Part shown: piece by piece, positions 1 to 64,000 of the stretch
Position numbering within the stretch: position 1 is the stretch's first letter
Layout of the letters: every line of letters starts with the position of its first letter
Origin: Candidatus Marinacidobacterales bacterium
GTDB lineage: Bacteria > Acidobacteriota > Vicinamibacteria > Marinacidobacterales > SMYC01
Assembly (NCBI GenBank): GCA_965224085.1
Contig: CBDCYI010000005.1
Location: 2,048,001 to 2,112,000 of the forward strand
Length of the DNA: 64,000 nucleotides
Reading direction: 5' to 3'
Program-made: the position numbers and the translations under genes
The notes under the pieces: model-generated
What the model was told of the DNA's origin: nothing
What the model saw: only the letters and a program-made list of their open reading frames with translations
Databases searched by the model: none

Positions 1-1202
1 TTTCTTTCCCGATAAGTCGAAAGGCGATTAAAAAGATCGATGTTGTCCAGGATATGACCATTCGCCACGAAAATATCGAGAAGGCCGTCATTGTTGTAGT
101 CGAAGAAGAACGTGCCAAAGCCAAGAAAGTTGATGGAAGGCTCGGCCAGCCCGGTACTATATGACCGATCGATGAACACTCCGCCGGGTTGCCCCTGGTA
201 AAGAGCGTTGTACTCGAAGTCGAAGTTGGTAACGATAATATCTAACCAACCGTTCCCGTCATAGTCGCCGAAGTCGTTTCCCATGCCGGCTTGTGCTTGC
301 CCGTCTTCACTGTAGCCGATCCCGGCGCTAAGGGTCACGTCGGTGAATCGTCCTTGTCCTTCGTTACGATAGAGAAAGTTGCGCATAGTGTCGTTGGCCA
401 CGTGGAGATCGAGGTCGCCGTCGTTATCGTAGTCACCCCAGACGACACCCAAGCTCTTGCCTTCGTCCTTGACGTATACGCCCGCCGAGGCGGTGACCTC
501 GGTGAAGGTACCGTCGCCTCTGTTCCGGTACAGCAGGTTCGGGACAGGATCGTAAATCACCGGATGACAGTAAGCGCGGAGGTTTCTCGCCCGGTCGCCA
601 CAAAATTTGTGATTGCTCAGGCTGAAGTCCACGTAGCGGCATACGAAGAGGTCGACAAAGCCGTCGCCATCGAAATCCGCGAACGCCGCACTCGTGCTCC
701 AGGCACCCGCCTCGACTCCCGCGTAGGCCGTGACATCGGAGAAGGTACCGTCGCCGTTATTCCGATAGAGAACGTTGGCGCCGAAATTCGTCACGTAGAT
801 GTCGAGGTCCCCATCATTGTCGACGTCGGCGGCAGCCATTCCCATTCCAAAACCTGGCTCGCCCACGCCAGCCAAGGCGGTCACGTCTAAAAACGTGCCA
901 TCGTCGTTGTTGCGGTAGAGCACATTGGTGGGCGGTTTCTGCAGAAGCTCCGAGCCTGGAAGCGGCGCTCCATTTAACAAGTAGATATCCAGGTCCCCGT
1001 CTCCGTCATAGTCGAAAAAGCCTCCTCCGGAGCCCATGGTCTCCACCATGTACTTTTCATCTGTGGCGCCTTTGTAATGGATAAAATCGATTCCGACCTG
1101 CTGGGTCACGTCGACGAAAACTACCCGCTCCGGGTTCAGGGAGAAAAACAGTACTACCGCCCCGAGGGGGATCAACGCTTGCCCCGCCCCGAGCGCAATC
1201 AA
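1..1202 (-). CDS. CRTAC1/FG-GAP (ASPIC-UnbV-type) repeat protein, runs off the left edge
   Basis: Manual minus-strand translation gives VVFVDVTQQVGIDF...ETMGSGGGFFDYDGDGDLDIYLLNG...LYRNNDDGTF with repeated DxDxDG motifs. A TTG start overlaps the TPR gene stop. Absent from the ORF track because it has no stop in the window. Confidence 0.85.
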   Translation of the reverse strand, partial: MIALGAGQALIPLGAVVLFFSLNPERVVFVDVTQQVGIDFIHYKGATDEKYMVETMGSGGGFFDYDGDGDLDIYLLNGAPLPGSELLQKPPTNVLYRNNDDGTFLDVTALAGVGEPGFGMGMAAADVDNDGDLDIYVTNFGANVLYRNNGDGTFSDVTAYAGVEAGAWSTSAAFADFDGDGFVDLFVCRYVDFSLSNHKFCGDRARNLRAYCHPVIYDPVPNLLYRNRGDGTFTEVTASAGVYVKDEGKSLGVVWGDYDNDGDLDLHVANDTMRNFLYRNEGQGRFTDVTLSAGIGYSEDGQAQAGMGNDFGDYDGNGWLDIIVTNFDFEYNALYQGQPGGVFIDRSYSTGLAEPSINFLGFGTFFFDYNNDGLLDIFVANGHILDNIDLFNRLSTYRER

Positions 1203-2707
1203 CGCTTGCTCTCGCCCGCCGCCAGGAGAGCACGGTAATGTTCCATGGCTTCCTCGGCTTCGACGGTCTTCCCTAAAGCGCGGTAGGCCGCCGAGAGGTT
1301 GAGCTGGACTGAAGGGTTGGACGGCGAAAGCGACGCCTCCTTGAGAAAGCACCCGACCGCCTCGGCGTGGCGGCTTTCGTCGGCTGCCAGCACTCCGAGC
1401 AGCGACCATGCATCCGGTATCGCCGGATCGAGCTCGAGCGCGCGGCGAAGCTCGCTTTCGGCCTCCTCGCCTTTGCCTGTCCGCGCGGCAAAAAGCCCGG
1501 CGAGGAAATGGTACTCGCCGACCGTCGTCTCCTGATTAATAGCACGGGTTATATGCCTTTGAGCTTCATTCAAATTCCCGCTCGAATAGGCAATTTTTGC
1601 CAACGTGGCGTGAGCCTCGGCACTTTCCGGATCGAGCTCGAGAATCGACTCGAATTCTGCTCGAGCCTCTTGCACTTTGCCTTGTTCGAGCAGCTCACGC
1701 GCCGTTGTCGCGGATGCCATGATCCGGGCACGGCGCCGATCGGACTCCTGCGCATCCTTCTCAAGGCTGCGAAAACGCCGCTGGGCCTCTCCTGCTTCTA
1801 CCGCTCGCCCGAGGCGCCGGTAGATGTCGGCAAGAGCGAAATGTACTTGCGGCGAGCTCGGGTGATCGTTGGCAACTTGCTGGAGCTCCGCCAGACTTTC
1901 TTCAAGATGCCCTTGCCTTGCCAGGATACGACCCAAGAGGAGCCGTGCCGGCTCATGCTGCGAGTCGACCTCGAGCGCTTTGCGCAAATATCTCACCGCC
2001 TCTCCACGCTCTTCCGAGTTACGGCTTAGCCCTTCGCCAATGCGAAAGAAGAGATCGGGGGGGACGTTTCTTACAGTGAGGCCCGCTTTCCAAACGGTGA
2101 TGGCCTCTTCGTACCGCTTGGCCCCGGCGAGCTGCTCCCCCAGGAGCAAACGCGCGTCCAGGTCTTCGGGTCGAAGCTCGATATAGTGCTTCAGTGTTGA
2201 CGTGGCTTTATCGGTGGCGCCCTGTGCCTGCTCCACCGCCGCCAGAATCTCGAGCGCCTCGGGTAGAGGAGGAGGGCCCGCCGCTTTCTCTAGAATCGCC
2301 GCCGCCTCTTCCAACCGGCTGGCCCAATAAAGCGACTCACCCAGGGCGAGAAGAATCTCCTGCTCCTCGGGCGCCAGGTTGGCCGCTTTGCGAAAAGCCT
2401 CGAGGGCCTCGGTCGAAAGCCCTAGTTTTTCCAGAATCATTCCTATGTTGTAGTGAACGTAGGCGTTTTCAGGAGCCAGAAAAGCCGCGGAGCGAAATAC
2501 CTGGAGAGCCTCGAGGTCTTTTCCTTGGTTGAAAAGCTCGACGCCCCGGCGGAAGGGCTCGTCGATCTGCACCTGCGGCTCGGTAAACCCGGTCGCCGCG
2601 ACCCACGCTATCGCCGCGACGGACACGGCGCTTCGCGCACGCCGGCCCCAGGAGCAACGACTCCTTTCAACGATCTGATTTCCATTTCGGCACTCTTTTT
2701 CACACAA
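1199..2707 (-). CDS. Tetratricopeptide repeat protein with N-terminal signal/anchor
   Basis: Many TPR-like helical repeats (A..F..A..L.P); hydrophobic N-terminal segment. Confidence 0.85.
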   Translation of the reverse strand: MCEKECRNGNQIVERSRCSWGRRARSAVSVAAIAWVAATGFTEPQVQIDEPFRRGVELFNQGKDLEALQVFRSAAFLAPENAYVHYNIGMILEKLGLSTEALEAFRKAANLAPEEQEILLALGESLYWASRLEEAAAILEKAAGPPPLPEALEILAAVEQAQGATDKATSTLKHYIELRPEDLDARLLLGEQLAGAKRYEEAITVWKAGLTVRNVPPDLFFRIGEGLSRNSEERGEAVRYLRKALEVDSQHEPARLLLGRILARQGHLEESLAELQQVANDHPSSPQVHFALADIYRRLGRAVEAGEAQRRFRSLEKDAQESDRRRARIMASATTARELLEQGKVQEARAEFESILELDPESAEAHATLAKIAYSSGNLNEAQRHITRAINQETTVGEYHFLAGLFAARTGKGEEAESELRRALELDPAIPDAWSLLGVLAADESRHAEAVGCFLKEASLSPSNPSVQLNLSAAYRALGKTVEAEEAMEHYRALLAAGESKR

Positions 2708-2927
2708 AGACGGACCTCCTTATCCGCCGGGCGTCCGGCCGCTCTTGAAGCGATCGGGAGCTCGAGCGAAACGGATCAGTGCGTGAGCTTCTCCATTGCG
2801 CGGTCCAAAGTAGCAAACGGCTCGTGCCGGGATCAACTTAAGCTCTTTCTACCGTGCAGTCAAAGCATCATTGTATCGAACCGGCGCCGGCGGTTGGTCA
2901 GGCCGTGGTTGGGACGCCGCGTTGTTC

Positions 2928-2955
2928 TTGACAACGATGGGGGCGATGGTATAAA
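2928..2955 (+). promoter_or_regulatory. Sigma70-like promoter for TonB-dependent receptor 1
   Basis: TTGACA-16 nt-TATAAA with an extended -10 TG. A near-identical element lies upstream of the paralog at 31522-31548. Confidence 0.65.
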
Positions 2956-3107
2956 CAGAGCAAGTTGCAGACTACTCGCGCAATTACGAGGGCTTACCCA
3001 TACGTTAATTTCTGGCCGCGGGAGGGTGCTGAGGCTTTTTACAAGCGCCGAACTTTCGATCGCGGAGACGGTATCCAGGTTTTCCCGTCAGATTGAAGGA
3101 GAGACAG

Positions 3108-5945
3108 ATGTTTAGTAGGTCATTCAAGTACTTGGTTAAATTCGTCCCCTTCATCCTGTTGCTTTTGGGAGCAGGCAGCGTCCTTGCGCAGAATGTCACC
3201 GGGACTCTCTATGGGAAGGTAATGGATGAATCTGGCCTTCTGGTACCTGGCGTCACCGTGACCGTGAGCAGCCCGCAGCTCATCCAAGGTGTCGAAGTTC
3301 GTGTCACGACAGCCACGGGAACCTATCGCGTTCCCAACCTCCCTCCCGGCACCTATTCGGTGAAGGCCGAGCTTTCGGGATTCCAAACCGTGACTCGCGA
3401 GGCCATCGTGCTGCTCACCGGCGCGTCACTGGCGATCGACTTTATGCTGAAACTGACGCCCGTTGCAGAGACCATCACGGTCACCGGCGAGTCACCCCTC
3501 GTCGACGTGAAGAGCACGAACCTGACCCGTCACATTGATAGCGACGTGGTGGAAAACATCCCTGTCGCCCGAAACTTCGCCGCTCTCCTCGAGACCGCCC
3601 CCGGCATCCTTGATAGCGAATATGGTTTCTCGCCCGCCCAAACCGTGCACGGCAGCTCGGTCCGAGACAACGTGTATAACTTGGATGGGGCCAACGCGAA
3701 CGACAACGCCGTGGGCTACATGTTCTCTGACATACCCTACGACATCATCGAGGAGGTCCAGATCACGAGCGGCGGAATCTCTGCCGAGTACGGGCAGGCC
3801 GCCGGCGCCGTCTTCAGTTTCATCACCAAGTCGGGCGGAAACGACTTCAGTGGCGGCGGGAACTTCTTCATCGTCAACGAAGACCTCCAAGGGAACAACC
3901 TCACCGACGAGCTGAGGGCACAGGTGCCGCAGGGAACGGAGGAAATAAAGAATCTGGATTTCGGAGTCTACGGGGGCGGCCCGGTGATAAAAGACAGGAT
4001 CTGGTTCTTTGGCAACCTTCGGCGGCTCGATATCGAGCGGACGCAGCCGGACTTCACCGCGCAAAACCCGACCATCACGGAAAACCAGTATTTCATCAAG
4101 GGTACCGCGCAGGTCAATCCCAGCAACAAGATCCAAGGCTCATACACGCAGCGAGATTTCAACCTTTTCCCCGGAAACGCCGGCTTCGCAAGGAATGACA
4201 ACCCGGAGACCTGGTCCAACAGCTTTCGGCCTTTCAAGGTCGCCTATCTGACCTGGACGAGCCTTCTCACCGAGAACACTTTTCTCGACGCGAGCTACAG
4301 CATCAACACGGCGCGGTTCAATACCACCTATGATAATTTCGAGGTGGGTTACTTCGACATTGCCACCGGAAAACACTCCGGTGGGATAACCGGCCCAATC
4401 GGCCCAACCCTCAACCGGGACACGAATTATCTGAGGGCGAGCGTGTCGACCTTTCAAGATGCGTGGGGGGGACGCTCGCACAACCTCAAGGTAGGCGTGG
4501 ATTACGCCTACGTTCCCTTCGCATGGACCCGGACACTCCCCGGCGACATGGTCCACCGCTTGAACAACGGCAGAGCCCACCGCATACGTTTGTACAACAC
4601 CCCGCTTGGATTTCTGGGACTCAACGTGACCCGCTGGGCGGGATATGTTCAGGATGAATGGACGCTCAACGATCGGGTGACGCTCAACCTCGGTGTCCGG
4701 CTCGAGTCGAACGAAGGCTGGGCGCCGGAGCAGCACGGCGGCGGCGGGCGATGGTTCCCGCGGGTCGACTTCGCGGAGGTGCGCGACCAAATGAAGTGGT
4801 TCAATACGGCCCCTCGGCTAGGGTTGATCTGGGATGCGACCGGCGACCAAAGGACTTCGGTCAAGTTCAGCTACTCCCGATACTATCAAGCGGCGCTCAG
4901 TCAGCATGTTTTCAACGGCGTCCGAAACGGGACCTCTTTCCAGGAGTATGACTGGATCGACCGCAACGGCGATCTCTTCTTCCAGGATGGCGAACAGGGA
5001 GCGCTCCGGTCGGATCTCCGTGCCAACACGAACATCTTCGACCCCGACCTGAAACAACCGTACGTGGATGAGTTCTATGTGGGAGTGGATTGGCAGGTAA
5101 AGAACAACGTCTCCCTGTCCGTGGCGGGGATCGTCAAGCGTGAGCGGAACCTCATGGAGACGATCGACCTTTCGAAGCCGTTTTCCGAGGCCTATAACCC
5201 CGTTAGCGTCACCAACCCGATCGATGGCCAGGCCATGACGATTTTTGCTTTGGATCCTGCCTTCCAGGGCGTTCAGCGCATCCGGACTCTCACCAATCCC
5301 ACCGATCCGATCACTCTCGTGCGGGACTACAAAGGGATCGATCTCGTCCTGCGGAAAAGGATGAGCGATGGATGGCAGTTTGAAGGATCGCTCGTTTTGA
5401 GCCGCTCGGAGGGAAATACTGGAAACAGCTTTGGAGCTAGCACCGGCGGCCGCCCCCTTTACGACAATCCCAATACTCTGATCAACATCGACGGTCCTCT
5501 CGACTTGGATACCCCCGTTCAGCTCAAATTCGCGGGAACCTATATCGCACCTTACGACATTTTGTTTAGCGCCTTCTACAGTGGGATCTCCGGCTTCCCC
5601 ATCAAACCACCGTCGGGTTTTCCGACGGATGTCCTCGGGGCCTATACCGTTCGCTTCACCCCCGCTGACAACCCTGGGATCGTTACGGAGAGCTTCATCG
5701 ATGTGGCGGGTCAGCCACGCGGCACCAACCGGACCGATTTCCGACACAAGCTGTCCTTCCGCGCCGAAAAGGAGTTCGTGATGGGTACCTGGAGGCTCGG
5801 GTTCATCGCGGACGTTTTCAACCTCTTCAACATCAGTACGGTCACGGCGGTACAGACCCTTCGGTTCGACCATCCGAATTTCCTGAAGCCGGCTATCATC
5901 GAGCTACCTCGCACCTTGCGGCTAGGCATTCGCATAAACTATTGA
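3108..5945 (+). CDS. TonB-dependent receptor with N-terminal carboxypeptidase-regulatory-like domain (TBDR1)
   Basis: Signal peptide; G.V.D.SG..VPGVTVT domain; plug motifs (ETITVTGESPLVD, SAEYG, ITKSGGN); QDEW strand; aromatic C-terminus (LRLGIRINY); RBS GAAGGAGA before ATG 3108. Confidence 0.92.
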   Translation: MFSRSFKYLVKFVPFILLLLGAGSVLAQNVTGTLYGKVMDESGLLVPGVTVTVSSPQLIQGVEVRVTTATGTYRVPNLPPGTYSVKAELSGFQTVTREAIVLLTGASLAIDFMLKLTPVAETITVTGESPLVDVKSTNLTRHIDSDVVENIPVARNFAALLETAPGILDSEYGFSPAQTVHGSSVRDNVYNLDGANANDNAVGYMFSDIPYDIIEEVQITSGGISAEYGQAAGAVFSFITKSGGNDFSGGGNFFIVNEDLQGNNLTDELRAQVPQGTEEIKNLDFGVYGGGPVIKDRIWFFGNLRRLDIERTQPDFTAQNPTITENQYFIKGTAQVNPSNKIQGSYTQRDFNLFPGNAGFARNDNPETWSNSFRPFKVAYLTWTSLLTENTFLDASYSINTARFNTTYDNFEVGYFDIATGKHSGGITGPIGPTLNRDTNYLRASVSTFQDAWGGRSHNLKVGVDYAYVPFAWTRTLPGDMVHRLNNGRAHRIRLYNTPLGFLGLNVTRWAGYVQDEWTLNDRVTLNLGVRLESNEGWAPEQHGGGGRWFPRVDFAEVRDQMKWFNTAPRLGLIWDATGDQRTSVKFSYSRYYQAALSQHVFNGVRNGTSFQEYDWIDRNGDLFFQDGEQGALRSDLRANTNIFDPDLKQPYVDEFYVGVDWQVKNNVSLSVAGIVKRERNLMETIDLSKPFSEAYNPVSVTNPIDGQAMTIFALDPAFQGVQRIRTLTNPTDPITLVRDYKGIDLVLRKRMSDGWQFEGSLVLSRSEGNTGNSFGASTGGRPLYDNPNTLINIDGPLDLDTPVQLKFAGTYIAPYDILFSAFYSGISGFPIKPPSGFPTDVLGAYTVRFTPADNPGIVTESFIDVAGQPRGTNRTDFRHKLSFRAEKEFVMGTWRLGFIADVFNLFNISTVTAVQTLRFDHPNFLKPAIIELPRTLRLGIRINY

Positions 5946-6177
5946 CGGCTGAATGGAATCGCTTGATTGTGGGTGAACCGAACCGGACCTGCGGGCGGAG
6001 CGTGCCGATCGAGTCGCGAATCCGCCCTCGCCGTTCGAGAAGGAGATAACGGCCAGGCGTATCAAGCTGTAAGATCTCGGGCTGACGGCCGACTTGACGC
6101 CGATCGTTTGTGAACGATCCGACGAGTGATTTGCACCGGGTGACCACTTCGCGACGGTTCGTCTCTACCGCCGGTTT

Positions 6178-6342
6178 CTAGTCCCCTGGAACAGAGGTTC
6201 GTGGCCTAAAGCTCGAGGTCATTTTGTGGGCTGGCAAGGCGTGACGACGAAGTCATATTGGGATATTTTGAGGAGAAACAACGCAGCCAGCGCGCAAAAG
6301 GGCCCGCGATTTAGGTTACGAATCTCTGTTCCAGGGGACTAG
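6178..6342. repeat. CTAG-bounded long-hairpin element (MITE-like), copy A
   Basis: ctagtcccctggaacagag...ctctgttccaggggactag terminal inverted repeat, extending imperfectly for ~55 bp. Near-identical copy at 17975-18194. Confidence 0.85.
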
Positions 6343-6552
6343 CGTCCTGTATCCGTATCAGTGGTTCGTTGCATAAAACTCGAGGCCGTTTGGTGTGTTG
6401 GCGCGGCGTGGCGACGAAGTCATATCTGGATATTTCGAGCCGCTTTCCGCAGCGAGCCTGTCGAGCGGAGGCCGAACGCAATAATGTGCAACGAAGCCAG
6501 CGCGCGAAAGGGGCCGAGATTTATGTGACGTACTACTGAGACAGGGCACTAG
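6339..6552. repeat. CTAG-bounded long-hairpin element (MITE-like), divergent copy B
   Basis: Shares a CTAG with copy A and the core ggcgtg.cgacgaagtcatat..ggatattt.gag. Arms cagtggttcgttgcataaa and tttatgtgacgtactactg pair. Confidence 0.75.
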
Positions 6553-6566
6553 CGTTGGAGGATATT

Positions 6567-8210
6567 ATGGGAAAGCGATGCAAGGTCGCCACCCCTTTCA
6601 TAGTCGGAGTTCTTTTAGGAACCGTCCCCATGTGGAGTGGCGGAGCATTCGCGGAATCTTCCGGGTTTGTGGCCATCAATGTCGAAGAGATACGACTCGC
6701 CAACGGTTTTCGAGTCCTTCTCGTCGAGGATCATCGAGTTCCTCGCGTCGCCGCAAGCCTGTGGTACCGCTTGGGCGCCATTCGCGAATTGAGTGGTGAG
6801 CACGGCTCGACGCACTTCCTCGAGCACGCGGTGCATCAAGGGACCACCACCGTAGGCACCCGCAACTTCGAGGCGGAGAAACCAATCCTAAGGGAAATCC
6901 ACGAGACCGAGCAGAAGCTCGTGGAAGTCTGGAATCGAGAGCGCAACCGTCTTCGGGAACGGAATGTCTTCTATGACGAGCTTGACTGGCCGACGACACC
7001 CGAGATGGACAGCCTGCGGCAACGGCTCTACGAGCTCGAAGACCAGGACTCTCAATACCGCGAGTTCTGGGCCGAGTACAACTGGTATCGGCGCTACGGC
7101 GCCATCGCCCACGCCGATCCGGTGCCCGCGACGACGTGGAAAGAATATCTGGAAATCGATATCGACCTGCCGAAGGAGGCGATCGAGCTTTTGTTCCGCC
7201 TGGAGGCCGACCGGATGGTCAATGCGGTTCTACGAGGATGGGAGGCCCAGCGCTTTACCGTGCTGGAGCAGATTCTCAACCGACACGTGCTGCCAGAGAC
7301 GGGGCGCTTCTCAGAAGCGATCGATGGCGTCACCGGCCTGGCACACCCGGCGTACAACTCGGCCCAAGGGCATTTCCGGGATTTCGCCTACTACAATCGC
7401 ACCAGCATGCTGCGCGTCTACGACGACTACTTCGTGCCGAGCAATGCGACTCTCGCCTTGGTCGGAGACATCGCGCCCGGTGAGGCTCGCACTCTCGCCG
7501 AACGATATTTCGGCCAGCTCGCCCGAGGAGCGGAGTCACCGGCTCTCATGGATGTCGAAGCGGAACCGGTCCCGGGAGGCGCGGTGCGGCTCGACTGGCT
7601 AGAGCCCATGGACCCTCGGGTGATCCTTCGTTATCGCGTACCCGGGGTTGGTCACCCGGAAAGGCCGGTGTTCGACACCATCGCAGCCCTTACCCGTGGC
7701 CGTCACGGCCTCTTTGCGGCAAGTCTCGCGCGCAAGCCGGGCTCTCCTACGAACGTGGATTTCCAGGCTGCCCCGACACGCCTGGGATCCACTAACGTCA
7801 TCGATTTCATCGCGAAAGCGCGCCGCGACGAAGACGTTCCCGGCCTCGAAGAGACCCTGCTCGCGGTGCTGGACGACCTGCAAAAAAAACGCATCGACGC
7901 GAAGGCCCTGGAGCGAGCGCGGAAAGCCTTGCGCTTGGAGTGGGACCGGACTCGATCGGAGCGGAGAGAGCTCGCCAAAGCGCTCGGCCAATTTCAGGTG
8001 ATGGATAGCTGGGAAACGCTTCAGACCTTTATGGAAGCTCGGCTGAGCGCATCGGTCGAAGACATTCAACGAGCGGCGCGGCGATATTTTGTGCCTTCGA
8101 ACCGCGTCATCGTCATCGCGCGAGAGAGACCGCTTTCGCACGAGCGACCCGGCTCGCGCGCGACGACCTCGATGGCCCCAATGGCCTCAATGGAAGGAAA
8201 CGAGCCATGA
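6567..8210 (+). CDS. M16 (pitrilysin/insulinase) family protein, HxxEH subunit 1
   Basis: L.NG.RVLLVEDHRVP, GEHGSTHFLEH, YFVPSNATLALVGD; signal peptide; RBS GGAGG. Confidence 0.9.
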   Translation: MGKRCKVATPFIVGVLLGTVPMWSGGAFAESSGFVAINVEEIRLANGFRVLLVEDHRVPRVAASLWYRLGAIRELSGEHGSTHFLEHAVHQGTTTVGTRNFEAEKPILREIHETEQKLVEVWNRERNRLRERNVFYDELDWPTTPEMDSLRQRLYELEDQDSQYREFWAEYNWYRRYGAIAHADPVPATTWKEYLEIDIDLPKEAIELLFRLEADRMVNAVLRGWEAQRFTVLEQILNRHVLPETGRFSEAIDGVTGLAHPAYNSAQGHFRDFAYYNRTSMLRVYDDYFVPSNATLALVGDIAPGEARTLAERYFGQLARGAESPALMDVEAEPVPGGAVRLDWLEPMDPRVILRYRVPGVGHPERPVFDTIAALTRGRHGLFAASLARKPGSPTNVDFQAAPTRLGSTNVIDFIAKARRDEDVPGLEETLLAVLDDLQKKRIDAKALERARKALRLEWDRTRSERRELAKALGQFQVMDSWETLQTFMEARLSASVEDIQRAARRYFVPSNRVIVIARERPLSHERPGSRATTSMAPMASMEGNEP

Positions 8211-9706
8211 AAATGGAAAGAGAGAAAATTTACCGGGCTCTGGTGCCGATGGCGGCACTCACTCTGGCCACCGCTCTTTCGCTGGCGGGCTGTGCTGGCG
8301 GATCGAATGGCGAAGAGGAGATATTACCAGGGCGCTCTCGTCCTTTGTTGGAGCACGACTGGCCTCATCCTCGTGACTTTGAGTTTGCCCCCAGCACTTT
8401 CACACCGCCAGATGCTGCTGGAGCTTTGGTGAACACGACGACGGGCCTTCGCGCTTACATCATCCCTGATGCATCGGACCCGCTGGTGCGAGTTACCGCG
8501 GCGGTGCCGTTGGGCCGACTCTATGAGCAGTCGGGCGAAGCCGGAGCTTCGAGGCTCTTGACGGAGCTTTTGACTCGTCACGGCCCGGCTGATCCAAACC
8601 GGCCTCTTTCGCTGCGCCTGGAGTCCCTGGGAACGGCTCTCCAGATGGAGGAGGATCTCGACGTGACGCAGATCTCAGTAGAGGTGCTGGCCGAGGACTG
8701 GCAGGAAGGACTGGCCGTGCTGATCGATGTCCTCCGGCGCCCTGACTTCGAAAATAGCGTTCTCCGTCACTATCGTACCGGTCCCGGGTACTCGACCCCT
8801 ACTTCGCGTGCTTCGGGAAGTGGATTCCAGCCTAAAGTGGAGCTCGAGAGAATTCTCGCTGGCTACCCGCTCGCGCCGGCCGATCCAGGCCTATCGGTGA
8901 CGAGCCAAGCGCTACGCGCCCTGGCGGGGCGTACGCTGCGGCCAAACAGGGTCGTCCTCGGCGTTTCAGGCAACGTGCCGAGGGCCGAGGTGGAGGCAGC
9001 GTTGAACAAGTTAAGCGAAGGCTGGGACACCACAGAAGAGCCGCTCCGAGTCGCCGAGCTGACCGGAGAAGCAAGAGTCCAAGAAAAGCTCCACACCATT
9101 GATGTGCCAAGCCTCGAGGGCTGGATTGCCACCGGCCGCCCGGTAGGGCCGGTTCCCGAATCGGAGCGGGCCGCTGTCGCGGTGATGGCTCACATCCTCG
9201 GGACGCGCCTCAACATTGCCGTCCGCGAGATCCGCGGGCTTGCCAATCACACCGTTTTCGTGCTCCCGGACACGGCGAGCGGAGCCGGTCTCTGGCATGT
9301 GAGAACGGGCGGTCGCACGGAGGCTGTGGCACCTCTCGTCAAGTTCTGCTGGGAAGAAATCGAGAAAATGCACCAACCTACCGAGCCCATCACCGAGGAC
9401 GAGATCGAACAGGCCAAGGGCGCGTTGGTGCTGAGTAGCTGGCAGGCAGCTCTCGACGGCGCCCGGCAGGCGAGCGCGACTTACGCGGTGGAAACTGTAC
9501 GGCGCGGGGCTTTGGACGCACTGCTTCAGTGGCCCGAAGCCGTTAGAGCGGTCACGGTCCAGCAGGTCAAGGAGGTTGCGCAAAAGTACCTGAGCGCGGA
9601 AGAGATGGTTACGGTTGTCGTCGGTCCAATCGATAAAATCCGAGAGGCACGTCACCCCCGATGGCCCGTCGATTTGAGCGCGCTTGAATCGACTCCCACG
9701 TCTTGA
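8207..9706 (+). CDS. M16 family non-catalytic partner subunit, predicted lipoprotein
   Basis: Lipobox SLAGC; M16 fold motifs (REIRGLA, VT.QQVK.VAQKYL...MVTVVVGP); no HxxEH; ATGA overlap with upstream gene. Confidence 0.85.
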   Translation: MKMEREKIYRALVPMAALTLATALSLAGCAGGSNGEEEILPGRSRPLLEHDWPHPRDFEFAPSTFTPPDAAGALVNTTTGLRAYIIPDASDPLVRVTAAVPLGRLYEQSGEAGASRLLTELLTRHGPADPNRPLSLRLESLGTALQMEEDLDVTQISVEVLAEDWQEGLAVLIDVLRRPDFENSVLRHYRTGPGYSTPTSRASGSGFQPKVELERILAGYPLAPADPGLSVTSQALRALAGRTLRPNRVVLGVSGNVPRAEVEAALNKLSEGWDTTEEPLRVAELTGEARVQEKLHTIDVPSLEGWIATGRPVGPVPESERAAVAVMAHILGTRLNIAVREIRGLANHTVFVLPDTASGAGLWHVRTGGRTEAVAPLVKFCWEEIEKMHQPTEPITEDEIEQAKGALVLSSWQAALDGARQASATYAVETVRRGALDALLQWPEAVRAVTVQQVKEVAQKYLSAEEMVTVVVGPIDKIREARHPRWPVDLSALESTPTS

Positions 9707-9740
9707 CGAGCGCTCGAAGCTGAACCGCGGAGGCAACGCA

Positions 9741-11339
9741 ATGAGGAAAAGCACTACGGCATTGGCCCTTTGGGTGATCTTCCCTTTTTGTTTGACTGGA
9801 GGTGTCGAGCGGCTCGAGGCGGCCACAGATTCCATACAGGAGATCGTGCTCGAAAACGGGTTTCGAGTGCTGGTCGTCGAGAAAACCGCCGTGCCCCGGG
9901 TGGCTGCGAGTCTCTGGTATCGGGTAGGAGGGATAGCCGAAGCTCAAGGTGAGCACGGCTCCACCCACTTTCTCGAGCATTTGATCCATCAGGGAACAAC
10001 GACCGTGGGCACTAGAGACTTCGCGGCGGAAAAACCCATTTTGAGAGAGATCTATGAAACGGAACAGAAGCTGATTGAAGTTTGGAATCGGGAACGTAAT
10101 CGCCTGAGGGAGCGAAATGTCTTTTACGATGAGCTTGACTGGCCTACGACGCCGGAGATGGTGAAGTTGCGCCAGCGGCTCTACGAGCTGGAGGACCAAG
10201 ATTCGGAGCTTCGAGAGTTCTGGGCCGAGTACAACTGGTACCGACGTTACGGCGGCCGTGCTCGGCACGCCGATCCCGTGCCCGCGACGACGGGAAACGA
10301 GCATATGGACATCTCTCTCGACCTCCCTAAAGAAAACCTCGAGCTCCTCTTCCGGCTCGAGGCGGAGCGGATGGTCAATGCGGTTTTGCGCGGTTGGGAG
10401 GCTCAGCGATTCACCGTTTTCGAGCAGATCCTCAACAGCCACAGCCGGCCGGAGAGAGGGAGATTCTATCAGGCAATTAACGGAGTAACGGGGCTCGCCC
10501 ACCCGATATACCTGTCCGCGGGAGGGCATATGCGGGACTTCGCCTACTTCAATCGCGCCAGTATGCTCCGGATGTACGAGAAGTATTTCGTCCCCGGAAA
10601 TGCCACCCTCGTTCTGGTTGGTGACGTGTCGCTCGGGCAGGTTCGCTCCCTCGCCGAGCGCTACTTCGGTCGCATCCCCAAAGGAGCCGAGGCGCCGGCC
10701 CGGATGGACTACGAAGCGGAGCCGGTTCCCGGAGGCGCCGCGCGGCTCGACTGGTTGGAACCGCTGGATCCACGAATCATCATTCGGTTCCGCATTCCCG
10801 GCGTCGGGCACCCCGACCGGCCAGCGTTCGATGCCCTTGCGGCGGTGTTGCGAGGCCGTCACGGGGTGCTGGCTCGCGCCTCGAGGTTAAGGGAGGGTGG
10901 ATCGCGCGACCCATTTCGCGAGGTCGACTTTCAAGCATCGGCGCCGCGTTCTGGCTCGCCCCGCACCATCAGCCTCGTGGCCCGGGCGCGACGGGATGAC
11001 GATCTTCCCAAGCTCGAGCAAATGATGCTCGCGGCTTTAGAGGAGCTGCGCCAGGGAAAACTGGCTTCAGGGGATTTGAACCGGGCGCGAAAAGCGATGC
11101 GCCTGCAGTGGGAGCAGATCCGCTCGAGCCGTGGCAATCTGGCTTCGGAGCTCGGACGGTTCCAGGTGATGGACAGTTGGAGAACGCTCGAGCCCTATAT
11201 GGACGCGCGAGAGAAGGCTTCCATTGAAGACATCCGCCGCGTCGCCGAGCGCTATCTCGTTCCGGCCAACCGCACCATCGCCACGTCGCGTCGAAATCCC
11301 GCACCGAACGCTCTCCTGGCACGCACAAGCCCGGAGTAG
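9741..11339 (+). CDS. M16 family protein, HxxEH subunit 2
   Basis: HFLEH motif; paralog of 6567-8210; RBS GGAGG before ATG 9741. Confidence 0.9.
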   Translation: MRKSTTALALWVIFPFCLTGGVERLEAATDSIQEIVLENGFRVLVVEKTAVPRVAASLWYRVGGIAEAQGEHGSTHFLEHLIHQGTTTVGTRDFAAEKPILREIYETEQKLIEVWNRERNRLRERNVFYDELDWPTTPEMVKLRQRLYELEDQDSELREFWAEYNWYRRYGGRARHADPVPATTGNEHMDISLDLPKENLELLFRLEAERMVNAVLRGWEAQRFTVFEQILNSHSRPERGRFYQAINGVTGLAHPIYLSAGGHMRDFAYFNRASMLRMYEKYFVPGNATLVLVGDVSLGQVRSLAERYFGRIPKGAEAPARMDYEAEPVPGGAARLDWLEPLDPRIIIRFRIPGVGHPDRPAFDALAAVLRGRHGVLARASRLREGGSRDPFREVDFQASAPRSGSPRTISLVARARRDDDLPKLEQMMLAALEELRQGKLASGDLNRARKAMRLQWEQIRSSRGNLASELGRFQVMDSWRTLEPYMDAREKASIEDIRRVAERYLVPANRTIATSRRNPAPNALLARTSPE

Positions 11340-11380
11340 AACGTACCGCGAGACGGTGTGAGGGGTGGAGGACGGAGATC

Positions 11381-12967
11381 ATGACGAAATCACTCTTTGT
11401 GGCGAAGCTGTTTGCCGTAGGAATGCTGGCGACAGGGCCACTGACGATGGCTTCAAGTGGGAGTCAGGTATCCCGGTCGGCCGCAAAAGCACTGCCCGCA
11501 GTCGAAGTTCAGGAGCTCGTCCTCGATAACGGCTTCCGGGTGCTGGTTGTCGAGGACGCGCGGGTACCCCGGGTGGCGGCAAGTCTCTTCTATCGCGTCG
11601 GAGCACTGCAGGAGAGGCAGGGCGAGCACGGCTCCACCCACTTTCTCGAGCATGCTATCCATCAGGGAACGACGAGCGTGGGCACTAGAAACTTCGAGGC
11701 GGAAATACCCATTTTGAGGGAGATCTATGAAACGGAACAGGAGCTGATCGCGCTCTGGAATCAAGATAGGAATCAGCTGCGGGAGCGGAACATCTTCTTC
11801 GATGAGCTCGACTGGCCGACCTCTCCTGAGATGGAGCGACTCAGGCAGCACCTTTACGAGCTCGAAGATCAAGACACGCAATACCGGGAGTTCTGGGCCG
11901 AGTACAACTGGTACCGGCGTTACGGCGGCCGTGCTCGGCACGCCGATCCCGTGCCCGCGACGACGGGAAACGAGCATATGGACATCTCTCTCGACCTCCC
12001 TAAAGAAAACCTCGAGCTCTTCTTCCGTTTGGAAGCAGACCGCATGGTCAACGCGGTCCTTCGTGGATGGGAAGCGCAACGGTTCACCGTGCTCGAACAG
12101 ATCCTCGGAAGGTGGAGCCGGCGGGACACGAGACTCGCCGAAGCTCTTCTAGGAGTGAGCGGCTATGCTCATCCTGTTTACACGCGGACGGCCTGGGGAC
12201 ATCTGCGCGACTTCGCTTATTTCAATCGCGCGAGCATGCTCCGCATCTACGATGACTACTTTGTGCCTAACAATGCGACCCTGGCACTGGTGGGAGACAT
12301 CTCGCTGCGAGAGGTGCGCTCCCTCGCCCAGCGCTACTTCGGCCGCATTCCCAGAGGGCCAAAGCCTCCGGCACGCATGGATCTGGAAGCGGAGCCACCG
12401 CCAGGAGGCGCCGTCCGGCTCGATTGGTTGGAGCCCTTGGAGCCGCGGGTGCTCATTCGCTACCGCATCCCGGCGGTCGGGCATCCTGATCGACCTGTGT
12501 TCGACACCATAGCTGCCTTACTGAAAGGCCCACAGGGCATGCTTGGCGCGAAGCTCCTGGGTGAACGCGGACTGGCTCCTGGCGTCGATTTGCAAGTCAC
12601 TGCAAGCCGTAGAGGAACGCCCGGGGCGATCGACCTCGTATCGGTGGCGGGGCGCGATGAAGACCTGGCTACGATTGAGAGCGCGATGCTCGAAGTCGTT
12701 GACGAATTGCGTCAAGGACGAGTCGACCCCAAAGCACTCGAACGAGCTCGTAAGGCACTGCGACTGGAATGGGAACGGATGAGGTCAGATCGGGACGAGC
12801 TGGCATATCAGCTAGCGGGCCATGCCGTCTTTGACAGCTGGGAAACGTTGCCGCTCCAGATGGAAGCCCGACTGGGGACGTCCTTGGAGGACATTCAGCG
12901 AGCAGCTAGACAATACCTCGTGTCGGTGAACCGGGTGATTGCCACCTCGCGTCGTAACCCGAGGTGA
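11381..12967 (+). CDS. M16 family protein, HxxEH subunit 3
   Basis: HFLEH motif; signal peptide; paralog of subunits 1 and 2. Confidence 0.9.
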   Translation: MTKSLFVAKLFAVGMLATGPLTMASSGSQVSRSAAKALPAVEVQELVLDNGFRVLVVEDARVPRVAASLFYRVGALQERQGEHGSTHFLEHAIHQGTTSVGTRNFEAEIPILREIYETEQELIALWNQDRNQLRERNIFFDELDWPTSPEMERLRQHLYELEDQDTQYREFWAEYNWYRRYGGRARHADPVPATTGNEHMDISLDLPKENLELFFRLEADRMVNAVLRGWEAQRFTVLEQILGRWSRRDTRLAEALLGVSGYAHPVYTRTAWGHLRDFAYFNRASMLRIYDDYFVPNNATLALVGDISLREVRSLAQRYFGRIPRGPKPPARMDLEAEPPPGGAVRLDWLEPLEPRVLIRYRIPAVGHPDRPVFDTIAALLKGPQGMLGAKLLGERGLAPGVDLQVTASRRGTPGAIDLVSVAGRDEDLATIESAMLEVVDELRQGRVDPKALERARKALRLEWERMRSDRDELAYQLAGHAVFDSWETLPLQMEARLGTSLEDIQRAARQYLVSVNRVIATSRRNPR

Positions 12968-13046
12968 CCTTACCGTTACCAACACCCACAACCAAGCTGG
13001 GTCAATCGCAGGCCCCCATTCTCCGGATCCCACCCGTGCCGGTAAG

Positions 13047-14756
13047 GTGAAGCGGACCGCCATACGATCCATCGCCTCTGTGCTGGCGCTGGTGATGGGA
13101 CCGCCGTACCCTTTGCTGTCATTCCAAGAAGGCCAAGAAGGCCAAGAAGGCCAAGAAGGAATGCTCTTTCGGGAAGTGACGGACGAGGTGAAGCTCGGCT
13201 TCCGGCATGAGCCCGGTGATGAGGCACGCTTCCTCCTGCCCGAGATCATGGGCTCGGGCGGCGCCTTTCTCGACTATGACGACGACGGGGATCTGGACAT
13301 CTACCTCATTCAAGGGGGTAAGCTAGACGGGCGAGGTATCGAGCCGCCGCGGAATCGTCTCTTTCGGCAGAACGCCGATGGCGGATTCACCGACGTCACC
13401 GCGCAGTCCGGGCTAGGAGACACTGGGTATGGAATAGGCATAGCCGTGGGCGACATCGACAATGACGGCCGCGTCGACGTCTTTGTCTCTAATTACGGAC
13501 GCGATGCGCTTTATCGCAATGACGGTGGAGGCAAGTTCACGAACATCGCGGCTGGCGCGGGTATCGCAGGGAAAGAGTTTTCGGCCTCGGCCGTCTTCTG
13601 TGACTACGATGGAGACGGATTCCTTGACCTCTATGTGACGCATTATGTCGACTATGACCCGGACAAAGGTTGCGTCAGAGAAGACGGAAGCCCCGACTAC
13701 TGTAGCCCGCAGAGTTTCCCCGGAACTAGCGATGCCCTGTATCACAACGAGGGTGACGGTACGTTCACCGACGTGTCCGGTAGGGCGGGCATTCAGCAGA
13801 TCGCTGCTCCCGGACTTGGCGTGGTGTGCACGGATCTCAACGGTGACCAGCTCCCCGATTTCTACGTGGCCAACGACGGCGAGGCCAATCAGCTTTGGGA
13901 GAATCAAGGCAAAGGCAAGTTCGTCGATCAAGCGTTCTTGCAGGGCCTCGCCTTGAATGTGTTCGGCCAGCCGGAAGCCGGTATGGGGATCACCATAGGC
14001 GATGTGGACGGCGATGGCGACTTCGATCTATTTCTTACGCACCTGACCAACCAGACCAACACACTCTACCTGAACACCGGCGCGCTGGGATTCGAGGATC
14101 GATCGGCGGCGGCGGGTCTAGCGTCCTCGAGTCTTCCTCGGACGGGGTTTGGAACCGGGTTTTTCGACTACGACCACGACGGCGATCTCGACATTGCGGT
14201 GGTGAATGGTCGGGTGCAGCGCCACCTGACGGTTTCCGGGGCTCGACTGGAACCCTACTGGAATCCTTACGCCGAGCCAAATCTTCTCCTCAGAAACGAC
14301 GGAGCGGGTCGTTTCAGCAACGTCAGCTCCCTGGCGGGGTCGTTTGGCTCCGAGATAGAGGTAAGCCGCGGCCTAGCACTTGGTGATGTGGACAACGATG
14401 GAGACCTCGATATCTTACTCACCAATACAGCGGGGCCCGCCCGACTCTTTCGCAACCAAGCACGGAAGCAAGGCAGTTGGCTGGCGGTACGGGCCATCGA
14501 TCTGAAGCTCAAGCGAGATGCCTACGGTGCGGTCATCATCGTGGTTGCGGACGGCAAGGAGTATGTGCGAGTGGTCCAGCCAGGCTTCAGCTATCTGTCG
14601 AGCAATGACCCGCGGGTCCATTTTGGCTTTCCCGGAGTGGAAAAAGCCGAGAGCATCCGCGTTCTCTGGCCGGACGGAAGCGAAGAGGTCTTTCCCGGCG
14701 TTGATTTGGGTCAAAGCGTCGTCTTGGAAAAGGGTCGGGGAGGCCGAAAACGTTAA
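13047..14756 (+). CDS. CRTAC1 family FG-GAP/ASPIC-UnbV protein (start uncertain)
   Basis: EIMGSGGAFLDYDDDGDLD, many DxDxDG repeats, C-terminal SYLSSNDPRVHFG...V.WPDG. Confidence 0.88.
   Translation: MKRTAIRSIASVLALVMGPPYPLLSFQEGQEGQEGQEGMLFREVTDEVKLGFRHEPGDEARFLLPEIMGSGGAFLDYDDDGDLDIYLIQGGKLDGRGIEPPRNRLFRQNADGGFTDVTAQSGLGDTGYGIGIAVGDIDNDGRVDVFVSNYGRDALYRNDGGGKFTNIAAGAGIAGKEFSASAVFCDYDGDGFLDLYVTHYVDYDPDKGCVREDGSPDYCSPQSFPGTSDALYHNEGDGTFTDVSGRAGIQQIAAPGLGVVCTDLNGDQLPDFYVANDGEANQLWENQGKGKFVDQAFLQGLALNVFGQPEAGMGITIGDVDGDGDFDLFLTHLTNQTNTLYLNTGALGFEDRSAAAGLASSSLPRTGFGTGFFDYDHDGDLDIAVVNGRVQRHLTVSGARLEPYWNPYAEPNLLLRNDGAGRFSNVSSLAGSFGSEIEVSRGLALGDVDNDGDLDILLTNTAGPARLFRNQARKQGSWLAVRAIDLKLKRDAYGAVIIVVADGKEYVRVVQPGFSYLSSNDPRVHFGFPGVEKAESIRVLWPDGSEEVFPGVDLGQSVVLEKGRGGRKR
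13125..13160 (+). repeat. 9-bp tandem repeat x4 (CAAGAAGGC, encoding QEG)
   Basis: caagaaggc x3 plus caagaagga, read directly. Confidence 0.9.
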
Positions 14757-15245
14757 GCAAGAAGAGAAAAATTCTCAGATTTCGCGAAGTGAAGGATAAA
14801 TCCAAGGCTTCGTATTTTTGCAATCCAAGAAAATGGAATTCGCATCAGCCCATGGAACCGAGATTACATCTTCTTTTGTTTCACATGGTTAAACCCGACA
14901 TCTGGATGTGGCTTGGTGTAGATCCGTCAACTAACTGGTTAGTGAAATTCAAATATATGGATAGATCCAATCTCTCGGTCTTCTTCTTTCGTCACTAACC
15001 GTTTGCCTTAGAACTACTTACAGCTAAGGACTGCCTGCCCGTATTGTGGTACACATTTCGCACGGAATAAGAACTGTTATCACCTGAGCGCGGCTGAGGA
15101 ACAGCGGAGACCTCACGATAGACTGTCCACGCGTCATCGACCGGCTGAGACAGCTTTATTTCGAATGGTTGAGCACCTGGTTTCAATTTCCGAGCACTCC
15201 GATCGTTAACTGGGTCCGATTCAAATCCTGAAAGGAGGGAGGAAA

Positions 15246-17859
15246 ATGCTGCATAAGTTATTCGACCTCTTACGCAACTTAGCGCCCCCAGCTATGTTGA
15301 CCCTGGCTGTATTGCTAGTCGGAGCGGGCACCGCCTTCTCGCAAGAGGTGACGGGAACCCTCTATGGGAAGGTCGCTGACGAGTCCGGCCTGGCCGTCCC
15401 TGGAGTGACGGTCACAATAAGCAGTCCACAGTTTATCAAGGAGGCGGAGGTTCGTCTCACTACCGGCACTGGAACCTATCGCGTGCCGAACCTCCCTACT
15501 GGCTTCTACACCGTGAAGGTTGAGCTTCCAGGCTTCCAGACCATCACTCGCGAGGGTATCGAGCTGCAGGCGGGTTCATCAATAAAAATCGATTTTAACC
15601 TCAAGTTGAGCCCTCTCGAGGAGAGCATCACCGTCACCGGAGAATCGCCGCTCGTTGACGTCAGAGGCGCGGAGACGATGCGGACAGTGGAAACCGCAAT
15701 CATCGAGAATATTCCTACCAATCGCAGGATTGAGGAGGTCCTTACTAGCGCTCCGGGCATCATCGATAGCCAGTATGGTTTCTCGCCCGCCCAGACAGTT
15801 CACGGTAGCTCGGTTCGGGACAACCTCTATAACCTCGATGGGGCCGGCACCAACGATACCACGGTCGGATACAATGCCATGCCTATCCCATATGACATCG
15901 TGGAGGAGGTTCAGATCACCACCGGGGGCATTTCTGCCGAGTTTGGCCAGGCCAGTGGCGCGGTTTTCAATATCATCACCAAGTCGGGAGGGAACGATCT
16001 GCGCGGCGAGGCCAACGTCTTCTTGGTGAACGATAGCTTGCAAGCGGACAACCTCACCGACGAACTTCGTGCCCAGGGGCTCGAAAAAGGAACGACCGAA
16101 AAAAAGAACTTGGAGTACGGATTCGTTTTGGGCGGGCCACTGAAGCGAGATAGGGTCTGGTTCTTTGGTAACGTCCGCTGGTTCGATGTAGAACGGACCC
16201 AGGCTGGAAGCGCTGTTCAGCCAGGCTCTAGTCAATTTCAGAGAGGAATTCGGCCTCAACGCAGTAGGCACTCGTGACCTCGACACCGGGCTCGACTCTG
16301 GAGGTTGGACCGGCACACGGGGCCCCACCTTCCAGCGGGACAAGAGGACGATCAAGGCCAACATCTCGCACTACGTCGATCAGTGGGCTGGCACACACAG
16401 CATCAAGGCAGGGTATATTAACGAATTCTCTCCCTTTGCGCGGGTCCGAGACATTTTCGGGGACACGCACCTCCGGACTCGAAGCGGGGTGCCGCACCGA
16501 GTTCGACTCTACAATACACCGAGGGAGCCCAGAACCAATGTGTCGTTTAACGCCCTGTTCCTCCAGGACGAGTGGACCGTAGGAGACCGCGTCACACTAA
16601 GCCTGGGCGTGCGCTCCGAGTGGACCGAAGGCTGGCAGCCCGACCAGCAAAGTGGAGGGGGCATGTGGTTCCCCGTCGAGAACTTCCCAGAGGAACGCGA
16701 CCAGATCAGCTGGTTCAACACGGCGCCACGGCTCGGAGCGGTATGGGATGTCAGAGGCGATCAAAGGACTTCTGTCAAGGCGAGTTATGGCCGCTATTAC
16801 ATGTCCCTTCTCAACCAGCACGTTCTCACTGGCAACCGCGGCCAGGCCGGCTACCAGGAGTTCGACTGGATGGACCTCAACGGTGACCTCAAGTTCCAGG
16901 ACGGCGAGCAGGGCACCCTGCGCAACGATAATCGGTCAAGTCAGAATACCTTCGACCCCGACTTGATACAGCCGTACGTAGATACGATTCACGTGGGCGT
17001 GGACCAGCAGCTGGGAAATGACTTCGTCGTGTCCGTGGCCGGGATCTTCAAGAGAGAGCGGGACATTATCGAAACGATCGATCTATCCAAGCCTTTCGAC
17101 AAATATAACCCGTTCACTGTAACCAACCCAATTGACGGCCAACCCTTGACCATCTTTGCATTGGACGAGAGCCTTCAAGGTGTGCAGCGAATCCGATATC
17201 TCACCAACCCCACCGATCCGGTGGTTCTCAAGCGGGACTACAAAGGAATCGAGATCGTAGCTCGCAAGCGGATGAGCGACGGCTGGCAGTTTACTGGCTC
17301 GCTCAATCTCGGCCGGTCCGAGGGCAACATCGGCAACAGTTTCGGCGCCAGCTGGGGAGGGCACCGAGTCTACGACGACCCGAACGCCTTTCTTAATATT
17401 GACGGTCCGCTCGACTTGGACTCTCCCGTCCAGATCAAGCTCTTCGGGAGCTACCAGGCTCCTTACGAAATCATGGCGAGCGTGTTCTACCAGGGGCTTT
17501 CCGGCTTTCCGATCAAGCCCAACTCGGGTTTCCCGTCGGACATACTGGGTGCGTACACGGTTCGCTTCAGCCGCAACGATCACCCAGAGATTGTCGCGGA
17601 GAGCTTCATCGACGTCGCCGGTCAGCCGAGAGGAACGAACCGCCAAGACTTCCGGCACCTGCTCTCGTTCCGCGCGGAAAAACAGATTGAAATGGGTGAT
17701 AGGGCGAGACTGAGTCTGGTGGCCGACGTCTTCAACATTTTAAACACCAGCACCGTCCTCGCGGTGGATTCGCTGCGGTTCGGCAGTCCCAATTTCCTCG
17801 GGCCGGCCATCATTGAGCTTCCTCGTACCTTGCGGGTGGGACTGCGGTTTGCCTTCTAA
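15246..17859 (+). pseudogene. TonB-dependent receptor (TBDR2) with an internal ~77-codon deletion and frameshift
   Basis: The N-terminal half matches TBDR1 up to ERTQAG. The sequence then resumes in another frame at LEALFSQ..., equivalent to TBDR1 LDASYS. Ends LRVGLRFAF. Confidence 0.85.
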
Positions 17860-17974
17860 TCTAGCTGGAGGACCGGAGGAGATAGAAAGAGTTCGGGTCT
17901 GGTCTGAACGGAAACATGGCCACCTCGCCATTGTGTCGCCGTGCGCGATGATGAGGCGGGGTGGCCATTGCACT

Positions 17975-18194
17975 CTAGTCCTCTGGAACAGAGGTTCGTG
18001 GCCTAAAGCTCGAGGTCATTTTGTGGGCTGGCAAGGCGTGACGACGAAGTCATATTGGGATATTTCGAGGAGAAACAACGCAGCCACCAGAGCATCATTC
18101 AAGCCGCGGTGATTCACGCGCTGACCAATGACACGATCGTAGCGGGCAAAAGGGCCCGAGATTTAGGTTACGAATCTCTGTTCCAGGGGACTAG
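17975..18194. repeat. CTAG-bounded long-hairpin element, copy C (copy A plus a 55-bp insert)
   Basis: Near-identical to 6178-6342 apart from the insert ccagagcatc...acgatcgta. Confidence 0.85.
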
Positions 18195-18328
18195 CTCGTT
18201 GCTCGAGAGGATGATTGCCAACCGGGTTCTTGTTGGCATCGAGATTGCGATACACCAGGTCTACGATCATCCAGAGTCTGCGTGACTCGAGGAGGACCGG
18301 GCCTCGCAAGACAAGAAAGGAGGCAGTC

Positions 18329-20068
18329 GTGCGTTACTTGAGATTTTTGACTTTGGCACTCATGGCGTTCGCCGTCGCCGGCAGCATCGCTCCGGAGACC
18401 AGGGCGCAAAAGAGTGCCCTCGCCAACCTACCTACGGATCCGAGGGATCCGCTGCTCAACCAGGGACCAAAGAAGGTGGCGGTGGGAGAGAGCGTGATGG
18501 TGAGCACGCAGCTACCCATTGTGACGGAAGCTGCGCTCCAGGTGCTGCGCGAGGGAGGCAACGCCATCGACGCCTTCATCACGGCGGTGTTCCTGCAGAA
18601 TGTGGTCGACTACCACCAGGGCTCTCTCTTCGGCGCGATGGGAGGGCTTTACTATGAGGCAGCCACGGGGAAGTATCACGTCTTTGAGTCCTATTCCGAG
18701 CGGCCGCTCGCCGGACGCTGCGGCGAAGGCGACCCATCACAGGTGGCGATCGGAGGCAAAGTTCTCGGCCTCGAGGCGCTGGCCAAGCGCTTCGGCACCC
18801 GGGAGTGGCCGAGCTATGTCGAACCGGCGATTGCCGCGGCAGAGGAAGGCGTCCTGGTCACCTCGTTCATGTTCGCCAGCAATTACAACTCCTGGGAAAA
18901 CCGCGACTTGATCCAGAAAAACAAAGAGGCCAGCGAGTTCTACATGCCGGACGGGCATCTGGTCCCGGTGGGTCATCGCTGGAAGATGCCAAAGTTAGCG
19001 GAGACTCTGCGGAAGATTGCCTCCGAGGGAGCGGACTACCTTTACACCGGCGCCTGGGGACAGAAGTTCGTGCGTGAGACCAGGAAGAAGGGTTACTGCG
19101 TGAGCATGGAGGACATGGCGGGTTTCGAGGTGCGGTGGGGAGAGCCGGTGCGCACGACGTACCGGGGGTATGAGATTTTCAGCGAGCCGCCTCCGAAGAA
19201 GGGCGGTATCCAGATCGGCTACAACTTGAACATCCTGGAAAACTTCGATCTCAAGAGCCTGGGGCATTATAGCGAGTCAGCGGATACGCTGGAGATCATG
19301 ACACGCGCCTTCGGCCGGGTCGAGGACGATCTTCGCTACGCGATCGCCGACCCCCTGAGCTTTCAGATCCCGTCCCAGATCTGGCTTTCGAAGGACTACG
19401 CCAAGATCGGAGCCGACTTTGTGCGCAGCACCATGGTGCTGCCGAACGTGGACCTGACGCCGCCCGAGAAGTCGACAACGGCAAGCAACGAGGCCGGAGG
19501 CACTCGTCTCGCCCGCGTGCTGGAGGGGCTGCCGACAGTCGACGAGAGTAACCACAATGTGATCGTGGACGCGGAAGGAAACTGGATCTCCTCGTTGCAT
19601 ACCGGGCACGGAGGAGCTCCGGGAACTTTCATCGATGGTATTCGAGCCAGGGGTAGCGGATTCCCCGGGCAGACAGTGGGGCCGGGGCGTCGCGTCAGTC
19701 CCAACAGCACCGGTACGATCGTGGCCAAAGACGGCAAACCTTGGCTGTCGCTGGGCTCTCCGGGTGTGCCGCCCCAGCCGGTGACGGAGGTGCTGGTCAA
19801 TATCATCGATTTCGGCATGCATCCCACAGAAGCGGCCGATGAAACCCGCTTCTTCGCGTTCCGCACCGCCGAGCGTGTCCTCGCGATCGAATCGAGGATT
19901 TCCGAGGAGGTACGCAAAGGGATGGCGGCGCGCGGCATCCAGCTCGAACACCTGGGTCCCTACAACTGGCATACCGGGTCGATGCAAATCATCTGGCGTG
20001 ACCCAACCACCGGGAAGCTACACGGGGTTACCGATCCGCGACGGCTCGGCCACGCAGCAGGGTTCTAA
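18329..20068 (+). CDS. Gamma-glutamyltransferase-like Ntn hydrolase (GGT-like 1)
   Basis: VLREGGNAIDA, LAETLRKIA.EG...Y.G, YRGYEI..PPP, HxVIVDAEGN, LGSPG, G..DPRR.G.A.G; RBS AAGGAGG before GTG. Confidence 0.88.
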   Translation: MRYLRFLTLALMAFAVAGSIAPETRAQKSALANLPTDPRDPLLNQGPKKVAVGESVMVSTQLPIVTEAALQVLREGGNAIDAFITAVFLQNVVDYHQGSLFGAMGGLYYEAATGKYHVFESYSERPLAGRCGEGDPSQVAIGGKVLGLEALAKRFGTREWPSYVEPAIAAAEEGVLVTSFMFASNYNSWENRDLIQKNKEASEFYMPDGHLVPVGHRWKMPKLAETLRKIASEGADYLYTGAWGQKFVRETRKKGYCVSMEDMAGFEVRWGEPVRTTYRGYEIFSEPPPKKGGIQIGYNLNILENFDLKSLGHYSESADTLEIMTRAFGRVEDDLRYAIADPLSFQIPSQIWLSKDYAKIGADFVRSTMVLPNVDLTPPEKSTTASNEAGGTRLARVLEGLPTVDESNHNVIVDAEGNWISSLHTGHGGAPGTFIDGIRARGSGFPGQTVGPGRRVSPNSTGTIVAKDGKPWLSLGSPGVPPQPVTEVLVNIIDFGMHPTEAADETRFFAFRTAERVLAIESRISEEVRKGMAARGIQLEHLGPYNWHTGSMQIIWRDPTTGKLHGVTDPRRLGHAAGF

Positions 20069-20151
20069 GTAAGCTGGAAGCCGGGGTAGGGGTCCGCCAG
20101 GTATCCCTTCTCCGGGCTTCTCTGTAAACTCGGAAGAAGAGGAGTAGCGAG

Positions 20152-21762
20152 ATGGCCAGGAAGTGGATGACGGTAGTTTTTTTCCAGATCGGACTGCTGC
20201 TGGGAACCCATGCGGCGCCATCGGGCTCCCTCGCCTCCCAATTCCCGGCGGTGGAGATTCAAGAGCTCGTGCTCGACAACGGATTTCGGGTGTTAGTCGT
20301 GGAGGATCACCGGGTTCCCCGCGTGGCCGCGAGTCTCTGGTATCGCGTGGGGTCGATCGCGGAGGCCCAAGGCGAGCACGGCGCTGCGCACTTCCTCGAG
20401 CACATGGTGTTCCAGGGGACGACTTCGGTGGGGACCAAGGACTTTGCAGCGGAAGTGCCGATCCTGCGCGAGATTTACGAGACCGAGCAGAGGCTACTGA
20501 AAATCTGGAATGGGGAGAGGAATCGCCTGCGAGAGCGTGACGTCTTCTACGACGAGCTCGAGTGGCCGACCACGAGCAGAATGGACGAGGTGCGCCAGCG
20601 GCTTTACGAGCTTGAGGACGAGGATTCCGAGTACCGTGATTTCTGGGCAGAGTACAACTGGTATCTGCGCCACGGCGCCCTCATGCGGCATACCGATCCC
20701 GTCCCGGCGACCACCTTCAAGGAGCACATAGAGATTGATATTGACCTTCCCAAGGAAAACCTCGAGCTGTTCTTTCGGCTCGAGGCGGACCGGATGGTCA
20801 ACGCGGTCTTTCGAGGCTGGGAGGCTCAGCGGTTTACGGTGCTAGAGCAAAGGCTGAACCGACAGGGCCGTGCAGCGACTCGGTTCGATTACGAGGCGCT
20901 GGACGGAGTCACGTTCCTGGCTCACCCCGTGGCCCACCCCGCCGGTGGGAATTTACGGGATTTCGCGTACTTCAATCGCGCCGACATGTCCCGCATGTAC
21001 GACGCTTACTTCGTGCCCAACAACGCGAGAGTCGTTCTCGTGGGAGACGTCACGCTTACTGAGGTACGACCCCTGGCGGAGCGTTTCTTCGGTCGCCTGA
21101 AGAAAGGTGCCGAGCCCCCCGCCCGTATGGACTACGAGGCGGAGCCGGTTCCTGGAGGCGCCATTCGACTCGACTGGATGGAGCCTCTGGACCCTCGAGT
21201 CTTCGTACGTTACCGAATGCCGGGTGTGGGTCATCCGGACCGCCCGGTATTCGACACGATCGCCGCGCTCCTGACAGGGCCGCATGGCATGATCGGCGCC
21301 GATTTCACCGCTGGGGGCGGCGGTCGCACCTCGACCCAACCCGTTGACTTCGGGGTTTCTGCGCCGCGCGTTGGGGTGCCGTACGTGCTCAGCATCGTCG
21401 GCTCGGCGCGAAGCGATGACGATCTCCCCGACACCGACAGAGCAATCCTTTGAGCGGTCGAGAACTTGCGACAAGGACGAATCGATGCGAGCGCACTCGA
21501 ACGAGCGCGCAAATACATGCGTCTGGAATGGGACCAACTGCGTGCTGATCGTGGTGGCCTGGCGAGTGCGCTGGGAAGTTTCGACGTGATGGATAGCTGG
21601 AAGATTCTCCAATCGCACATGGAGGTGCGCGAAACTTCCTCGGCGGAGGACGTCCAGCGGATCGCACAGCGATATCTCGTTCCCTTCAACCGGGTGATCG
21701 CCACATCGCGTCAGAAACCGCTCGCCCCGGAAAGCCGTTCTCCTCACGGCCCGGTTCTCTAA
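20152..21762 (+). CDS. M16 family HxxEH subunit 4, interrupted by an in-frame TGA at 21451-21453
   Basis: HFLEH motif. ORFs 20152-21453 and 21466-21762 share a frame and together align to the full length of the paralogs. Confidence 0.8.
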
Positions 21763-21777
21763 CTGAGGCTCCGCGAC

Positions 21778-23277
21778 ATGAAAAACCGAGTCAAACAACA
21801 AAGGTGGCGCCGATGGCTGGCGCCGTTCAACGCGGTACTTGCGGTCGTCACCGCTTGGGGTTCGGTGGCTTGTAATCAGGCCACCGAAGGCAGAGAGGAA
21901 ACATTGCCAGGCCGCACTCGTGCGTTGCTCGCTCATGACTGGCCGCATCCCCGCGATTACCAGTTCGCGCCGAGCCAGTTCGAGCCACCGAATCCTGCCG
22001 AGGCCTTGGTGACGACCGACAGTGGGGTTCGCGCCTACGTTATCGCTGAGAGCTCGGAACCCGTTGTGCGAATCACCGCGGCTCTTCCGCTGGGACGGCT
22101 GCATGAGCGGGCGAACGAGGCTGGAGCTTCGGAGCTCATAACTCGAACCCTGACCCGAATCGGCCCAGAAGATCCGGAGCGTCCGTTGTCTCTGAGGCTC
22201 GATCGCCTGGCCACTCGGTTCGACGTCGAGGAGGCGCTGGACTTGACCCGTATCTCGCTCGAGGTGCTGGCCGAGGACTGGCGCGAGGCGCTCTCTCTGA
22301 TGATCGATGTCCTTCGGCGCACCGAGTTCAACGATAGCTCCATTCGCAGCTACCGTACCGGCCCTGGGTACGGTTTCTCCCGTCGTGCCGCGGACCCAGG
22401 GTTCCGGCCGAAGGTCGAGCTCGAGCGGATCCTTGGAGGATATCCTCTCGCACCGCCAGAGCCTGGACTCTCGGTCACGACCAACGGGGTTCAGGCGCTT
22501 GTCTCGCGGAGCTTGCGAGCGAACCTTGTGGTTCTCGGTGTCGGGGGAAACGTGCCGCGCTCCGAGGCTCTGGCCGCCCTCGATGATCTGACGAGGGGCT
22601 GGGAACGCGCCACAGGATCACCGGAAGCAGCGTCGCTCCCTCGCTTGGGCAACGAGCCAGAATCGGTACACACCGTTGACGCGCCGAGCCTCGAAGGATG
22701 GATAGCGATCGGTCGGGCGATTGATGGGATTCCGGAAACGGAGCGCGCCGCGGTCTCGGTGCTCGCCCACATTCTCGGCGTCCGCTTGAACATCGCGGCT
22801 CGCGAGATCCGAGGCCTCGCGAACAAAACGATCTTTTTGTTGCCGGAGACCGGAAGCGGAGCCGGGCTTCTGCACGTCCGCACGGGCGGCCGTTTGGAAG
22901 CGGTAGCTCCCCTCGTGAAGTACACCCTCGACGAGATCGACCGAATCCAAGAGCCGGATGACTCCATCACGAATGAAGAGCTGGAACGCGCAAAAGGCGC
23001 GCTCGTCCTGGGCAAGTGGCAGGGGGCACTGGACGGTGCTCGTACGGCGAGTGAGACTTATGCGGTCGAGACGGTACGCTACGGCACAACGGACCGCGTG
23101 CTCGAGTGGCCGGAGGCGGTAGAGGCCGTGACGGTGGAGGAGATCCGGGCGTTGTCCACCAAGTATTTAGCACGCGACCAGATGGTGACGGTCATCGTAG
23201 GGCCAATCGAAAAAATCCGGGCCGCACGCCATCCCCGCTGGCCCGTTGATCTTGAAACTCTGGTGAGCTCCAACTAA
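21778..23277 (+). CDS. M16 non-catalytic partner subunit, predicted lipoprotein
   Basis: Lipobox SVAC; paralog of 8207-9706 (HDWPHPRD...ARHPRWPVDL). Confidence 0.85.
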   Translation: MKNRVKQQRWRRWLAPFNAVLAVVTAWGSVACNQATEGREETLPGRTRALLAHDWPHPRDYQFAPSQFEPPNPAEALVTTDSGVRAYVIAESSEPVVRITAALPLGRLHERANEAGASELITRTLTRIGPEDPERPLSLRLDRLATRFDVEEALDLTRISLEVLAEDWREALSLMIDVLRRTEFNDSSIRSYRTGPGYGFSRRAADPGFRPKVELERILGGYPLAPPEPGLSVTTNGVQALVSRSLRANLVVLGVGGNVPRSEALAALDDLTRGWERATGSPEAASLPRLGNEPESVHTVDAPSLEGWIAIGRAIDGIPETERAAVSVLAHILGVRLNIAAREIRGLANKTIFLLPETGSGAGLLHVRTGGRLEAVAPLVKYTLDEIDRIQEPDDSITNEELERAKGALVLGKWQGALDGARTASETYAVETVRYGTTDRVLEWPEAVEAVTVEEIRALSTKYLARDQMVTVIVGPIEKIRAARHPRWPVDLETLVSSN

Positions 23278-23328
23278 CCCTCGGTCGCGAAAAGATGGGC
23301 GAGGTCTCAACGAGAGGCCGGACTTTTC

Positions 23329-24864
23329 TCACCGCTCGGCGTCGGTAGGCTGGAGGGCGTCGAGATCTACCGGCCACCGCGGATGGCGGGCCGCCCGAAT
23401 CTTCTCCAGGGGGCCGACGACCACCGTGACCATCGCCGCTGGATCCAAATATCTTTGTGCCGTCGCTTTCACTTGGTCGGCGTTCACCGCCTGCACCGAC
23501 GCCGGCCAATCGAGCAATCGCTCGACTCCGCCACGTCGGACGGTCTCGACGGCATAGGTCGTGCTGGCCTGACGGGCACCGTCCAACGCTTTCTGCCAAG
23601 CGCCCAGAATGAGAATCCCCTTGGCTCGCTCGATCTCCTCGTCGGTGATGGTATCGGTCGGAGAATGAATCCGCCTCACTTCCTCGAGACAGAATTTGAC
23701 GAGCGGCGCCACCGATTCCTGCCGGCCGCCCGTCCGGATATGGAGCAGCCCGGCCCCGCTTCCGGTCTCCGGCAAAACAAAGATCGTATGATTCGCCAGC
23801 CCGCGCATCTCTCGTACGGCAATGTTCAGCCGCGTGCCGAGGATCTCTTTGAGCACCGCCAGTGGCGCCTGTTCGGACTCTGGGACGGGTTCGATCGCAC
23901 GACCGATAGCGATCCAGCCTTGCCTTGGAACGACCCATGCGCCCAGGCTCGGCTCGTCGAGCGTCTGGAGCCAACGAGAGGGTGGTGGAGGTTGGCGAAA
24001 CGAGCGCGTCTCCACGACACCCGCTGCACTCTCCCAGCCATCGGTGAGGTCGTTGAGGGCGGCGTGGAGATCGGCACTTGGCACACTACCGCCGACGCCG
24101 AACACGACACGGTTGGATCTCAGAGTACGCGCCGCCAGTGCCCGGACGGCTTCGGGCCTCACCGGAATCCCTGGATCCGGCGGCGCGAGAGGATAACCTC
24201 CCATCATGCGCTCGAGCTCGACCTTGGGTCGGAAATCGACCTCCTCGACGCGGGAGTTCGGGGTCGAATAGCCAAGCCCGGTGCGATGCCCGCGGAGAAG
24301 AACCTCATCCAGGGGTCCTCGCAACAGATCCACCACTAAGCCAAGGCCTTTGAGCCAATCGTCCGGAAGCACTTCCAAGGAGACCTGCGTGAAGTCCAGC
24401 GCCTCTTCCACCTCCAGCTCCGTTCCGAGCTCGTCCAAACGATCCGGAAGAGACCCCTGGGAGGTTCGGGCCCTGCGCCCGGCCACAATTCCAGTCAGCA
24501 CGCGCGCCGCGCCGGCTTCGCCATCTCGCTCGTAGAGCCGGCCCAGCGGCAGCGCTGCCGTGATACGTACCACGGGATCCGTGGTATCCGGGATCACATA
24601 GGCACGAACGCCGCTCGCGCTCGTGACCAGGGCTTCCTCCGCATCGGGCGGTTCGAACGTGGTCGGGGTGAACGTGTAGTCGCGTGGGTGCGGCCAGTCA
24701 TGTTCGACCAGCGGCCGGGAGCGGCCGGGCAACGTGTCCCCCTCACGGTCGAGAGCACCGCCACAGCTCATCGTTGCCCAAGCCGCCATCGCCACGGCCA
24801 GTCCGGCTCTCGTGGCGCCTTTCGGTGGAACGAGCCTCGTTGCCAGAACGGTCGCGATTGTCAT
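23329..24864 (-). CDS. M16 non-catalytic partner subunit, predicted lipoprotein
   Basis: Cys after a hydrophobic stretch (TMSC); paralog of the other two partner subunits. Confidence 0.85.
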   Translation of the reverse strand: MTIATVLATRLVPPKGATRAGLAVAMAAWATMSCGGALDREGDTLPGRSRPLVEHDWPHPRDYTFTPTTFEPPDAEEALVTSASGVRAYVIPDTTDPVVRITAALPLGRLYERDGEAGAARVLTGIVAGRRARTSQGSLPDRLDELGTELEVEEALDFTQVSLEVLPDDWLKGLGLVVDLLRGPLDEVLLRGHRTGLGYSTPNSRVEEVDFRPKVELERMMGGYPLAPPDPGIPVRPEAVRALAARTLRSNRVVFGVGGSVPSADLHAALNDLTDGWESAAGVVETRSFRQPPPPSRWLQTLDEPSLGAWVVPRQGWIAIGRAIEPVPESEQAPLAVLKEILGTRLNIAVREMRGLANHTIFVLPETGSGAGLLHIRTGGRQESVAPLVKFCLEEVRRIHSPTDTITDEEIERAKGILILGAWQKALDGARQASTTYAVETVRRGGVERLLDWPASVQAVNADQVKATAQRYLDPAAMVTVVVGPLEKIRAARHPRWPVDLDALQPTDAER

Positions 24865-24868
24865 CGCT

Positions 24869-26494
24869 CTACCGCCCCTCTGTCGGAAGCCCGCTCGAGG
24901 GTTCAACGCTCTCATCACTTCCGGGATTTCGATGCGCCGTCACGATGACGCGGTTGGAGCGGACCAGGTATCGCCTCGCTGCGCGTTCGATATCCTTCAC
25001 CGAAACTCGCTCCCGCGCTTCAACGTGAGATTGCATCGTGTTCCAGCTGTGCATCACCTCGAACCGTCCCAATTCATAGGCGAGGTCAGCGCGACTCGAG
25101 CGGATCTGATTCCAGTCGAGCCGTAGCTCCCTGCGCGCCTGCTCGAGCGTCTTCGGGTCGACTTGACCCTGACGCAACTCTTGCACCACCTCCAATATGG
25201 CGCTCTCGATTGCCCCGAGGTCCTCGTCCCCGCGCCCCATGCCGACGAGGTCGATCGCGCTCGGCGAGCCGGTGCGCGACGCGGATACCCGAAAATCGAC
25301 GCCGGTTGCAAGCTCTCGTTTGTCGCTGAGCTTCCGGTTCAGCATGCGTCCGACCAGCGCTGCGATCGTGTCGAAAACCGGCCGATCGGGATGGCCGACG
25401 CCGGGGATGCGGTAGCGAACGATGACCCTCGGATCCACGGGCTCCAGCCAGTCGAGCCGGATGGCACCCCCAGGAACCACTTCCGCCTCGAGATCCATCC
25501 AGGCGGGTGGCTCCGCTCCCCTCGGGATCCGGCCGAAATATTGCTCGGCGAGAGGTTCGACCTCGCTCCGGGTAATGTCCCCCACGAGGACGAGGCTCGC
25601 GTTGTTGGGTACGAAGTAATCATCGTACATGCGCAGCATGCTGGCCCGACTGTAGAACGCGAAATCCCTCAAATGGCCGCCGGAGCGCCGGAACATCGGA
25701 TGTACGACTCCGGTAACTCCGTTCATCACCTCATAGAACCTTCCCCTCGGATCGGCGGCCCGTTGGCGTCCTCCCAGGATCTGCTCGAGCACGGTAAACC
25801 GCTGGGCCTCCCATCCCCTCAGGACCGCGTTGGCCATGCGATCCGCCTCCAGCCGAAACAGAAGCTCGATGTTCTCCCTGGGCATGTCGAGGTCGATCTC
25901 GAGCGCCTCGTGCCCGGTCGTGGCCGGCACCGGATCGGTATGTCTGCTGACAGCCCCGTACCGACGATGCCAGTTGTATTCGGCCCAGAATTCCCTGTAT
26001 TGCGCATCCTCGTCCTCCAGCTCGTACAATCGCTGCCGCAACTGCTCGATTTCGGGGGTCGTCGGCCAGTCGAGGTCGCCGTGAAAGACGTCGCGCTGCC
26101 GGAGGCGGTTTCTCTCACGGTTACGGGCGGCCAGGAGCTTCTGCTCGGTCTCGTAGATCTCGCGCAAGAGGGATTTCTCAGCCTCGAAGTTGTTCGTGCC
26201 AACGGTCGTGGTCCCCTGGTGCACCATGTGCTCGAGGAAGTGGGTCGAGCCATGCTCGCCAATACGCTCCTGCAACGAGCCCAGGCGGTACCACAGACTC
26301 GCTGCGACGCGAGGGACCCGGTGATCCTCCACGACTAACACCCGGAATCCGTTGTCGAGCACGAGCTCTTGAACGTCGACCAGGGGAAAAGACGAAGACG
26401 GCTCGACGGAGGACTGGCTGTCGCTCGATCGCACGGAGGCTAGCCCTATGAGGAGCGTGGTGGCGACGGCACTCGTCAGGAGGAAGGGTCGCAT
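24869..26494 (-). CDS. M16 family protein, HxxEH subunit 5
   Basis: HFLEH motif; signal peptide; paralog of subunits 1-4. Confidence 0.9.
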   Translation of the reverse strand: MRPFLLTSAVATTLLIGLASVRSSDSQSSVEPSSSFPLVDVQELVLDNGFRVLVVEDHRVPRVAASLWYRLGSLQERIGEHGSTHFLEHMVHQGTTTVGTNNFEAEKSLLREIYETEQKLLAARNRERNRLRQRDVFHGDLDWPTTPEIEQLRQRLYELEDEDAQYREFWAEYNWHRRYGAVSRHTDPVPATTGHEALEIDLDMPRENIELLFRLEADRMANAVLRGWEAQRFTVLEQILGGRQRAADPRGRFYEVMNGVTGVVHPMFRRSGGHLRDFAFYSRASMLRMYDDYFVPNNASLVLVGDITRSEVEPLAEQYFGRIPRGAEPPAWMDLEAEVVPGGAIRLDWLEPVDPRVIVRYRIPGVGHPDRPVFDTIAALVGRMLNRKLSDKRELATGVDFRVSASRTGSPSAIDLVGMGRGDEDLGAIESAILEVVQELRQGQVDPKTLEQARRELRLDWNQIRSSRADLAYELGRFEVMHSWNTMQSHVEARERVSVKDIERAARRYLVRSNRVIVTAHRNPGSDESVEPSSGLPTEGR

Positions 26495-26589
26495 CCCGGC
26501 ATTCCTTTCCGTGCAGCGGAGCGTCCGTTAGCCGGGAGGGAGCTCGCGATCTAGGAGTCCCCCTCGAGGTGCTCGGTGCTCGGCGCCCA

Positions 26590-28320
26590 TCAGAATCCGT
26601 TGGCATGACCGAGGCGTCGCGGATCGGTCACCCCATGAAGTTTGCCGGCATCATCGCGCCAGACAAGTTGGATCGAGCCGGTATGCCAGTTGTACGGTCC
26701 AAGCTCCTCGATCTGGATCCCGCGCGCCGAAAGCTCCTTGCGCAGGGCATCGGGAATGCGGGACTCGATGCGAAGATACCCGACGTTGCCAAAGTCTCGG
26801 TCCACTCCCCTGTCACGGTACGCCCAGAAGCGCGGCGCGTCGATGGCCTCTTTCGGCGGCATACCGAAGTCGAGGATGTTGATCAGAACCTCGGTAACCG
26901 GCTGCGACGGCAATCCCGGTGAGCCGATCGCCAGCCAGGGCTTGCCGTCCTTCGCGATCATCGTCGCGGTCACGTGCGTCGAAAAACGTCGGCCGGGTCC
27001 GCTCGTGCGCTGCCATCTTCCGCTGCCGGTAGATCTCACGCCGTCGACGAACACACCCGGCATACCACCATGCCCGGTATGAAGATAAGTAATCCAGTTG
27101 CCCTCGGCGTCGACGATGACGTTGTGATTGCTGTCGTCGCCGTAGGGGTCGACCTTACTCCAGGGTCCGGCTGGTCGCAGCGAAGCATAATCATCGGTAG
27201 CTCTCGCCGGCGCGAGGTCCGCTTTCGGCATGCTGGTCCGCACGAACTCGGCTCCCATCTTGCCGTACTCCTTCGAAAGCCATAGCGCCGACGGGATGTG
27301 GAAGCTGCGCGGATCCCCCATGGCATAGCGAATCTCGTTCTCCACCCGGCCGAGCGCGCGCACCATGATCTCCAGCGTTTCTGCCGACTCCGTGTAATGT
27401 CCCGCTTTCTTCAGGTCAAAGTTCTCCAGGATGTTCAGGTTGTAGCCAAGATTCAGACCCCCGGCCACCGGAGGCGGCTCACTGATGATCTCGTGGCCCC
27501 GGTACGTAAAACGCACCGGCTCCTGCCAGAGCACCTCGTAAGCGCTCAGATCTTCCAGGCTCACGCGCCCGCCACGCTTGTTCGCTTCCTTCACGAACTT
27601 CTGGGCCCACGCTCCCTTGTAGAGGTAATCCGAACCCTCCGAGGCTACCTTGCGGAGAGTTTCTGCGAGCGCCGGCATCTTCCAGCGGTGCCCCACCGGC
27701 ACCAGGTGCCCTTCGGGCATGTAGAACTCCCGGGCCTCTTTGTTCTCCTTGATCAAATCCCTGTTTGACCAATTGGAATAGTTGTTGCCATACATGAAGG
27801 AGGTGACGACGAACCCTTCCTCGGCGGTGGCGATGGCAGGCTCGACATAACTGGCCCACTCCTGCGTGCCGAAGCGCTTCCACAGTTGCTCCAGCGCGAG
27901 CACCTTGCCCGCAATCGAAACCTTCATCGGGTCGCCGTGCTCGCCGCGCTCGGCGAGAGGCTTTGCGCCATAAGCATTGAAGGCGTAATACTTCCCGGTT
28001 GCCGCCTCATAGTAGAGCCCGGTCATCGCGCCAAAAAGAGAGACTTGATGGTAGTCCACGACGTTTTGGAGGAACGTCGCGGTGATGGCCGCATCCACGG
28101 CATTACCACCTTCACGGAGGACCTCGAGCGCCGTCTCCGTGACGATGTGGAGTTGCGTGCTCACCATCACCTTGTCGCCTATCGCTTCGGGTTTAGGGCC
28201 CTGATTGAGCAGCGGATCTCTGGGATCGGTGGGTCCCGGCTCAATCTGGCCCATCGCTGCCGGCACCATGCCCGTGAAGATGAGAGTCAAGACTAGGGCC
28301 GGTAATGTGACCGAACGCAT
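26590..28320 (-). CDS. Gamma-glutamyltransferase-like Ntn hydrolase (GGT-like 2)
   Basis: Paralog of 18329-20068 with the same GGT motifs; RBS GGAGG before ATG 28320. Confidence 0.88.
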   Translation of the reverse strand: MRSVTLPALVLTLIFTGMVPAAMGQIEPGPTDPRDPLLNQGPKPEAIGDKVMVSTQLHIVTETALEVLREGGNAVDAAITATFLQNVVDYHQVSLFGAMTGLYYEAATGKYYAFNAYGAKPLAERGEHGDPMKVSIAGKVLALEQLWKRFGTQEWASYVEPAIATAEEGFVVTSFMYGNNYSNWSNRDLIKENKEAREFYMPEGHLVPVGHRWKMPALAETLRKVASEGSDYLYKGAWAQKFVKEANKRGGRVSLEDLSAYEVLWQEPVRFTYRGHEIISEPPPVAGGLNLGYNLNILENFDLKKAGHYTESAETLEIMVRALGRVENEIRYAMGDPRSFHIPSALWLSKEYGKMGAEFVRTSMPKADLAPARATDDYASLRPAGPWSKVDPYGDDSNHNVIVDAEGNWITYLHTGHGGMPGVFVDGVRSTGSGRWQRTSGPGRRFSTHVTATMIAKDGKPWLAIGSPGLPSQPVTEVLINILDFGMPPKEAIDAPRFWAYRDRGVDRDFGNVGYLRIESRIPDALRKELSARGIQIEELGPYNWHTGSIQLVWRDDAGKLHGVTDPRRLGHANGF

Positions 28321-28457
28321 AGCTACCTCCTCTCGGGGAATGCTTTGCTCCCGAGGCTCTTGGAAAAGTTTTTCCAGAATGAAGATCGATCTCAAACGAG
28401 CGCCCTTAGAAAAATTTCTGTCGGGCTTTCTCCTGGTGGTTAGGATGTCTCATTGGA

Positions 28458-28493
28458 CTCCGGGGTGACGGGATCAAGCCCGCCACCCCGGAG
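28458..28493. other. Strong GC hairpin between TBDR3 and GGT-like 2
   Basis: ctccggggtgacggg-atcaag-cccgccaccccggag. There is no U-tract, so it is more likely an mRNA-stabilising stem than an intrinsic terminator. Confidence 0.6.
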
Positions 28494-28549
28494 CCGATTC
28501 TCGCCGGCTGCCTGCCGAGACCCTTGCTCGCGTGGCCGGCACCGAGGCG

Positions 28550-31390
28550 CTAAAAACGGAGGCGCACCCCAATTTGCAGGGTGCGCGGCAGCTCGATGAC
28601 GGCCGGTTTCCCAAAATTGGAGAGGTCGAATCTCAAGGTCTGGACAGCCGTGACGGTGCTTACATTGAGCACGTTGAAGACGTCGGCCGTAAGATCCAAG
28701 TTCAAACGGCTGCCAAGTACAATCGCCTTTTCGGCACGGAACGATAGCAGGTGCAGAAAGTCTTGTCGGTTCGTTCCTCTCGGCTGACCGGCGAACTCGA
28801 TGAAGCTCTCTACCACGATGGCCGGGTTATCCTCCGCGAACACACGAATCGTGGGGGAGCCCAGGACGTCCGATGGGAAACCCGAGTCGGGCTTGATGGG
28901 GAAGCCGGAGATCCCCTGGTAGAACGCGCTCACCATGATTTGGTAAGGAGCCTGGTAGCTGCCGACGAGCTTGATCTGGACGGGAGCGTCCAAGTCGAGC
29001 GGACCGTCAATATTGATCAAGGTGTTCGGGTTGTCGTAGATTTGGTGTCCTCCCCAGGTGGCGCCGAAACTGTTGCCGATATTGCCGTCGGACCGGCCGA
29101 GGTTGAGCGAGCCAGTAAACTGCCAGCCGTCGCTCATCCGCTTGCGAGCGGCGATCTCGAGTCCTTTGTAGTTCCGCTCGAGAGGCACCGGATCGGTGGG
29201 GGTGGTGAGGTAGCGGATTCGTTGCGCCCCCACGAATTCCGGTTTCAGAGCGAAGGCCGTCATAGACTGGCCATCGATCGGGTTGATGACGTCGAGCGGA
29301 TCATAGGCAGAGAAGGGCCTGCCTATGTCTACGGTCTCCAGGATGTCCCGGTCGCGTTTGAAAATCCCGCTCACCGAGATGGCAAAGTTGTTTCCGATCT
29401 GCTGCTCGACTCCCACGTGGAGCGCGTCCGTGTAAGGTGCCTTCAAATTGGGATCGAACTGATCCAGATTTGTCGAGAAATTTCGGCGCAGGGTCCCCTG
29501 TTCGCCGTCCTGGAAGAAGAGATCGCCGTTAAGGTCATTCCAATCGTACTCCTGAAAGCTGGCCGCGTTCTGGAGGGCGAGCGACATGTGCTGATTCATG
29601 AGCGCCACGTAATATCGGCCAAAATTCAGCTTAAAGGAGGTCCGCTGGTCACCCTTGAGATCCCACACCAGCCCCAGCCGAGGGGCGACGGTGAACCAAT
29701 CGATCTGATTGCGTTGCTCGGCGAAGGTCACCTCGGGAAACCACCGACCCCCACCGCCCGTCTGCTCGGGGTGGAACCCCTCACTCCATTCGAACCGGGC
29801 CCCCAGATTCAGGGTGACCCGATCTTTCAGCGTCCATGCATCCTGGACGAACCCCGCCTGGCGGTTGACGTGCCGGCCCTGCAGCACCGGGAGCTGGTAA
29901 AGCCGAATCCGGTGTGCCGCTCCGTTCCTGTACCGGTGAAGCATTTCATCGGGGAGTTCGAATCGCCTCCAAAGCGGTGCAAATTCGTACTCGAAACCCG
30001 CCTGGAGATTGTGTTCGCCTCCCAAGAAGTCCCCGCTGAAGTAAGAGAAGTTGGCCTTGATATTTCTTTTCTCTCGGTTTTTGTAGTTGTTGACCGTGCG
30101 TGTCCATCCGCAGCAATCTAGCCCAGTGCCAATGTCCCGACCGCCCGATATCTCGGAATTGACAAAACCGCCCCCGCTCTGCTGCAAGGTCTGGACAAAC
30201 TTTATGTCCATATAGGTGTTTTCATTCAGCACCTGTGTCAGGGACACAAAAATGATCTTCTGATACCGGTCAGCGTCACGCCACGTCTCGGGCGAATCGT
30301 TGGTTCGAAAGCTGGCGCCGGTCGGAAACTCCGTACGGTCGCGCTGGGTGTAGGAGCCCATGAGGCGCGTATTCTCCGTTAGCTGCGTGGTGACCTTGAC
30401 GAAGCCTTGAGTGTCGGAAACGTCTATATCTCTGGCTGTGAAGTCCGGACGCGTGAAGTCGATGTCAAACCTGCGGATATTCCCGAAATACCAGACCTTA
30501 TCCTGCAGGATCGGACCGCCCAGGGTGAAGCCGTAATTCACGTTCTTGTTGATCGTCGTTCCCTGTTCGAGTCCCTGGTCGATGAGCTCGTCGGTGAGGT
30601 TGTCCCCTTGTAGCCCATCATTCTGTAAGAAAACGTTGACATTACCTTCGTGTTGGTTTCCACCCGACTTGGTCACGAAGTTGAACACCGCGCCGCTCGC
30701 CTGACCGAACTCGGCAGAAATGCCTCCGCTAGTGATCTGAACCTCGTCGAGAATGTCGTATGGGAGGTCGGTGAACGTGTAGCCCACCGTGTTATCGTTA
30801 ATGTTTGCGCCGTCGACGTACGAGACGTTGTCTCGAACCGAACCTCCGTGCACGGTTTGCGCCGGAGCAAAGGCGTATTGGCTATCGATGACACCCGGAG
30901 CGGTGACAAGGAGCTCGTCAAAGCGGTTTGCCGAGGGGAGATTCTCCACAATGGCACTGTCGACGATGCGCTGCGTCTTGGTGTTCCTCACATCGATGAT
31001 TGGCGATTCGCCAGTTACCGTGACGGTCTCCTGAACGGCACTAATGTTCAAGGTAACATCAATCGCTAGCGATGCTCCTGCCTCCAGAACGATCTCCTCG
31101 TGGGAAGTCGTTTGGAATCCTGGCAGCTCGATTTTTACCCTATAGACGCCAGGGGGAAGACTTGGAACACGATAAGTCCCTTCATTGCCGGTGACTCGGA
31201 CCTCCGTGTCCTTGATGAGCTGCGGACTGGATACGGTTACCGTCGCACCGGGGATACGGCTACCGCTCGCGTCGACGACCCTGCCGTAGAGGGTTCCGGT
31301 GAGTTCCTGCGCAAGGACACTACCTGCTCCCATCAGCAATAGGATGGACAGGACAAAACTAACCGAATTCATCACGAATCTATTGGACAT
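28550..31390 (-). CDS. TonB-dependent receptor (TBDR3)
   Basis: Full-length paralog of TBDR1, ending LQIGVRLRF; RBS AAGGAGA before ATG 31390. Confidence 0.92.
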   Translation of the reverse strand: MSNRFVMNSVSFVLSILLLMGAGSVLAQELTGTLYGRVVDASGSRIPGATVTVSSPQLIKDTEVRVTGNEGTYRVPSLPPGVYRVKIELPGFQTTSHEEIVLEAGASLAIDVTLNISAVQETVTVTGESPIIDVRNTKTQRIVDSAIVENLPSANRFDELLVTAPGVIDSQYAFAPAQTVHGGSVRDNVSYVDGANINDNTVGYTFTDLPYDILDEVQITSGGISAEFGQASGAVFNFVTKSGGNQHEGNVNVFLQNDGLQGDNLTDELIDQGLEQGTTINKNVNYGFTLGGPILQDKVWYFGNIRRFDIDFTRPDFTARDIDVSDTQGFVKVTTQLTENTRLMGSYTQRDRTEFPTGASFRTNDSPETWRDADRYQKIIFVSLTQVLNENTYMDIKFVQTLQQSGGGFVNSEISGGRDIGTGLDCCGWTRTVNNYKNREKRNIKANFSYFSGDFLGGEHNLQAGFEYEFAPLWRRFELPDEMLHRYRNGAAHRIRLYQLPVLQGRHVNRQAGFVQDAWTLKDRVTLNLGARFEWSEGFHPEQTGGGGRWFPEVTFAEQRNQIDWFTVAPRLGLVWDLKGDQRTSFKLNFGRYYVALMNQHMSLALQNAASFQEYDWNDLNGDLFFQDGEQGTLRRNFSTNLDQFDPNLKAPYTDALHVGVEQQIGNNFAISVSGIFKRDRDILETVDIGRPFSAYDPLDVINPIDGQSMTAFALKPEFVGAQRIRYLTTPTDPVPLERNYKGLEIAARKRMSDGWQFTGSLNLGRSDGNIGNSFGATWGGHQIYDNPNTLINIDGPLDLDAPVQIKLVGSYQAPYQIMVSAFYQGISGFPIKPDSGFPSDVLGSPTIRVFAEDNPAIVVESFIEFAGQPRGTNRQDFLHLLSFRAEKAIVLGSRLNLDLTADVFNVLNVSTVTAVQTLRFDLSNFGKPAVIELPRTLQIGVRLRF

Positions 31391-31521
31391 TTTCTTCTCC
31401 TTGAAACTGACGGTAACAAACTGGATGCCCTCTCCGCGGTCGAAAGCGCGGCACCCGGATAGGCTCATCGCGCCAAACTGCAACTAGACTAAGACTAGAA
31501 CTAGAATCACGACATACGCTC

Positions 31522-31548
31522 TCTATACCATCGCTCATCGTTTGTCAA
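31522..31548 (-). promoter_or_regulatory. Sigma70-like promoter for TBDR3
   Basis: Minus strand TTGACA-15 nt-TATAGA; context cgttgttcttgacaa...gcgatggtata is shared with 2920-2953. Confidence 0.55.
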
Positions 31549-31835
31549 GAACAACGAGGCGGATGGGACCGCGGCTTGGCCGGCGCACCAAACACCCGAA
31601 GACACGGATGATGGAAATTTTGACTGCGCGATAGAAAGTCCTGCGAGGACCTCGGGCGCCTCTAGGTTGAATAGCAGGGAAATTCAGCAACTCTTGAGGC
31701 CGGCTCGCTGGCCCCCTTTGGATTGCCGGTGTCACCAAAGCAGGGCGTATGGTGGTAACCTGACTCGGCGGTCTTGAGGAGGTTTTCTCCGCGTTGCTCT
31801 TGGTCAGAGCATTTGAAAAGGCAAAGTAAAGTGCA

Positions 31836-33299
31836 GTGAGCAAGAAGAGGCGGGGAAGGAAGCGCTCGGCGTCAGAGCCGAGGGGCTTCCTGCGGCGAAC
31901 GAGGCAAGCCTTACTGGTGTTGGGCATCCTAGCGATTCTTCTCGCTATAGCCAGCCGGCTACTTCGAGAGGGGCCATCGGTTCCGCATCCGGATACGTCG
32001 ATGATGGAGCCCCAGGTAGCAGCGAAGATTCATAAGTATCGCCGGGCCGTCATTCGTGACGCGGGATCTCCGGAGGACTGGGGGCGGCTGGGTATGGTAT
32101 TCCAGGCCCACGGGCTGGAGGTCGAAGCGACGGAATGCTACACGCGTGCCTCCAAGCTCGATACCGTAGAGTTCCGCTGGACCTACTTACTGGCCAACAC
32201 ACTTGCGGACAGGAACACAGAGCAGGCGCTCACCTTTGCTGAGCGCGCCTCCCAGCTCAGACCGAGCTATGCGCCGGCTCATGTCCTCGTGGCTCAGCTC
32301 CTGGAACGACACAACCGGCCGGAAAGTGCTCTGGAGCGTTACAAAAAGGCGGTTGCGTCAGATCCGCGCTGTACCGTGGCCGTGTTCGGTCTCGGGCGCC
32401 TTTACCTGGCGAATCGAGACCTGGAGGTCAGTCTAGAGCATCTCCGGCGTGCTGCAGAATTACAGTCAGACGCCACGCCTATCAACGCCTTCCTGGCTAG
32501 GGTCTACCGACGACTCGATGATCCGGCATCAGCCGAGCGGGAGGCTGAACTGGCTCGGCAGCCTAGCAAGGAGATTGTTTTAAACGACCCGCTCATGGCT
32601 CAGGTCATGGATGAGGCGGTGTCTTCTGCGGCCTATCACCGCCGAGCGATGCGTGCCGATGCGGCTGGAGATTTGAAAAACGCCGAGGCACTCTACCGGT
32701 CGCTCCTGGAGATACGGCCTCTGGATGTTGTGATTCACTATCAGCTAGGAAATATGCTGGCTCGCCAAGGAAAGTTCCCCCAGGCCAGGGATCAATACCG
32801 CAAGGCTTTGGACGTAGACCTGCGCCACGCCCCAACACTGGTCGCTTTCGGCAACATGTTGAACTATCAGGGAGAGTTCGATGAAGCGGTACGACAGTAT
32901 CGAAATGCGCTGGACGTTCGTCCCGAAGACACGGTCACTCGCAACAACCTGGCCAACGTTCTCGCAAAGAAGGGGGAGCTCGAACAGGCGAGAGCGCATT
33001 ACCAGAAGTCTCTGGAGTACGAGCCGGGCAACTTCGACGCTCATCATAACCTGGGGCAAGTCTTGGCTCGGCAGGGCAAAATCGAGCAGGCAATAGCCCA
33101 TTACCGATCGGCCCTGCGGTCGAAGCACAACGTCGGCCTGGTTCATTCTCACCTTGCCCTTGCTCTCGTCCAGGCCGGAGACTATCGATCCGCTTGGAAG
33201 CACGCAGAACTTGCCCAAAGTCTTGGCGAGACGTTTCCGGCGGACATTCTCGAGGCACTGGAGCAGCGCATGCAGGACCCCACCTCGAAGCGACCCTAA
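31836..33299 (+). CDS. Membrane-anchored tetratricopeptide repeat protein
   Basis: Basic N-terminus, TM segment, many TPRs (AH.NLG.VLA.QG...AI.HY..AL). Confidence 0.85.
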   Translation: MSKKRRGRKRSASEPRGFLRRTRQALLVLGILAILLAIASRLLREGPSVPHPDTSMMEPQVAAKIHKYRRAVIRDAGSPEDWGRLGMVFQAHGLEVEATECYTRASKLDTVEFRWTYLLANTLADRNTEQALTFAERASQLRPSYAPAHVLVAQLLERHNRPESALERYKKAVASDPRCTVAVFGLGRLYLANRDLEVSLEHLRRAAELQSDATPINAFLARVYRRLDDPASAEREAELARQPSKEIVLNDPLMAQVMDEAVSSAAYHRRAMRADAAGDLKNAEALYRSLLEIRPLDVVIHYQLGNMLARQGKFPQARDQYRKALDVDLRHAPTLVAFGNMLNYQGEFDEAVRQYRNALDVRPEDTVTRNNLANVLAKKGELEQARAHYQKSLEYEPGNFDAHHNLGQVLARQGKIEQAIAHYRSALRSKHNVGLVHSHLALALVQAGDYRSAWKHAELAQSLGETFPADILEALEQRMQDPTSKRP

Positions 33300-33358
33300 G
33301 TCGTCGAATTCTTTGGGTCCGTACGGGACGAGGGAACCGCTTTGTGGCTTCTGCTGCG

Positions 33359-36300
33359 TTATCTAGGCTGCTTGAGCCCGAGGGCTTCTCCCAACCCACC
33401 TAGCTCCGGATCGTCCGGCCACCGCTCGAGCCCCTCCTCGAGAAAGCGAAGTGCTTCGCTTCGCTCGCCAACTTGAACGTGAGCACGGATGAGTCTCACG
33501 CAGATTGCGGGCGAAGGAGCAAGGTCGAACGCCTTTCGAAGGGGTTGTAGGGCTTGTCGGCTTTGCCCGGTTTGATTGAGAATGGTGCTCAAGTTGAGGT
33601 GGTCTCTCGGAGACTCGGGTTGGTGGGAGATCGCCGCCTCATAGGAGGAGATGGCCTTCGACAAATTACCCAGCACCGCCATGACGTAGCCGAGATTGCT
33701 GTGTGCATCGGCAAATTGTGGATTCAACGCGATGGCTTTCTCGAACGCCTCTGCCGCTTCTTTCCATCTTTGCTGGTTGAGCATCACCGTGCCGAGGTTG
33801 TGATGGACCTTGGCAGAATCCGGACTCCGTTCCGTGGCCCTTTGGTAGAACGTCTCTGCGTGACTCCAGTAGCCCCGCTCTGCGAACTCATTGCCCAGTG
33901 AAAAAAAATTGCGGAAGAACTCGATTCCCAAATTGATGCCATCGAACGGCAGGCCGACCCGCTCCCGCTCTTCGGCGGTCCGAGGGATTCGCTCCGAGTC
34001 GGCGGCAACGTCATCAGCCCCGACGGCGCCCCGGTAAACCTTGACAATCCTTCCTTGCTCGTCGATGAGGAAGCTCGTTGGAATGGCCAGGTCGGAAATT
34101 CGGTCATAGAGAGTGGGAGTCAGGACATTGTAGACTCCAACCATCTCTTCACTAGCCAGGAGCAACGGGAAGTCGAGCCGGAGCTCCTCCTTGAACGCCC
34201 GCACCGGTTCCTCAGCCGGCGGCTCGTCCACCGAGACGGCTAGAAGAGTGACGCCCGACGCTTCCAGATCCGATCTTTTATTCTTGAAGTCCAAAAGCTC
34301 ACCGCGGCAAGGGGCGCACCAGCTCGCCCAGAAGTTCAGCAGCACCTTTTGTCCTTTGAGACTCGCTAACCGGTGGCTCTTGCCGTCCAAGTCGCTCAAG
34401 GTGAAATCAGGAGCGGGCAGAGGATCCAGAAGCCACGTACCCCTGGGTGGGCTGGGCATGTCTTTATTGACCTTCCGAACCGGAGTCGCGTGGGGCGGCT
34501 GGAAAGGCTCGATCTCGAGGTCCTCCTCGCCTTCGACCACACGGATGAGGTGATTCGCCGGGGTCGACCCGAGTGTCTGTACCACTCCACTCGGCCAGTG
34601 GATGACGACTCTTTCTATCTCCCCCAAACCCTCGAGACCGAAATGAAGCCTGCGGCTACTTTGAGATAGGTAACCGCTTGCCGCACGTACCGTTTTCTGA
34701 CGAACGCCCCGACTGGTGTGGACCTCGACGCGGGCACCTATCGCGTCAGGATTACTCGAGCGACCTTCCAAAAGAAAACGGACCGCAGCCCGTCCGTTGG
34801 CCAGGTCGTTGCGCAGGAGCCGGAGCTGAGGTGCGTTTCGGCTCTTGAGTGCGATGTCAATGTCCCCATCCAGGTCATAGTCGAAACCGACGAAGGCCCG
34901 TCCGTCCTCGGGAAAGTCGAGCCCGCTGATACCCGAGGCATCGATGAAGGTGCCGTCGCCATTGTTGAGGTAGAAGCAGTTGCGCTCGTCGCCGCTCCAG
35001 CTTCCGTCGCCCCGAATGAGGCGATTGATAGCGTTCCAGCCTTGCTCATAAAGCTCCACCGCTTTGTTTTCAGTGGGCGAGCGCGACACGACTTGCCGCC
35101 AGAAGAAGCTTCAAAGATCTTTCGTCGAGGTATTAGTAATGAAGCCATTGACGGAGTAGAGGTCTTCGTCCCCGTCGTTGTCGCAATCGAGAAAGTCACT
35201 ACTCCAGGCCCATCGCCCAAACTCGACCCCGGCCTGCTTGCCGACATCTTCGAACCCGCCATCTCCCCGGTTTCGAAACAAGCTACTTCCCTTGGCGTGA
35301 CGCACGTAGCTGGCGCGTGCGTTGTCAGTTTGATAACCGGGCTGTCCGGTCAGGCGTAGACCGGCAGAAGACCACATGTTGCCCACATAGAGATCGTCTT
35401 TGCCATCCAGGTCGTAATCCACCCAGGCGACGCTCATACCCGCGCCGATGTCCGATACACCCGCGTCTCGGGTAACCTCGAGGAATCTGCCTTTCCCGAA
35501 GTTCTGATACAGATTGTTCCTGCCGAAGTCGTTCGCCACGTAGAGGTCGAGCCATCCATCATTGTTGAAGTCGCCCCAAGACGAGGAGAAGCTGAAGCGG
35601 TCGTTTCCCCGGTCAAAGCCCGCACTCTTGGTGACGTCTTCGAAGGTTCCATCGCCACGATTCCGAAAAAGTATGTTTGGAGGCCCATTGGTGGCATCGT
35701 GATAGGGGTAAGGCAGCGCCAGGGTAGTATCTTCTCCGGGAGCATCGAAGTATCGGTAGCAGGTGACGTAGAGGTCCAAATCGCCGTCGTTGTCGAAGTC
35801 GGCCAATGACGCCGAGCTCAAAGTGGCGTCGGCGCCGTCTTTCCTTTCAAACGAAGCTCGAGAGAGCTCGAATCTCCCGTGCCCGTCGTTTAGGAGAAGC
35901 ACGACGGTCCAGTTATGGATGACGACGAACAGGTCTTGATCACCGTCATTGTCGGCGTCGCCGAAGAGTCCCAAGGAGGTGCGCTCGAGAAGATCGACTC
36001 GGGATTCCCGGCTGATATCCTCGAACGTCCCGTCACCCCGGTTCCGATAGAGCCGGTTCGGGAGTCCCTGCGGCTGAGCCACGTAAAGGTCCTCGAGTCC
36101 GTCGCCATCCACGTCTCCAACCGCAAGTCCGCTATGTCCGTACACATCGATGCCACCGGCGGCATCTACCCCGGTGCGGAAGTGATCGACCCCCATCCTC
36201 ATCTGCTCCCAGTAGGAGGGTGCGTCGGCCCAGGCGACAGTGCTCACGTCGGTAAAGAAGGGCTTGGCGGTTCGCCCTCCGGTGGAGGGCTCGACCTCGA

Positions 36301-36946
36301 GGCGCTTCATTTTCCAACCGTCATCCGAAAAGACCCAGTCCACTCGCCACCAACCTCGACGGGCAATGAAGTCGTTCGCCGCTCCTCGTCCCGAGACGTC
36401 ATACAAGATCCGAGTCCGCGCATGCGACGGCTCGGCAGCGGCATCCACGTGGATACTGACGATCTTGAACTCGAGTAAAGAAAAGGAATGAAACTCCTCG
36501 ATCCAAGCCAGAAGAGCGGAGGGCGCCTGGGCCGCCATTGCGGAGAGCTTTTCAGGATAGCGATACCGGAAGAGCTCAACACTCGGAGGTGCGGCCACCG
36601 CCTGGCTTGAGACCGGCTCTAGAGAAGGTGCCTGAAACCCCCTATGGACAAGCGAGGCGATCTCTCCCGGTCGACGTCCTTCTATTGCCTCTTCCAACGC
36701 ACGGAGCCTTTCTTCGATCGCCTCGGCAACGACCTCGGTCCTAAAACGATCCTGTGCAGGATCGACGGCAACGAACAGGGACTCGACCGCCGAGCGTTTG
36801 GAGGGGTAGCCTCGCACCGGGAAGACCTGTTTGCTCTGCTCAGATTGCTCGGAGGCTTCTCCTGCTCGTGAGGCGGGAGTAAAGGATATGAACAAGCAGG
36901 CCAGCACCACGAGACGAGAAAACGACTCACTCATGATGGAATACAC
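33359..36946 (-). CDS. FG-GAP repeat / ASPIC-UnbV / TlpA-like redoxin / TPR protein with in-frame TGA at codon 612 (candidate selenoprotein)
   Basis: ORFs 35111-36946 and 33359-35089 are in frame and joined by TGA AGC TTC TTC TGG CGG CAA GTC (KDL*SFFWRQVVSRSP). Contains DxDxDG repeats, GYLSQSS..LHFGL, NFWASWCAPC and C-terminal TPRs. Confidence 0.8.
35083..35099 (-). promoter_or_regulatory. Putative SECIS-like hairpin
   Basis: Stem GCGGCA/UGUCGC with loop AGUCG, starting 11 nt after the UGA, the same offset as the FDH SECIS. Confidence 0.5.
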
Positions 36947-37141
36947 TTCGCTCCGATCCAGCGGTTGTTTTTGTTGACTCGCTGCCTCGGCGAGATGCTA
37001 TCACCGGCGGAGCCTGAAAGGGCTCCCAGGAAAACGCAAGTTTAGTCCAGCCGAGCGGTCTGACGCTGCTCGCCAGCTGAGGAGAATAGGACGCGAAGCG
37101 GGAAAAAGCAAGCGGTCGCGTTGCAGCGAAGTTGCTGGTGC

Positions 37142-37460
37142 TGACGATTTTCCCAAGCTCGAGCAAATGATGCTCGCGGCTATAGAGGAGCTGCGCCAGG
37201 GAAGATTGGCCTCAGGGGATTTGAACCGGGCACGAAAAGCGCATGCGCCTCGGTCTTCTTGAAGGGCGGCGGAGCCTATACCCGTCCGCCGCGGTTCTCG
37301 CCCGATGGTCGCCGTATCGCTTTCGCCGCCCCGCCGGCGGTAACTCCGATATCTACCTGGTGGAGGCGGACTCGGCCACGCCCCTCCGGCTGACAACCGA
37401 TCCTGCCGAGGACTTCGCGCCATCGTGGACGCCCGCTGGCGAGGCGATCTCGTACTGTGC
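37142..37460 (+). pseudogene. Gene debris: ~110-bp M16 fragment fused to a TolB/PD40 repeat fragment
   Basis: 37142-37250 is nearly identical to ~10997-11105. It is followed by PRFSPDGRRIAF and GNSDIYLV...RLTTDPAEDFAPSWTP. Confidence 0.7.
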
Positions 37461-37614
37461 CGAAATTCGGCCGATCACTTGAACACTAATAATAATGATA
37501 GAAGCGCTATCGCGCTGAAAACTCCGCAACACGCCAGGACCACGATCGTTCGCTTTCCGACCGTGACGAATCGAAGCCCGGGATGGGCGCGACTTGCTAA
37601 GATGAAACAGGGTA

Positions 37615-39825
37615 CTAAGGAAGTAGAGTGAAACGCGTCCCGCCCTCGACGATCGCGATGCGTCGACCCAAAGGCAGATCGTGGAACGTCTGGGTGAGCC
37701 CGGAGGTCGGCCACCAGACTTCGAGACGATCGATCTTTTTCGCTCTTCCCAGGCCGACCATCTGCTCGAGTGGATTGGCTCCAAACGTTCCCCCGCTGAT
37801 CACGTGCTTGTAGATGGTGCGGCGGCGGTCCCCTTCGTCGATATCGAAGCGCAGCCGGGCTCCCTGGGCGGAGCGATTCGACTGCCTCCCGATGAGCTTC
37901 ACGCCGATCCATTGGTTGCCGAAGCCCGGGTTCTCGTAGACAACGTCATGGAAGCCGTCGCCCGGGAGCGCACCGCCCATCTGCTCGAAAACGTCCTGAT
38001 CGCCGTCATGGTCGAGATCCGCAAACGCGATCGCGTGCCCCTTCTGCAAATGAGCGAAACCGCCGGCGGTCGTGACATCCGCAAAAGACTCACCGGATCG
38101 GTTGCGGAACATGACGTTGGGCATGACGTCCTGGTAGTCCGGATAGCCCGTACCCAGGTAGAAGTCCAGGTATCCATCGTTGTCCAGGTCGCCGAAGTTG
38201 GAGCCCATGGGGGCGTTGGGACTCTTCAGATTCTGCTCGAGGGCAACGTCTTCGAAACCGCCCTGTCCGTCGCCGCGATACAGCCGCGCCATCTCGATGT
38301 CGAGGGGCTGCCCGAGGTAAGCGGCGGCCAGGTGTCCGATTCTGGCGATGTAGGCGGATACGAACAAGTCAAGAGCCCCGTCGTTGTCGAAGTCCCAGAA
38401 CCAGGCGGGGAAACTGTCCACCGGGCCATCCACGCCGAGTTCCGTCGCCACGTCCGTGAAGGTTCCGTCGCCGTTGTTGTGGTAGAGACGGTTCGCGCCT
38501 TTCAGATTCGAGACATACAGGTCGGTAAAGGTGTCGGCGTCGTAGTCGCCCCAGATGACCGCCTTGGCAAACCGCAAATTCTCCACATCCGCTTCTCGCG
38601 CCACGTCGGTGAACGTCCCGTCCCCGTCGTTGCGAAGGAGCTGACAAGGGGCTGTCACGCCGTCGTACGTCTCGTTTCCGATATACAGATCCAGGTCGCC
38701 ATCGTTGTCGTAGTCGGCCCACGAGGCGGTCTGGGTAGGAAAGTGCTCCTCTCCCAGCCCGGAGTCGAACGTGACGTCGGTAAAGGTTCCGTCGCCGTTG
38801 TTGCGCAGGAGGGAGTTAGGGTGGAGCCCACTCCGGGACAGCCAGGCTCCGCGCAGTACCAGAACGTCGACGTCGCCGTCGTTATCGTAGTCGGCCTGGA
38901 GCATGTTGAGTCCGCCGGTAATTCCGGTCAGCCCCGCCGGTTCCGTCCGGTCCTCGAACGACCAGCTCCCCCGGTTTCGGAACAAGCGGATCTGACCCGC
39001 CGGATCCCACGTGGAGACGAGCAGGTCCAGCCGGCCATCGGTGTCGAAATCGTCCGCAATGGCGCTCCCGGAAAGACTGAAGGTGTCCAGCCCGACGCGC
39101 CGAGCAATATTGGCGAACCGGGGAAACGGCTCGTCGGAGTCGAACGCTTCCGGCGGAATCAAGTAGGCCTCGGGCACGTCCCCGGGATGAGCACCCAGCG
39201 TCATGAAAGCGATATTCAGAAGCCAGCGCGCGCTCATGTGAATGAGGGTGTCTTCGCTGGAGTTTTGGAGCACCTCGGTGAAGCACTCCACCGCTCTGAG
39301 CGATCCCTCTCGCTCGATATGAATGGCGTTTCCTCGAATCGGAAGGATGCAGCTTTCGGGCGCATTACGGAGACAACAGTTCTGGGTCTCGCCCAATCGC
39401 GTGTAGGCGACACCCATGCGGTAGAACAGTCGGTTTCTCCAGCCTGCGGCCAGTTCGGTCTCCACTTCGCGAAGCAGGCGGTACGCACCCAAAAAGCTCT
39501 CGATTGCCTCTTGCTCGCGGCCCAGGTCGAGCTCGGCCTCCCCTAGTCGGTAGTAGACCTCCCACTTGATGATTGCGGGTATCGTCTCCGGCAGCGCCGC
39601 CAGCTCGGCTCGTAGCGCGCGCGCTTTCTTGTCACCGATGTAGGGATTGTCTTCCGGCGTGCGGGCAACGATATCGGACAGCAGGGCGAGCATCTTCTGG
39701 TGCCCGGGATCGTGGGGCTGGACTCCTGGGGAGCTTGCCGCGAGCAGGAATGGGCTTGCGATCAGTGCGAGCGTCGCAAGCGATCGGAGGATGATGGTGC
39801 GCGATGTATTCATCGCAGGTATCAC
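37615..39825 (-). CDS. CRTAC1 family FG-GAP/ASPIC-UnbV protein with Cys-rich N-terminal helical region
   Basis: Signal peptide, GETQNCC...ESCILP, DYDNDGDLD repeats, GGTFGANPL...GLG...V.WP. Confidence 0.88.
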   Translation of the reverse strand: MIPAMNTSRTIILRSLATLALIASPFLLAASSPGVQPHDPGHQKMLALLSDIVARTPEDNPYIGDKKARALRAELAALPETIPAIIKWEVYYRLGEAELDLGREQEAIESFLGAYRLLREVETELAAGWRNRLFYRMGVAYTRLGETQNCCLRNAPESCILPIRGNAIHIEREGSLRAVECFTEVLQNSSEDTLIHMSARWLLNIAFMTLGAHPGDVPEAYLIPPEAFDSDEPFPRFANIARRVGLDTFSLSGSAIADDFDTDGRLDLLVSTWDPAGQIRLFRNRGSWSFEDRTEPAGLTGITGGLNMLQADYDNDGDVDVLVLRGAWLSRSGLHPNSLLRNNGDGTFTDVTFDSGLGEEHFPTQTASWADYDNDGDLDLYIGNETYDGVTAPCQLLRNDGDGTFTDVAREADVENLRFAKAVIWGDYDADTFTDLYVSNLKGANRLYHNNGDGTFTDVATELGVDGPVDSFPAWFWDFDNDGALDLFVSAYIARIGHLAAAYLGQPLDIEMARLYRGDGQGGFEDVALEQNLKSPNAPMGSNFGDLDNDGYLDFYLGTGYPDYQDVMPNVMFRNRSGESFADVTTAGGFAHLQKGHAIAFADLDHDGDQDVFEQMGGALPGDGFHDVVYENPGFGNQWIGVKLIGRQSNRSAQGARLRFDIDEGDRRRTIYKHVISGGTFGANPLEQMVGLGRAKKIDRLEVWWPTSGLTQTFHDLPLGRRIAIVEGGTRFTLLP

Positions 39826-39877
39826 GCCTACCGCTATGTTAGCGCCAAAACAAAGTAAATGCGAGTGCTCCCGGACC

Positions 39878-41314
39878 CTAACGGATCAAATACCACTCGG
39901 TCTGATATGGCCTGAAGTAGACGTAGCCCTTCTCGGTCAGGTACGCGTCGTCCTCCATCGGTATGAGAACCGTCTCCCCGTTCCACTCCGGTACGGCCGT
40001 TCGCGCGCTGAACTCGATCGAGCGGTAGGCGCCTGGCCGAAGCACCGAGTCCTCCTCCGGTCGCACCCCGAGCTTCATATCGCGGGCGGATAGACTCGGT
40101 CCGACCGCGTGGCCGTGATGGCCGATGGCGTGCGAGTAGATGCTCGGCTGAAAGTCGACTCCCTCGAGCTCTTTCATGATGGCGAGCGTTGCTTCGCGTC
40201 CGGTCATGCCAGGGCGCGGCGCACTCGCCATCGCCTGGTGGACGATATTGGCGTTTTCGAGGGTGCGCTTCAGCCCTTCGGGAGCATCGTCCTCGCCCTC
40301 CCTCAAGATGTAGGCGACCTTCTGCCAATCGCTGGCAAAGCCCAGATAGTTGAAGCCGCAATCGAGGTGAATCACGTCGCCCTTCTGATACACCAGATCC
40401 TGGGGGGCCGGATGGACATAAGGGATCGTTTTGCCAGTGGCCGGCTCCCACCGTTGCACCGCGGTGTGGATCTCGAACCAGGGCTCGGCATCCACGCCCA
40501 GAGAAGCGATCTGCTGGTTGAACCACCACTTGACGTCCGCCGCACGTGTGACTCCCGGCGTGATGACCTCGTTCGAGAGCGTCCTCTGGGCAATCACATC
40601 GGTCGCAAGCACTAGCGCCCGATAGAGCTCGAGCTCTTCAGGAAGGCGGGTATCGAGATAGTCCTCGATGAGTGCGCTGGCCGATACGAAGCGGCGGCTG
40701 GCCTCGGCCCCCAGCGCTTCGGACAAGAAGCGATACGCGTCGAGCGTGATCCCGCTGTTCTGACCGCGTCCACCACCCATGTTGAGGGCGATCGTCTCGG
40801 GCTCGTAGCGCTGATAGAGTGTTCGGAGCCCCTCGGCAACGTCCTGGCGGCCTCGGTCGGACCGAGGTACCGGGAGCGGCTCGAAAAAACGCTGGTAGTT
40901 TTCGGTGGGTCGCCAGTAGTTCGAGAACCGGGCGAGCCCCTCGTCACCCGAATCGACGAAGACGTGAACGTCGAGCCGTCCCGTGTAATAGAGATCGGGA
41001 GCGATGTACTCGAAGACGGCGTCCGGGTGGAATTCGTGGCTGGTGACGATCCACATCGCGACGCCGTACTTGCGCATCATGGGCAGTAGCTGCGCGTGCT
41101 TGCTCACGAGCCACTCGAGCCTCAGCTCGTACTGCGCGCGCACTCCGAGGAGTCGCGGCAGCGGTGGCACGACACGACCGTCGAACAACCGTACCGATCC
41201 ATCCTCTCGACGCTCGAACAGCTTGCCTGTCGCGTCTTGGGACGACAGCAAAGCTGTCACCAGCGGAATGAAGGTGATAAAAGACAAGCATGTAATGATG
41301 ACTCGACGTCTCAT
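39878..41314 (-). CDS. M24 family metallopeptidase (Xaa-Pro aminopeptidase-like), exported
   Basis: GDVIHLDCG.....SD, HAIG..GH, SIE, MEDD metal-ligand pattern; signal peptide. Confidence 0.85.
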   Translation of the reverse strand: MRRRVIITCLSFITFIPLVTALLSSQDATGKLFERREDGSVRLFDGRVVPPLPRLLGVRAQYELRLEWLVSKHAQLLPMMRKYGVAMWIVTSHEFHPDAVFEYIAPDLYYTGRLDVHVFVDSGDEGLARFSNYWRPTENYQRFFEPLPVPRSDRGRQDVAEGLRTLYQRYEPETIALNMGGGRGQNSGITLDAYRFLSEALGAEASRRFVSASALIEDYLDTRLPEELELYRALVLATDVIAQRTLSNEVITPGVTRAADVKWWFNQQIASLGVDAEPWFEIHTAVQRWEPATGKTIPYVHPAPQDLVYQKGDVIHLDCGFNYLGFASDWQKVAYILREGEDDAPEGLKRTLENANIVHQAMASAPRPGMTGREATLAIMKELEGVDFQPSIYSHAIGHHGHAVGPSLSARDMKLGVRPEEDSVLRPGAYRSIEFSARTAVPEWNGETVLIPMEDDAYLTEKGYVYFRPYQTEWYLIR

Positions 41315-41651
41315 TTCGTCACTTCCTTTGTTTCGGTGCTCACCGAGCGTTGAGGATAACAGAGTGGCGAGAGAGAGGATAAGCGTCCGAACAAGAATAA
41401 ACGCCTCGAGCTCCCTGCCCCTGGACTTTCCGCTTTGAACCGGTTAGCTGCCATATCGGAAGATGAGCCGCTTGAGTACAATGAGCTCGCGCGCCCCTGG
41501 CGCCTCGGGGTCCTTTCGGCGGGCATGAAAGAAGAACCTTATCTGCTGCCGCGGTCCGAAGGAGCTTGGAGGCTGTCTGTTTCTCAGGAGACCGTTCTGT
41601 CGTTTACACTGCAACGGCGCGAGGATTGCTGAAGGGTGCACGGAGGCAAGC

Positions 41652-43262
41652 ATGAGAGCTTTGAGATGGACCTCGACGGTTCTGGCTGCGACTTTCCTGG
41701 GAGCTCTGGTCGCTCCGAAGGACCTTCAAGGAAGGACAGAGAGTACGTCGGAGCAGGAAGGGCAGAACCCGGAGTTCGAGAGGGTTATCGACAGATACCT
41801 GGCGGAGTTTCACGGAGTGGGAGAGAGAACCGGTCCTCCGGACGACGGCTCGATCGGCTATTACCGGCATCAGCTCGACAAGGCCAGAGAGCTTTTGGCT
41901 CAACTCCAGCAAATCGATCGCGACTCCCTGAGCTTCGATCAGGACATCGACTATCGCTACCTCGAAGGGATCTTGAAATCGAAGGTCATGGACGGCGAGC
42001 GGGTCAAGCGCTGGCAGCAGGACCCCCGCATCTATATCCGCATCGAGCCGATCATTTCGGCCAGAGGCGGTCTGCTCCATGACGAGCTTCGTCCGCTCGA
42101 CGAGAGAGCGGAGAGAATTCTGGAAGTGCTGCGCATCATCCCCGCTCGACTCGCCAACGGCAAGAAAAACCTGACTCAGTTCATTCGCCTGTGGCTCGAG
42201 CCCAGCAAAGCGGAGCTCGCGGGGAACATCCAGATCCTCGAAAAGGATCTTCCTCGCTTCGCGGATCGGGTCGAGAAACGACGAGCGACGCTGCTGGCGG
42301 AGAGCCAGAAAGTCCTCGCCGCGCTTCGAGATTTCGGAGGCTTTCTCGCGACGGAGCTGCCCCAACGGCCGCCCGGGGACTGGAGAGTAGGACGGGATAT
42401 CTTCGACTTCCGCCTGCGTCAGCTGCACCACATCGAAGATATGGACGCGGAGTCGTTCTACGAATGGGGCAGGCGCGCGTACCGGGAGCAGTTGCACACC
42501 CTCGAGCTGACCGCTTGGCGGCTCGGCGACGGGCGAACCTGGCAGCAAATTGAGCTCGACTTGCAGGCCGACCACCCGACGGCCGAAGCGCTGATCTACG
42601 AACACATCAAGGCGGTACGCCGCAATCGCCAGTGGGTGCTCGAGAAAGATTTGGTCTCCTTTCCCTGGGACCAGGACAACGCCGCCATTTCTCGGGCCTC
42701 GCCTGCGGTCTACAGCAACAGAGGGTACGGCAACGGCGGAGCGCCCAGGGCCTTCGGTTCGACCGCTCCGGGGGGCTGGAACGTGGTGCCGGTCGATCCG
42801 AAGTGGAGTCCGGAAAAGCGGGAGGAGTTCCTGCGCGGCCACAGCTGGGCGATGATCAACGCCATGGTAACGCACGAAGTCTACCCGGGCCACGGCCTCG
42901 TGCAGCTCTACTTGAACCACAATCCCAGGAAGCTACGCACCTATGAGAGCAGCTATGCCAACCAAGCCTGGTGCTATTACGTGGAGTGGGTTCTGACTCC
43001 CCAACACGGCTTCTATCCTCCTGAGAAACAGAAGGAGTACATGGTTGAGATGGAACGGAACAAGCTGTGGCGCTATGCACGCGTCATTGCCGACGCGGGG
43101 ATGCACACCGGGAAGGTGAGCTTCGATGAAGCCCTGCAGCTAATGCACCAGGGATTGCTCTTCTCGGAACGATTCGCTTTCATCCAGGTGGAGCGAACGA
43201 CTGGCGGCGGCAGTGGAAATTCGATTCCAACCTGGGGCTACCATCAGATCTTGCAGTTGAGA
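41652..43262 (+). pseudogene. DUF885 family protein, C-terminus lost at a junction near 43262
   Basis: HEVYPGH, W.YY.E, R.ARV..D.GMH, GY.QI..LR, then an abrupt switch to M20-type sequence. Confidence 0.75.
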
Positions 43263-44154
43263 GGCCGGCATGACTTGTGCACTCGAAGCCCTGTTGGCAG
43301 CGGGACTGAAGCCCGAGGGCGACGTCATTCTGGCAAGCACGCCGAGCAAGAAGCGCGCTCGAGGGATCATCGCCGTTCTGGAGCATGGGTATGAAGCGGA
43401 TGGGGTCGTCTATGTGCACCCAGCAGAGTCGGGGCTGGGTCTGGGAGAGATCAAGGCAGCCGCAGCCGGCTTGATGAGCTTTCAGATCACCGTGCCTGGG
43501 CGTTTACCCCCCACGGGAGAGCCCGGACATACAGCCTTTCACCACCTCGCAGTCGACCCGCTGGACAAAGCATGGCTCATCTATCATGCGTTGGCGTCGC
43601 TTAACGAAAAACGGGGTCGTGAGGTGCACCATGCGGCCTTTGATGAATCCGTTGGGCGCTCTACCAACTTGCACGTTGCGCACATAAGCTGTGGCCGAGA
43701 AAATCTACCGATTCGCGTTGCCCCCGAGTGTGTTCTTGGCGTATCGGTCACGCTTCCTCCCGGAGAGCGACTGGCTGACCTGCAAGCGGAGATCTCCCGC
43801 ACCGTAGAAGAAGCGGCAAACAGGGACGATTGGCTCAGAGAGAACCCACCGACGATCAAGTGGCTTTCCGGCACGATAGGTACGGAGATATCCACCGATC
43901 ACCCGCTGTACCAGACAGCGAGCCGAGCCATCGTGGCGGTGACGGGTTGCGAGCCAGTGCTCAATCCGATGCACACGGCCAGCGATATCCGCAATCCAAT
44001 GCTGTTCAATAACATCTCGACCGTGGGTCTAGGCCCTCTGGCGGGGAACCTCGTTCAGATAGGTGGTCACGACGAGTGGATACACGTGGATGAGTACGTC
44101 AGGACCCTGAAGGTTGTTGCTTCGATCATCGTCGATTGGTGCGGCGCGAAGTAG
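43262..44154 (+). pseudogene. M20/ArgE-DapE-like peptidase, N-terminally truncated
   Basis: A..L...G....GDVILA, F.ITV.G...GH, SD.R, G.GP....HDEW...EY. The first ~100+ residues are missing. Confidence 0.7.
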
Positions 44155-44213
44155 GCCCGAAAACGGTTGATGACAACTCTTGACAATATCTCCTCATTCG
44201 AAGGAGGCAAAGA

Positions 44214-45884
44214 GTGTCTAGCAAAGGGTTGACGGCCGTTGCCATGTTAGTGGCCATGGTTGTGTTGGCACAGTGGTACGCTGCCTGCGTCGGCCCGGCT
44301 GCACCCCCACCGGCTCCGGGAAAGTCCGGAGATACGGATACAGCCGCCCCTCAGCCGGTCCAAGAAGGTGGAACCTTGATCGTCGGCTGGGCAGGGGAAC
44401 CGCAAGCCCTGGATGTTCTGTCTAATTCGGTGGCCACCACCCGCATCACCAGCCTCATTGCTGAGAATCTGGTGGCGGAAGATACCACCGCCGTCGGGAA
44501 GACCTTTGCCCCTGCCGTGCCGGGTTTGGCGGAGAGTTGGGAGGTCTCCGAGGACGGGCTGATCTACACCTTCCAACTGCGCCAGGGGGTCCAGTTTACC
44601 GATGGTGCGCTGTTCGACGCCGACGCGGTCAAGGCCAACTTCGATCGCGTTATGGACCTCGAATCACCGCTGTACTACGAGCTGAGGCAGGCCGTCGTGG
44701 CCAGCCGGATCAAGACGATTGCCAGCTATCGTTCCGTCGATCCGCATACCTTTGAGATCACACTGAAGGAGCCTTTCGGGCCCTTCATTGGCGCCCTGAA
44801 GCACAGAACGTTCGGCATTGTCAGTGCAGGGCCGCCAAGCGGGCTGAGGTATCCGGCATGATTCGGAAGATGACCTGGTTCACATGTACGGGCTTCTCGT
44901 CCTGTCTCCAGTAGTCCGGGTTTCTCTCCAGCACTACCTTCACGCCTTGCTCGCGCTCGACGAACTTGAACGGGCCAGTGCCCACCAGGTGCTCGCCGGT
45001 CATTTCCTGGCTCGACGACTCGAGCGCCGTGGGAGGCCGGCGAGATAGATGTGGAATTGTCAGTGCCCGCGGACAGGGTCGCCGATTTAGTCGCGCATCC
45101 TGACGTCGAGGTGGTCTATCCTGGTCATCCACACGTCGCGTTCTGGATATTCAATCACAACAAGCCCCGACTCCAGAACCCGAAGGTACGTCAGGCCATC
45201 TGGCATGCCATTGATGCCGATGGAATGGTCGCGAGTCTGTTTGGCGAAACGGCTGTGTCCATGAACAGCTTTCTTCCACCAGGCAATCCGGGCTATCGTC
45301 CTGACTTCAAGCGGCCCTATCCCTACGATCCCGAAAGGGCCAAGGCGTTATTGGCCGAGGTCGGCTATCCGGACGATCTGAAACTTACCATCGCTTACCC
45401 GCAATCCGGCTCTGCTTCCTACATGGATGGTCCGCTCATGGCCCAGTGGGCACAGGCCAACCTTCAAGCTGCCAGCATCGAGACCCGACTGGAGTTGTAC
45501 GAATGGGCTACCTGGATTAGCAAGTTTAACTCAGGCATGGATGAGAGCATCGACATCGCACTCCAAGGATGGCAGAGCATCGCTTACGACCCGTATATGC
45601 TGGAACAGCTTTTTACCACTGCTGCTCGACCACCCAATGGTGTCAACAGATCCTGGTACAGCAATCCTGAGTTCGATGCGCTGTTGGATGGGGCGCGCTC
45701 GCTCAGCGATGACGACGAGCGCACGAAGCTCTACCAACAAGCGGAAGAGGTGTTGCTGCAGGATGCCGCTGCGATACCTGTGGCTCATTCCAGACTACCG
45801 CGAGCTTATAACACCAGGGTTCATGGCATCGCCTTTGGCCCCTCCACCTGGTTCGAGCTGACCGGGGTCTGGATCGAAGAGTAA
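44214..45884 (+). pseudogene. ABC peptide/nickel transporter substrate-binding lipoprotein (family 5) with an inverted internal 210-bp segment
   Basis: PGLAESWEVSEDG..YTF.LR.GV.F.DG at the N-terminus. The middle part (VGTGPFKF...LERNPDYW) lies on the minus strand at 44825-45034. C-terminal part VRQAI..AID...YSNPEFD. Confidence 0.85.
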
Positions 45885-45915
45885 GACAAAAGGTTTTGTG
45901 TCAGTGGAGTCAGAC

Positions 45916-46754
45916 ATGGGACGGTATGTACTGAGACGGCTTCTTTCGATCGTGCCCGTTATTCTTGGCGTCACCATTGTCGTGTTTCTGCTGATCAAGC
46001 TGGTTCCCGGGGATGTTGCCTCCGTCCTGTTGGGCCCCGAGGCCACACCCGTAGAGATTGAGGCGCTGCACAAGGCGCTGGGACTGGACGAACCACTTCA
46101 AGTCCAGTACTTCAGATGGTTGGGCAGCGCTATCCAGGGCGATTTGGGTGACTCTATCGAATACAGGGTTCCTGTTCAGGCTTTGATCTTCGACCGGCTG
46201 GGTAACACCTTGATCTTGACACTGACCGCTCTGTTCTTGTCTACCAGCGTGGGAGTAACCATTGGCGTGATCTCGGCCACGCGGCAGCATTCTTTTTTTG
46301 ATCGAATTGGAATGTTAGTGGCCCTTTTCGGGAACAGCATGCCGGCCTTCTGGTTGGGGATGCTGCTGATCCTGACTTTCTCTCTCCGTCTATCCTGGTT
46401 TCCTGTGGGTGGAATGTACTCGATAAGGGGTGACGAGGGGCTATTGGATCTAGCGCACCATTTGGTGCTCCCAGCCATTACTCTGGGAAGTCTGTCCATG
46501 GCGATCATAGCTCGCATGACCCGCTCCTGCATGCTGGACGTGCTAACGCAGGACTATGTGTGGTCTGCCAGAGCCAAAGGTTTAAAGGAGCACACCCGTC
46601 GTCCTGGTTCATGCCTTGCGCAATGCTTTGCCGCCGGTTGCCACTGTGGTGGGCTTGCGATTCGGCACGATGCTGGGTGGCGCCGTGCTCACCGAGATCG
46701 TGTTTTCCTGGCCGGGAGTAGGGCGCCAGATGTACCAGGCTATCTCTACCAGAG
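45916..46754 (+). pseudogene. ABC transporter permease (DppB/OppB-like), frameshifted near 46595 and truncated by an IS1634 remnant
   Basis: Y.LRRLL..VP...GV, GLD.PL..QY..W, QDYV..ARAKGL, continuing in the next frame as HALRNALPP...GGAV.TE.VF.WPG.G. Confidence 0.85.
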
Positions 46755-47116
46755 AGCCGTGGGGCAGTGTCCGCTGCACGACGAACACATCCGACGGAGC
46801 CATCAAGGGCTCGTCTCTCAGTAAGCGTCGCAGGGGCTTCGACCTTGGCCTTGGGCCACTCCGTCAGATTGGCGATGGTGCGTTTTCGGATGCGCTTTCC
46901 CTCTCGCCAACCCTCGCGCAACAAGATGGCTGGCCGGGAGTTCCGGTTGGGAACGATGTCGACATACATGGCAACAATAATACACATAAAAAGCTTAATA
47001 TCAATATAAAACAGATCAATACATGGGAAAACTTGTGGGGCCACATTTTCTCGTTTCCCACTTAGAATCAATGAATTACACCCCGTTCTAGGTGTTTCTG
47101 TTAGGGGAACTTTTGG
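46755..47116 (-). mobile_element. IS1634-family remnant (left end plus 5' part of transposase)
   Basis: ATG 46969 gives MYVDIVPNRNSRPAILLREGWREGKRIRKRTIANL...(frameshift)...QRTLPHG. AT-rich end abuts the thioesterase stop codon. Confidence 0.75.
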
Positions 47117-47543
47117 CTAACGCCGGCCCGAGAGCTCTTGGAGCTTCGCCTCGAGCCGCTTCGCCTCGAGCCGCTTTCGGTGCCGCTCGACGTCGATCAC
47201 GAAGCGGACGTGCCGGCCACGGCCCACGACTTCCACGCTGTCTCGCACTTCGGCCTCGAGCGTGACCTTCCGGCGGTCGACATCGGTCACCGTGAGCTGA
47301 ACTTCGACCCACGCGCCGAGAGGTGTCGCGCCGACGTGGTCCATCGAGACATGCGTTCCGACCGAGCTCTCACCTTCGTCGAGATGCTCGCCCACGAGCT
47401 GCAACGCGGTATTCTCGACGTCGCGCACCATCGACGGCGTCGAGTAGACGCGACCCTCTTTCCCGAGAAATGCGATCGTACGAGGCTCGTCGACGATGAT
47501 CTTTTGCGTTGTCGAAACACTAGGAACGAGAGAATGCTTTCAT
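47117..47543 (-). CDS. Hotdog thioesterase (FlK-like); apparent +1 error just after the ATG
   Basis: VYSTPSMV..E, SVGT...DH..ATP.G, G.H.RFVID. Removing one A from ATGAAAG joins the ATG to the frame KHSLVPSVS... Confidence 0.8.
47143..47176 (-). repeat. 15-bp tandem repeat (KRLEA x2)
   Basis: gcttcgcctcgagcc twice plus a partial copy. Confidence 0.85.
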
Positions 47544-47550
47544 GACCCGA

Positions 47551-48168
47551 TCACTTCGAGATGTCTCGATACCACTTGGGATGGTGCGACGCCGCCCAAC
47601 CGGGCCGCACCCAGCCTTGAATCATGCCACGCAAAGCTCCGGGGACGGCAGCCGTCCCCATATAGATGTGGACGATGATTCCACCGATGGAAAGCACGGC
47701 GACCGCGGGATGCACAAGGATCGCGGCGAGCCGGAGGGTGCGCGCCGTCGTCTCGGGAAACCAGAGGACGACCCCGGTGGCGATGAGAAGGATCACGGCC
47801 AGGGACTGCACCCAAAAGAGCACCTTCTGCCCCGCGTTGAACCTCCCGGGCTCGGGTAGACCTTCTTCTTCGTGAACGGCATATTTGTGCGCGTTCGCGA
47901 GCCACACCTTGTCGTCGGCATCGAGCTTCATTTCCCGGGCCCAGTTTCTGAACATGAGCCCGAGCGCTACACCAAAGAGGACCCCGCCCCACGGATGCCA
48001 GCGCCGCACGGTCTCGCCGCCGCCGAGAACGCTCGAAAGCCAAAAAAGATGGGGCGACCAAAGAGCGAGACCCGACAACGCGGCATAAAGAAAGCTGAGC
48101 GCCGCCATCCAATGCGTCGCCCGTTCCGCGAAGGAGAAGCGCACCAGCTTTTGGCTCGCGTCGCTCAT
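47551..48168 (-). CDS. fdnI: Formate dehydrogenase gamma subunit (cytochrome b556)
   Basis: RF...ER..HW, GRFNAGQK, HIY, W...HHP.WY. Confidence 0.92.
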   Translation of the reverse strand: MSDASQKLVRFSFAERATHWMAALSFLYAALSGLALWSPHLFWLSSVLGGGETVRRWHPWGGVLFGVALGLMFRNWAREMKLDADDKVWLANAHKYAVHEEEGLPEPGRFNAGQKVLFWVQSLAVILLIATGVVLWFPETTARTLRLAAILVHPAVAVLSIGGIIVHIYMGTAAVPGALRGMIQGWVRPGWAASHHPKWYRDISK

Positions 48169-48956
48169 GGCGCTTTATCCTCATAGGTCTTCGGACCGAA
48201 GCGAACGTAGTGCAGAAAGGCCCCAAGCACGCCGCCGACCAACAACGCGTTGCCGAGCCACTTGAGCGGGCCTTTCCACAGGCGCACCGTCAAGGGCACG
48301 ACCGGATCGTTCGGGAGGCCATAGTCTTCGGGGTTCAAGGCATCTCCGAGCACGTAGATGACGTTGGTCCCGCCCACACCCGCGGGATTATAGACACCCG
48401 CTTTCTCGCTTCCACGCGCCCGCAGCTCCTCGGAGCGATCGTTCGCGATCTGAACCAGGTCACTGCGCTCGCCGAAGGTCAGACAATTCGTGGGGCAAGC
48501 TTTGATGCAGGCAGGCTCGAGCCCGACGGCCGTCCGATCGGAGCACAAGTTGCACTTGTACGCCTTGCGCGTCACCGGATTCAGCTTGGGTACGTCGAAA
48601 GGGCAGCCGGTGATGCAGTAGCCGCAGCCGATGCACTTCTCCTCGTCGATGTCGACCGTGCCGTTTTCGTGGCGGAATATAGCTCCCGGCGCGGGACAAG
48701 CGGTGAGACAACCGGCATCGACGCAATGCATGCATTGGAACTTCGCCATGAGCCAGGACAGGTTTCCGTCCTCGCGCTCGATCTCATTGAACTGGATCAA
48801 GTTCCAGAAATCGTGGCGCGTCGTGGGAAAGGTCTGATAAGAGCCGTCGAAGCTAGAGGCGGTGAGGCCTTGCTCGTTCCACTCTTGGCAGGCTGCTTCG
48901 CACGCCTTGCAACCGATGCACGTCGTGGTGTCGATCAACTTGGCGACAGTGACCAT
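48165..48956 (-). CDS. fdnH: Formate dehydrogenase beta (Fe-S) subunit
   Basis: CIGCKAC, CMHC...C...CP, CIGCGYC...CP, C.LC.DR...PAC...CP; C-terminal TM helix. Confidence 0.93.
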   Translation of the reverse strand: MVTVAKLIDTTTCIGCKACEAACQEWNEQGLTASSFDGSYQTFPTTRHDFWNLIQFNEIEREDGNLSWLMAKFQCMHCVDAGCLTACPAPGAIFRHENGTVDIDEEKCIGCGYCITGCPFDVPKLNPVTRKAYKCNLCSDRTAVGLEPACIKACPTNCLTFGERSDLVQIANDRSEELRARGSEKAGVYNPAGVGGTNVIYVLGDALNPEDYGLPNDPVVPLTVRLWKGPLKWLGNALLVGGVLGAFLHYVRFGPKTYEDKAP

Positions 48957-51900
48957 CAGACCTTCGCTTTCTCAAGGTTGACGAGAAACCCTTTGTATTC
49001 CGGCGTTCCCGAGTTGGGGTCCAATACGGACGGCGTCAGGTTATTGACGAGCGGACCTTTCGTCCGGCCGAGATAGCCCCAATGGATCGGAAGCCCCACT
49101 TGGTAAATCGTGCGCCCTCCTGCTTGGAGTGGACGGATGCGCTTCGTCACCATCGCCGGACCCTCGGCCGTACCGCGTGCCGACGTCACCCGAACCCGGT
49201 CTCCATTCCGTATGCCTTTTTCGTTCGCGAGCGGTTCGGGGATCTCGACAAAGAAGCTCGACTGCAAGAGCGAGTTGGTCTCGACGTGTTTCGTCCAATA
49301 ATGAAAATGCTCGGTCAAGCGATAAGTGAGCGCGACATAAGGGTAGTCCTCGGCGGTTCCGAGCGGATCGAGATCGCCTTCGAAGATCGTCGCCATCGGA
49401 TTGGTCCCCACCGCTTTATGCATGGCGTTATCGACAGGAGACTCCACCGGCTCGTAATGCTCGGGGAAAGGGCCTTCGGCGAAATCCGGAGCAAAGAGCT
49501 TTGCGACCCCCTCGGGAAGCATGATGAACGAGCCCAGTGCATCGGGCGGCGCGTCGGCTTTGAAATCGGGAACGTCGCCGACATAGCGATTCCCTTGCCA
49601 GCGAATGGCCGCGCGCGTTTCATCCCAAGGCATCCCGTTCGCATCCGCGGAGGCGCGGTTGTAGAGAACGCGCCGATTGGCGGGCCAGCTCCAGGACCAG
49701 TTCGCATGAAGGCCGAGCCCGGTCGGATCGTCTTGGCCGCGCCGTGCCATTTGGTTGCCGTCCTCGGTAAAAGAACCCGCATAGAGCCAGTTGCCGCAAC
49801 GGGTCGATCCGTCATCCCGAAGCGCACCGAAGCCCGGAACTTGCCGTCCGCTGGCGAGCTCTTGTCCGTTGACTTCCTTCGCAACTTCCTCGAGATCGGG
49901 AGAGACGGCATTGCCGTAGTCCCACGCGATGTCCATCAGCGGCTCGGGCGAAGCGCCCCCTTCTTGCTCGTAAAGCTCCCGTATCTTCAGGAAGAGGCGG
50001 GCTACGATCTCTTGGTCCGGCTTCGCGTCGCCCGGCGGCGGGAGCGCCGCGCGCTTCCACTGAAGCCACCGGGAGGAGTTGACGAAAGCGCCGTCCTTCT
50101 CGGCGAAACAGGCTGCCGGGAGCAAGAACACCTCGGTGTCGACCGCGGAAGCGTCCGGCGCCTCGCCGTAATATTCCTCTGCCAGCTTCTTCGCGTTCCA
50201 AAACGCCGCGGTCTCGGTCTCGAAGTTCTCGACGACGATCATCCACTTTAGTTTGCGGAGCGCTGCGAGCATCTTCGGCGAGTTGGGACCGTTGGCTACC
50301 GGATTCATCCCGAACGAGATCAACCCCTCGACCTCGCCCTTGTGCATGCGGTCGAACAAGAACCCCCAGCCGAAGTTGTCGTTCTCGCCGACTTTCGGAA
50401 GATGATCGTAGGCGAAATCGTTCGCGCGCGTCGCCTTGTCGCCGTAATAGGCTTTGAGGAGGCTCACGATAAATTTGGACGTGTTGCTCCAATAGTTGAG
50501 CGCTTTGGGGCGAAGCGCCCGCGGGGAATTGGCGTCGACATAGTCTTCGAGGGTCTGCCAGTCGGCGCGAGGCACTTTGACGTAGCCTGGGAGCATGTTC
50601 CACGCACCCATGTCAGTCGCGCCTTGGATGTTCGAATGGCCGCGCTGCGCGTTCACACCTCCGCCGGGCATCCCGATATTGCCGAGAAGAAGCTGCAGCA
50701 TCGCCGCCGCGTGGATGAGCTGCACCGAGTGGCTGTGCTGCGTCCAGCCGAGCGCATAGAGTATCGTCCCCGCGCGACCCGCGCGACCGGTGGAGCAAAC
50801 GACCTCCGCAACACGGTTGAACTCCTCCACCGTGCAACCGCAAATATCGGCGACGCGTTCCGCGGTGTAGCGGGCATAATGCTGCGTCAAGAGCTGAAAA
50901 ACAGAGCGCGGGTGGCCGAGAGAGGCGTCGACACGCGCATAGCCTGTGCTGTCGAGCTCATATTGCCAGCTCGTCTTGTCGTATTTCTTTGACGCACCAT
51001 CCCATCCCGTAAAGTAGCCGTTGTCGAAACCGAAGCCTTCCTTCACGAGAAAAGGTGCGTTCGTGTGCTCCTTGACATAGTCGCTGTGATAGAGGTCGTT
51101 ACTGAGCGCGTAGTGGATGAGCCCAGCGAGAAAAGCGATATCGCTGCCCGAGCGCAGCGGCACGTAGACATCAGAGACGGCCGCGGTGCGGGTGAACCGC
51201 GGATCGACACACACGATCTTCGCCTTCCGGCGCTTCTTCGCCTCCATGGCGAAGCGGAAACCCACCGGATGGTTCTCCGCGGGGTTTCCGCCCATGACGA
51301 GGACGACGTCGGTGTTGGCGACGTCGGTCCAGCCATTCGTCATCGCGCCCCGTCCGAAGGTGGCGGCCAAACTGGCCACCGTGGGGCCGTGTCAGAGCCG
51401 GGCCTGGTTCTCGTAGGTGACGATACCCAGGCCGAAGCGGAATTTTCCGAGAAGGTAATTGATCTCGTTCGTGTCGGTGCAGCCGCCGATGAGTGCCGTG
51501 TTCTCGAGGCGATTCACGGTGCGCCCGTCGCTGTCTTCGGCCTCGAAGCCCGCGTCACGGGTGTCTTTGATCCTGCGCGCTATCCGCTCGATGGCGTCGT
51601 CCCACGAAATGGGCGTCCACTCCGTGGCGCCGGGGGCGCGATAAAGGGTCTTCGTCAAACGGCGGTCATTGACGACGTATTGTTTTAGCGAGATGCCTTT
51701 GGAACAGAGCGTACCGCGGTTGATCGGGCTATCCGTGTCGCCTTCGATGTGGACGACGGTCGGCTTCACGTTCTTCGCGCGGTCGCCGAGCGTATGGATG
51801 ACAACACCGCATCCGACGGCGCAGTAAGGACAGACGCTCTGGGTCTGGGTGGTGCGGGCGATCTTCAGCTCTTTCGCGCGACGCGCCGCCTCGCTCAAGT

Positions 51901-51970
51901 CGAAGCCGAAAGCGGTGGTCGCGAGAGCGGTCGCGCTCGCTTGAAAGAATTGTCGCCGGGATAGATCCAC
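48956..51970 (-). CDS. fdnG: Formate dehydrogenase alpha subunit, selenocysteine-containing (UGA at 51392-51394)
   Basis: Tat signal SRRQFF, CPYCAVGC, NQARL-U-HGPTVASLAATFGRGAMTN; the two ORFs are in frame. Confidence 0.95.
51362..51380 (-). promoter_or_regulatory. SECIS element of fdnG
   Basis: GGUGGCCA-GUU-UGGCCGCC hairpin starting 11 nt after the UGA, as in enterobacterial fdh genes. Confidence 0.85.
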
Positions 51971-52101
51971 GGGTACCCTCCCGATGGATTGGGTATCACG
52001 GTCGGTCGGTGGCTGTCAAAGCGAGCGGAAGGGTCCTAGCAAGAAGATCGCTCCCGCCCACGATCGGATCAAACTGAGATTGGCACACTCTCTGAAGAGC
52101 C

Positions 52102-52284
52102 GTCGACTCGCTACAGCTGACCGCGAACTATCAAGTGGCGACACCCGTGAACTGGAAGGACGGCGATGACGTCATCATCGTACCCGCGGTGAGCAACGAA
52201 GAGGCGGAAAAGAAGTTTGCCACGGGTTTCAAAGAAGTGAAACCCTACTTGCGCGTGACCCCGCAACCGAATCGCGACGCGTAA
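52102..52284 (+). pseudogene. C-terminal fragment of a 1-Cys peroxiredoxin
   Basis: VDSLQLTANYQVATPVNWKDGDDVIIVPAVSNEEA...PYLRVTPQP; no N-terminal part upstream. Confidence 0.8.
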
Positions 52285-52321
52285 GCCCGCTGCACGGAGC
52301 TTGTTAGGCGATCCCCCGGCG

Positions 52322-52687
52322 TCAAGCCGGGGGATCCACATCCGAGTGTACGCCGTAAAAGGTGTTGGTCTTGGCGGCCATGACGAAATCGTTGCGGTGT
52401 AGGCCTCGTATCTTGTGGGTCCACCAAGAGACCGTGACGCGACCCCACTCGGTGAGGATCGCTGGATGGTGACCCTCGCTTTCAGCCAGCTCGCCGACCT
52501 TCTGCGTAAACGCCAGCGCTTCGGCAAAGTTCTTGAAGCTGAAGACGCGGTTGAGGCGAGGGATGTCCTCCTCAGTCAGGACCTGCCACTCCGGGGTTTC
52601 GGGCTTCAGGTGCGCGATTTCTGAGTCGTTGAGTCTTGGCGCGTCGCGTCGGCAGGCCACGCACTTTTCCTGAATCAACTTACCCAT
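52322..52687 (-). CDS. phhB: Pterin-4-alpha-carbinolamine dehydratase
   Basis: F.FKNF.EA..F, EGHHP, WWTH.I.GL..NDF.MAA. Confidence 0.9.
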   Translation of the reverse strand: MGKLIQEKCVACRRDAPRLNDSEIAHLKPETPEWQVLTEEDIPRLNRVFSFKNFAEALAFTQKVGELAESEGHHPAILTEWGRVTVSWWTHKIRGLHRNDFVMAAKTNTFYGVHSDVDPPA

Positions 52688-52694
52688 GAATTCC

Positions 52695-53006
52695 TTAGGA
52701 CATCTCGACTTCGACGTCGTCCCCCTCGACACGCACGTTGTAGGATGTCACTTCCGCTGGCGCGGGTGGCGTCAGGTTCTTGCCAGTGCAGACATCGAAG
52801 TTGGCTCCGTGCCACGGACAGGTCACCGTGCTACCCTCGAGCGATCCCTCGGACAGAGGGCCTCCACGGTGCGTACAGGTGTCCGCGATTGCGTAGCAGG
52901 TCCCATCTACGTTGAAAAGAGCAATCTTGTTTCCGGAAACCTCGACGGCCATACCTTGCCCCGGGGCAAGGTTCTTGGTCTCTGCGACCTTGTGAAAGGT
53001 TCCCAT
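52695..53006 (-). CDS. Rieske [2Fe-2S] ferredoxin
   Basis: CTHRGGPL...CPWHG..FD..TG. Confidence 0.92.
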   Translation of the reverse strand: MGTFHKVAETKNLAPGQGMAVEVSGNKIALFNVDGTCYAIADTCTHRGGPLSEGSLEGSTVTCPWHGANFDVCTGKNLTPPAPAEVTSYNVRVEGDDVEVEMS

Positions 53007-53294
53007 CGCGATAAGTCCTCCCTGACACGACCATTGTAACGGCGCCGCCGAGATAACTCAAAGCGCAGGGTCGACGCAGTAACCGCTTGTGCTGCGCGGA
53101 GATCGACCTCGACGAGGCGCGATTCTTTCTGAGCGACGCGAGAGAGCAGGTCTTGAGAATCGCCCGGGGAGGCTTCTGCCGTGAGGGACGTTTTCCGGGT
53201 AGGCTCGGCGAGTGGGCGTGATGGCGGTTCTCGTTTTGGCTGCCGTTTTGTGGGTGATAACCGGGGGCTCCCCGAGATCTCGGGCGCTCCCGAT

Positions 53295-53615
53295 ATGGTG
53301 TGGATAACGCTCGGGGTCGTCGTCGTCTTGGTGTGGGCCGTCCTCTTCAACCGTCTCGTCCAGTTTCGCAATCGTGCGGCCGGGTCCTGGGCGGATATCG
53401 ACGTGCAGCTCAAGCGGCGCTACGATCTGGTTGGAAGCCTCGCGGACGCCGTGAAAGGCTATGCCCAGCACGAACGGCAGGTGTATCTACCCGAAGCTTT
53501 TTCGAAGGATGCGGAGGAGACACCGTTCAACTGAGCGTATCCACAGATTTCCCCTGACGGAAAATGGCTTGCCTACTCCGCGAACGAGTCCGGTCGGCCG
53601 GAAGTCTACGTTCAG
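53295..53615 (+). pseudogene. LemA N-terminal fragment fused to a PD40 repeat fragment
   Basis: N.LV..RN....W.DIDVQLKRRYDL...L...VKGYA.HE, then ISPDGKWLAYSANESGRPEVYVQ. Confidence 0.75.
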
Positions 53616-54244
53616 TACCCGCCGTCGTCTTCCTCCGGGAGCATTTCCTGGGACGACAACTCTTTCCACGTGCTCAGAATGGCGTTCTCTACACCTACGC
53701 CTGCGAGCCTGTCGCCAACCGGGCCAGGGTCTGATTTCAGCTCGGGAAAAGCGAGCAGTAGCATCGCGATGTCGCGCCAGTCGGTACCAGATTTCGGTTT
53801 TCCGCGCCGCTCGTGAAACGCAATGACCTTCGATGCAACGAGCACATCCGGCGCCATGACCAAGATCTTGGATATGCGTCGAGCGGGCGGGAGCTCCTCG
53901 ACCACACGAATATCGACGAGATGGCGATTCTTCGGCTTACGAACCTGATAGAGGCGAAAGGCCAGTCCGTCCTTTATCGTCCGGATGCGTATCGATATTC
54001 GGAAGAGCGCATGAAGATGGTCGCGCAGTTCCGCGGCTAGCTCGGATGCGCGATCCGAGAGGATGTCTACATCCTGCGTCATACGAGCCTCGTCGACATA
54101 GGCGTTGACGGCTTGCGCACCATAGACGACAGCATCGTCACGGCCCTGAAGGAATTCCAATACAGCATTCTGTATGCCCGAAAGAGGCAGCTTCTCTTTC
54201 ACGGCGAACTCCCTGAACGTAAGGGTTCCTTCTCCAAGTACCAT
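53612..54244 (-). CDS. Nucleotidyltransferase-fold protein (AbiEii-like)
   Basis: VYGAQAVNAY...RMTQDVDI, L.A.K..A...R, D..DI..L. Confidence 0.7.
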   Translation of the reverse strand: MVLGEGTLTFREFAVKEKLPLSGIQNAVLEFLQGRDDAVVYGAQAVNAYVDEARMTQDVDILSDRASELAAELRDHLHALFRISIRIRTIKDGLAFRLYQVRKPKNRHLVDIRVVEELPPARRISKILVMAPDVLVASKVIAFHERRGKPKSGTDWRDIAMLLLAFPELKSDPGPVGDRLAGVGVENAILSTWKELSSQEMLPEEDDGGY

Positions 54245-54373
54245 CTCATACCTTCAGCGATCGTCGCACTTGTGAGGTTAATCCACGCCACGCTCAACCG
54301 CAAAGCCTACGTCTGAGAATTAGGCCACCGCAAACCGACCCGCCGGTGGCTCCAAAAGGGAGCAGCGGTTATA

Positions 54374-55735
54374 GTGGTCTCCTTGCACCTCATACTCGCT
54401 GCCTTCGCCATCGCTGCCGCCCCCAACCATCAGCTCGCCATGTCGGCGCACCACCTTTGCTCGGGGGTTTTCGTCGTGGGACGCGACATGGCCCGGAGCC
54501 CGGAAGTGGTCATCGACCACGACGTACGGCGCTTCGACTTTTTCCAGTGGGGGGACGACTTCGAGTACGCCGTCGACATGGACGAAAAGACCGCGCGCGT
54601 TTGGGTAGCTGGCGGCCCATCCTGGACGGCGCAATATAACGGCGACCAGGGCTGCACCATCCTTCCCCAAGGCGCGAGCAACGTCTTCTTCGAGCCCAAG
54701 AAGATCCCGTCGAAACTTCCCGACGCCGAAACGCAAGCTTGGCCGACTGGCGATGCCGGCGCTGAAGCACTCGCACCCGAGATCGACGACGCGCTCGATT
54801 GGGCGATGGCGCAGAAAACGCAGTTCACGCGGGCCGCTCGTCGTCGTTCACAAAGGGAAGATCATCGGAGAGCGCTACGCCGAAGGCTTCAAAAAGAACA
54901 CGCCGCAGATTAGCTGGTCGCAAGGAAAGAGCATCACTTCGGCGCTCATTGCCGTCCTCGTGCACCAAGGGGAGCTGCGCGTCGATGACCGCGCGCCCGT
55001 GTCGGAATGGCACGGCGAGGGTGACCCGCGCCGCGCGATCCAAGTGAAGCATCTCTTGCATCTCTTGCGCATGTCGAGCGGTCTCGACTTCAAGAATTAC
55101 GGGATCGATAATCCGAACTCGTGGACCACGGAGAACGAGCACTTCGCATTTATCATGACGCCATCAACGTCTTCGACCACGCGGTGGATCAACCGCTCGA
55201 GATCCCTCCGGACAGCCAGTTTCGCTACCGGAACTCCGACCCGCTCACGCTCGGGAGCATCATTCGCCAAATCGTCGAAGCCCGCGGCGATAGCTACCTC
55301 GCCTTCCCGCGCGAAGCGCTCTTCGACAAAATCGGCGCGCGCGACTACGTGCTCGAGACGGACGCTTATGGCAACTTCATCATGACGGGCTACGACTACG
55401 GCTCCGCGATGGACTGGGCGCGGTTCGGGCTCCTCCATTTGTGGGACGGGGTCTGGGAAGGCGAGCGGCTCTTGCCCGAGGGTTGGATTGACTTCATCAC
55501 CGAGCCCGCGCCCGGCGATCCCACGAAAGGCTATGGCGCTCTGTTTTGGCTCAACCGCGGCGGCGCTCTTGGCCGAGTGCCTGAGGATGCGTATTGGGCC
55601 GCAGGCTTCATGGGGCAGCGCACGACGATCATCCCATCGCGCGACATGGTCGTCGTTCGTCTGGGGCCGAGCCCGGAGGGTTTCTCGGACTACATCAACG
55701 ACGTGATCGGCCGCATCCTCGAGGCCGTGCCGTGA
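54374..55735 (+). pseudogene. Serine hydrolase (beta-lactamase-like), split by two frameshifts near 54835 and 55140
   Basis: WSQGKS (SxxK), LLRMSSGL, FRYRNSD, DWARFG.L.L.DG.W, YG..FWLN, G..GQ...IIPS.D.VVVR across three frames. Confidence 0.8.
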
Positions 55736-56427
55736 TACGGGCGGCCGCCCTCGCCCTGGCCGTCGGCGCTTGCGGCGGGAGCACGTCGCGCGTGCCGGTA
55801 GACGGCCCTTTCATCTACGTTCTTTTCGACGAGCGCCACGATCTCGAAGGTGGTGAGCCGGTACGCGTGCACGGGTTCGACGTCGGCTTTATCGAAGGCG
55901 TGGACATCGCCGACGCCCGCGTCCGCGCCAAGCTCGTCCTGAAGCCCGAGATCCTCGGACAGCTGACTGAAGACTCCACGTTCTCGGTGGAAGACGATGA
56001 CGGGCTCTACCTCGAAGCTCACGTGATCGATCCCGAAGCGACGACGCTGACGCAGGGGGCGACGGTGGACGGGGTCGACTCCGGTTGGGAGCTCGCTTAT
56101 CGGCGCGCGGGGCGAAGCGCCTCCGGGCTCGCAGAGGACGTGCAAGGCTCCGAATGGTGGAAGAAGGCCACCGAGCTCGTCGATGCGATGAAGCACGAGC
56201 TCGAGGAAATCGATTGGAGCGAGGAAGAAAAGGAAATCCACGAGCACTGGTGGGAAGTGGTTCGCGAGATGGAAGAGCTCACTGGCGAGAGCTCGGAGGA
56301 GCTGCGCGAGCGCGTCGACGATATCGTCAAAGAGCTCGAGGAGCTCGGCCGCTCGGACGAAGCGCAAAAGCTGCGAGAGCGCTTCGAGAAGCTTGTGGAA
56401 GCGCTGCGCGAAGGCGACGACCCCTGA
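55732..56427 (+). CDS. MCE/MlaD-domain lipoprotein with acidic helical C-terminus
   Basis: GTG overlaps the previous stop; lipobox AVGAC; L..G.PV...G..VG.I..V motif. Confidence 0.65.
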   Translation: MIRAAALALAVGACGGSTSRVPVDGPFIYVLFDERHDLEGGEPVRVHGFDVGFIEGVDIADARVRAKLVLKPEILGQLTEDSTFSVEDDDGLYLEAHVIDPEATTLTQGATVDGVDSGWELAYRRAGRSASGLAEDVQGSEWWKKATELVDAMKHELEEIDWSEEEKEIHEHWWEVVREMEELTGESSEELRERVDDIVKELEELGRSDEAQKLRERFEKLVEALREGDDP

Positions 56428-56437
56428 GGCAAGGACG

Positions 56438-56557
56438 ATGGAAGAGCTCGAGAACCCAGAGAAGCAGGCGCGCCTCGAGAAGTGGATCCCCTATCTCTGG
56501 CTGCCTCCATTCGCACTGATCGTGGTCATGTTTGTCGCAGCCTATTGCGGCAGGTAG
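56438..56557 (+). CDS. Small single-pass membrane protein (39 aa)
   Basis: AAGGA RBS; MEELENPEKQARLEKWIPYLWLPPFALIVVMFVAAYCGR fills the operon gap. Confidence 0.5.
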   Translation: MEELENPEKQARLEKWIPYLWLPPFALIVVMFVAAYCGR

Positions 56558-56563
56558 GAGCCA

Positions 56564-57217
56564 GTGGACGATTTCTCACTACAGGTGACCGGTTGGCTCT
56601 TCGTTGCCGCCGCAGCGATGACGTGGACGGGCATCACGTTCTTGCCCGCTCGTATCGGAAGCTTTTTCGAGCGCGAGGACTGCGCTCGCGTGCTGGAGCG
56701 GTTCAGAGTTTGGATCTGGTTGTATCGGATCCATCTCTTCGGTTATATCATCGCCCTGATGGCCTTCGTCGCGCTCGCAACGCTCTTGTCGGATGTGCCC
56801 GCCCGCATCGTGATTTGGCCCGCCGTCGCGGTTTGCGGGGCGGGACTCTTGACAACGGCTCTCGCCGGTGCGTTCTACTATCACTTCGGTGCTTGGGGCG
56901 CGCTCGACATGAAAGGACGTTCACCGGAAGCCGTGGACGGTTTCGTAGCATCGTTGCGTGTCACCACCGAATACGTGACGTGTTTCGTTCGCTTCGGCCG
57001 CGTCTTCTTCGGTCTCGGACAGCTCGTGCTCGCCATCGGTTTGCTCTACGGCGGGCTCGTGCCGACATGGGTAGGGGCGAGCGCCGCGATATTGGGCATC
57101 GCCGCCATGGCACTCACGATGGGCCTCCCCGACGATCTTCACCTCTATCGCTACATCTTCCACCTCAACAACCTTTGGCTCGTCGCCTTGGGACTAGTGG
57201 TCCTCAGGCTCCAATGA
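56564..57217 (+). CDS. Multi-pass membrane protein of unknown function
   Basis: About six hydrophobic segments; RBS AGGAG. Confidence 0.75.
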   Translation: MDDFSLQVTGWLFVAAAAMTWTGITFLPARIGSFFEREDCARVLERFRVWIWLYRIHLFGYIIALMAFVALATLLSDVPARIVIWPAVAVCGAGLLTTALAGAFYYHFGAWGALDMKGRSPEAVDGFVASLRVTTEYVTCFVRFGRVFFGLGQLVLAIGLLYGGLVPTWVGASAAILGIAAMALTMGLPDDLHLYRYIFHLNNLWLVALGLVVLRLQ

Positions 57218-57235
57218 TCCCGAATCGATACGAAA

Positions 57236-57706
57236 TTGAAAAAAGACCAGATCAACGAGCTCGACCGTGCCGTCCGCGCATTCGAGCGCGTCATCATGGA
57301 GTTCGACCCGGACGCTTTTCTCGAAAGGCTCGGTGGTTGGACCCCTCGAGACGTCGTTGCCCATCTGGTCGGGTGGAACGTCTACGTCGTTGATGGAAGC
57401 CGTCAGCTCCAGCGCGGCGAGCTTCCGTTCTACGATCAGGACCCGGGCGACAACTACGCAAAAGTAAATGCCGAACTGATCCGGAAGCACCGGTCGACCG
57501 ATCGCAACACGCTCGTGCTCGCGCTCGAGAGCTCCGCGAATGCGCTCAAGGCTTTTCTACGAGATATCGAAGACTGGGCCTGGGAGCGCGACTTCGGTGT
57601 CCGGCATGGAGACGAAACGCGCACGGTCCGCGGCACCGTGACCGACTTGATCCAGGACTACGATCATCACCGCCGTCAGATCGAAACGTGGTCGGGAACC
57701 GCGTAA
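57236..57706 (+). CDS. DinB/ClbS-DfsB-like four-helix bundle protein
   Basis: WT.RDVVAHL.GW near the N-terminus and HH..QI near the C-terminus. Confidence 0.7.
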   Translation: MKKDQINELDRAVRAFERVIMEFDPDAFLERLGGWTPRDVVAHLVGWNVYVVDGSRQLQRGELPFYDQDPGDNYAKVNAELIRKHRSTDRNTLVLALESSANALKAFLRDIEDWAWERDFGVRHGDETRTVRGTVTDLIQDYDHHRRQIETWSGTA

Positions 57707-57716
57707 AGTGCTCCCA

Positions 57717-58270
57717 CTACGCGACGCCCGTGCCCTCGTCTTCGCTGTCAGCTTCCGGCGCCTCGACGTCCTTGCGCGCTTCCCGCATTTCGCCCGATCT
57801 TCGGTGGGGGGCGGCCGTGGCGATCTGGCGAATACGAGGGTCGGGATCGTCCACAACTTTGCGAAGCGCGCCTTGGGCACGCTCGCCGCCAATCTGAGAC
57901 AGCGCAAACGCCGCCGTGGCTCGAACTTGATCGTCCCAACGTTTCCCCCCCAGATGAGAAATTTGCGCGCCGTGAGGACGTCTTCGAGAGCGGGCACGGC
58001 GACGGGGTCGCCGAGCTGCGCGAGCGCCTGCGCACATGCGATGGCGCGTTCATGCTCTTTGGTCACTTCGAGAGTCGAGACGAGAGCGCCGACGGCATGA
58101 GCGGACTGCAGATTGGCCAGGCTCCGAATCGCGCCTTTGGCAACACCGATGTCCTCGTGGCGGGCGAAATCGACGAGCAGCTCGAGGACTTGTTTGTCGT
58201 TGAGGCGCTCGGTCAACCGAAAAGCGGCCCGGCGCACTTTCGGGTTGACGTCCGACAAGCAGAACGCTAG
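57717..58270 (-). pseudogene. HEAT-repeat protein, 5' part cut off by the IS array, frameshift in a C7 run near 57948
   Basis: D.NP.VRRAA...L, A.AL..LGDP.AV..L, D.DP.IR..A repeats across two frames. Confidence 0.7.
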
Positions 58271-59960
58271 CTAGTTCCTGTCCAGAAACACCATAACTTG
58301 TGGTGTACGAGAGGCCTATCGAAGATGTGGGTATTATACGTTTTCAGTCGGCACCTCGTAGGCTCGGAAGCGAATGAAAATCTTGGACGAAACGAGAGGC
58401 GAATCGTCAGCAATCCATGGCTATAAACGCAGTAAGAGTAATCATTATTATCGTAATAGGTGCCTTGCCATTACCAACAGGTTGCAGGTGATGATGGAAC
58501 TCCATACGTAGGATTTGAAAGAAGGCAATGAGCGCCATGTGCATCGGTCGAGACCAAAGACTCGTTTCAAGAACGAAATGACGCCTTCGATTCCGCAGCG
58601 AAATCGCCGTAGGCGTTGATAGACCCAGGAACTCTTGACCATATCGGTCACCGCGAAGTGAGCCTTGGTAAAGGCAACATCTTCAACTCCCTTGCCTTTG
58701 ATGGCTTCCAAGTTTGCCTTTGAAGAAAACGCGCCATCGTAGGCAACCTGGCGCGGGGCCCGTTCGTAGAGTTCGACTTGACGGTCGATCATGGTTTCCG
58801 CGAGAGTTGAATCGGACGGATTCCCATCCAAGATCACGCAATCCAAAATCATCGAGGACGAGCCACCAGTCAAACACACCTTGTGACCGTAGAGAGTCTC
58901 GCGCCGGTCTTTGCGAATAATGTCGGTGTGTTCTTCGAAGATCGAAACGACCTTTTCCTCCGCAGGCACACGCTCTTCATCAATCACTCTACGCCGAGTT
59001 TGGTTGATGACTTTTTCGGTGAGGACGAGAAAGTGCTTAAAATCCGCGGCGATCTTCTCCGCACTCGCTCGCTTCACCGGCTCGGTCAAGCCGGACTCGT
59101 CCAACTGGTCTGCAACGCGTTGAGCGGAGCGATAGGTTTCTTCCGACACCTTCAGTAGATCTCGATAGACGCGACGCCTTTGTTCCTTATCCTTCGCGTT
59201 TAGAACTCCCAGTCGACGTCTCTTCGCTCGACGCGTTCGATTGCCGAAGACCACTACTGTACCCAGCAGTTCGCGAGTTCGGCACATGAGGCGAGTGAGA
59301 ACTCGGACGCAGTCATAAAGAAGCTCGGAGTCCGTAGGAGAATGAATATTCGACTCCACTACCGTGCAGTCCACTCGTACTTTTCTTCCTTTTTCGATCG
59401 CGGTCTTCTCGGCAACACTCACCAACTCTCGGTTGATTTTCTCCAGCGTTTCGAACTTCACGGCTTTGATGTTTGCTGCTAGGGTCGACTTCGACGGGCT
59501 CGGCTCTATGATGCCGAGCTGGCAAAACGTCCGATAGCTTCGAGAGTCTGCCAAGTGAAACGCCAGCTCCCGATAGGTGAACTGATTCAGCTGCTTGACC
59601 AACAACGCCCGGAGAACCTGCTCCGCGCTCATTCCCCCACGACCAACATCGCTCCCTGCCGATGGGGTGACCGACCTCAGGTCTTGCAGTACCAGCTCAT
59701 TCAGCTTAGGATGGGCATCGAGCAGCGATGATATCGTTTCGAGCTCGCGTGCGTGCTCCAGCTCCAGCCAGGGCTCGCGAAGGCTTGGTTGTGGGTTGAT
59801 CGTTTTTCGCATTTAGGGCTGGTCTCCTTTGGAGTTAAGTCGTTTAGAATCTGCGTTTTTGTCGACTCGATACTAAACGACACTCCCTCAGAAGGCTAGC
59901 CCTAAATTTGCGATTACCCCTTTTTTCTCAACCTCTTACACCTGTCAGGACGGGTACTAG
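58271..59960 (-). mobile_element. ISNCY/IS5-like insertion sequence A, copy 1
   Basis: CTAG-bounded; imperfect TIRs ttcctgtccaga / tacccgtcctga; contains a DDE transposase. Confidence 0.9.
58448..59812 (-). CDS. ISNCY/IS5-like DDE transposase
   Basis: RVDCTVVESNIH.PTDS.LL, GNPSD, AYDGAF, R.GIEG.IS.LKR. Confidence 0.92.
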   Translation of the reverse strand: MRKTINPQPSLREPWLELEHARELETISSLLDAHPKLNELVLQDLRSVTPSAGSDVGRGGMSAEQVLRALLVKQLNQFTYRELAFHLADSRSYRTFCQLGIIEPSPSKSTLAANIKAVKFETLEKINRELVSVAEKTAIEKGRKVRVDCTVVESNIHSPTDSELLYDCVRVLTRLMCRTRELLGTVVVFGNRTRRAKRRRLGVLNAKDKEQRRRVYRDLLKVSEETYRSAQRVADQLDESGLTEPVKRASAEKIAADFKHFLVLTEKVINQTRRRVIDEERVPAEEKVVSIFEEHTDIIRKDRRETLYGHKVCLTGGSSSMILDCVILDGNPSDSTLAETMIDRQVELYERAPRQVAYDGAFSSKANLEAIKGKGVEDVAFTKAHFAVTDMVKSSWVYQRLRRFRCGIEGVISFLKRVFGLDRCTWRSLPSFKSYVWSSIITCNLLVMARHLLR

Positions 59961-61650
59961 CTAGTTCCTGTCCAGAAACACCATAACTTGTGGTGTACGA
60001 GAGGCCTATCGAAGATGTGGGTATTATACGTTTTCAGTCGGCACCTCGTAGGCTCGGAAGCGAATGAAAATCTTGGACGAAACGAGAGGCGAATCGTCAG
60101 CAATCCATGGCTATAAACGCAGTAAGAGTAATCATTATTATCGTAATAGGTGCCTTGCCATTACCAACAGGTTGCAGGTGATGATGGAACTCCATACGTA
60201 GGATTTGAAAGAAGGCAATGAGCGCCATGTGCATCGGTCGAGACCAAAGACTCGTTTCAAGAACGAAATGACGCCTTCGATTCCGCAGCGAAATCGCCGT
60301 AGGCGTTGATAGACCCAGGAACTCTTGACCATATCGGTCACCGCGAAGTGAGCCTTGGTAAAGGCAACATCTTCAACTCCCTTGCCTTTGATGGCTTCCA
60401 AGTTTGCCTTTGAAGAAAACGCGCCATCGTAGGCAACCTGGCGCGGGGCCCGTTCGTAGAGTTCGACTTGACGGTCGATCATGGTTTCCGCGAGAGTTGA
60501 ATCGGACGGATTCCCATCCAAGATCACGCAATCCAAAATCATCGAGGACGAGCCACCAGTCAAACACACCTTGTGACCGTAGAGAGTCTCGCGCCGGTCT
60601 TTGCGAATAATGTCGGTGTGTTCTTCGAAGATCGAAACGACCTTTTCCTCCGCAGGCACACGCTCTTCATCAATCACTCTACGCCGAGTTTGGTTGATGA
60701 CTTTTTCGGTGAGGACGAGAAAGTGCTTAAAATCCGCGGCGATCTTCTCCGCACTCGCTCGCTTCACCGGCTCGGTCAAGCCGGACTCGTCCAACTGGTC
60801 TGCAACGCGTTGAGCGGAGCGATAGGTTTCTTCCGACACCTTCAGTAGATCTCGATAGACGCGACGCCTTTGTTCCTTATCCTTCGCGTTTAGAACTCCC
60901 AGTCGACGTCTCTTCGCTCGACGCGTTCGATTGCCGAAGACCACTACTGTACCCAGCAGTTCGCGAGTTCGGCACATGAGGCGAGTGAGAACTCGGACGC
61001 AGTCATAAAGAAGCTCGGAGTCCGTAGGAGAATGAATATTCGACTCCACTACCGTGCAGTCCACTCGTACTTTTCTTCCTTTTTCGATCGCGGTCTTCTC
61101 GGCAACACTCACCAACTCTCGGTTGATTTTCTCCAGCGTTTCGAACTTCACGGCTTTGATGTTTGCTGCTAGGGTCGACTTCGACGGGCTCGGCTCTATG
61201 ATGCCGAGCTGGCAAAACGTCCGATAGCTTCGAGAGTCTGCCAAGTGAAACGCCAGCTCCCGATAGGTGAACTGATTCAGCTGCTTGACCAACAACGCCC
61301 GGAGAACCTGCTCCGCGCTCATTCCCCCACGACCAACATCGCTCCCTGCCGATGGGGTGACCGACCTCAGGTCTTGCAGTACCAGCTCATTGAGCTTAGG
61401 ATGGGCATCGAGCAGCGATGATATCGTTTCGAGCTCGCGTGCGTGCTCCAGCTCCAGCCAGGGCTCGCGAAGGCTTGGTTGTGGGTTGATCGTTTTTCGC
61501 ATTTAGGGCTGGTCTCCTTTGGAGTTAAGTCGTTTAGAATCTGCGTTTTTGTCGACTCGATACTAAACGACACTCCCTCAGAAGGCTAGCCCTAAATTTG
61601 CGATTACCCCTTTTTTCTCAACCTCTTACACCTGTCAGGACGGGTACTAG
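59961..61650 (-). mobile_element. Insertion sequence A, copy 2 (tandem)
   Basis: 1690-bp period; differs from copy 1 at 61392 (G) versus 59702 (C). Confidence 0.9.
60138..61502 (-). CDS. ISNCY/IS5-like DDE transposase
   Basis: Protein identical to 58448-59812. Confidence 0.92.
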   Translation of the reverse strand: MRKTINPQPSLREPWLELEHARELETISSLLDAHPKLNELVLQDLRSVTPSAGSDVGRGGMSAEQVLRALLVKQLNQFTYRELAFHLADSRSYRTFCQLGIIEPSPSKSTLAANIKAVKFETLEKINRELVSVAEKTAIEKGRKVRVDCTVVESNIHSPTDSELLYDCVRVLTRLMCRTRELLGTVVVFGNRTRRAKRRRLGVLNAKDKEQRRRVYRDLLKVSEETYRSAQRVADQLDESGLTEPVKRASAEKIAADFKHFLVLTEKVINQTRRRVIDEERVPAEEKVVSIFEEHTDIIRKDRRETLYGHKVCLTGGSSSMILDCVILDGNPSDSTLAETMIDRQVELYERAPRQVAYDGAFSSKANLEAIKGKGVEDVAFTKAHFAVTDMVKSSWVYQRLRRFRCGIEGVISFLKRVFGLDRCTWRSLPSFKSYVWSSIITCNLLVMARHLLR

Positions 61651-61803
61651 CTAGAGCCTGTTGCAAAACGTAACCGCTTTCACCGTTGGTTTCAATCCGC
61701 GTCCAATCGGGCAGCTGACAGATCTGTGATTTGCCGGCGCCAAACGCGCCTGGATCGATCCGCAAGAATTTTCCCAACTATTTTGTATTTGGTCGTTTTT
61801 TTC

Positions 61804-61832
61804 TTGACTTGTAGCCTAAGGGATGATATTTA
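61804..61832 (+). promoter_or_regulatory. Sigma70-like promoter inside IS B
   Basis: TTGACT-17 nt-TATTAT. Confidence 0.6.
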
Positions 61833-61838
61833 TTAGGC

Positions 61839-63279
61839 GTTATAGGGACCGTTACCAGGCAGTCCGCCCTCTTCTACGTCAACTTCTCCAAACAGGCGTC
61901 GCTCATCAAGGATGATCTACTCGAACCCGTCGACACGCTCCTCGAGGACCCCGAGCTGATAGAACTGACGAGAGAATCGCTCGCTGGTCGTTTCCCGCTC
62001 TCACCGCGTACCGGCCGGGTGAGTATCGCGCCTGACCGCTTGCTCCGCAGCTGTGTACTCAAGCACATCAAAGGATGGTCCTTCCGAGTCCTCGAGCGGG
62101 AGATCCGTTCTAGCCTCGTGTATCGGCGCTTCACTCGCTTCGACGACGATTCGATTCCCAACTACTCCACATTCAGTCGCAACTTTTCCCTACTCGGTGA
62201 TGCGTTCGTAGAGAAAATCCATGCCCGTGTGGTCGCTCAGGCTCGAGACGAAAAGGTGGCTACGGGACGCAAGTTACGCACGGATACGACGGTAGTGGAG
62301 AGCAACATCCATTACCCCACAGATAGCTCACTGCTTGCCGATGGCATCCGGGTGCTCACCCGTAGTCTGAAGTGTATTGCAAAGGCTTGTGCTCAAGGTG
62401 CGCTCAAGGTGGTGGACCACAGCCGATCAACGAAAAACAGGCAGCTTGAGATCGACCGCGCCAGCAAGTCGTTCACCGAATCGAGCCAAGTCAAGTTCAA
62501 GCAAAGTTATCGCAAGCTCATGGGCACGGCGCGCAGCGTGGTCCGGCAAGCCGACGAGGTTATTCAGTCGCTCAAGAGCGGAAAGCTTCCGGTCGTGGGT
62601 TCGCTGGTGAGCATCATAAGCAATCAGAGCCAACTCGAACATTATCTGCCACTGTGCAAAAAGGTGTTAGCTCAGACAAAGGCCCGTGTTTTAGGGGGCC
62701 ATCGTCACCATCCGGACAAGATCGTCAGCCTGTTCGAGGAGCATACGGCCGTGATCCGAAAAGGCAAAACATGGAAGCCGACCGAGTTTGGACGACTCGT
62801 GCGAATTGATGAGGTGGAGAACGGCATTGTTAGCCACTACGAAGTTGCCGCAGGCAATCCGGCGGACCAAACTCAGTGGATGCCCGCGCTGGAGCAACAC
62901 AAAAAACAGTTCGCTCGTGCGCCGGAGATGGCGACCGCTGACCGCGGATTCTTTTCGGCAGACAATGAACGCAAGGCCATAGATCTCGGTGTAAAGAAAG
63001 TGGTGTTGCCGGCTCGAGGACGACCCTCGAAAAAACGAGCCAAGGTTCAAAAAAAGCGCTGGTTCCGTCGAGCCCTCAAGTGGCGCGGGGGCGTCGAGTC
63101 CCGCATCAGCACCCTCAAGCACCGCTTCGCTATGCTTCGCGCCACCTACAAGGGCGACCGAGGATTCAAGCGTTACGTCGGGTGGTGCGTTATCAGCCAA
63201 AACCTCATATCGATCGCTCGAGTCAAGCGGCGAAGAAAGGACAGCGAAAATGCCGAACCCTTCATTCCGATCCACGTAA
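61839..63279 (+). CDS. IS B DDE transposase (start and end inferred)
   Basis: RTDTTVVESNIHYPTDS.LL, GNPAD, TADRGF, R.GVESRIS.LK. The frame is open from 61827. Removing one C near 63258 brings TAA 63277 into frame. Confidence 0.8.
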
Positions 63280-63592
63280 ACGTCGGGACCAGCTCCTACA
63301 ACAGATTCAACAATATGCGCGAAGGGCGATCTTCGGCACACCCTCCGAAACCTATCGTACCTGCGGTACGCCCACTTGTCGGTGCCACGGGCCCGGGCCA
63401 AAGCATGGCCCTCACCTCTATATCAATTTTCGTGGCAAGCACGGCAAGACTACCGGCTACTATGTGCCCCAAGCCGCACACAAGCGTATCCGCGAAGGCG
63501 TCGCCGCATGGCAGAGCTTGCAGGTGTCGCGAGAACTCGCGGACATCAACAAGCAAAATACGCTCGACCGTGCCCGACAGGCGCGTTCCTAA
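63250..63592 (+). CDS. Small IS-associated Cys/His protein (DUF6788-like); apparent +1 error near 63258
   Basis: CGTPTCRCHGPGPKHGPHLY motif. ATG 63250 joins the frame after deleting one C (MPNLHSDPRKRRDQ...). Confidence 0.7.
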
Positions 63593-63676
63593 CAAGCAGT
63601 ACAACCAACGGCCTCACTCCTGTGCTCAAACAAATGAACGCCTTGACGCTAAACGGGCTTTTGCAACAGCCTCTAG

Positions 63677-64000
63677 CTAGTTCCTGTCCAGAAACACCAT
63701 AACTTGTGGTGTACGAGAGGCCTATCGAAGATGTGGGTATTATACGTTTTCAGTCGGCACCTCGTAGGCTCGGAAGCGAATGAAAATCTTGGACGAAACG
63801 AGAGGCGAATCGTCAGCAATCCATGGCTATAAACGCAGTAAGAGCAATCATTATTATCGTAATAGGTGCCTTGCCATTACCAACAGGTTGCAGGTGATGA
63901 TGGAACTCCATACGTAGGATTTGAAAGAAGGCAATGAGCGCCATGTGCATCGGTCGAGACCAAAGACTCGTTTCAAGAACGAAATGACGCCTTCGATTCC
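63677..64000 (-). mobile_element. Insertion sequence A, copy 3 (truncated by the window edge)
   Basis: Same start ctagttcctgtccagaaac; one substitution (C at 63845) relative to copies 1 and 2. Confidence 0.9.

Follow-up and report, generated by a model that had tools for sequence, protein, structure and literature searches.

Three related TonB receptor and M16 peptidase gene modules in an acidobacterial genome and their possible role in peptide uptake

The stretch of DNA analysed here, called the window below, is 64,000 nt long and carries three related gene modules, each of which starts with a gene for a TonB-dependent receptor (TBDR). Module 1 lies on the forward strand and has the order TBDR1-M16a-M16b-M16a-M16a-CRTAC1. 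Module 2, on the same strand, reads TBDR2-GGT-M16a-M16b, and module 3 has the mirrored order TBDR3-GGT-M16a-M16b on the reverse strand. Genes were assigned by Pfam matches and by BLAST between paralogs, and both bear out the gene order that had been described in the original prediction. The features are listed in Table 1.

Table 1. Genes and inserted elements of the three modules (positions in the window).
Feature	Position	Strand	Description
TBDR1	3093-5945	+	Oar/SusC type: CarboxypepD_reg N-domain, Plug, OMP_b-brl_4 barrel (Pfam); intact, 950 aa
MITE-like element, two tandem copies	6177-6343 and, diverged, 6344-6553		terminal inverted repeats of ~33 nt
M16a_1	6555-8210	+	putative secreted catalytic M16 subunit; HFLEH at 87-91, conserved Glu230/Glu238
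M16b_2	8207-9706	+	putative non-catalytic M16 subunit; no HxxEH; lipobox-like LAGC (Cys29)
M16a_3	9684-11339	+	second catalytic-type subunit of module 1 (HFLEH)
M16a_4	11381-12967	+	third catalytic-type subunit of module 1 (HFLEH)
CRTAC1-type protein	12939-14756	+	FG-GAP repeats and UnbV_ASPIC (Pfam); last gene of module 1
TBDR2 pseudogene	15246-17859	+	N-part in frame 3 (to ~16220), C-part in frame 1 (from ~16204)
MITE-like element, third copy	17974-18195		between TBDR2 and GGT1; 96-98% identical to 6177-6343
GGT1	18215-20068	+	predicted secreted GGT-fold Ntn amidohydrolase, Ser type (SNH for TTH)
M16a_5	20152-21762	+	catalytic-type subunit (HFLEH); in-frame TGA at 21451-21453
M16b_6	21778-23277	+	putative non-catalytic, lipoprotein-type subunit; 100% identical to P0004
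M16b_7	23329-24918	-	putative non-catalytic, lipoprotein-type subunit, module 3; 100% identical to P0011
M16a_8	24869-26494	-	putative catalytic subunit of module 3 (HFLEH)
GGT2	26590-28395	-	predicted secreted GGT-fold Ntn amidohydrolase; Ser422-Asn-His at nucleophile position; invariant LHTGHGG
TBDR3	28550-31483	-	intact Oar/SusC-type receptor, 977 aa as listed

Since the protein paralogs of the modules are only 56-68% identical by BLAST, the repetition stems from ancient duplications rather than from chance. The order TBDR-(GGT-like)-M16a-M16b is seen three times at this level of identity, and the linkage has therefore outlived a long divergence. For instance, TBDR1 and TBDR3 are 58% identical over their full length. 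Comparison of DNA repeats makes modules 2 and 3 mirror copies about position ~23300. Module 1 has no GGT-like gene, and tblastn found no remnant of one there. Two of the starts in Table 1 are probably too early: that of GGT1 probably lies near 18326, and that of TBDR3 is probably an ATG some 30 codons downstream.

Module 2 is in decay. Its receptor gene has lost about 73 codons and changes frame, such that 15240-16220 matches TBDR1 residues 4-324 in frame 3, and 16204-17856 matches residues 398-950 in frame 1. Across this break the spacing of the DNA repeats shifts from 12153-12156 to 11911-11914. At the in-frame TGA of M16a_5, the paralogs have Ala or Glu; selenocysteine was considered for this codon and set aside, the paralogs having no Cys there. 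Owing to the broken TBDR2 and this TGA, only two of the three modules are intact. Thus the three modules that had been predicted are all present, but the second is no longer whole. The copies may be redundant, with one of the three being lost.

The 610-nt gap on the 3' side of TBDR1 is occupied by the two tandem MITE-like copies, whose RNA has a predicted fold of -99.2 kcal/mol (z -12.9). They are an insertion and stand outside the design of the module.

The M16 genes code for two types of protein. The HFLEH motif is found in all five M16a proteins of the window and in none of the three M16b proteins. In an alignment of 18 M16a sequences, His87, Glu90, His91, Glu230 and Glu238 are invariant throughout. 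Between the motif and the Glu ligand, M16a_1 has a helical insert of about 70 residues, made up of helices 105-134 and 149-166 (the monomer model is of moderate quality, with a pLDDT of 68.2). In the table of a review, the distance from motif to Glu is about 75-80 residues in M16B entries and at most 110 in M16C entries (PMC12731061). M16a departs from this M16B spacing of the third zinc ligand, with 147 residues from His91 to Glu238 owing to the insert. Glu238 aligns with the ligand region of 4nnz, and by sequence the third zinc ligand has probably been retained. For its single M16b gene, module 1 has three M16a genes of the catalytic type.

M16b has a cysteine, Cys29, after a hydrophobic stretch, and this residue is invariant in all 12 aligned sequences. 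The N-terminal segment LPGRSRP..HDWP is also conserved. Signal peptides and lipoboxes were called by eye, with no predictor; called in this way, Sec-like signal peptides stand at the N-termini of the M16a and GGT-like proteins. These observations agree with the signal peptides or lipoboxes that the original prediction had assigned to the M16 and GGT-like proteins, and M16b is probably lipid-anchored.

Together, M16a and M16b seem to form an obligate two-chain enzyme of the M16B type. In 46 of 49 related loci, M16b is immediately preceded by an M16a gene; the other three are without upstream sequence or contain no more than a fragment. The partner expected in M16B enzymes is of similar size, lacks HxxEH and is encoded next to the catalytic subunit, and M16b has all three properties. 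An R/Y pair is described in section 7 of the review as a motif in the C-terminal domain of the non-catalytic M16 half (PMC12731061). The best sequence relatives in the PDB are 3amj_C/3ami for M16a and 3amj_B for M16b, with 3amj_C and 3amj_B being the active and the inactive subunit of the Sphingomonas heterodimer. A model of the M16a_1/M16b_2 complex scored 0.92, compared with 0.00 for the best of three controls; 116 of 157 solved complexes attain the mark applied to such models, as do 2 of 215 mismatched pairs. Repeated runs agreed in at least 95% of contacts, with a partner pLDDT of at least 88. The modelled interface joins the M16a-specific insert (residues 109-189) to the M16b-specific N-terminal segment (residues 40-65). 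Resemblance to solved M16B heterodimers, 3amj for one, may account for the high score. Gene adjacency, PDB sequence relatives and model thus speak in silico for the heterodimer that had been proposed.

The GGT-like proteins match the Pfam family G_glu_transpept with E values of 1e-69 to 1e-79. The model of GGT2 (pLDDT 81.7) matches the E. coli GGT precursor 2e0w (Foldseek E 1e-35, TM 0.71-0.86) and has a disordered linker that stops just before the nucleophile strand, a feature it has in common with precursors. A serine aligns with E. coli Thr391, and the sequence Ser-Asn-His, in place of TTH, is invariant in 25 of 25 relatives. Gly483 is retained, and Gly484 is replaced by L, V, S or F. Where GGT has PLSSMSP, the proteins have 'RRFSTHVTA' or 'RRVSPNSTG', so that PLSSMXP is absent. 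T391, G483/G484 and the TTH and PLSSMXP motifs are described as having functional roles in GGT (PMC8062742). Scores of 220.1 and 240.1 bits against NCBIfam TIGR00066 lie under the cut-off of 357.85. The equivalents of Thr409 and His393 are conserved, and the positions aligned with Arg114, Asn411, Gln430 and Asp433 are not. Functional roles in GGT also belong to R114, N411, Q430 and T409. Serine occupies the nucleophile column in 70 of the best 150 representative clusters.

By these features of sequence and model, the GGT-like protein is predicted to be an Ntn amidohydrolase and not a true GGT. The earlier term "GGT-like hydrolase" is right as to the Ntn/GGT fold, but the defining features of GGT are wanting in the nucleophile, the motifs and the family score. 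This suggests that the automatic name "gamma-glutamyltransferase" is wrong for the Ser-type branch.

Related loci were collected by scanning genome contigs with M16b patterns, which gave 49 species-representative loci. Most of these belong to another M16b clade that stands alone, and the scan thus has little power for the clade to which the window copies belong. In the M16b tree, the three copies of the window fall into a starred clade of 33 rows together with loci L028 and L029. Most loci form a separate clade in which the M16a/M16b pair stands by itself, and for this reason the pair is not intrinsically linked to a transporter.

A TBDR homolog is found within 10 kb in 7 of the 49 loci. It lies upstream on the same strand only in L028, L037 and L045, and downstream in L027. 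A GGT homolog occurs in a single locus (L008); this is a GGT of the canonical kind, encoded on the opposite strand. The closest parallel to a module is L028, in which the genes M24-TBDR-S9/DPPIV-M16a-M16b follow each other on one strand, overlapping or nearly touching. L037 and L045 have a TBDR, an opposite-strand TPR gene and then M28-M16a-M16b; M28 homologs of one cluster occur in 9 of the 49 loci. Flanking TPR genes were considered as a shared component and rejected, because their similarity of only ~24% is generic for TPR proteins.

The module as a whole lacks wide conservation. Synteny elsewhere, on which the original prediction had staked itself, therefore stands by half: linkage to a TBDR recurs in L028, but few of the 49 loci have a receptor nearby and only one has a GGT homolog.

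A further comparison used the exact sizes of the longest contigs under 30 kb among the best 120 matches for each protein. The TBDR and GGT-like lists have five sizes in common (6312, 8024, 8666, 11378 and 11853; jitter-null mean 0.34). The GGT-like and M16b lists share two (7567 and 9818; null 0.42), and the TBDR and M16b lists share none below 30 kb. By equal contig size, the genes concerned may be located together. In the literature on acidobacterial TBDR-peptidase clusters, searched with most subscription journals outside coverage, no paper with this arrangement was found.

Other genes in the window had been suggested as suppliers of downstream steps. The M24 and DUF885 genes are intact and carry signal peptides, and peptide ABC genes are also encoded. 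The gene for a peptide-binding protein, on the other hand, is split, and the M20 open reading frame covers only profile positions 45-204 of 206. Scans for promoters and terminators gave no more sites than shuffled sequences; a terminator-like hairpin at 28586-28562, overlapping the 3' end of TBDR3, is within shuffle expectation. An Rfam search returned no family at its gathering score, and a tRNA scan returned none. The Pfam hits of the window include no iron, TonB/ExbBD, siderophore or biosynthetic genes.

The nearest known systems are Fus (FusA/FusC) of Pectobacterium and YddB/PqqL of E. coli. In these, a TonB-dependent transporter (TBDT) is encoded beside an M16 protease, and the arrangement serves protease-associated import, with ferredoxin taken up for iron (Grinter et al. 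2019, PMC6793856). In that text, such import is described from Proteobacteria only, and the words "Acidobacteria" and "heterodimer" do not occur. M16B heterodimers are likewise on record (PMC12731061). The precedents cited in the original prediction exist.

The modules resemble Fus and YddB/PqqL in having a TBDR gene beside a gene for a secreted M16 metalloprotease (three times in the window and in L028, though in only 7 of the 49 loci overall), and in the idea of import followed by periplasmic cleavage. Unlike Fus and YddB, the transporter is of the Oar/SusC type with a CarboxypepD_reg domain. TBDR3 has no sequence match at E <=0.01 among solved TBDTs in the PDB, FusA and YddB included. FusC and PqqL are single chains of ~100 kDa (~900 aa), whereas the protease here consists of two chains of ~500-550 aa; FusC (6b03/6b05/6brs) and PqqL (6ofs) match M16a weakly, with E values of 6e-5 to 7e-4. 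Further differences are the probable lipoprotein partner, the helical insert and the added Ntn amidohydrolase, and the window modules show no sign of iron regulation.

Two-chain M16B enzymes offer another comparison. Sphingomonas SPH2681/SPH2682 (PDB 3amj) and Thermus TTHA1264/TTHA1265 likewise combine an HxxEH subunit with an inactive one, each of ~50 kDa, from genes that lie side by side. They differ from the pair in the window, which has the 147-residue spacing, the helical insert, the lipobox-like Cys of M16b, a conserved N-terminal segment of M16b that in the model contacts the insert, and in module 1 three catalytic genes for one partner gene. The GGT-like proteins share with the GGT family (MEROPS T03; E. 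coli Ggt, PDB 2e0w/2dbu) the fold, the linker before the nucleophile and Thr409/His393. They are unlike it in the Ser for Thr391, SNH for TTH, the loss of Gly484 and the lack of PLSSMXP.

Finally, SusC/SusD loci are similar in that a TBDT with an N-terminal carboxypeptidase-regulatory-like domain heads a group of hydrolases, secreted or lipid-anchored, that serve a single class of nutrient. One such system, RagAB of Porphyromonas gingivalis, imports peptides (PMC11817032). In contrast to RagAB, the lipoprotein here would be an M16 subunit instead of a lid protein; none of the 15 module proteins has a Pfam match to a SusD/RagB-type gene product.

With moderate confidence, we interpret the three copies as paralogous modules by which a member of the Acidobacteriota with a large genome obtains peptides or small proteins as nutrients. 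Most likely, they couple Oar/SusC-type TonB transporters to periplasmic peptide breakdown and vary the theme of protease-associated import. The substrate class, the direction of transport, the location of the enzymes and co-transcription are what we infer from the genes.

In this model, each module would be headed by an Oar/SusC-type TonB-dependent transporter and continue with Sec-exported enzymes. The M16 enzyme would be a two-chain M16B-type "peptidasome", in which M16a is soluble and catalytic and M16b is lipid-anchored. Oligopeptides or small proteins would first enter the periplasm via the transporter. Next, they would be cleaved by the membrane-tethered M16a/M16b clam-shell. The Ntn amidohydrolase would then remove an amide-linked group that is terminal or unusual; its place may be taken in relatives by S9 dipeptidyl-peptidase or M28 aminopeptidase. 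Breakdown would be completed by the nearby signal-peptide-bearing M24 and DUF885 proteins and the peptide ABC system.

Transport could also run in the reverse direction. Oar exports the protease PopC in Myxococcus xanthus, and the CarboxypepD_reg, Plug and OMP_b-brl_4 domains of the window TBDRs (Pfam) are what we take to be the Oar architecture. The Oar-type transporters might then export the adjoining enzymes or place them on the surface, with cleavage outside the cell; M16b, a probable lipoprotein without Asp at +2, could have an outer-membrane or surface location. We regard this as improbable. PopC is another kind of protease and, to our knowledge, is not encoded beside oar, and nearly all characterised TBDTs known to us import. 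Moreover, most M16a/M16b pairs are without a nearby TBDR, so they need no dedicated exporter. Another possibility, which we consider very unlikely, is Fus-like iron piracy or the uptake of a specific natural product or siderophore, in which one metalloprotein or acylated peptide would be imported and its cargo or acyl group released. Ferredoxin import by a TBDT and an M16 protease offers a precedent (PMC6793856). Ntn hydrolases also include acylases, and the D433N change, listed in a mutation table, confers cephalosporin acylase activity on E. coli GGT (PMC8062742). The window enzymes lack that Asp. TBDR3 without a match to solved TBDTs at E <=0.01, a two-chain enzyme that is not FusC-like, and Pfam hits free of iron, TonB/ExbBD, siderophore or biosynthetic genes all speak against it. 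In addition, the partner varies among relatives (GGT-like, S9 or M28), a better fit to general peptide breakdown than to a single substrate.

It is also conceivable, if unlikely, that the genes are chance neighbours: a TBDR/GGT-like pair might have come to lie beside a housekeeping M16a/M16b pair, and the block might have been copied by segmental duplication. The M16 pair is alone in most of the 49 loci, and among the best 120 matches the TBDR list shares sizes with the GGT-like list and none under 30 kb with the M16b list. Modules 2 and 3 are a mirror duplication, module 1 is without a GGT-like gene, and module 2 is decaying. Yet the copies are old, and their order and orientation are still kept. 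L028 independently unites a TBDR, another peptidase and an M16 pair. The GGT-like and M16b lists of best matches do have sizes in common, and in the tree the M16b copies of the window group separately from the stand-alone type.

If the modules do serve the uptake of peptides or small proteins, the principle of "transporter plus M16 protease" would reach past Proteobacteria, and from iron piracy it would be widened to feeding on peptides in general. A testable role would also fall to two large, uncharacterised groups of enzymes: M16 pairs that have the helical insert and a lipoprotein partner, and GGT-fold enzymes whose nucleophile position is occupied by Ser. Acidobacteriota and Gemmatimonadota are abundant degraders about which little is understood, including for the most part how they take up protein-derived nutrients.

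A more speculative extension, to which we give only a small chance, is that Acidobacteriota and relatives have, in such modules, a class of "peptide utilisation loci" particular to them. These would combine an Oar-type transporter, a tethered two-chain M16 peptidasome, exchangeable catalytic subunits and a so far uncharacterised Ser-type branch of the GGT superfamily cleaving a non-glutamyl amide bond on imported peptides. The exchangeable subunits are suggested by the three M16a genes per M16b gene of module 1. In that case, the Ser-type GGT-fold enzyme would have a new amidase activity, and the M16b lipoprotein would be a tether that couples cleavage to transport.

The CRTAC1-type protein at the end of module 1 may or may not be part of the system. 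Four more FG-GAP/UnbV genes are found elsewhere in the window, and the CRTAC1-type gene may belong to a separate repeated gene family.

Three gene modules, each headed by a TonB-dependent receptor (TBDR1, TBDR2 and TBDR3), are found by ORF listing and Pfam in exactly the order given by the original prediction. All three receptors consist of a CarboxypepD_reg domain, a Plug domain and an OMP_b-brl_4/TonB barrel. All five M16a proteins, the catalytic-type M16 subunits, carry the HFLEH motif; the three M16b proteins, their non-catalytic lipoprotein-type partners, all lack it. Paralogs are 56-68% identical, and M16a and M16b have no mutual match at E 1e-5. The modules are old duplications that have retained their gene order.

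Genes of the three modules (ORF listing, Pfam) and of L028, a database locus from a Vicinamibacterales MAG
Feature	Position	Strand
TBDR1, module 1	3093-5945	+
M16a, module 1	6555-8210	+
M16b, module 1	8207-9706	+
M16a, second of module 1	9684-11339	+
M16a, third of module 1	11381-12967	+
FG-GAP/UnbV_ASPIC protein, CRTAC1 type, module 1	12939-14756	+
TBDR2, module 2	15246-17859	+
GGT-like gene, module 2	18215-20068	+
M16a, module 2	20152-21762	+
M16b, module 2	21778-23277	+
M16b, module 3 (mirrored)	23329-24918	-
M16a, module 3	24869-26494	-
GGT-like gene, module 3	26590-28395	-
TBDR3, module 3	28550-31483	-
L028 M24	307-1902	all on one strand
L028 TBDR with CarboxypepD_reg	2048-5857	all on one strand
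L028 S9/DPP-IV	6007-8334	all on one strand
L028 M16a	8331-10001	all on one strand
L028 M16b	9896-11551, then Sortilin/BNR protein	all on one strand

By their DNA repeats, modules 2 and 3 mirror each other about a point near 23300. One tract, 17179-17564 in TBDR2 and 28845-29230 in TBDR3, is 88% complementary, compared with 73-82% for the remaining matched stretches, and may be a gene-conversion tract.

The order of the modules stands, but one of them is decaying: its receptor is broken and its M16a is interrupted by a TGA, both missed by the original prediction. In TBDR1, residues 4-324 match 15240-16220 (frame 3) and the part from residue 398 to 950 matches 16204-17856 (frame 1); in the translations, the frame of TBDR2 switches after '...FFGNVRWFDVERTQ'. 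The spacing of the DNA repeats between TBDR1 and TBDR2 falls from 12153-12156 to 11911-11914. With about 73 codons lost and the frame changed, TBDR2 is a pseudogene, and the lesion is not typical of a base-calling slip. The in-frame TGA of the module 2 M16a lies at 21451-21453, where the paralogs have Ala or Glu; past it the frame is kept and conservation is good. Either a recent mutation or an error of sequencing may account for it.

Genes elsewhere in the window that also look interrupted matter for interpreting this codon. A SBP_bac_5 peptide-binding protein gene lies in two parts (44214-44861 and 45051-45884), and in the same region (43270-45884) an M20 ORF covers no more than positions 45-204 of a 206-position profile. 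Likewise, UnbV_ASPIC/AhpC-TSA/TPR domains lie on an ORF of their own (33359-35089) after an FG-GAP ORF (35111-36946). The interruptions at 43270-45884 and 33359-36946 are either pseudogenes, reflecting general decay, or assembly errors. A formate-dehydrogenase-type molybdopterin subunit on the minus strand (48956-51970) is also in two parts, 51392-51970 and 48956-51379, with 4Fe-4S and cytochrome b561 subunits coming next. A TGA codon for selenocysteine, not damage, probably accounts for the break.

The M16 heterodimer is a well supported part of the original prediction. Among solved structures, M16a is closest to 4nnz and to the active subunit of a Sphingomonas heterodimeric M16B peptidase (3amj_C and 3ami), and M16b to the inactive subunit, 3amj_B. 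H87, E90, H91, E230 and E238 do not vary among the 18 M16a sequences compared. E238 is in line with the Glu-ligand region of 4nnz but lies 147 residues past H91; in a recent review table (PMC12731061), the corresponding spacing is about 75-80 residues for M16B entries and 97-110 for M16C entries. The extra stretch is an insert, which the monomer model, of moderate confidence (pLDDT 68.2), builds with long helices at 105-134 and 149-166.

A complex of M16a and M16b from module 1 (residues 34-530 and 36-499) is predicted with a score of 0.92, against 0.00 for the best of three controls. Contact agreement between runs is at least 95%, and partner pLDDT is at least 88. The mark for this score separates solved complexes, of which 116 of 157 attain it, from mismatched pairs, of which 2 of 215 do, a calibration that is only rough here since the alignments were self-supplied; because a like complex has already been solved, a pass may also reflect likeness. 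The confident contacts take in the M16a insert (109-189) and an N-terminal segment of M16b (40-65), in which L40, P41, G42, R45, H50, W52 and P55 are invariant (12/12). Both are features particular to this M16 subfamily. The model supports, without proving, that M16a and M16b bind each other, and a heterodimer is well supported overall.

The M16b proteins of modules 2 and 3 are 100% identical to database proteins on a contig of 8,700,493 bp, that of module 1 has a relative at 97%, and many M16b relatives lie at about 50-62% identity. A pattern scan with one genome per species gave 49 loci with M16b relatives in Gemmatimonadota, in Acidobacteriota (Vicinamibacteria, 'Marinacidobacter-' names) and also in two MAGs that bear the label Gammaproteobacteria. 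When HMMs made from the window's own proteins were run against the translated loci, M16a was found immediately 5' of M16b in 46 of 49; two exceptions (L034 and L041) are without upstream sequence and the third (L049) is a 44-residue fragment. Linkage to a TBDR or a GGT homolog is rarer. A TBDR homolog lies within 10 kb of the pair at seven loci (L005, L012, L027, L028, L029, L037 and L045), and a GGT homolog at one (L008), where it is canonical, full-length by Pfam and on the opposite strand. No other neighbour is common to more than 15 of the 49 loci; M28, tricorn/S41 and S9 peptidases recur among the neighbours.

An M16b tree (IQ-TREE, quick mode, LG+G4) was built from 95 rows: 3 from the window, 47 locus copies and 45 of the 120 database hits listed. 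The window's three M16b proteins fall within a starred 33-row set of deep, divergent groups, together with L028 and L029. Most loci make up another starred clade, of 62 rows, whose pairs stand alone. The design of L028 is that of the window modules, with a dipeptidyl-peptidase taking the place of the GGT-like gene. At L029 the TBDR N-terminus lies at the contig edge on the opposite strand, with a MacB-type permease between. L037 and L045, of the 62-row clade, have a TBDR, a TPR gene on the opposite strand and then M28-M16a-M16b. The pairs of the two MAGs labelled Gammaproteobacteria (L018 and L023) are nested inside a Gemmatimonadota clade, which suggests mis-binning or horizontal transfer.

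The label 'GGT' does not survive closer comparison. The fold is present: Pfam G_glu_transpept matches strongly, and a structural search with the model (pLDDT 81.7) finds GGT precursors (2e0w, TM 0.71/0.85; also 4y23, 2nlz, LmbA and HpxW). The defining features fail. The NCBIfam equivalog model scores the two proteins at 220 and 240 bits, below its cut-off of 357.85. In an alignment with annotated E. coli K-12 Ggt, Ser-Asn-His, invariant in 25 of 25 relatives, stands for Thr391-Thr-His; Gly484 is replaced, PLSSMSP is absent, and the positions of Arg114, Asn411, Gln430 and Asp433 are unconserved. Equivalents of Thr409 and His393 are retained, and an LHTGHGG motif is invariant. Arg114, Asn411, Gln430 and Thr409 have functional roles in the E. 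coli protein. According to a review (PMC8062742), Thr391 and Gly483/Gly484 never vary among GGTs, for which it also describes TTH and PLSSMXP motifs.

The modelled strand that starts at Ser422 comes just after a loop of low confidence (397-418), as would be expected of an autoprocessing Ntn precursor. We conclude that these are putative Ntn amidohydrolases and not gamma-glutamyltranspeptidases. Searched with a profile, 1.84 billion representatives gave 2642 proteins with E no higher than 1e-30, with scores dropping from 947 to about 330 bits over about 20 entries. Among the best 150 of the 2642, Ser occupies the nucleophile column in 70 and Thr in 59, while 13 have a gap and 8 another residue; Ser-type proteins are thus a broad part of the superfamily, and this branch is apparently unstudied.

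Indirect evidence for linkage comes from longest-contig sizes below 30 kb that are identical between the best 120 hits of different searches, as would be expected if the proteins lay on one contig. TBDR and GGT-like hits have five sizes in common (6312, 8024, 8666, 11378 and 11853; jitter null mean 0.34), with a pair of GGT-like proteins on each of two such contigs. GGT-like and M16b hits share two (7567 and 9818; null mean 0.42), and TBDR and M16b hits none (null mean 0.27). This suggests that a TBDR and a Ser-type GGT-like gene are a recurring pair in their own right.

In the recurring design, an Oar/SusC-type TBDR comes with an exo-acting hydrolase of variable type and an M16 peptidasome made of two chains. 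The hydrolase slot is filled by a Ser-type GGT-fold, S9 or M28 enzyme, and the peptidasome is probably lipid-anchored. On the likeliest reading, peptides or small proteins would be taken up and then broken down stepwise in the periplasm; we infer the substrate class, transport direction and cellular location. M24 and DUF885 proteins with signal peptides and peptide ABC genes lie near the modules. The overall scheme is analogous to Proteobacterial protease-associated import (PMC6793856), but it has neither the FusA-like receptor nor the single-chain FusC of Fus-type systems. In the literature searched, mainly outside subscription journals, no description of an acidobacterial TBDR/peptidase/GGT/CRTAC1 arrangement was found.

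There are three main rivals to this uptake-and-processing design. The genes may be mere neighbours in a block copied by segmental duplication. The receptors may instead export the enzymes in an Oar-like manner (PMC6434023), or the system may serve a dedicated iron or natural-product substrate. Uptake and processing as originally proposed is partly supported: the heterodimer has good support, a transporter-enzyme link is backed by the window and a handful of relatives but not broadly, and the GGT label calls for correction.

TPR genes (1199-2707 and 31836-33299) flank the modules, divergent from TBDR1 and TBDR3, and a TPR gene adjoins the TBDR in L037 and L045 also. As a common component these proteins were rejected, having only generic repeat similarity. 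Four FG-GAP/UnbV_ASPIC (CRTAC1-type) paralogs (3-1409, 12939-14756, 35111-36946 and 37615-39825) are 27-41% identical. An AbiEii-type nucleotidyltransferase toxin domain of a type IV toxin-antitoxin system (53612-54244, minus strand, Pfam) has no bearing on the modules.

A non-coding element of MITE type, bounded by terminal inverted repeats about 33 nt long, is found twice in tandem past TBDR1 (6177-6343 and 6344-6553) and once past TBDR2 (17974-18195), with no fourth copy in the 64-kb window. Identity between the 6177-6343 and 17974-18195 copies is 96-98%, whereas that of the flanking genes is only about 70%, so the insertion is recent. As RNA, the element folds at -99.2 kcal/mol (z -12.9). 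The window also has three IS copies: two identical ones in tandem at 58267-61646 (unit 1690 nt, each with a 454 aa DDE_Tnp_1 + DUF772 transposase), and a third, related transposase gene at 62019-63680, followed by another copy of a 300-nt repeat (63673-63972).

What the first reader, a model, noticed from the sequence alone, without database searches (positions are those of the whole stretch)
33359..36946. Candidate new selenoprotein: exported FG-GAP/ASPIC-UnbV/redoxin/TPR protein with an in-frame UGA and SECIS-like hairpin
Seen: two ORFs share a frame and are separated only by TGA at 35113-35111 (...NGFITNTSTKDL*SFFWRQVVSRSP...). The FG-GAP repeats continue across the stop and the downstream ORF has no evident RBS. 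A stem GCGGCA-AGUCG-UGUCGC starts 11 nt after the UGA. The fdnG SECIS in this window also starts after 11 nt and has a similar AGU at its apex (GGUGGCC-AGUUU-GGCCGCC). The same chain has a TlpA-type WCAPC and a Cys 45 residues after the UGA. Established: bacterial SECIS hairpins lie just 3' of the UGA, and a Sec-FdnG implies SelA/B/C/D in the host. Inference: a 1195-aa Sec protein in a family I do not know as a characterised selenoprotein. Caveat: CTT TGA AGC could be a compensated miscall of CTT GAA AGC.
Basis: partly seen in the sequence, partly recalled or inferred. Interest (0 to 1): 0.88.

Follow-up and report, generated by a model that had tools for sequence, protein, structure and literature searches.

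The report
New exported beta-propeller selenoprotein family
The in-frame TGA is almost certainly a real selenocysteine codon in a large exported propeller-plus-thioredoxin-like protein, the founding case of a selenoprotein family that is widespread in its bacterial phylum and not in current catalogues.

Summary
The gene at window 33359-36946 (- strand) reads as one 1195-aa protein if TGA 35111-35113 is decoded. Its parts are a signal-like N-terminus, an FG-GAP/CRTAC1-like propeller, UnbV_ASPIC, a ResA/TlpA-like WCAPC domain and TPRs. The same column holds TGA in 91 of 91 loci examined from three paralogous clades (32-100% identity). A hairpin starts 11 nt after the UGA, as in this genome's own fdnG. 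In TGA genes one stem pair takes five pair types, because a synonymous Arg third base tracks the S/P/A/T codon opposite. Sense-codon relatives mostly lack the hairpin. All 52 TGA-bearing genomes of a 401-genome phylum sample carry Sec machinery. One thing is unusual: full-length relatives carry mostly Asn, not Cys, at this position. Those relatives have also lost the WCxxC motif (39 of 39 TGA loci have it, 0 of 17 non-TGA loci) and a nearby Cys. This points to a Sec-centred redox site served by the fused thioredoxin-like domain. The family is not among the 119 families in a May 2026 catalogue, and public collections hold it as two split ORFs. The function is inferred and selenium incorporation is untested.

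The parts
33359..36946 (-). Whole selenoprotein gene. It is 1195 codons plus the stop at 33359-33361, with a GTG start at 36944-36946; an ATG four codons downstream is an alternative start.
   Evidence: Orthologs match residues 1-1195 across the TGA.
35111..35113 (-). In-frame TGA read as selenocysteine (U612)
   Evidence: The same column is TGA in 91 of 91 loci. DNA contigs of two studies agree.
35083..35099 (-). SECIS-like hairpin: 5' arm GCGGCA (35094-35099), loop AGUCG (35089-35093), 3' arm UGUCGC (35083-35088). An 11-nt spacer (35100-35110) separates it from the UGA.
   Evidence: Covariation counts are, the sense-codon control, and the wider count.
36863..36946 (-). Signal-peptide-like N-terminus (hydrophobic core LVVLACLFISF, then ASRA-G), read by eye only
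   Evidence: No signal-peptide predictor was available.
34847..36253 (-). FG-GAP beta-propeller (about residues 232-700) that contains U612
   Evidence: Pfam. The model has pLDDT 91.3. Foldseek gives murine CRTAC1 9etn_A at E 1.2e-26.
34976..34978 (-). Cys657 (motif ERN-C), a candidate resolving cysteine and the first residue of the strand that follows the helix-loop-helix begun by U612
   Evidence: Cys occurs in or next to this motif in 18 of 20 clade-A TGA rows. It is Val in 15 of 15 sense-codon loci and never Cys in 120 database sense forms.
34547..34744 (-). UnbV_ASPIC domain (residues 735-800)
   Evidence: PDB CRTAC1 matches by sequence at E 3.1e-13.
34019..34417 (-). ResA/TlpA-like thioredoxin-fold domain (residues 844-976), with WCAPC at 34307-34321
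   Evidence: Foldseek matches ResA/TlpA/Etrx at TMt 0.65-0.88. WCxxC co-occurs with TGA.
33401..33814 (-). C-terminal TPR repeats (residues 1045-1182)

Best explanation
The gene encodes one exported 1195-residue selenoprotein. SelB with Sec-tRNA(Sec) decodes UGA 35111-35113 as selenocysteine, guided by a coding-region SECIS hairpin 11 nt downstream. This is the same arrangement as in the organism's own fdnG. That part is shown by comparative evidence. The rest is inferred. Sec612 sits at the first residue of an alpha-helix inserted in a CRTAC1-like FG-GAP propeller and is the redox-active residue of a new catalytic site. In this clade it probably cycles through a selenenylsulfide with Cys657. 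The fused ResA/TlpA-like WCxPC domain then re-reduces it, drawing electrons from a CcdA/DsbD-type membrane reductant. The substrate is unknown; a peroxide, a sulfoxide or a protein disulfide in the cell envelope are the plausible classes. TGA forms appear ancestral within this subfamily. One lineage replaced Sec mostly with Asn and lost the partner Cys and the CxxC as well, so the whole redox unit was lost together.
For: CONSERVED TGA. The 22 best matches in 41 related genomes each carry one TGA. In a 401-genome phylum sample, 67 of 96 matches do. All of these rows, and 91 of 91 loci in total, have the TGA at the same aligned column in three clades: DLUSFFWRQVV, DTUSxFWRHVV and GDxUSxFWRAVARD.

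SECIS. On 54 TGA sequences (52 distinct), 81.7% of cells pair. Pair 18-28 shows CG 29, GU 11, GC 4, UA 3 and AU 2. 0 of 500 shuffles reach the covariation score. On 15 sense-codon sequences only 42.5% pair, pair 18-28 forms in 4 of 15, and there is no covariation. An uninterrupted stem of 6 bp or more is present in 73 of 89 TGA rows against 1 of 17 non-TGA rows.

MACHINERY. G000 has SelA, tRNA-Sec, SelB and SelD. Of the 52 TGA-bearing genomes in the sample, 49 have SelA and the other 3 have tRNA-Sec and SelB.

ONE PROTEIN. The AlphaFold model of residues 232-992 has pLDDT 91.3 and pTM 0.91 and is continuous across the site. Sense-codon homologs are single 1200-1320-aa proteins.

REDOX COUPLING. 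WCxxC is present in 39 of 39 TGA loci with enough sequence and in 0 of 17 non-TGA loci. Only 4 of 120 database sense forms keep CxxC. Cys in or beside ERNC is found in 18 of 20 clade-A TGA rows, against Val in 15 of 15 sense loci and no Cys in 120 database forms. U612 is the first residue of helix 381-391 in the model. A DsbD_TM gene is present.

DIRECTION OF CHANGE. In the tree, the sense forms are one clade of 14 plus one row, nested among the TGA rows.
Against: No selenium incorporation, protein or activity has been measured. Cys is rare at the Sec column. The 120 best full-length database homologs have N 104, S 6, A 4, E 3, D 2 and C 1. Two further Cys forms exist (L174, L175), and all three Cys forms lack WCxxC. 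In the wider CRTAC1 family the column is I, V or L. The usual Sec/Cys signature of a catalytic residue is therefore nearly absent.

Clade B (30 rows) has no Cys near the site, so a selenenylsulfide with a local Cys cannot be general. Six of 89 TGA rows lack a clean stem of 5 bp or more in the common register. Three of 15 sense forms have some hairpin at the site, and part of the stem is favoured by the W-R...V-A coding sequence itself. The loop GU is the start of a conserved Val codon and so does not discriminate.

Rfam found nothing at gathering score, although its models were not expected to cover this element. SelA was not found in 3 TGA-bearing genomes. I had no model coordinates, so distances between U612, C657 and the CxxC were not measured. 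The tree root was chosen on clade C and is not independently established. The RNA-library contig across the TGA shows neither transcription beyond doubt nor read-through.
Confidence: 0.85

Rival explanations
1. Sec is really inserted, but it is not a thiol-type redox catalyst. It would instead be a ligand for a metal or metalloid, a structural residue, or a device that makes synthesis of the full-length protein depend on selenium supply.
For: Homologs carry N, S, D, E, A or G rather than Cys at the column; several of these are oxygen-donor residues. FG-GAP propellers bind cations through DxDxDG loops (recalled). Clade B has no nearby Cys.
Against: TGA co-occurs strictly with an intact WCxxC thioredoxin-fold motif (39 of 39 against 0 of 17). 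In clade A it also co-occurs with a neighbouring Cys. Both are what a redox relay predicts, and neither is needed for a metal ligand or a regulatory stop. The residue sits at a helix N-terminus, which is typical of reactive Cys/Sec (recalled).
Confidence: 0.1
2. The UGA is read through by something other than SelB, such as a near-cognate tRNA or a suppressor, with the downstream hairpin acting as a general read-through stimulator.
For: No direct evidence identifies the inserted residue. Hairpins after stop codons can promote read-through in other systems (recalled).
Against: Spacing and form match the genome's own fdnG SECIS. All 52 TGA-bearing genomes of the sample carry Sec machinery, while 5 of 25 genomes with only sense forms lack SelA. 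Conservation of TGA over three old paralog clades is the pattern of Sec genes.
Confidence: 0.03
3. The UGA is a true stop. Either two separate proteins are made (an N-terminal half-propeller and a re-initiated C-terminal protein) or the gene is a pseudogene.
For: Gene callers split it. Public collections hold the halves as separate proteins, for example P0125 (611 aa) and P0152 (576 aa).
Against: The break falls inside one propeller domain that models as a continuous fold. There is no RBS, and the called GTG lies inside the hairpin. Both halves stay conserved and in frame in 91 loci at 32-100% identity. Sense-codon relatives are single chains.
Confidence: 0.02
4. Sequencing or assembly error: a compensated miscall of GAA.
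For: None was found.
Against: No differing letters at 35111-35113 appear in DNA contigs of two studies or in an RNA-library contig spanning it. The same TGA is present in 91 loci from other assemblies.
Confidence: 0

Closest known systems
Bacterial Sec decoding as in formate dehydrogenase FdnG/FdhF (UGA plus coding-region SECIS bound by SelB)
   Same: In-frame UGA, an 11-nt spacer, a G+C-rich stem of 6 bp or more, and a small apical loop with GU at loop positions 2-3. This is the same geometry as the fdnG in this window. SelA, SelB, SelD and tRNA-Sec are all present.
   Different: The host protein is unrelated to molybdopterin enzymes. The Sec column aligns with Asn or other residues in homologs, not with Cys.
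CRTAC1 / ASPIC-UnbV family (FG-GAP propeller plus UnbV_ASPIC; murine CRTAC1 structure 9etn)
   Same: Pfam FG-GAP_3 and UnbV_ASPIC match. 9etn_A matches by sequence (E 3.1e-13) and by fold (E 1.2e-26, TMt 0.70).
   Different: No member is listed as a selenoprotein in the 2026 catalogue. Typical members have I, V or L at this column and no fused thioredoxin-fold domain. No enzymatic function is known to me for the family (recalled).
Extracytoplasmic thioredoxin-like reductases ResA / TlpA / Etrx, which reduce a partner's Cys (apocytochrome c, ScoI/CoxB, surface MsrAB2)
   Same: The redoxin domain has a WCxPC motif. It matches the ResA subfamily model (86.9 bits, below the 170-bit cut-off) and solved ResA, TlpA and Etrx structures at TMt 0.65-0.88.
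   Different: Here the domain is fused in cis to its presumed client, a propeller carrying Sec. Neither the client nor the electron source has been tested.
Known selenoproteins with Sec inside a TlpA/redoxin motif (UGC-containing TlpA family; ResA-like WAxxUGC, NF041054; Redoxin family UxxC)
   Same: They share a thioredoxin-fold domain of the same superfamily and are predicted envelope redox proteins (Table 1).
   Different: In those families Sec lies within the CxxC-type motif. Here the motif is all-Cys (WCAPC) and Sec lies about 264 residues upstream in another domain. NF041054 scores 75.5 bits against a 300-bit cut-off.

Membership tests
Bacterial selenoprotein gene (SelB/SECIS-decoded UGA) | In-frame UGA conserved at one column among orthologs and paralogs, with coding conservation on both sides | tested here: met
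   91 of 91 loci in three clades at 32-100% identity
Bacterial selenoprotein gene (SelB/SECIS-decoded UGA) | Stem-loop just 3' of the UGA with conserved spacing, supported by covariation | tested here: met
   11-nt spacer. 81.7% of cells pair. Five pair types occur at pair 18-28. 0 of 500 shuffles reach the covariation score. The sense-codon control pairs at 42.5%. A stem of 6 bp or more is present in 73 of 89 TGA rows against 1 of 17 non-TGA rows. No dedicated bSECIS predictor was available.
Bacterial selenoprotein gene (SelB/SECIS-decoded UGA) | selA, selB, selD and tRNA-Sec in the genome, and TGA forms restricted to such genomes | tested here: met
   G000 has all four. In the sample, 49 of 52 TGA genomes have SelA, and the other 3 have tRNA-Sec plus SelB.
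Bacterial selenoprotein gene (SelB/SECIS-decoded UGA) | Cys-containing homologs at the Sec column | tested here: inconclusive
   Cys forms exist: P0003, L174 and L175, which is 3 of 137 sense-codon homologs examined. Asn dominates, at 104 of 120.
Bacterial selenoprotein gene (SelB/SECIS-decoded UGA) | Selenium actually incorporated (75Se or mass spectrometry) | not testable with these tools
   No proteomic data were at hand.
CRTAC1 / ASPIC-UnbV family | FG-GAP propeller followed by a UnbV_ASPIC domain | tested here: met
   Pfam gives 148.5 and 70 bits, both over their cut-offs. 9etn_A matches by sequence and by fold.
ResA/TlpA-type thiol-disulfide oxidoreductase (domain) | Thioredoxin fold with a WCxxC active site | tested here: met
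   AhpC-TSA and Redoxin are over their cut-offs. WCAPC is at residues 876-880. Foldseek gives TMt up to 0.88 to ResA.
ResA/TlpA-type thiol-disulfide oxidoreductase (domain) | Extracytoplasmic location and reduction by CcdA/DsbD | tested here: inconclusive
   The N-terminus looks like a signal peptide, by eye only. One DsbD_TM gene is in the genome but is not linked to this gene.
ResA-like WAxxUGC / UGC-containing TlpA selenoproteins | Sec inside the redox motif of the thioredoxin-fold domain | tested here: not met
   The motif is WCAPC with Cys only. NF041054 scores 75.5 bits against a 300-bit cut-off.

The most novel reading that the evidence does not exclude
This is the founding member of a phylum-wide family of exported selenoenzymes. 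Sec at a helix N-terminus on a CRTAC1-like beta-propeller forms a new kind of redox active site, recycled in cis by a fused ResA/TlpA-like domain. That would be the first catalytic function proposed for the CRTAC1/ASPIC-UnbV fold. Sec would be ancestral here and was replaced by Asn, not Cys, when the redox unit was lost. Families of this type are invisible to searches that rely on Sec/Cys homology, so the bacterial selenoproteome may hold more of them.
Probability: 0.45. Interest if true: 0.85.

Novelty: new member of a known kind. Interest (0 to 1): 0.78.

Why it matters
It would add a large multidomain envelope protein family to the bacterial selenoproteome, in a major soil and marine phylum that a 2006 survey credited with few selenoproteins. 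TGA forms occur in 52 of 401 sampled genomes spread over 21 family-level groups.

The FG-GAP/ASPIC-UnbV (CRTAC1) fold has no established biochemical role to my knowledge, and this finding gives it a testable one.

It is also a clear case where Sec aligns with Asn rather than Cys. Common discovery pipelines require Cys homologs (passages of PMC12013277), which may be why they have not reported it. Public collections hold the gene as two ORFs, so annotation could be corrected in many genomes.

Tried and rejected
Rfam at gathering threshold on the whole window gave 0 hits, and ARAGORN found no tRNA in the window. Neither result bears on the claim.

NCBIfam on residues 1-830 gave 0 families. On the whole protein it gave only sub-threshold redoxin and TPR models.

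Literature searches found nothing relevant. The term sets were selenoprotein + FG-GAP (4 papers), selenocysteine + ASPIC (6), selenoprotein + CRTAC1 (18), selenoprotein/Acidobacteria/in-frame TGA (66 hits, 20 listed), and selenocysteine + beta-propeller + SECIS + bacteria (7). None was relevant by title or abstract.

Word searches for FG-GAP, ASPIC, UnbV and CRTAC in PMC13188914, PMC12013277 and PMC13326102 gave 0 occurrences. VCBS and propeller were searched in PMC13188914 only and also gave 0. I read Table 1 of PMC13188914 in full.

I tested whether SelA absence in G121, G270 and G358 undermines the claim. It does not, because all three have tRNA-Sec and SelB.

I considered that the hairpin is a by-product of the WRQVV coding sequence. 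I rejected this as the full explanation, because sense-codon genes encoding the same peptide mostly lack the hairpin.

I did not send complex prediction. Its stated rule admits proteins by genetic code 11, and a chain across the UGA is not one. The search of protein representatives, the protein-atlas search and the RNA-model tools were not used.

Parts of the gene without RNA-library cover, and the skip joints between FG-GAP repeats seen in DNA contigs, were not interpreted.
Full report
THE OBSERVATION. On the - strand, ORFs 35111-36946 and 33359-35089 share a frame and are separated only by TGA 35111-35113. Reading TGA as U gives a 1195-residue chain. Pfam finds six FG-GAP_3 stretches, UnbV_ASPIC (735-800), AhpC-TSA/Redoxin (844-976) and TPRs (1045-1182). 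WCAPC is at 876-880, and Cys657 lies 45 residues after U612.

The hairpin GCGGCA-AGUCG-UGUCGC occupies 35083-35099 after an 11-nt spacer. The window's fdnG (48956-51970, - strand; TGA at 51392-51394) has the same 11-nt spacer before GGUGGCC-AGUUU-GGCCGCC and is followed by fdnH and fdnI.

NOT AN ERROR. Contigs from DNA runs of two studies cover the codon with no differing letters. These are X3 record 15, which may be the window's own source, and X5 record 23. A contig from an RNA library (X16 record 4, 35057-35286) also spans it. The RNA contig shows presence in that library only; it does not show read-through.

CONSERVATION OF THE TGA. Among 41 related genomes, the 22 best matches to the joined protein (32-100% identity) each contain exactly one TGA; one of them also contains a TAA. 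In a 401-genome sample of the phylum searched with residues 560-700, 77 genomes match at E <= 1e-15. Of the 96 match rows, 67 contain one TGA and 29 contain none.

I fetched every one of those TGA rows, plus four more from named Bryobacterales MAGs. In 91 of 91 loci the TGA is at the same aligned column. The loci fall into three clades:
- A, the orthologs of this gene (DLUSFFWRQVV);
- B, shorter paralogs without TPRs (DTUSxFWRHVV), including one in this same genome at G000:C11:1313418-1315472;
- C (GDxUSxFWRAVARD).

Locus L047 belongs to an unpublished genome (G089). Removing it changes no conclusion.

THE HAIRPIN IS SELECTED, NOT INCIDENTAL. I aligned the 48 nt from the TGA onward without gaps: A1 holds 54 TGA genes and A2 holds 15 sense-codon genes. 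With one fixed structure (columns 14-21 pairing with 25-32), 81.7% of cells pair in A1. The six core pairs form in 41 to 50 of 52 distinct rows.

Pair 18-28 takes five forms: CG 29, GU 11, GC 4, UA 3 and AU 2. 0 of 500 shuffles reach the covariation score. Column 18 is the synonymous third base of the Arg codon. Column 28 is the second base of the codon after Val-Val (Ser, Pro, Ala or Thr). So a silent site tracks an amino-acid change across the stem.

In A2, which encodes almost the same peptide (SFFWRQVVA/G), only 42.5% of cells pair, pair 18-28 forms in 4 of 15, and nothing covaries. Over all loci, an uninterrupted stem of 6 bp or more in this register is present in 73 of 89 TGA rows and 1 of 17 non-TGA rows. 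For 5 bp or more the figures are 83 of 89 and 4 of 17. One of the 17 non-TGA rows, L029, is a distant paralog.

Several caveats apply. Related sequences inflate shuffle tests. Clade C uses a register shifted by one. Six TGA rows have only irregular stems. The loop GU is part of a conserved Val codon and so does not discriminate.

SEC MACHINERY. G000 has SelA, tRNA-Sec, SelB and SelD. In the phylum sample SelA is found in 299 of 401 genomes. Of the 52 genomes with a TGA form, 49 have SelA. G121, G270 and G358 do not, but each has a tRNA-Sec above Rfam's cut-off and a SelB wing domain. Of the 25 genomes with only sense-codon forms, 5 lack SelA.

THE UNUSUAL POINT. The 120 best full-length database homologs are 1122-1328 aa in nearly all cases, share the architecture, and are named Terriglobales, Acidoferrum or Acidobacteria where a source gives a name. 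At the Sec column they carry N 104, S 6, A 4, E 3, D 2 and C 1. The 15 sense-codon loci carry N 5, A 2, G 2, S 2, D 2, E 1 and Y 1. Two Bryobacterales genes carry Cys. In the wider CRTAC1 family the column is I, V or L. The near-universal Sec/Cys pairing of selenoproteins is therefore almost absent here.

A REDOX UNIT THAT COMES AND GOES TOGETHER. All 39 TGA loci with at least 320 residues after the site have WCxxC 247-281 residues downstream. None of the 17 non-TGA loci does. Of the 120 database sense forms only 4 keep CxxC; the rest read SxxC, LPDWE and similar, and 7 could not be aligned there.

In clade A, a Cys stands in or next to the ERN-C motif in 18 of 20 TGA rows: 11 at the motif, 6 five residues later, and 1 one residue later. 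In sense loci the position is Val in 15 of 15, and it is never Cys in the 120 database forms. Four further TGA genes have ERNLC or ERDVC. Clade B has no such Cys.

These counts come from related sequences and are not independent events. Still, the partner Cys occupies different positions in different subclades, which suggests repeated selection for it.

FOLD. An AlphaFold model of residues 232-992, built on an 86-row alignment, has mean pLDDT 91.3 and pTM 0.91. The chain is continuous through the site. U612 is the first residue of helix 381-391 in model numbering. C657 is the first residue of strand 426-430, after a helix-loop-helix insert.

Foldseek's best match is murine CRTAC1 (9etn_A, E 1.2e-26, TMt 0.70). 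For the C-terminal domain the matches are ResA, TlpA, StoA and pneumococcal Etrx (TMt 0.65-0.88). By recall, these are extracytoplasmic reductases that act on a partner's cysteines.

DIRECTION OF CHANGE. In a tree of 69 rows, with the site masked and the root placed on clade C, clade B is 30 of 30 TGA. The sense-codon rows form one clade of 14 (SH-aLRT 91) plus one row, nested within clade A. Two changes suffice. This fits an ancestral Sec with later loss, but the root is assumed and not demonstrated.

WHAT IS KNOWN. The May 2026 review PMC13188914 lists 119 prokaryotic selenoprotein families or subfamilies with their domain ids. I read its Table 1 in full, and no entry has an FG-GAP, UnbV_ASPIC or CRTAC1 domain. 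Its text, and the texts of deep-Sep (PMC12013277) and BSepDB (PMC13326102), contain none of the words FG-GAP, ASPIC, UnbV or CRTAC. Five term searches found nothing relevant.

NCBIfam has no model for residues 1-830. The known redoxin-type selenoprotein model NF041054 scores far below its cut-off. Public protein collections hold the TGA genes as separate halves, for example P0125 (611 aa), P0152 (576 aa) and P0189 (607 aa, from NCBI and ENA), all unnamed. No full-length form above 59% identity was among the near-length hits. Supplementary tables were closed, so a listing under another name cannot be excluded.

VERDICT. Sec decoding of this UGA is very likely, about 0.9. The family is best described as a new selenoprotein family that uses the canonical bacterial mechanism. 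The proposed chemistry has Sec612 as the redox centre, a local resolving Cys in clade A, and recycling by the fused ResA/TlpA-like domain.

Noticed in passing
window 47551-51970 (- strand): An fdnGHI-type formate dehydrogenase operon. fdnG is 48956-51970 with its Sec TGA at 51392-51394 and a SECIS 11 nt downstream. fdnH is 48165-48956 and the cytochrome b subunit is 47551-48168.
   Followed up: yes
G000:C11:1313418-1315472 (locus L035), outside the window: A second selenoprotein gene of the same family lies in the same genome. It is clade B, with a frame of about 923 aa, the motif DTUSLFWRHVV, WCVPC, no TPRs, and its own hairpin GGCGCCAC-GUC-GUGGCGUC.
   Followed up: yes
genomes G121, G270, G358: These three genomes are 95-99% complete. 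Each has tRNA-Sec, SelB and an intact TGA form of this gene, but no SelA match beyond weak PLP-enzyme hits. This may be an assembly gap, or another route to Sec-tRNA.
   Followed up: partly
window 37615-39825 (- strand), and window 1-704 by coordinate conversion: Further FG-GAP/UnbV_ASPIC paralogs without any stop lie directly upstream of the selenoprotein gene (736 aa) and at the left edge of the window. The genome holds many such genes: 51 matches.
   Followed up: partly
loci L174 and L175 (Bryobacterales MAG records; same genes as L092, L093): The rare Cys forms (DLCSFFWRQ/RVV) lack WCxxC and the hairpin. They carry an extra Cys in the second helix (GWNC), which might form a local disulfide.
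   Followed up: no
window 35909-36193: An RNA-library contig (X16 record 6, 334 nt, 4 differing letters) has word depth 553, against 3-27 elsewhere on the gene. It may come from another organism's conserved FG-GAP repeat.
   Followed up: no
window 26590-33299: The neighbours are a gamma-glutamyltranspeptidase (26590-28395, - strand), a CarboxypepD_reg/TonB-dependent-type outer-membrane barrel (28550-31483, - strand) and a convergent TPR protein (31836-33299, + strand). I did not test whether this neighbourhood is conserved.
   Followed up: no
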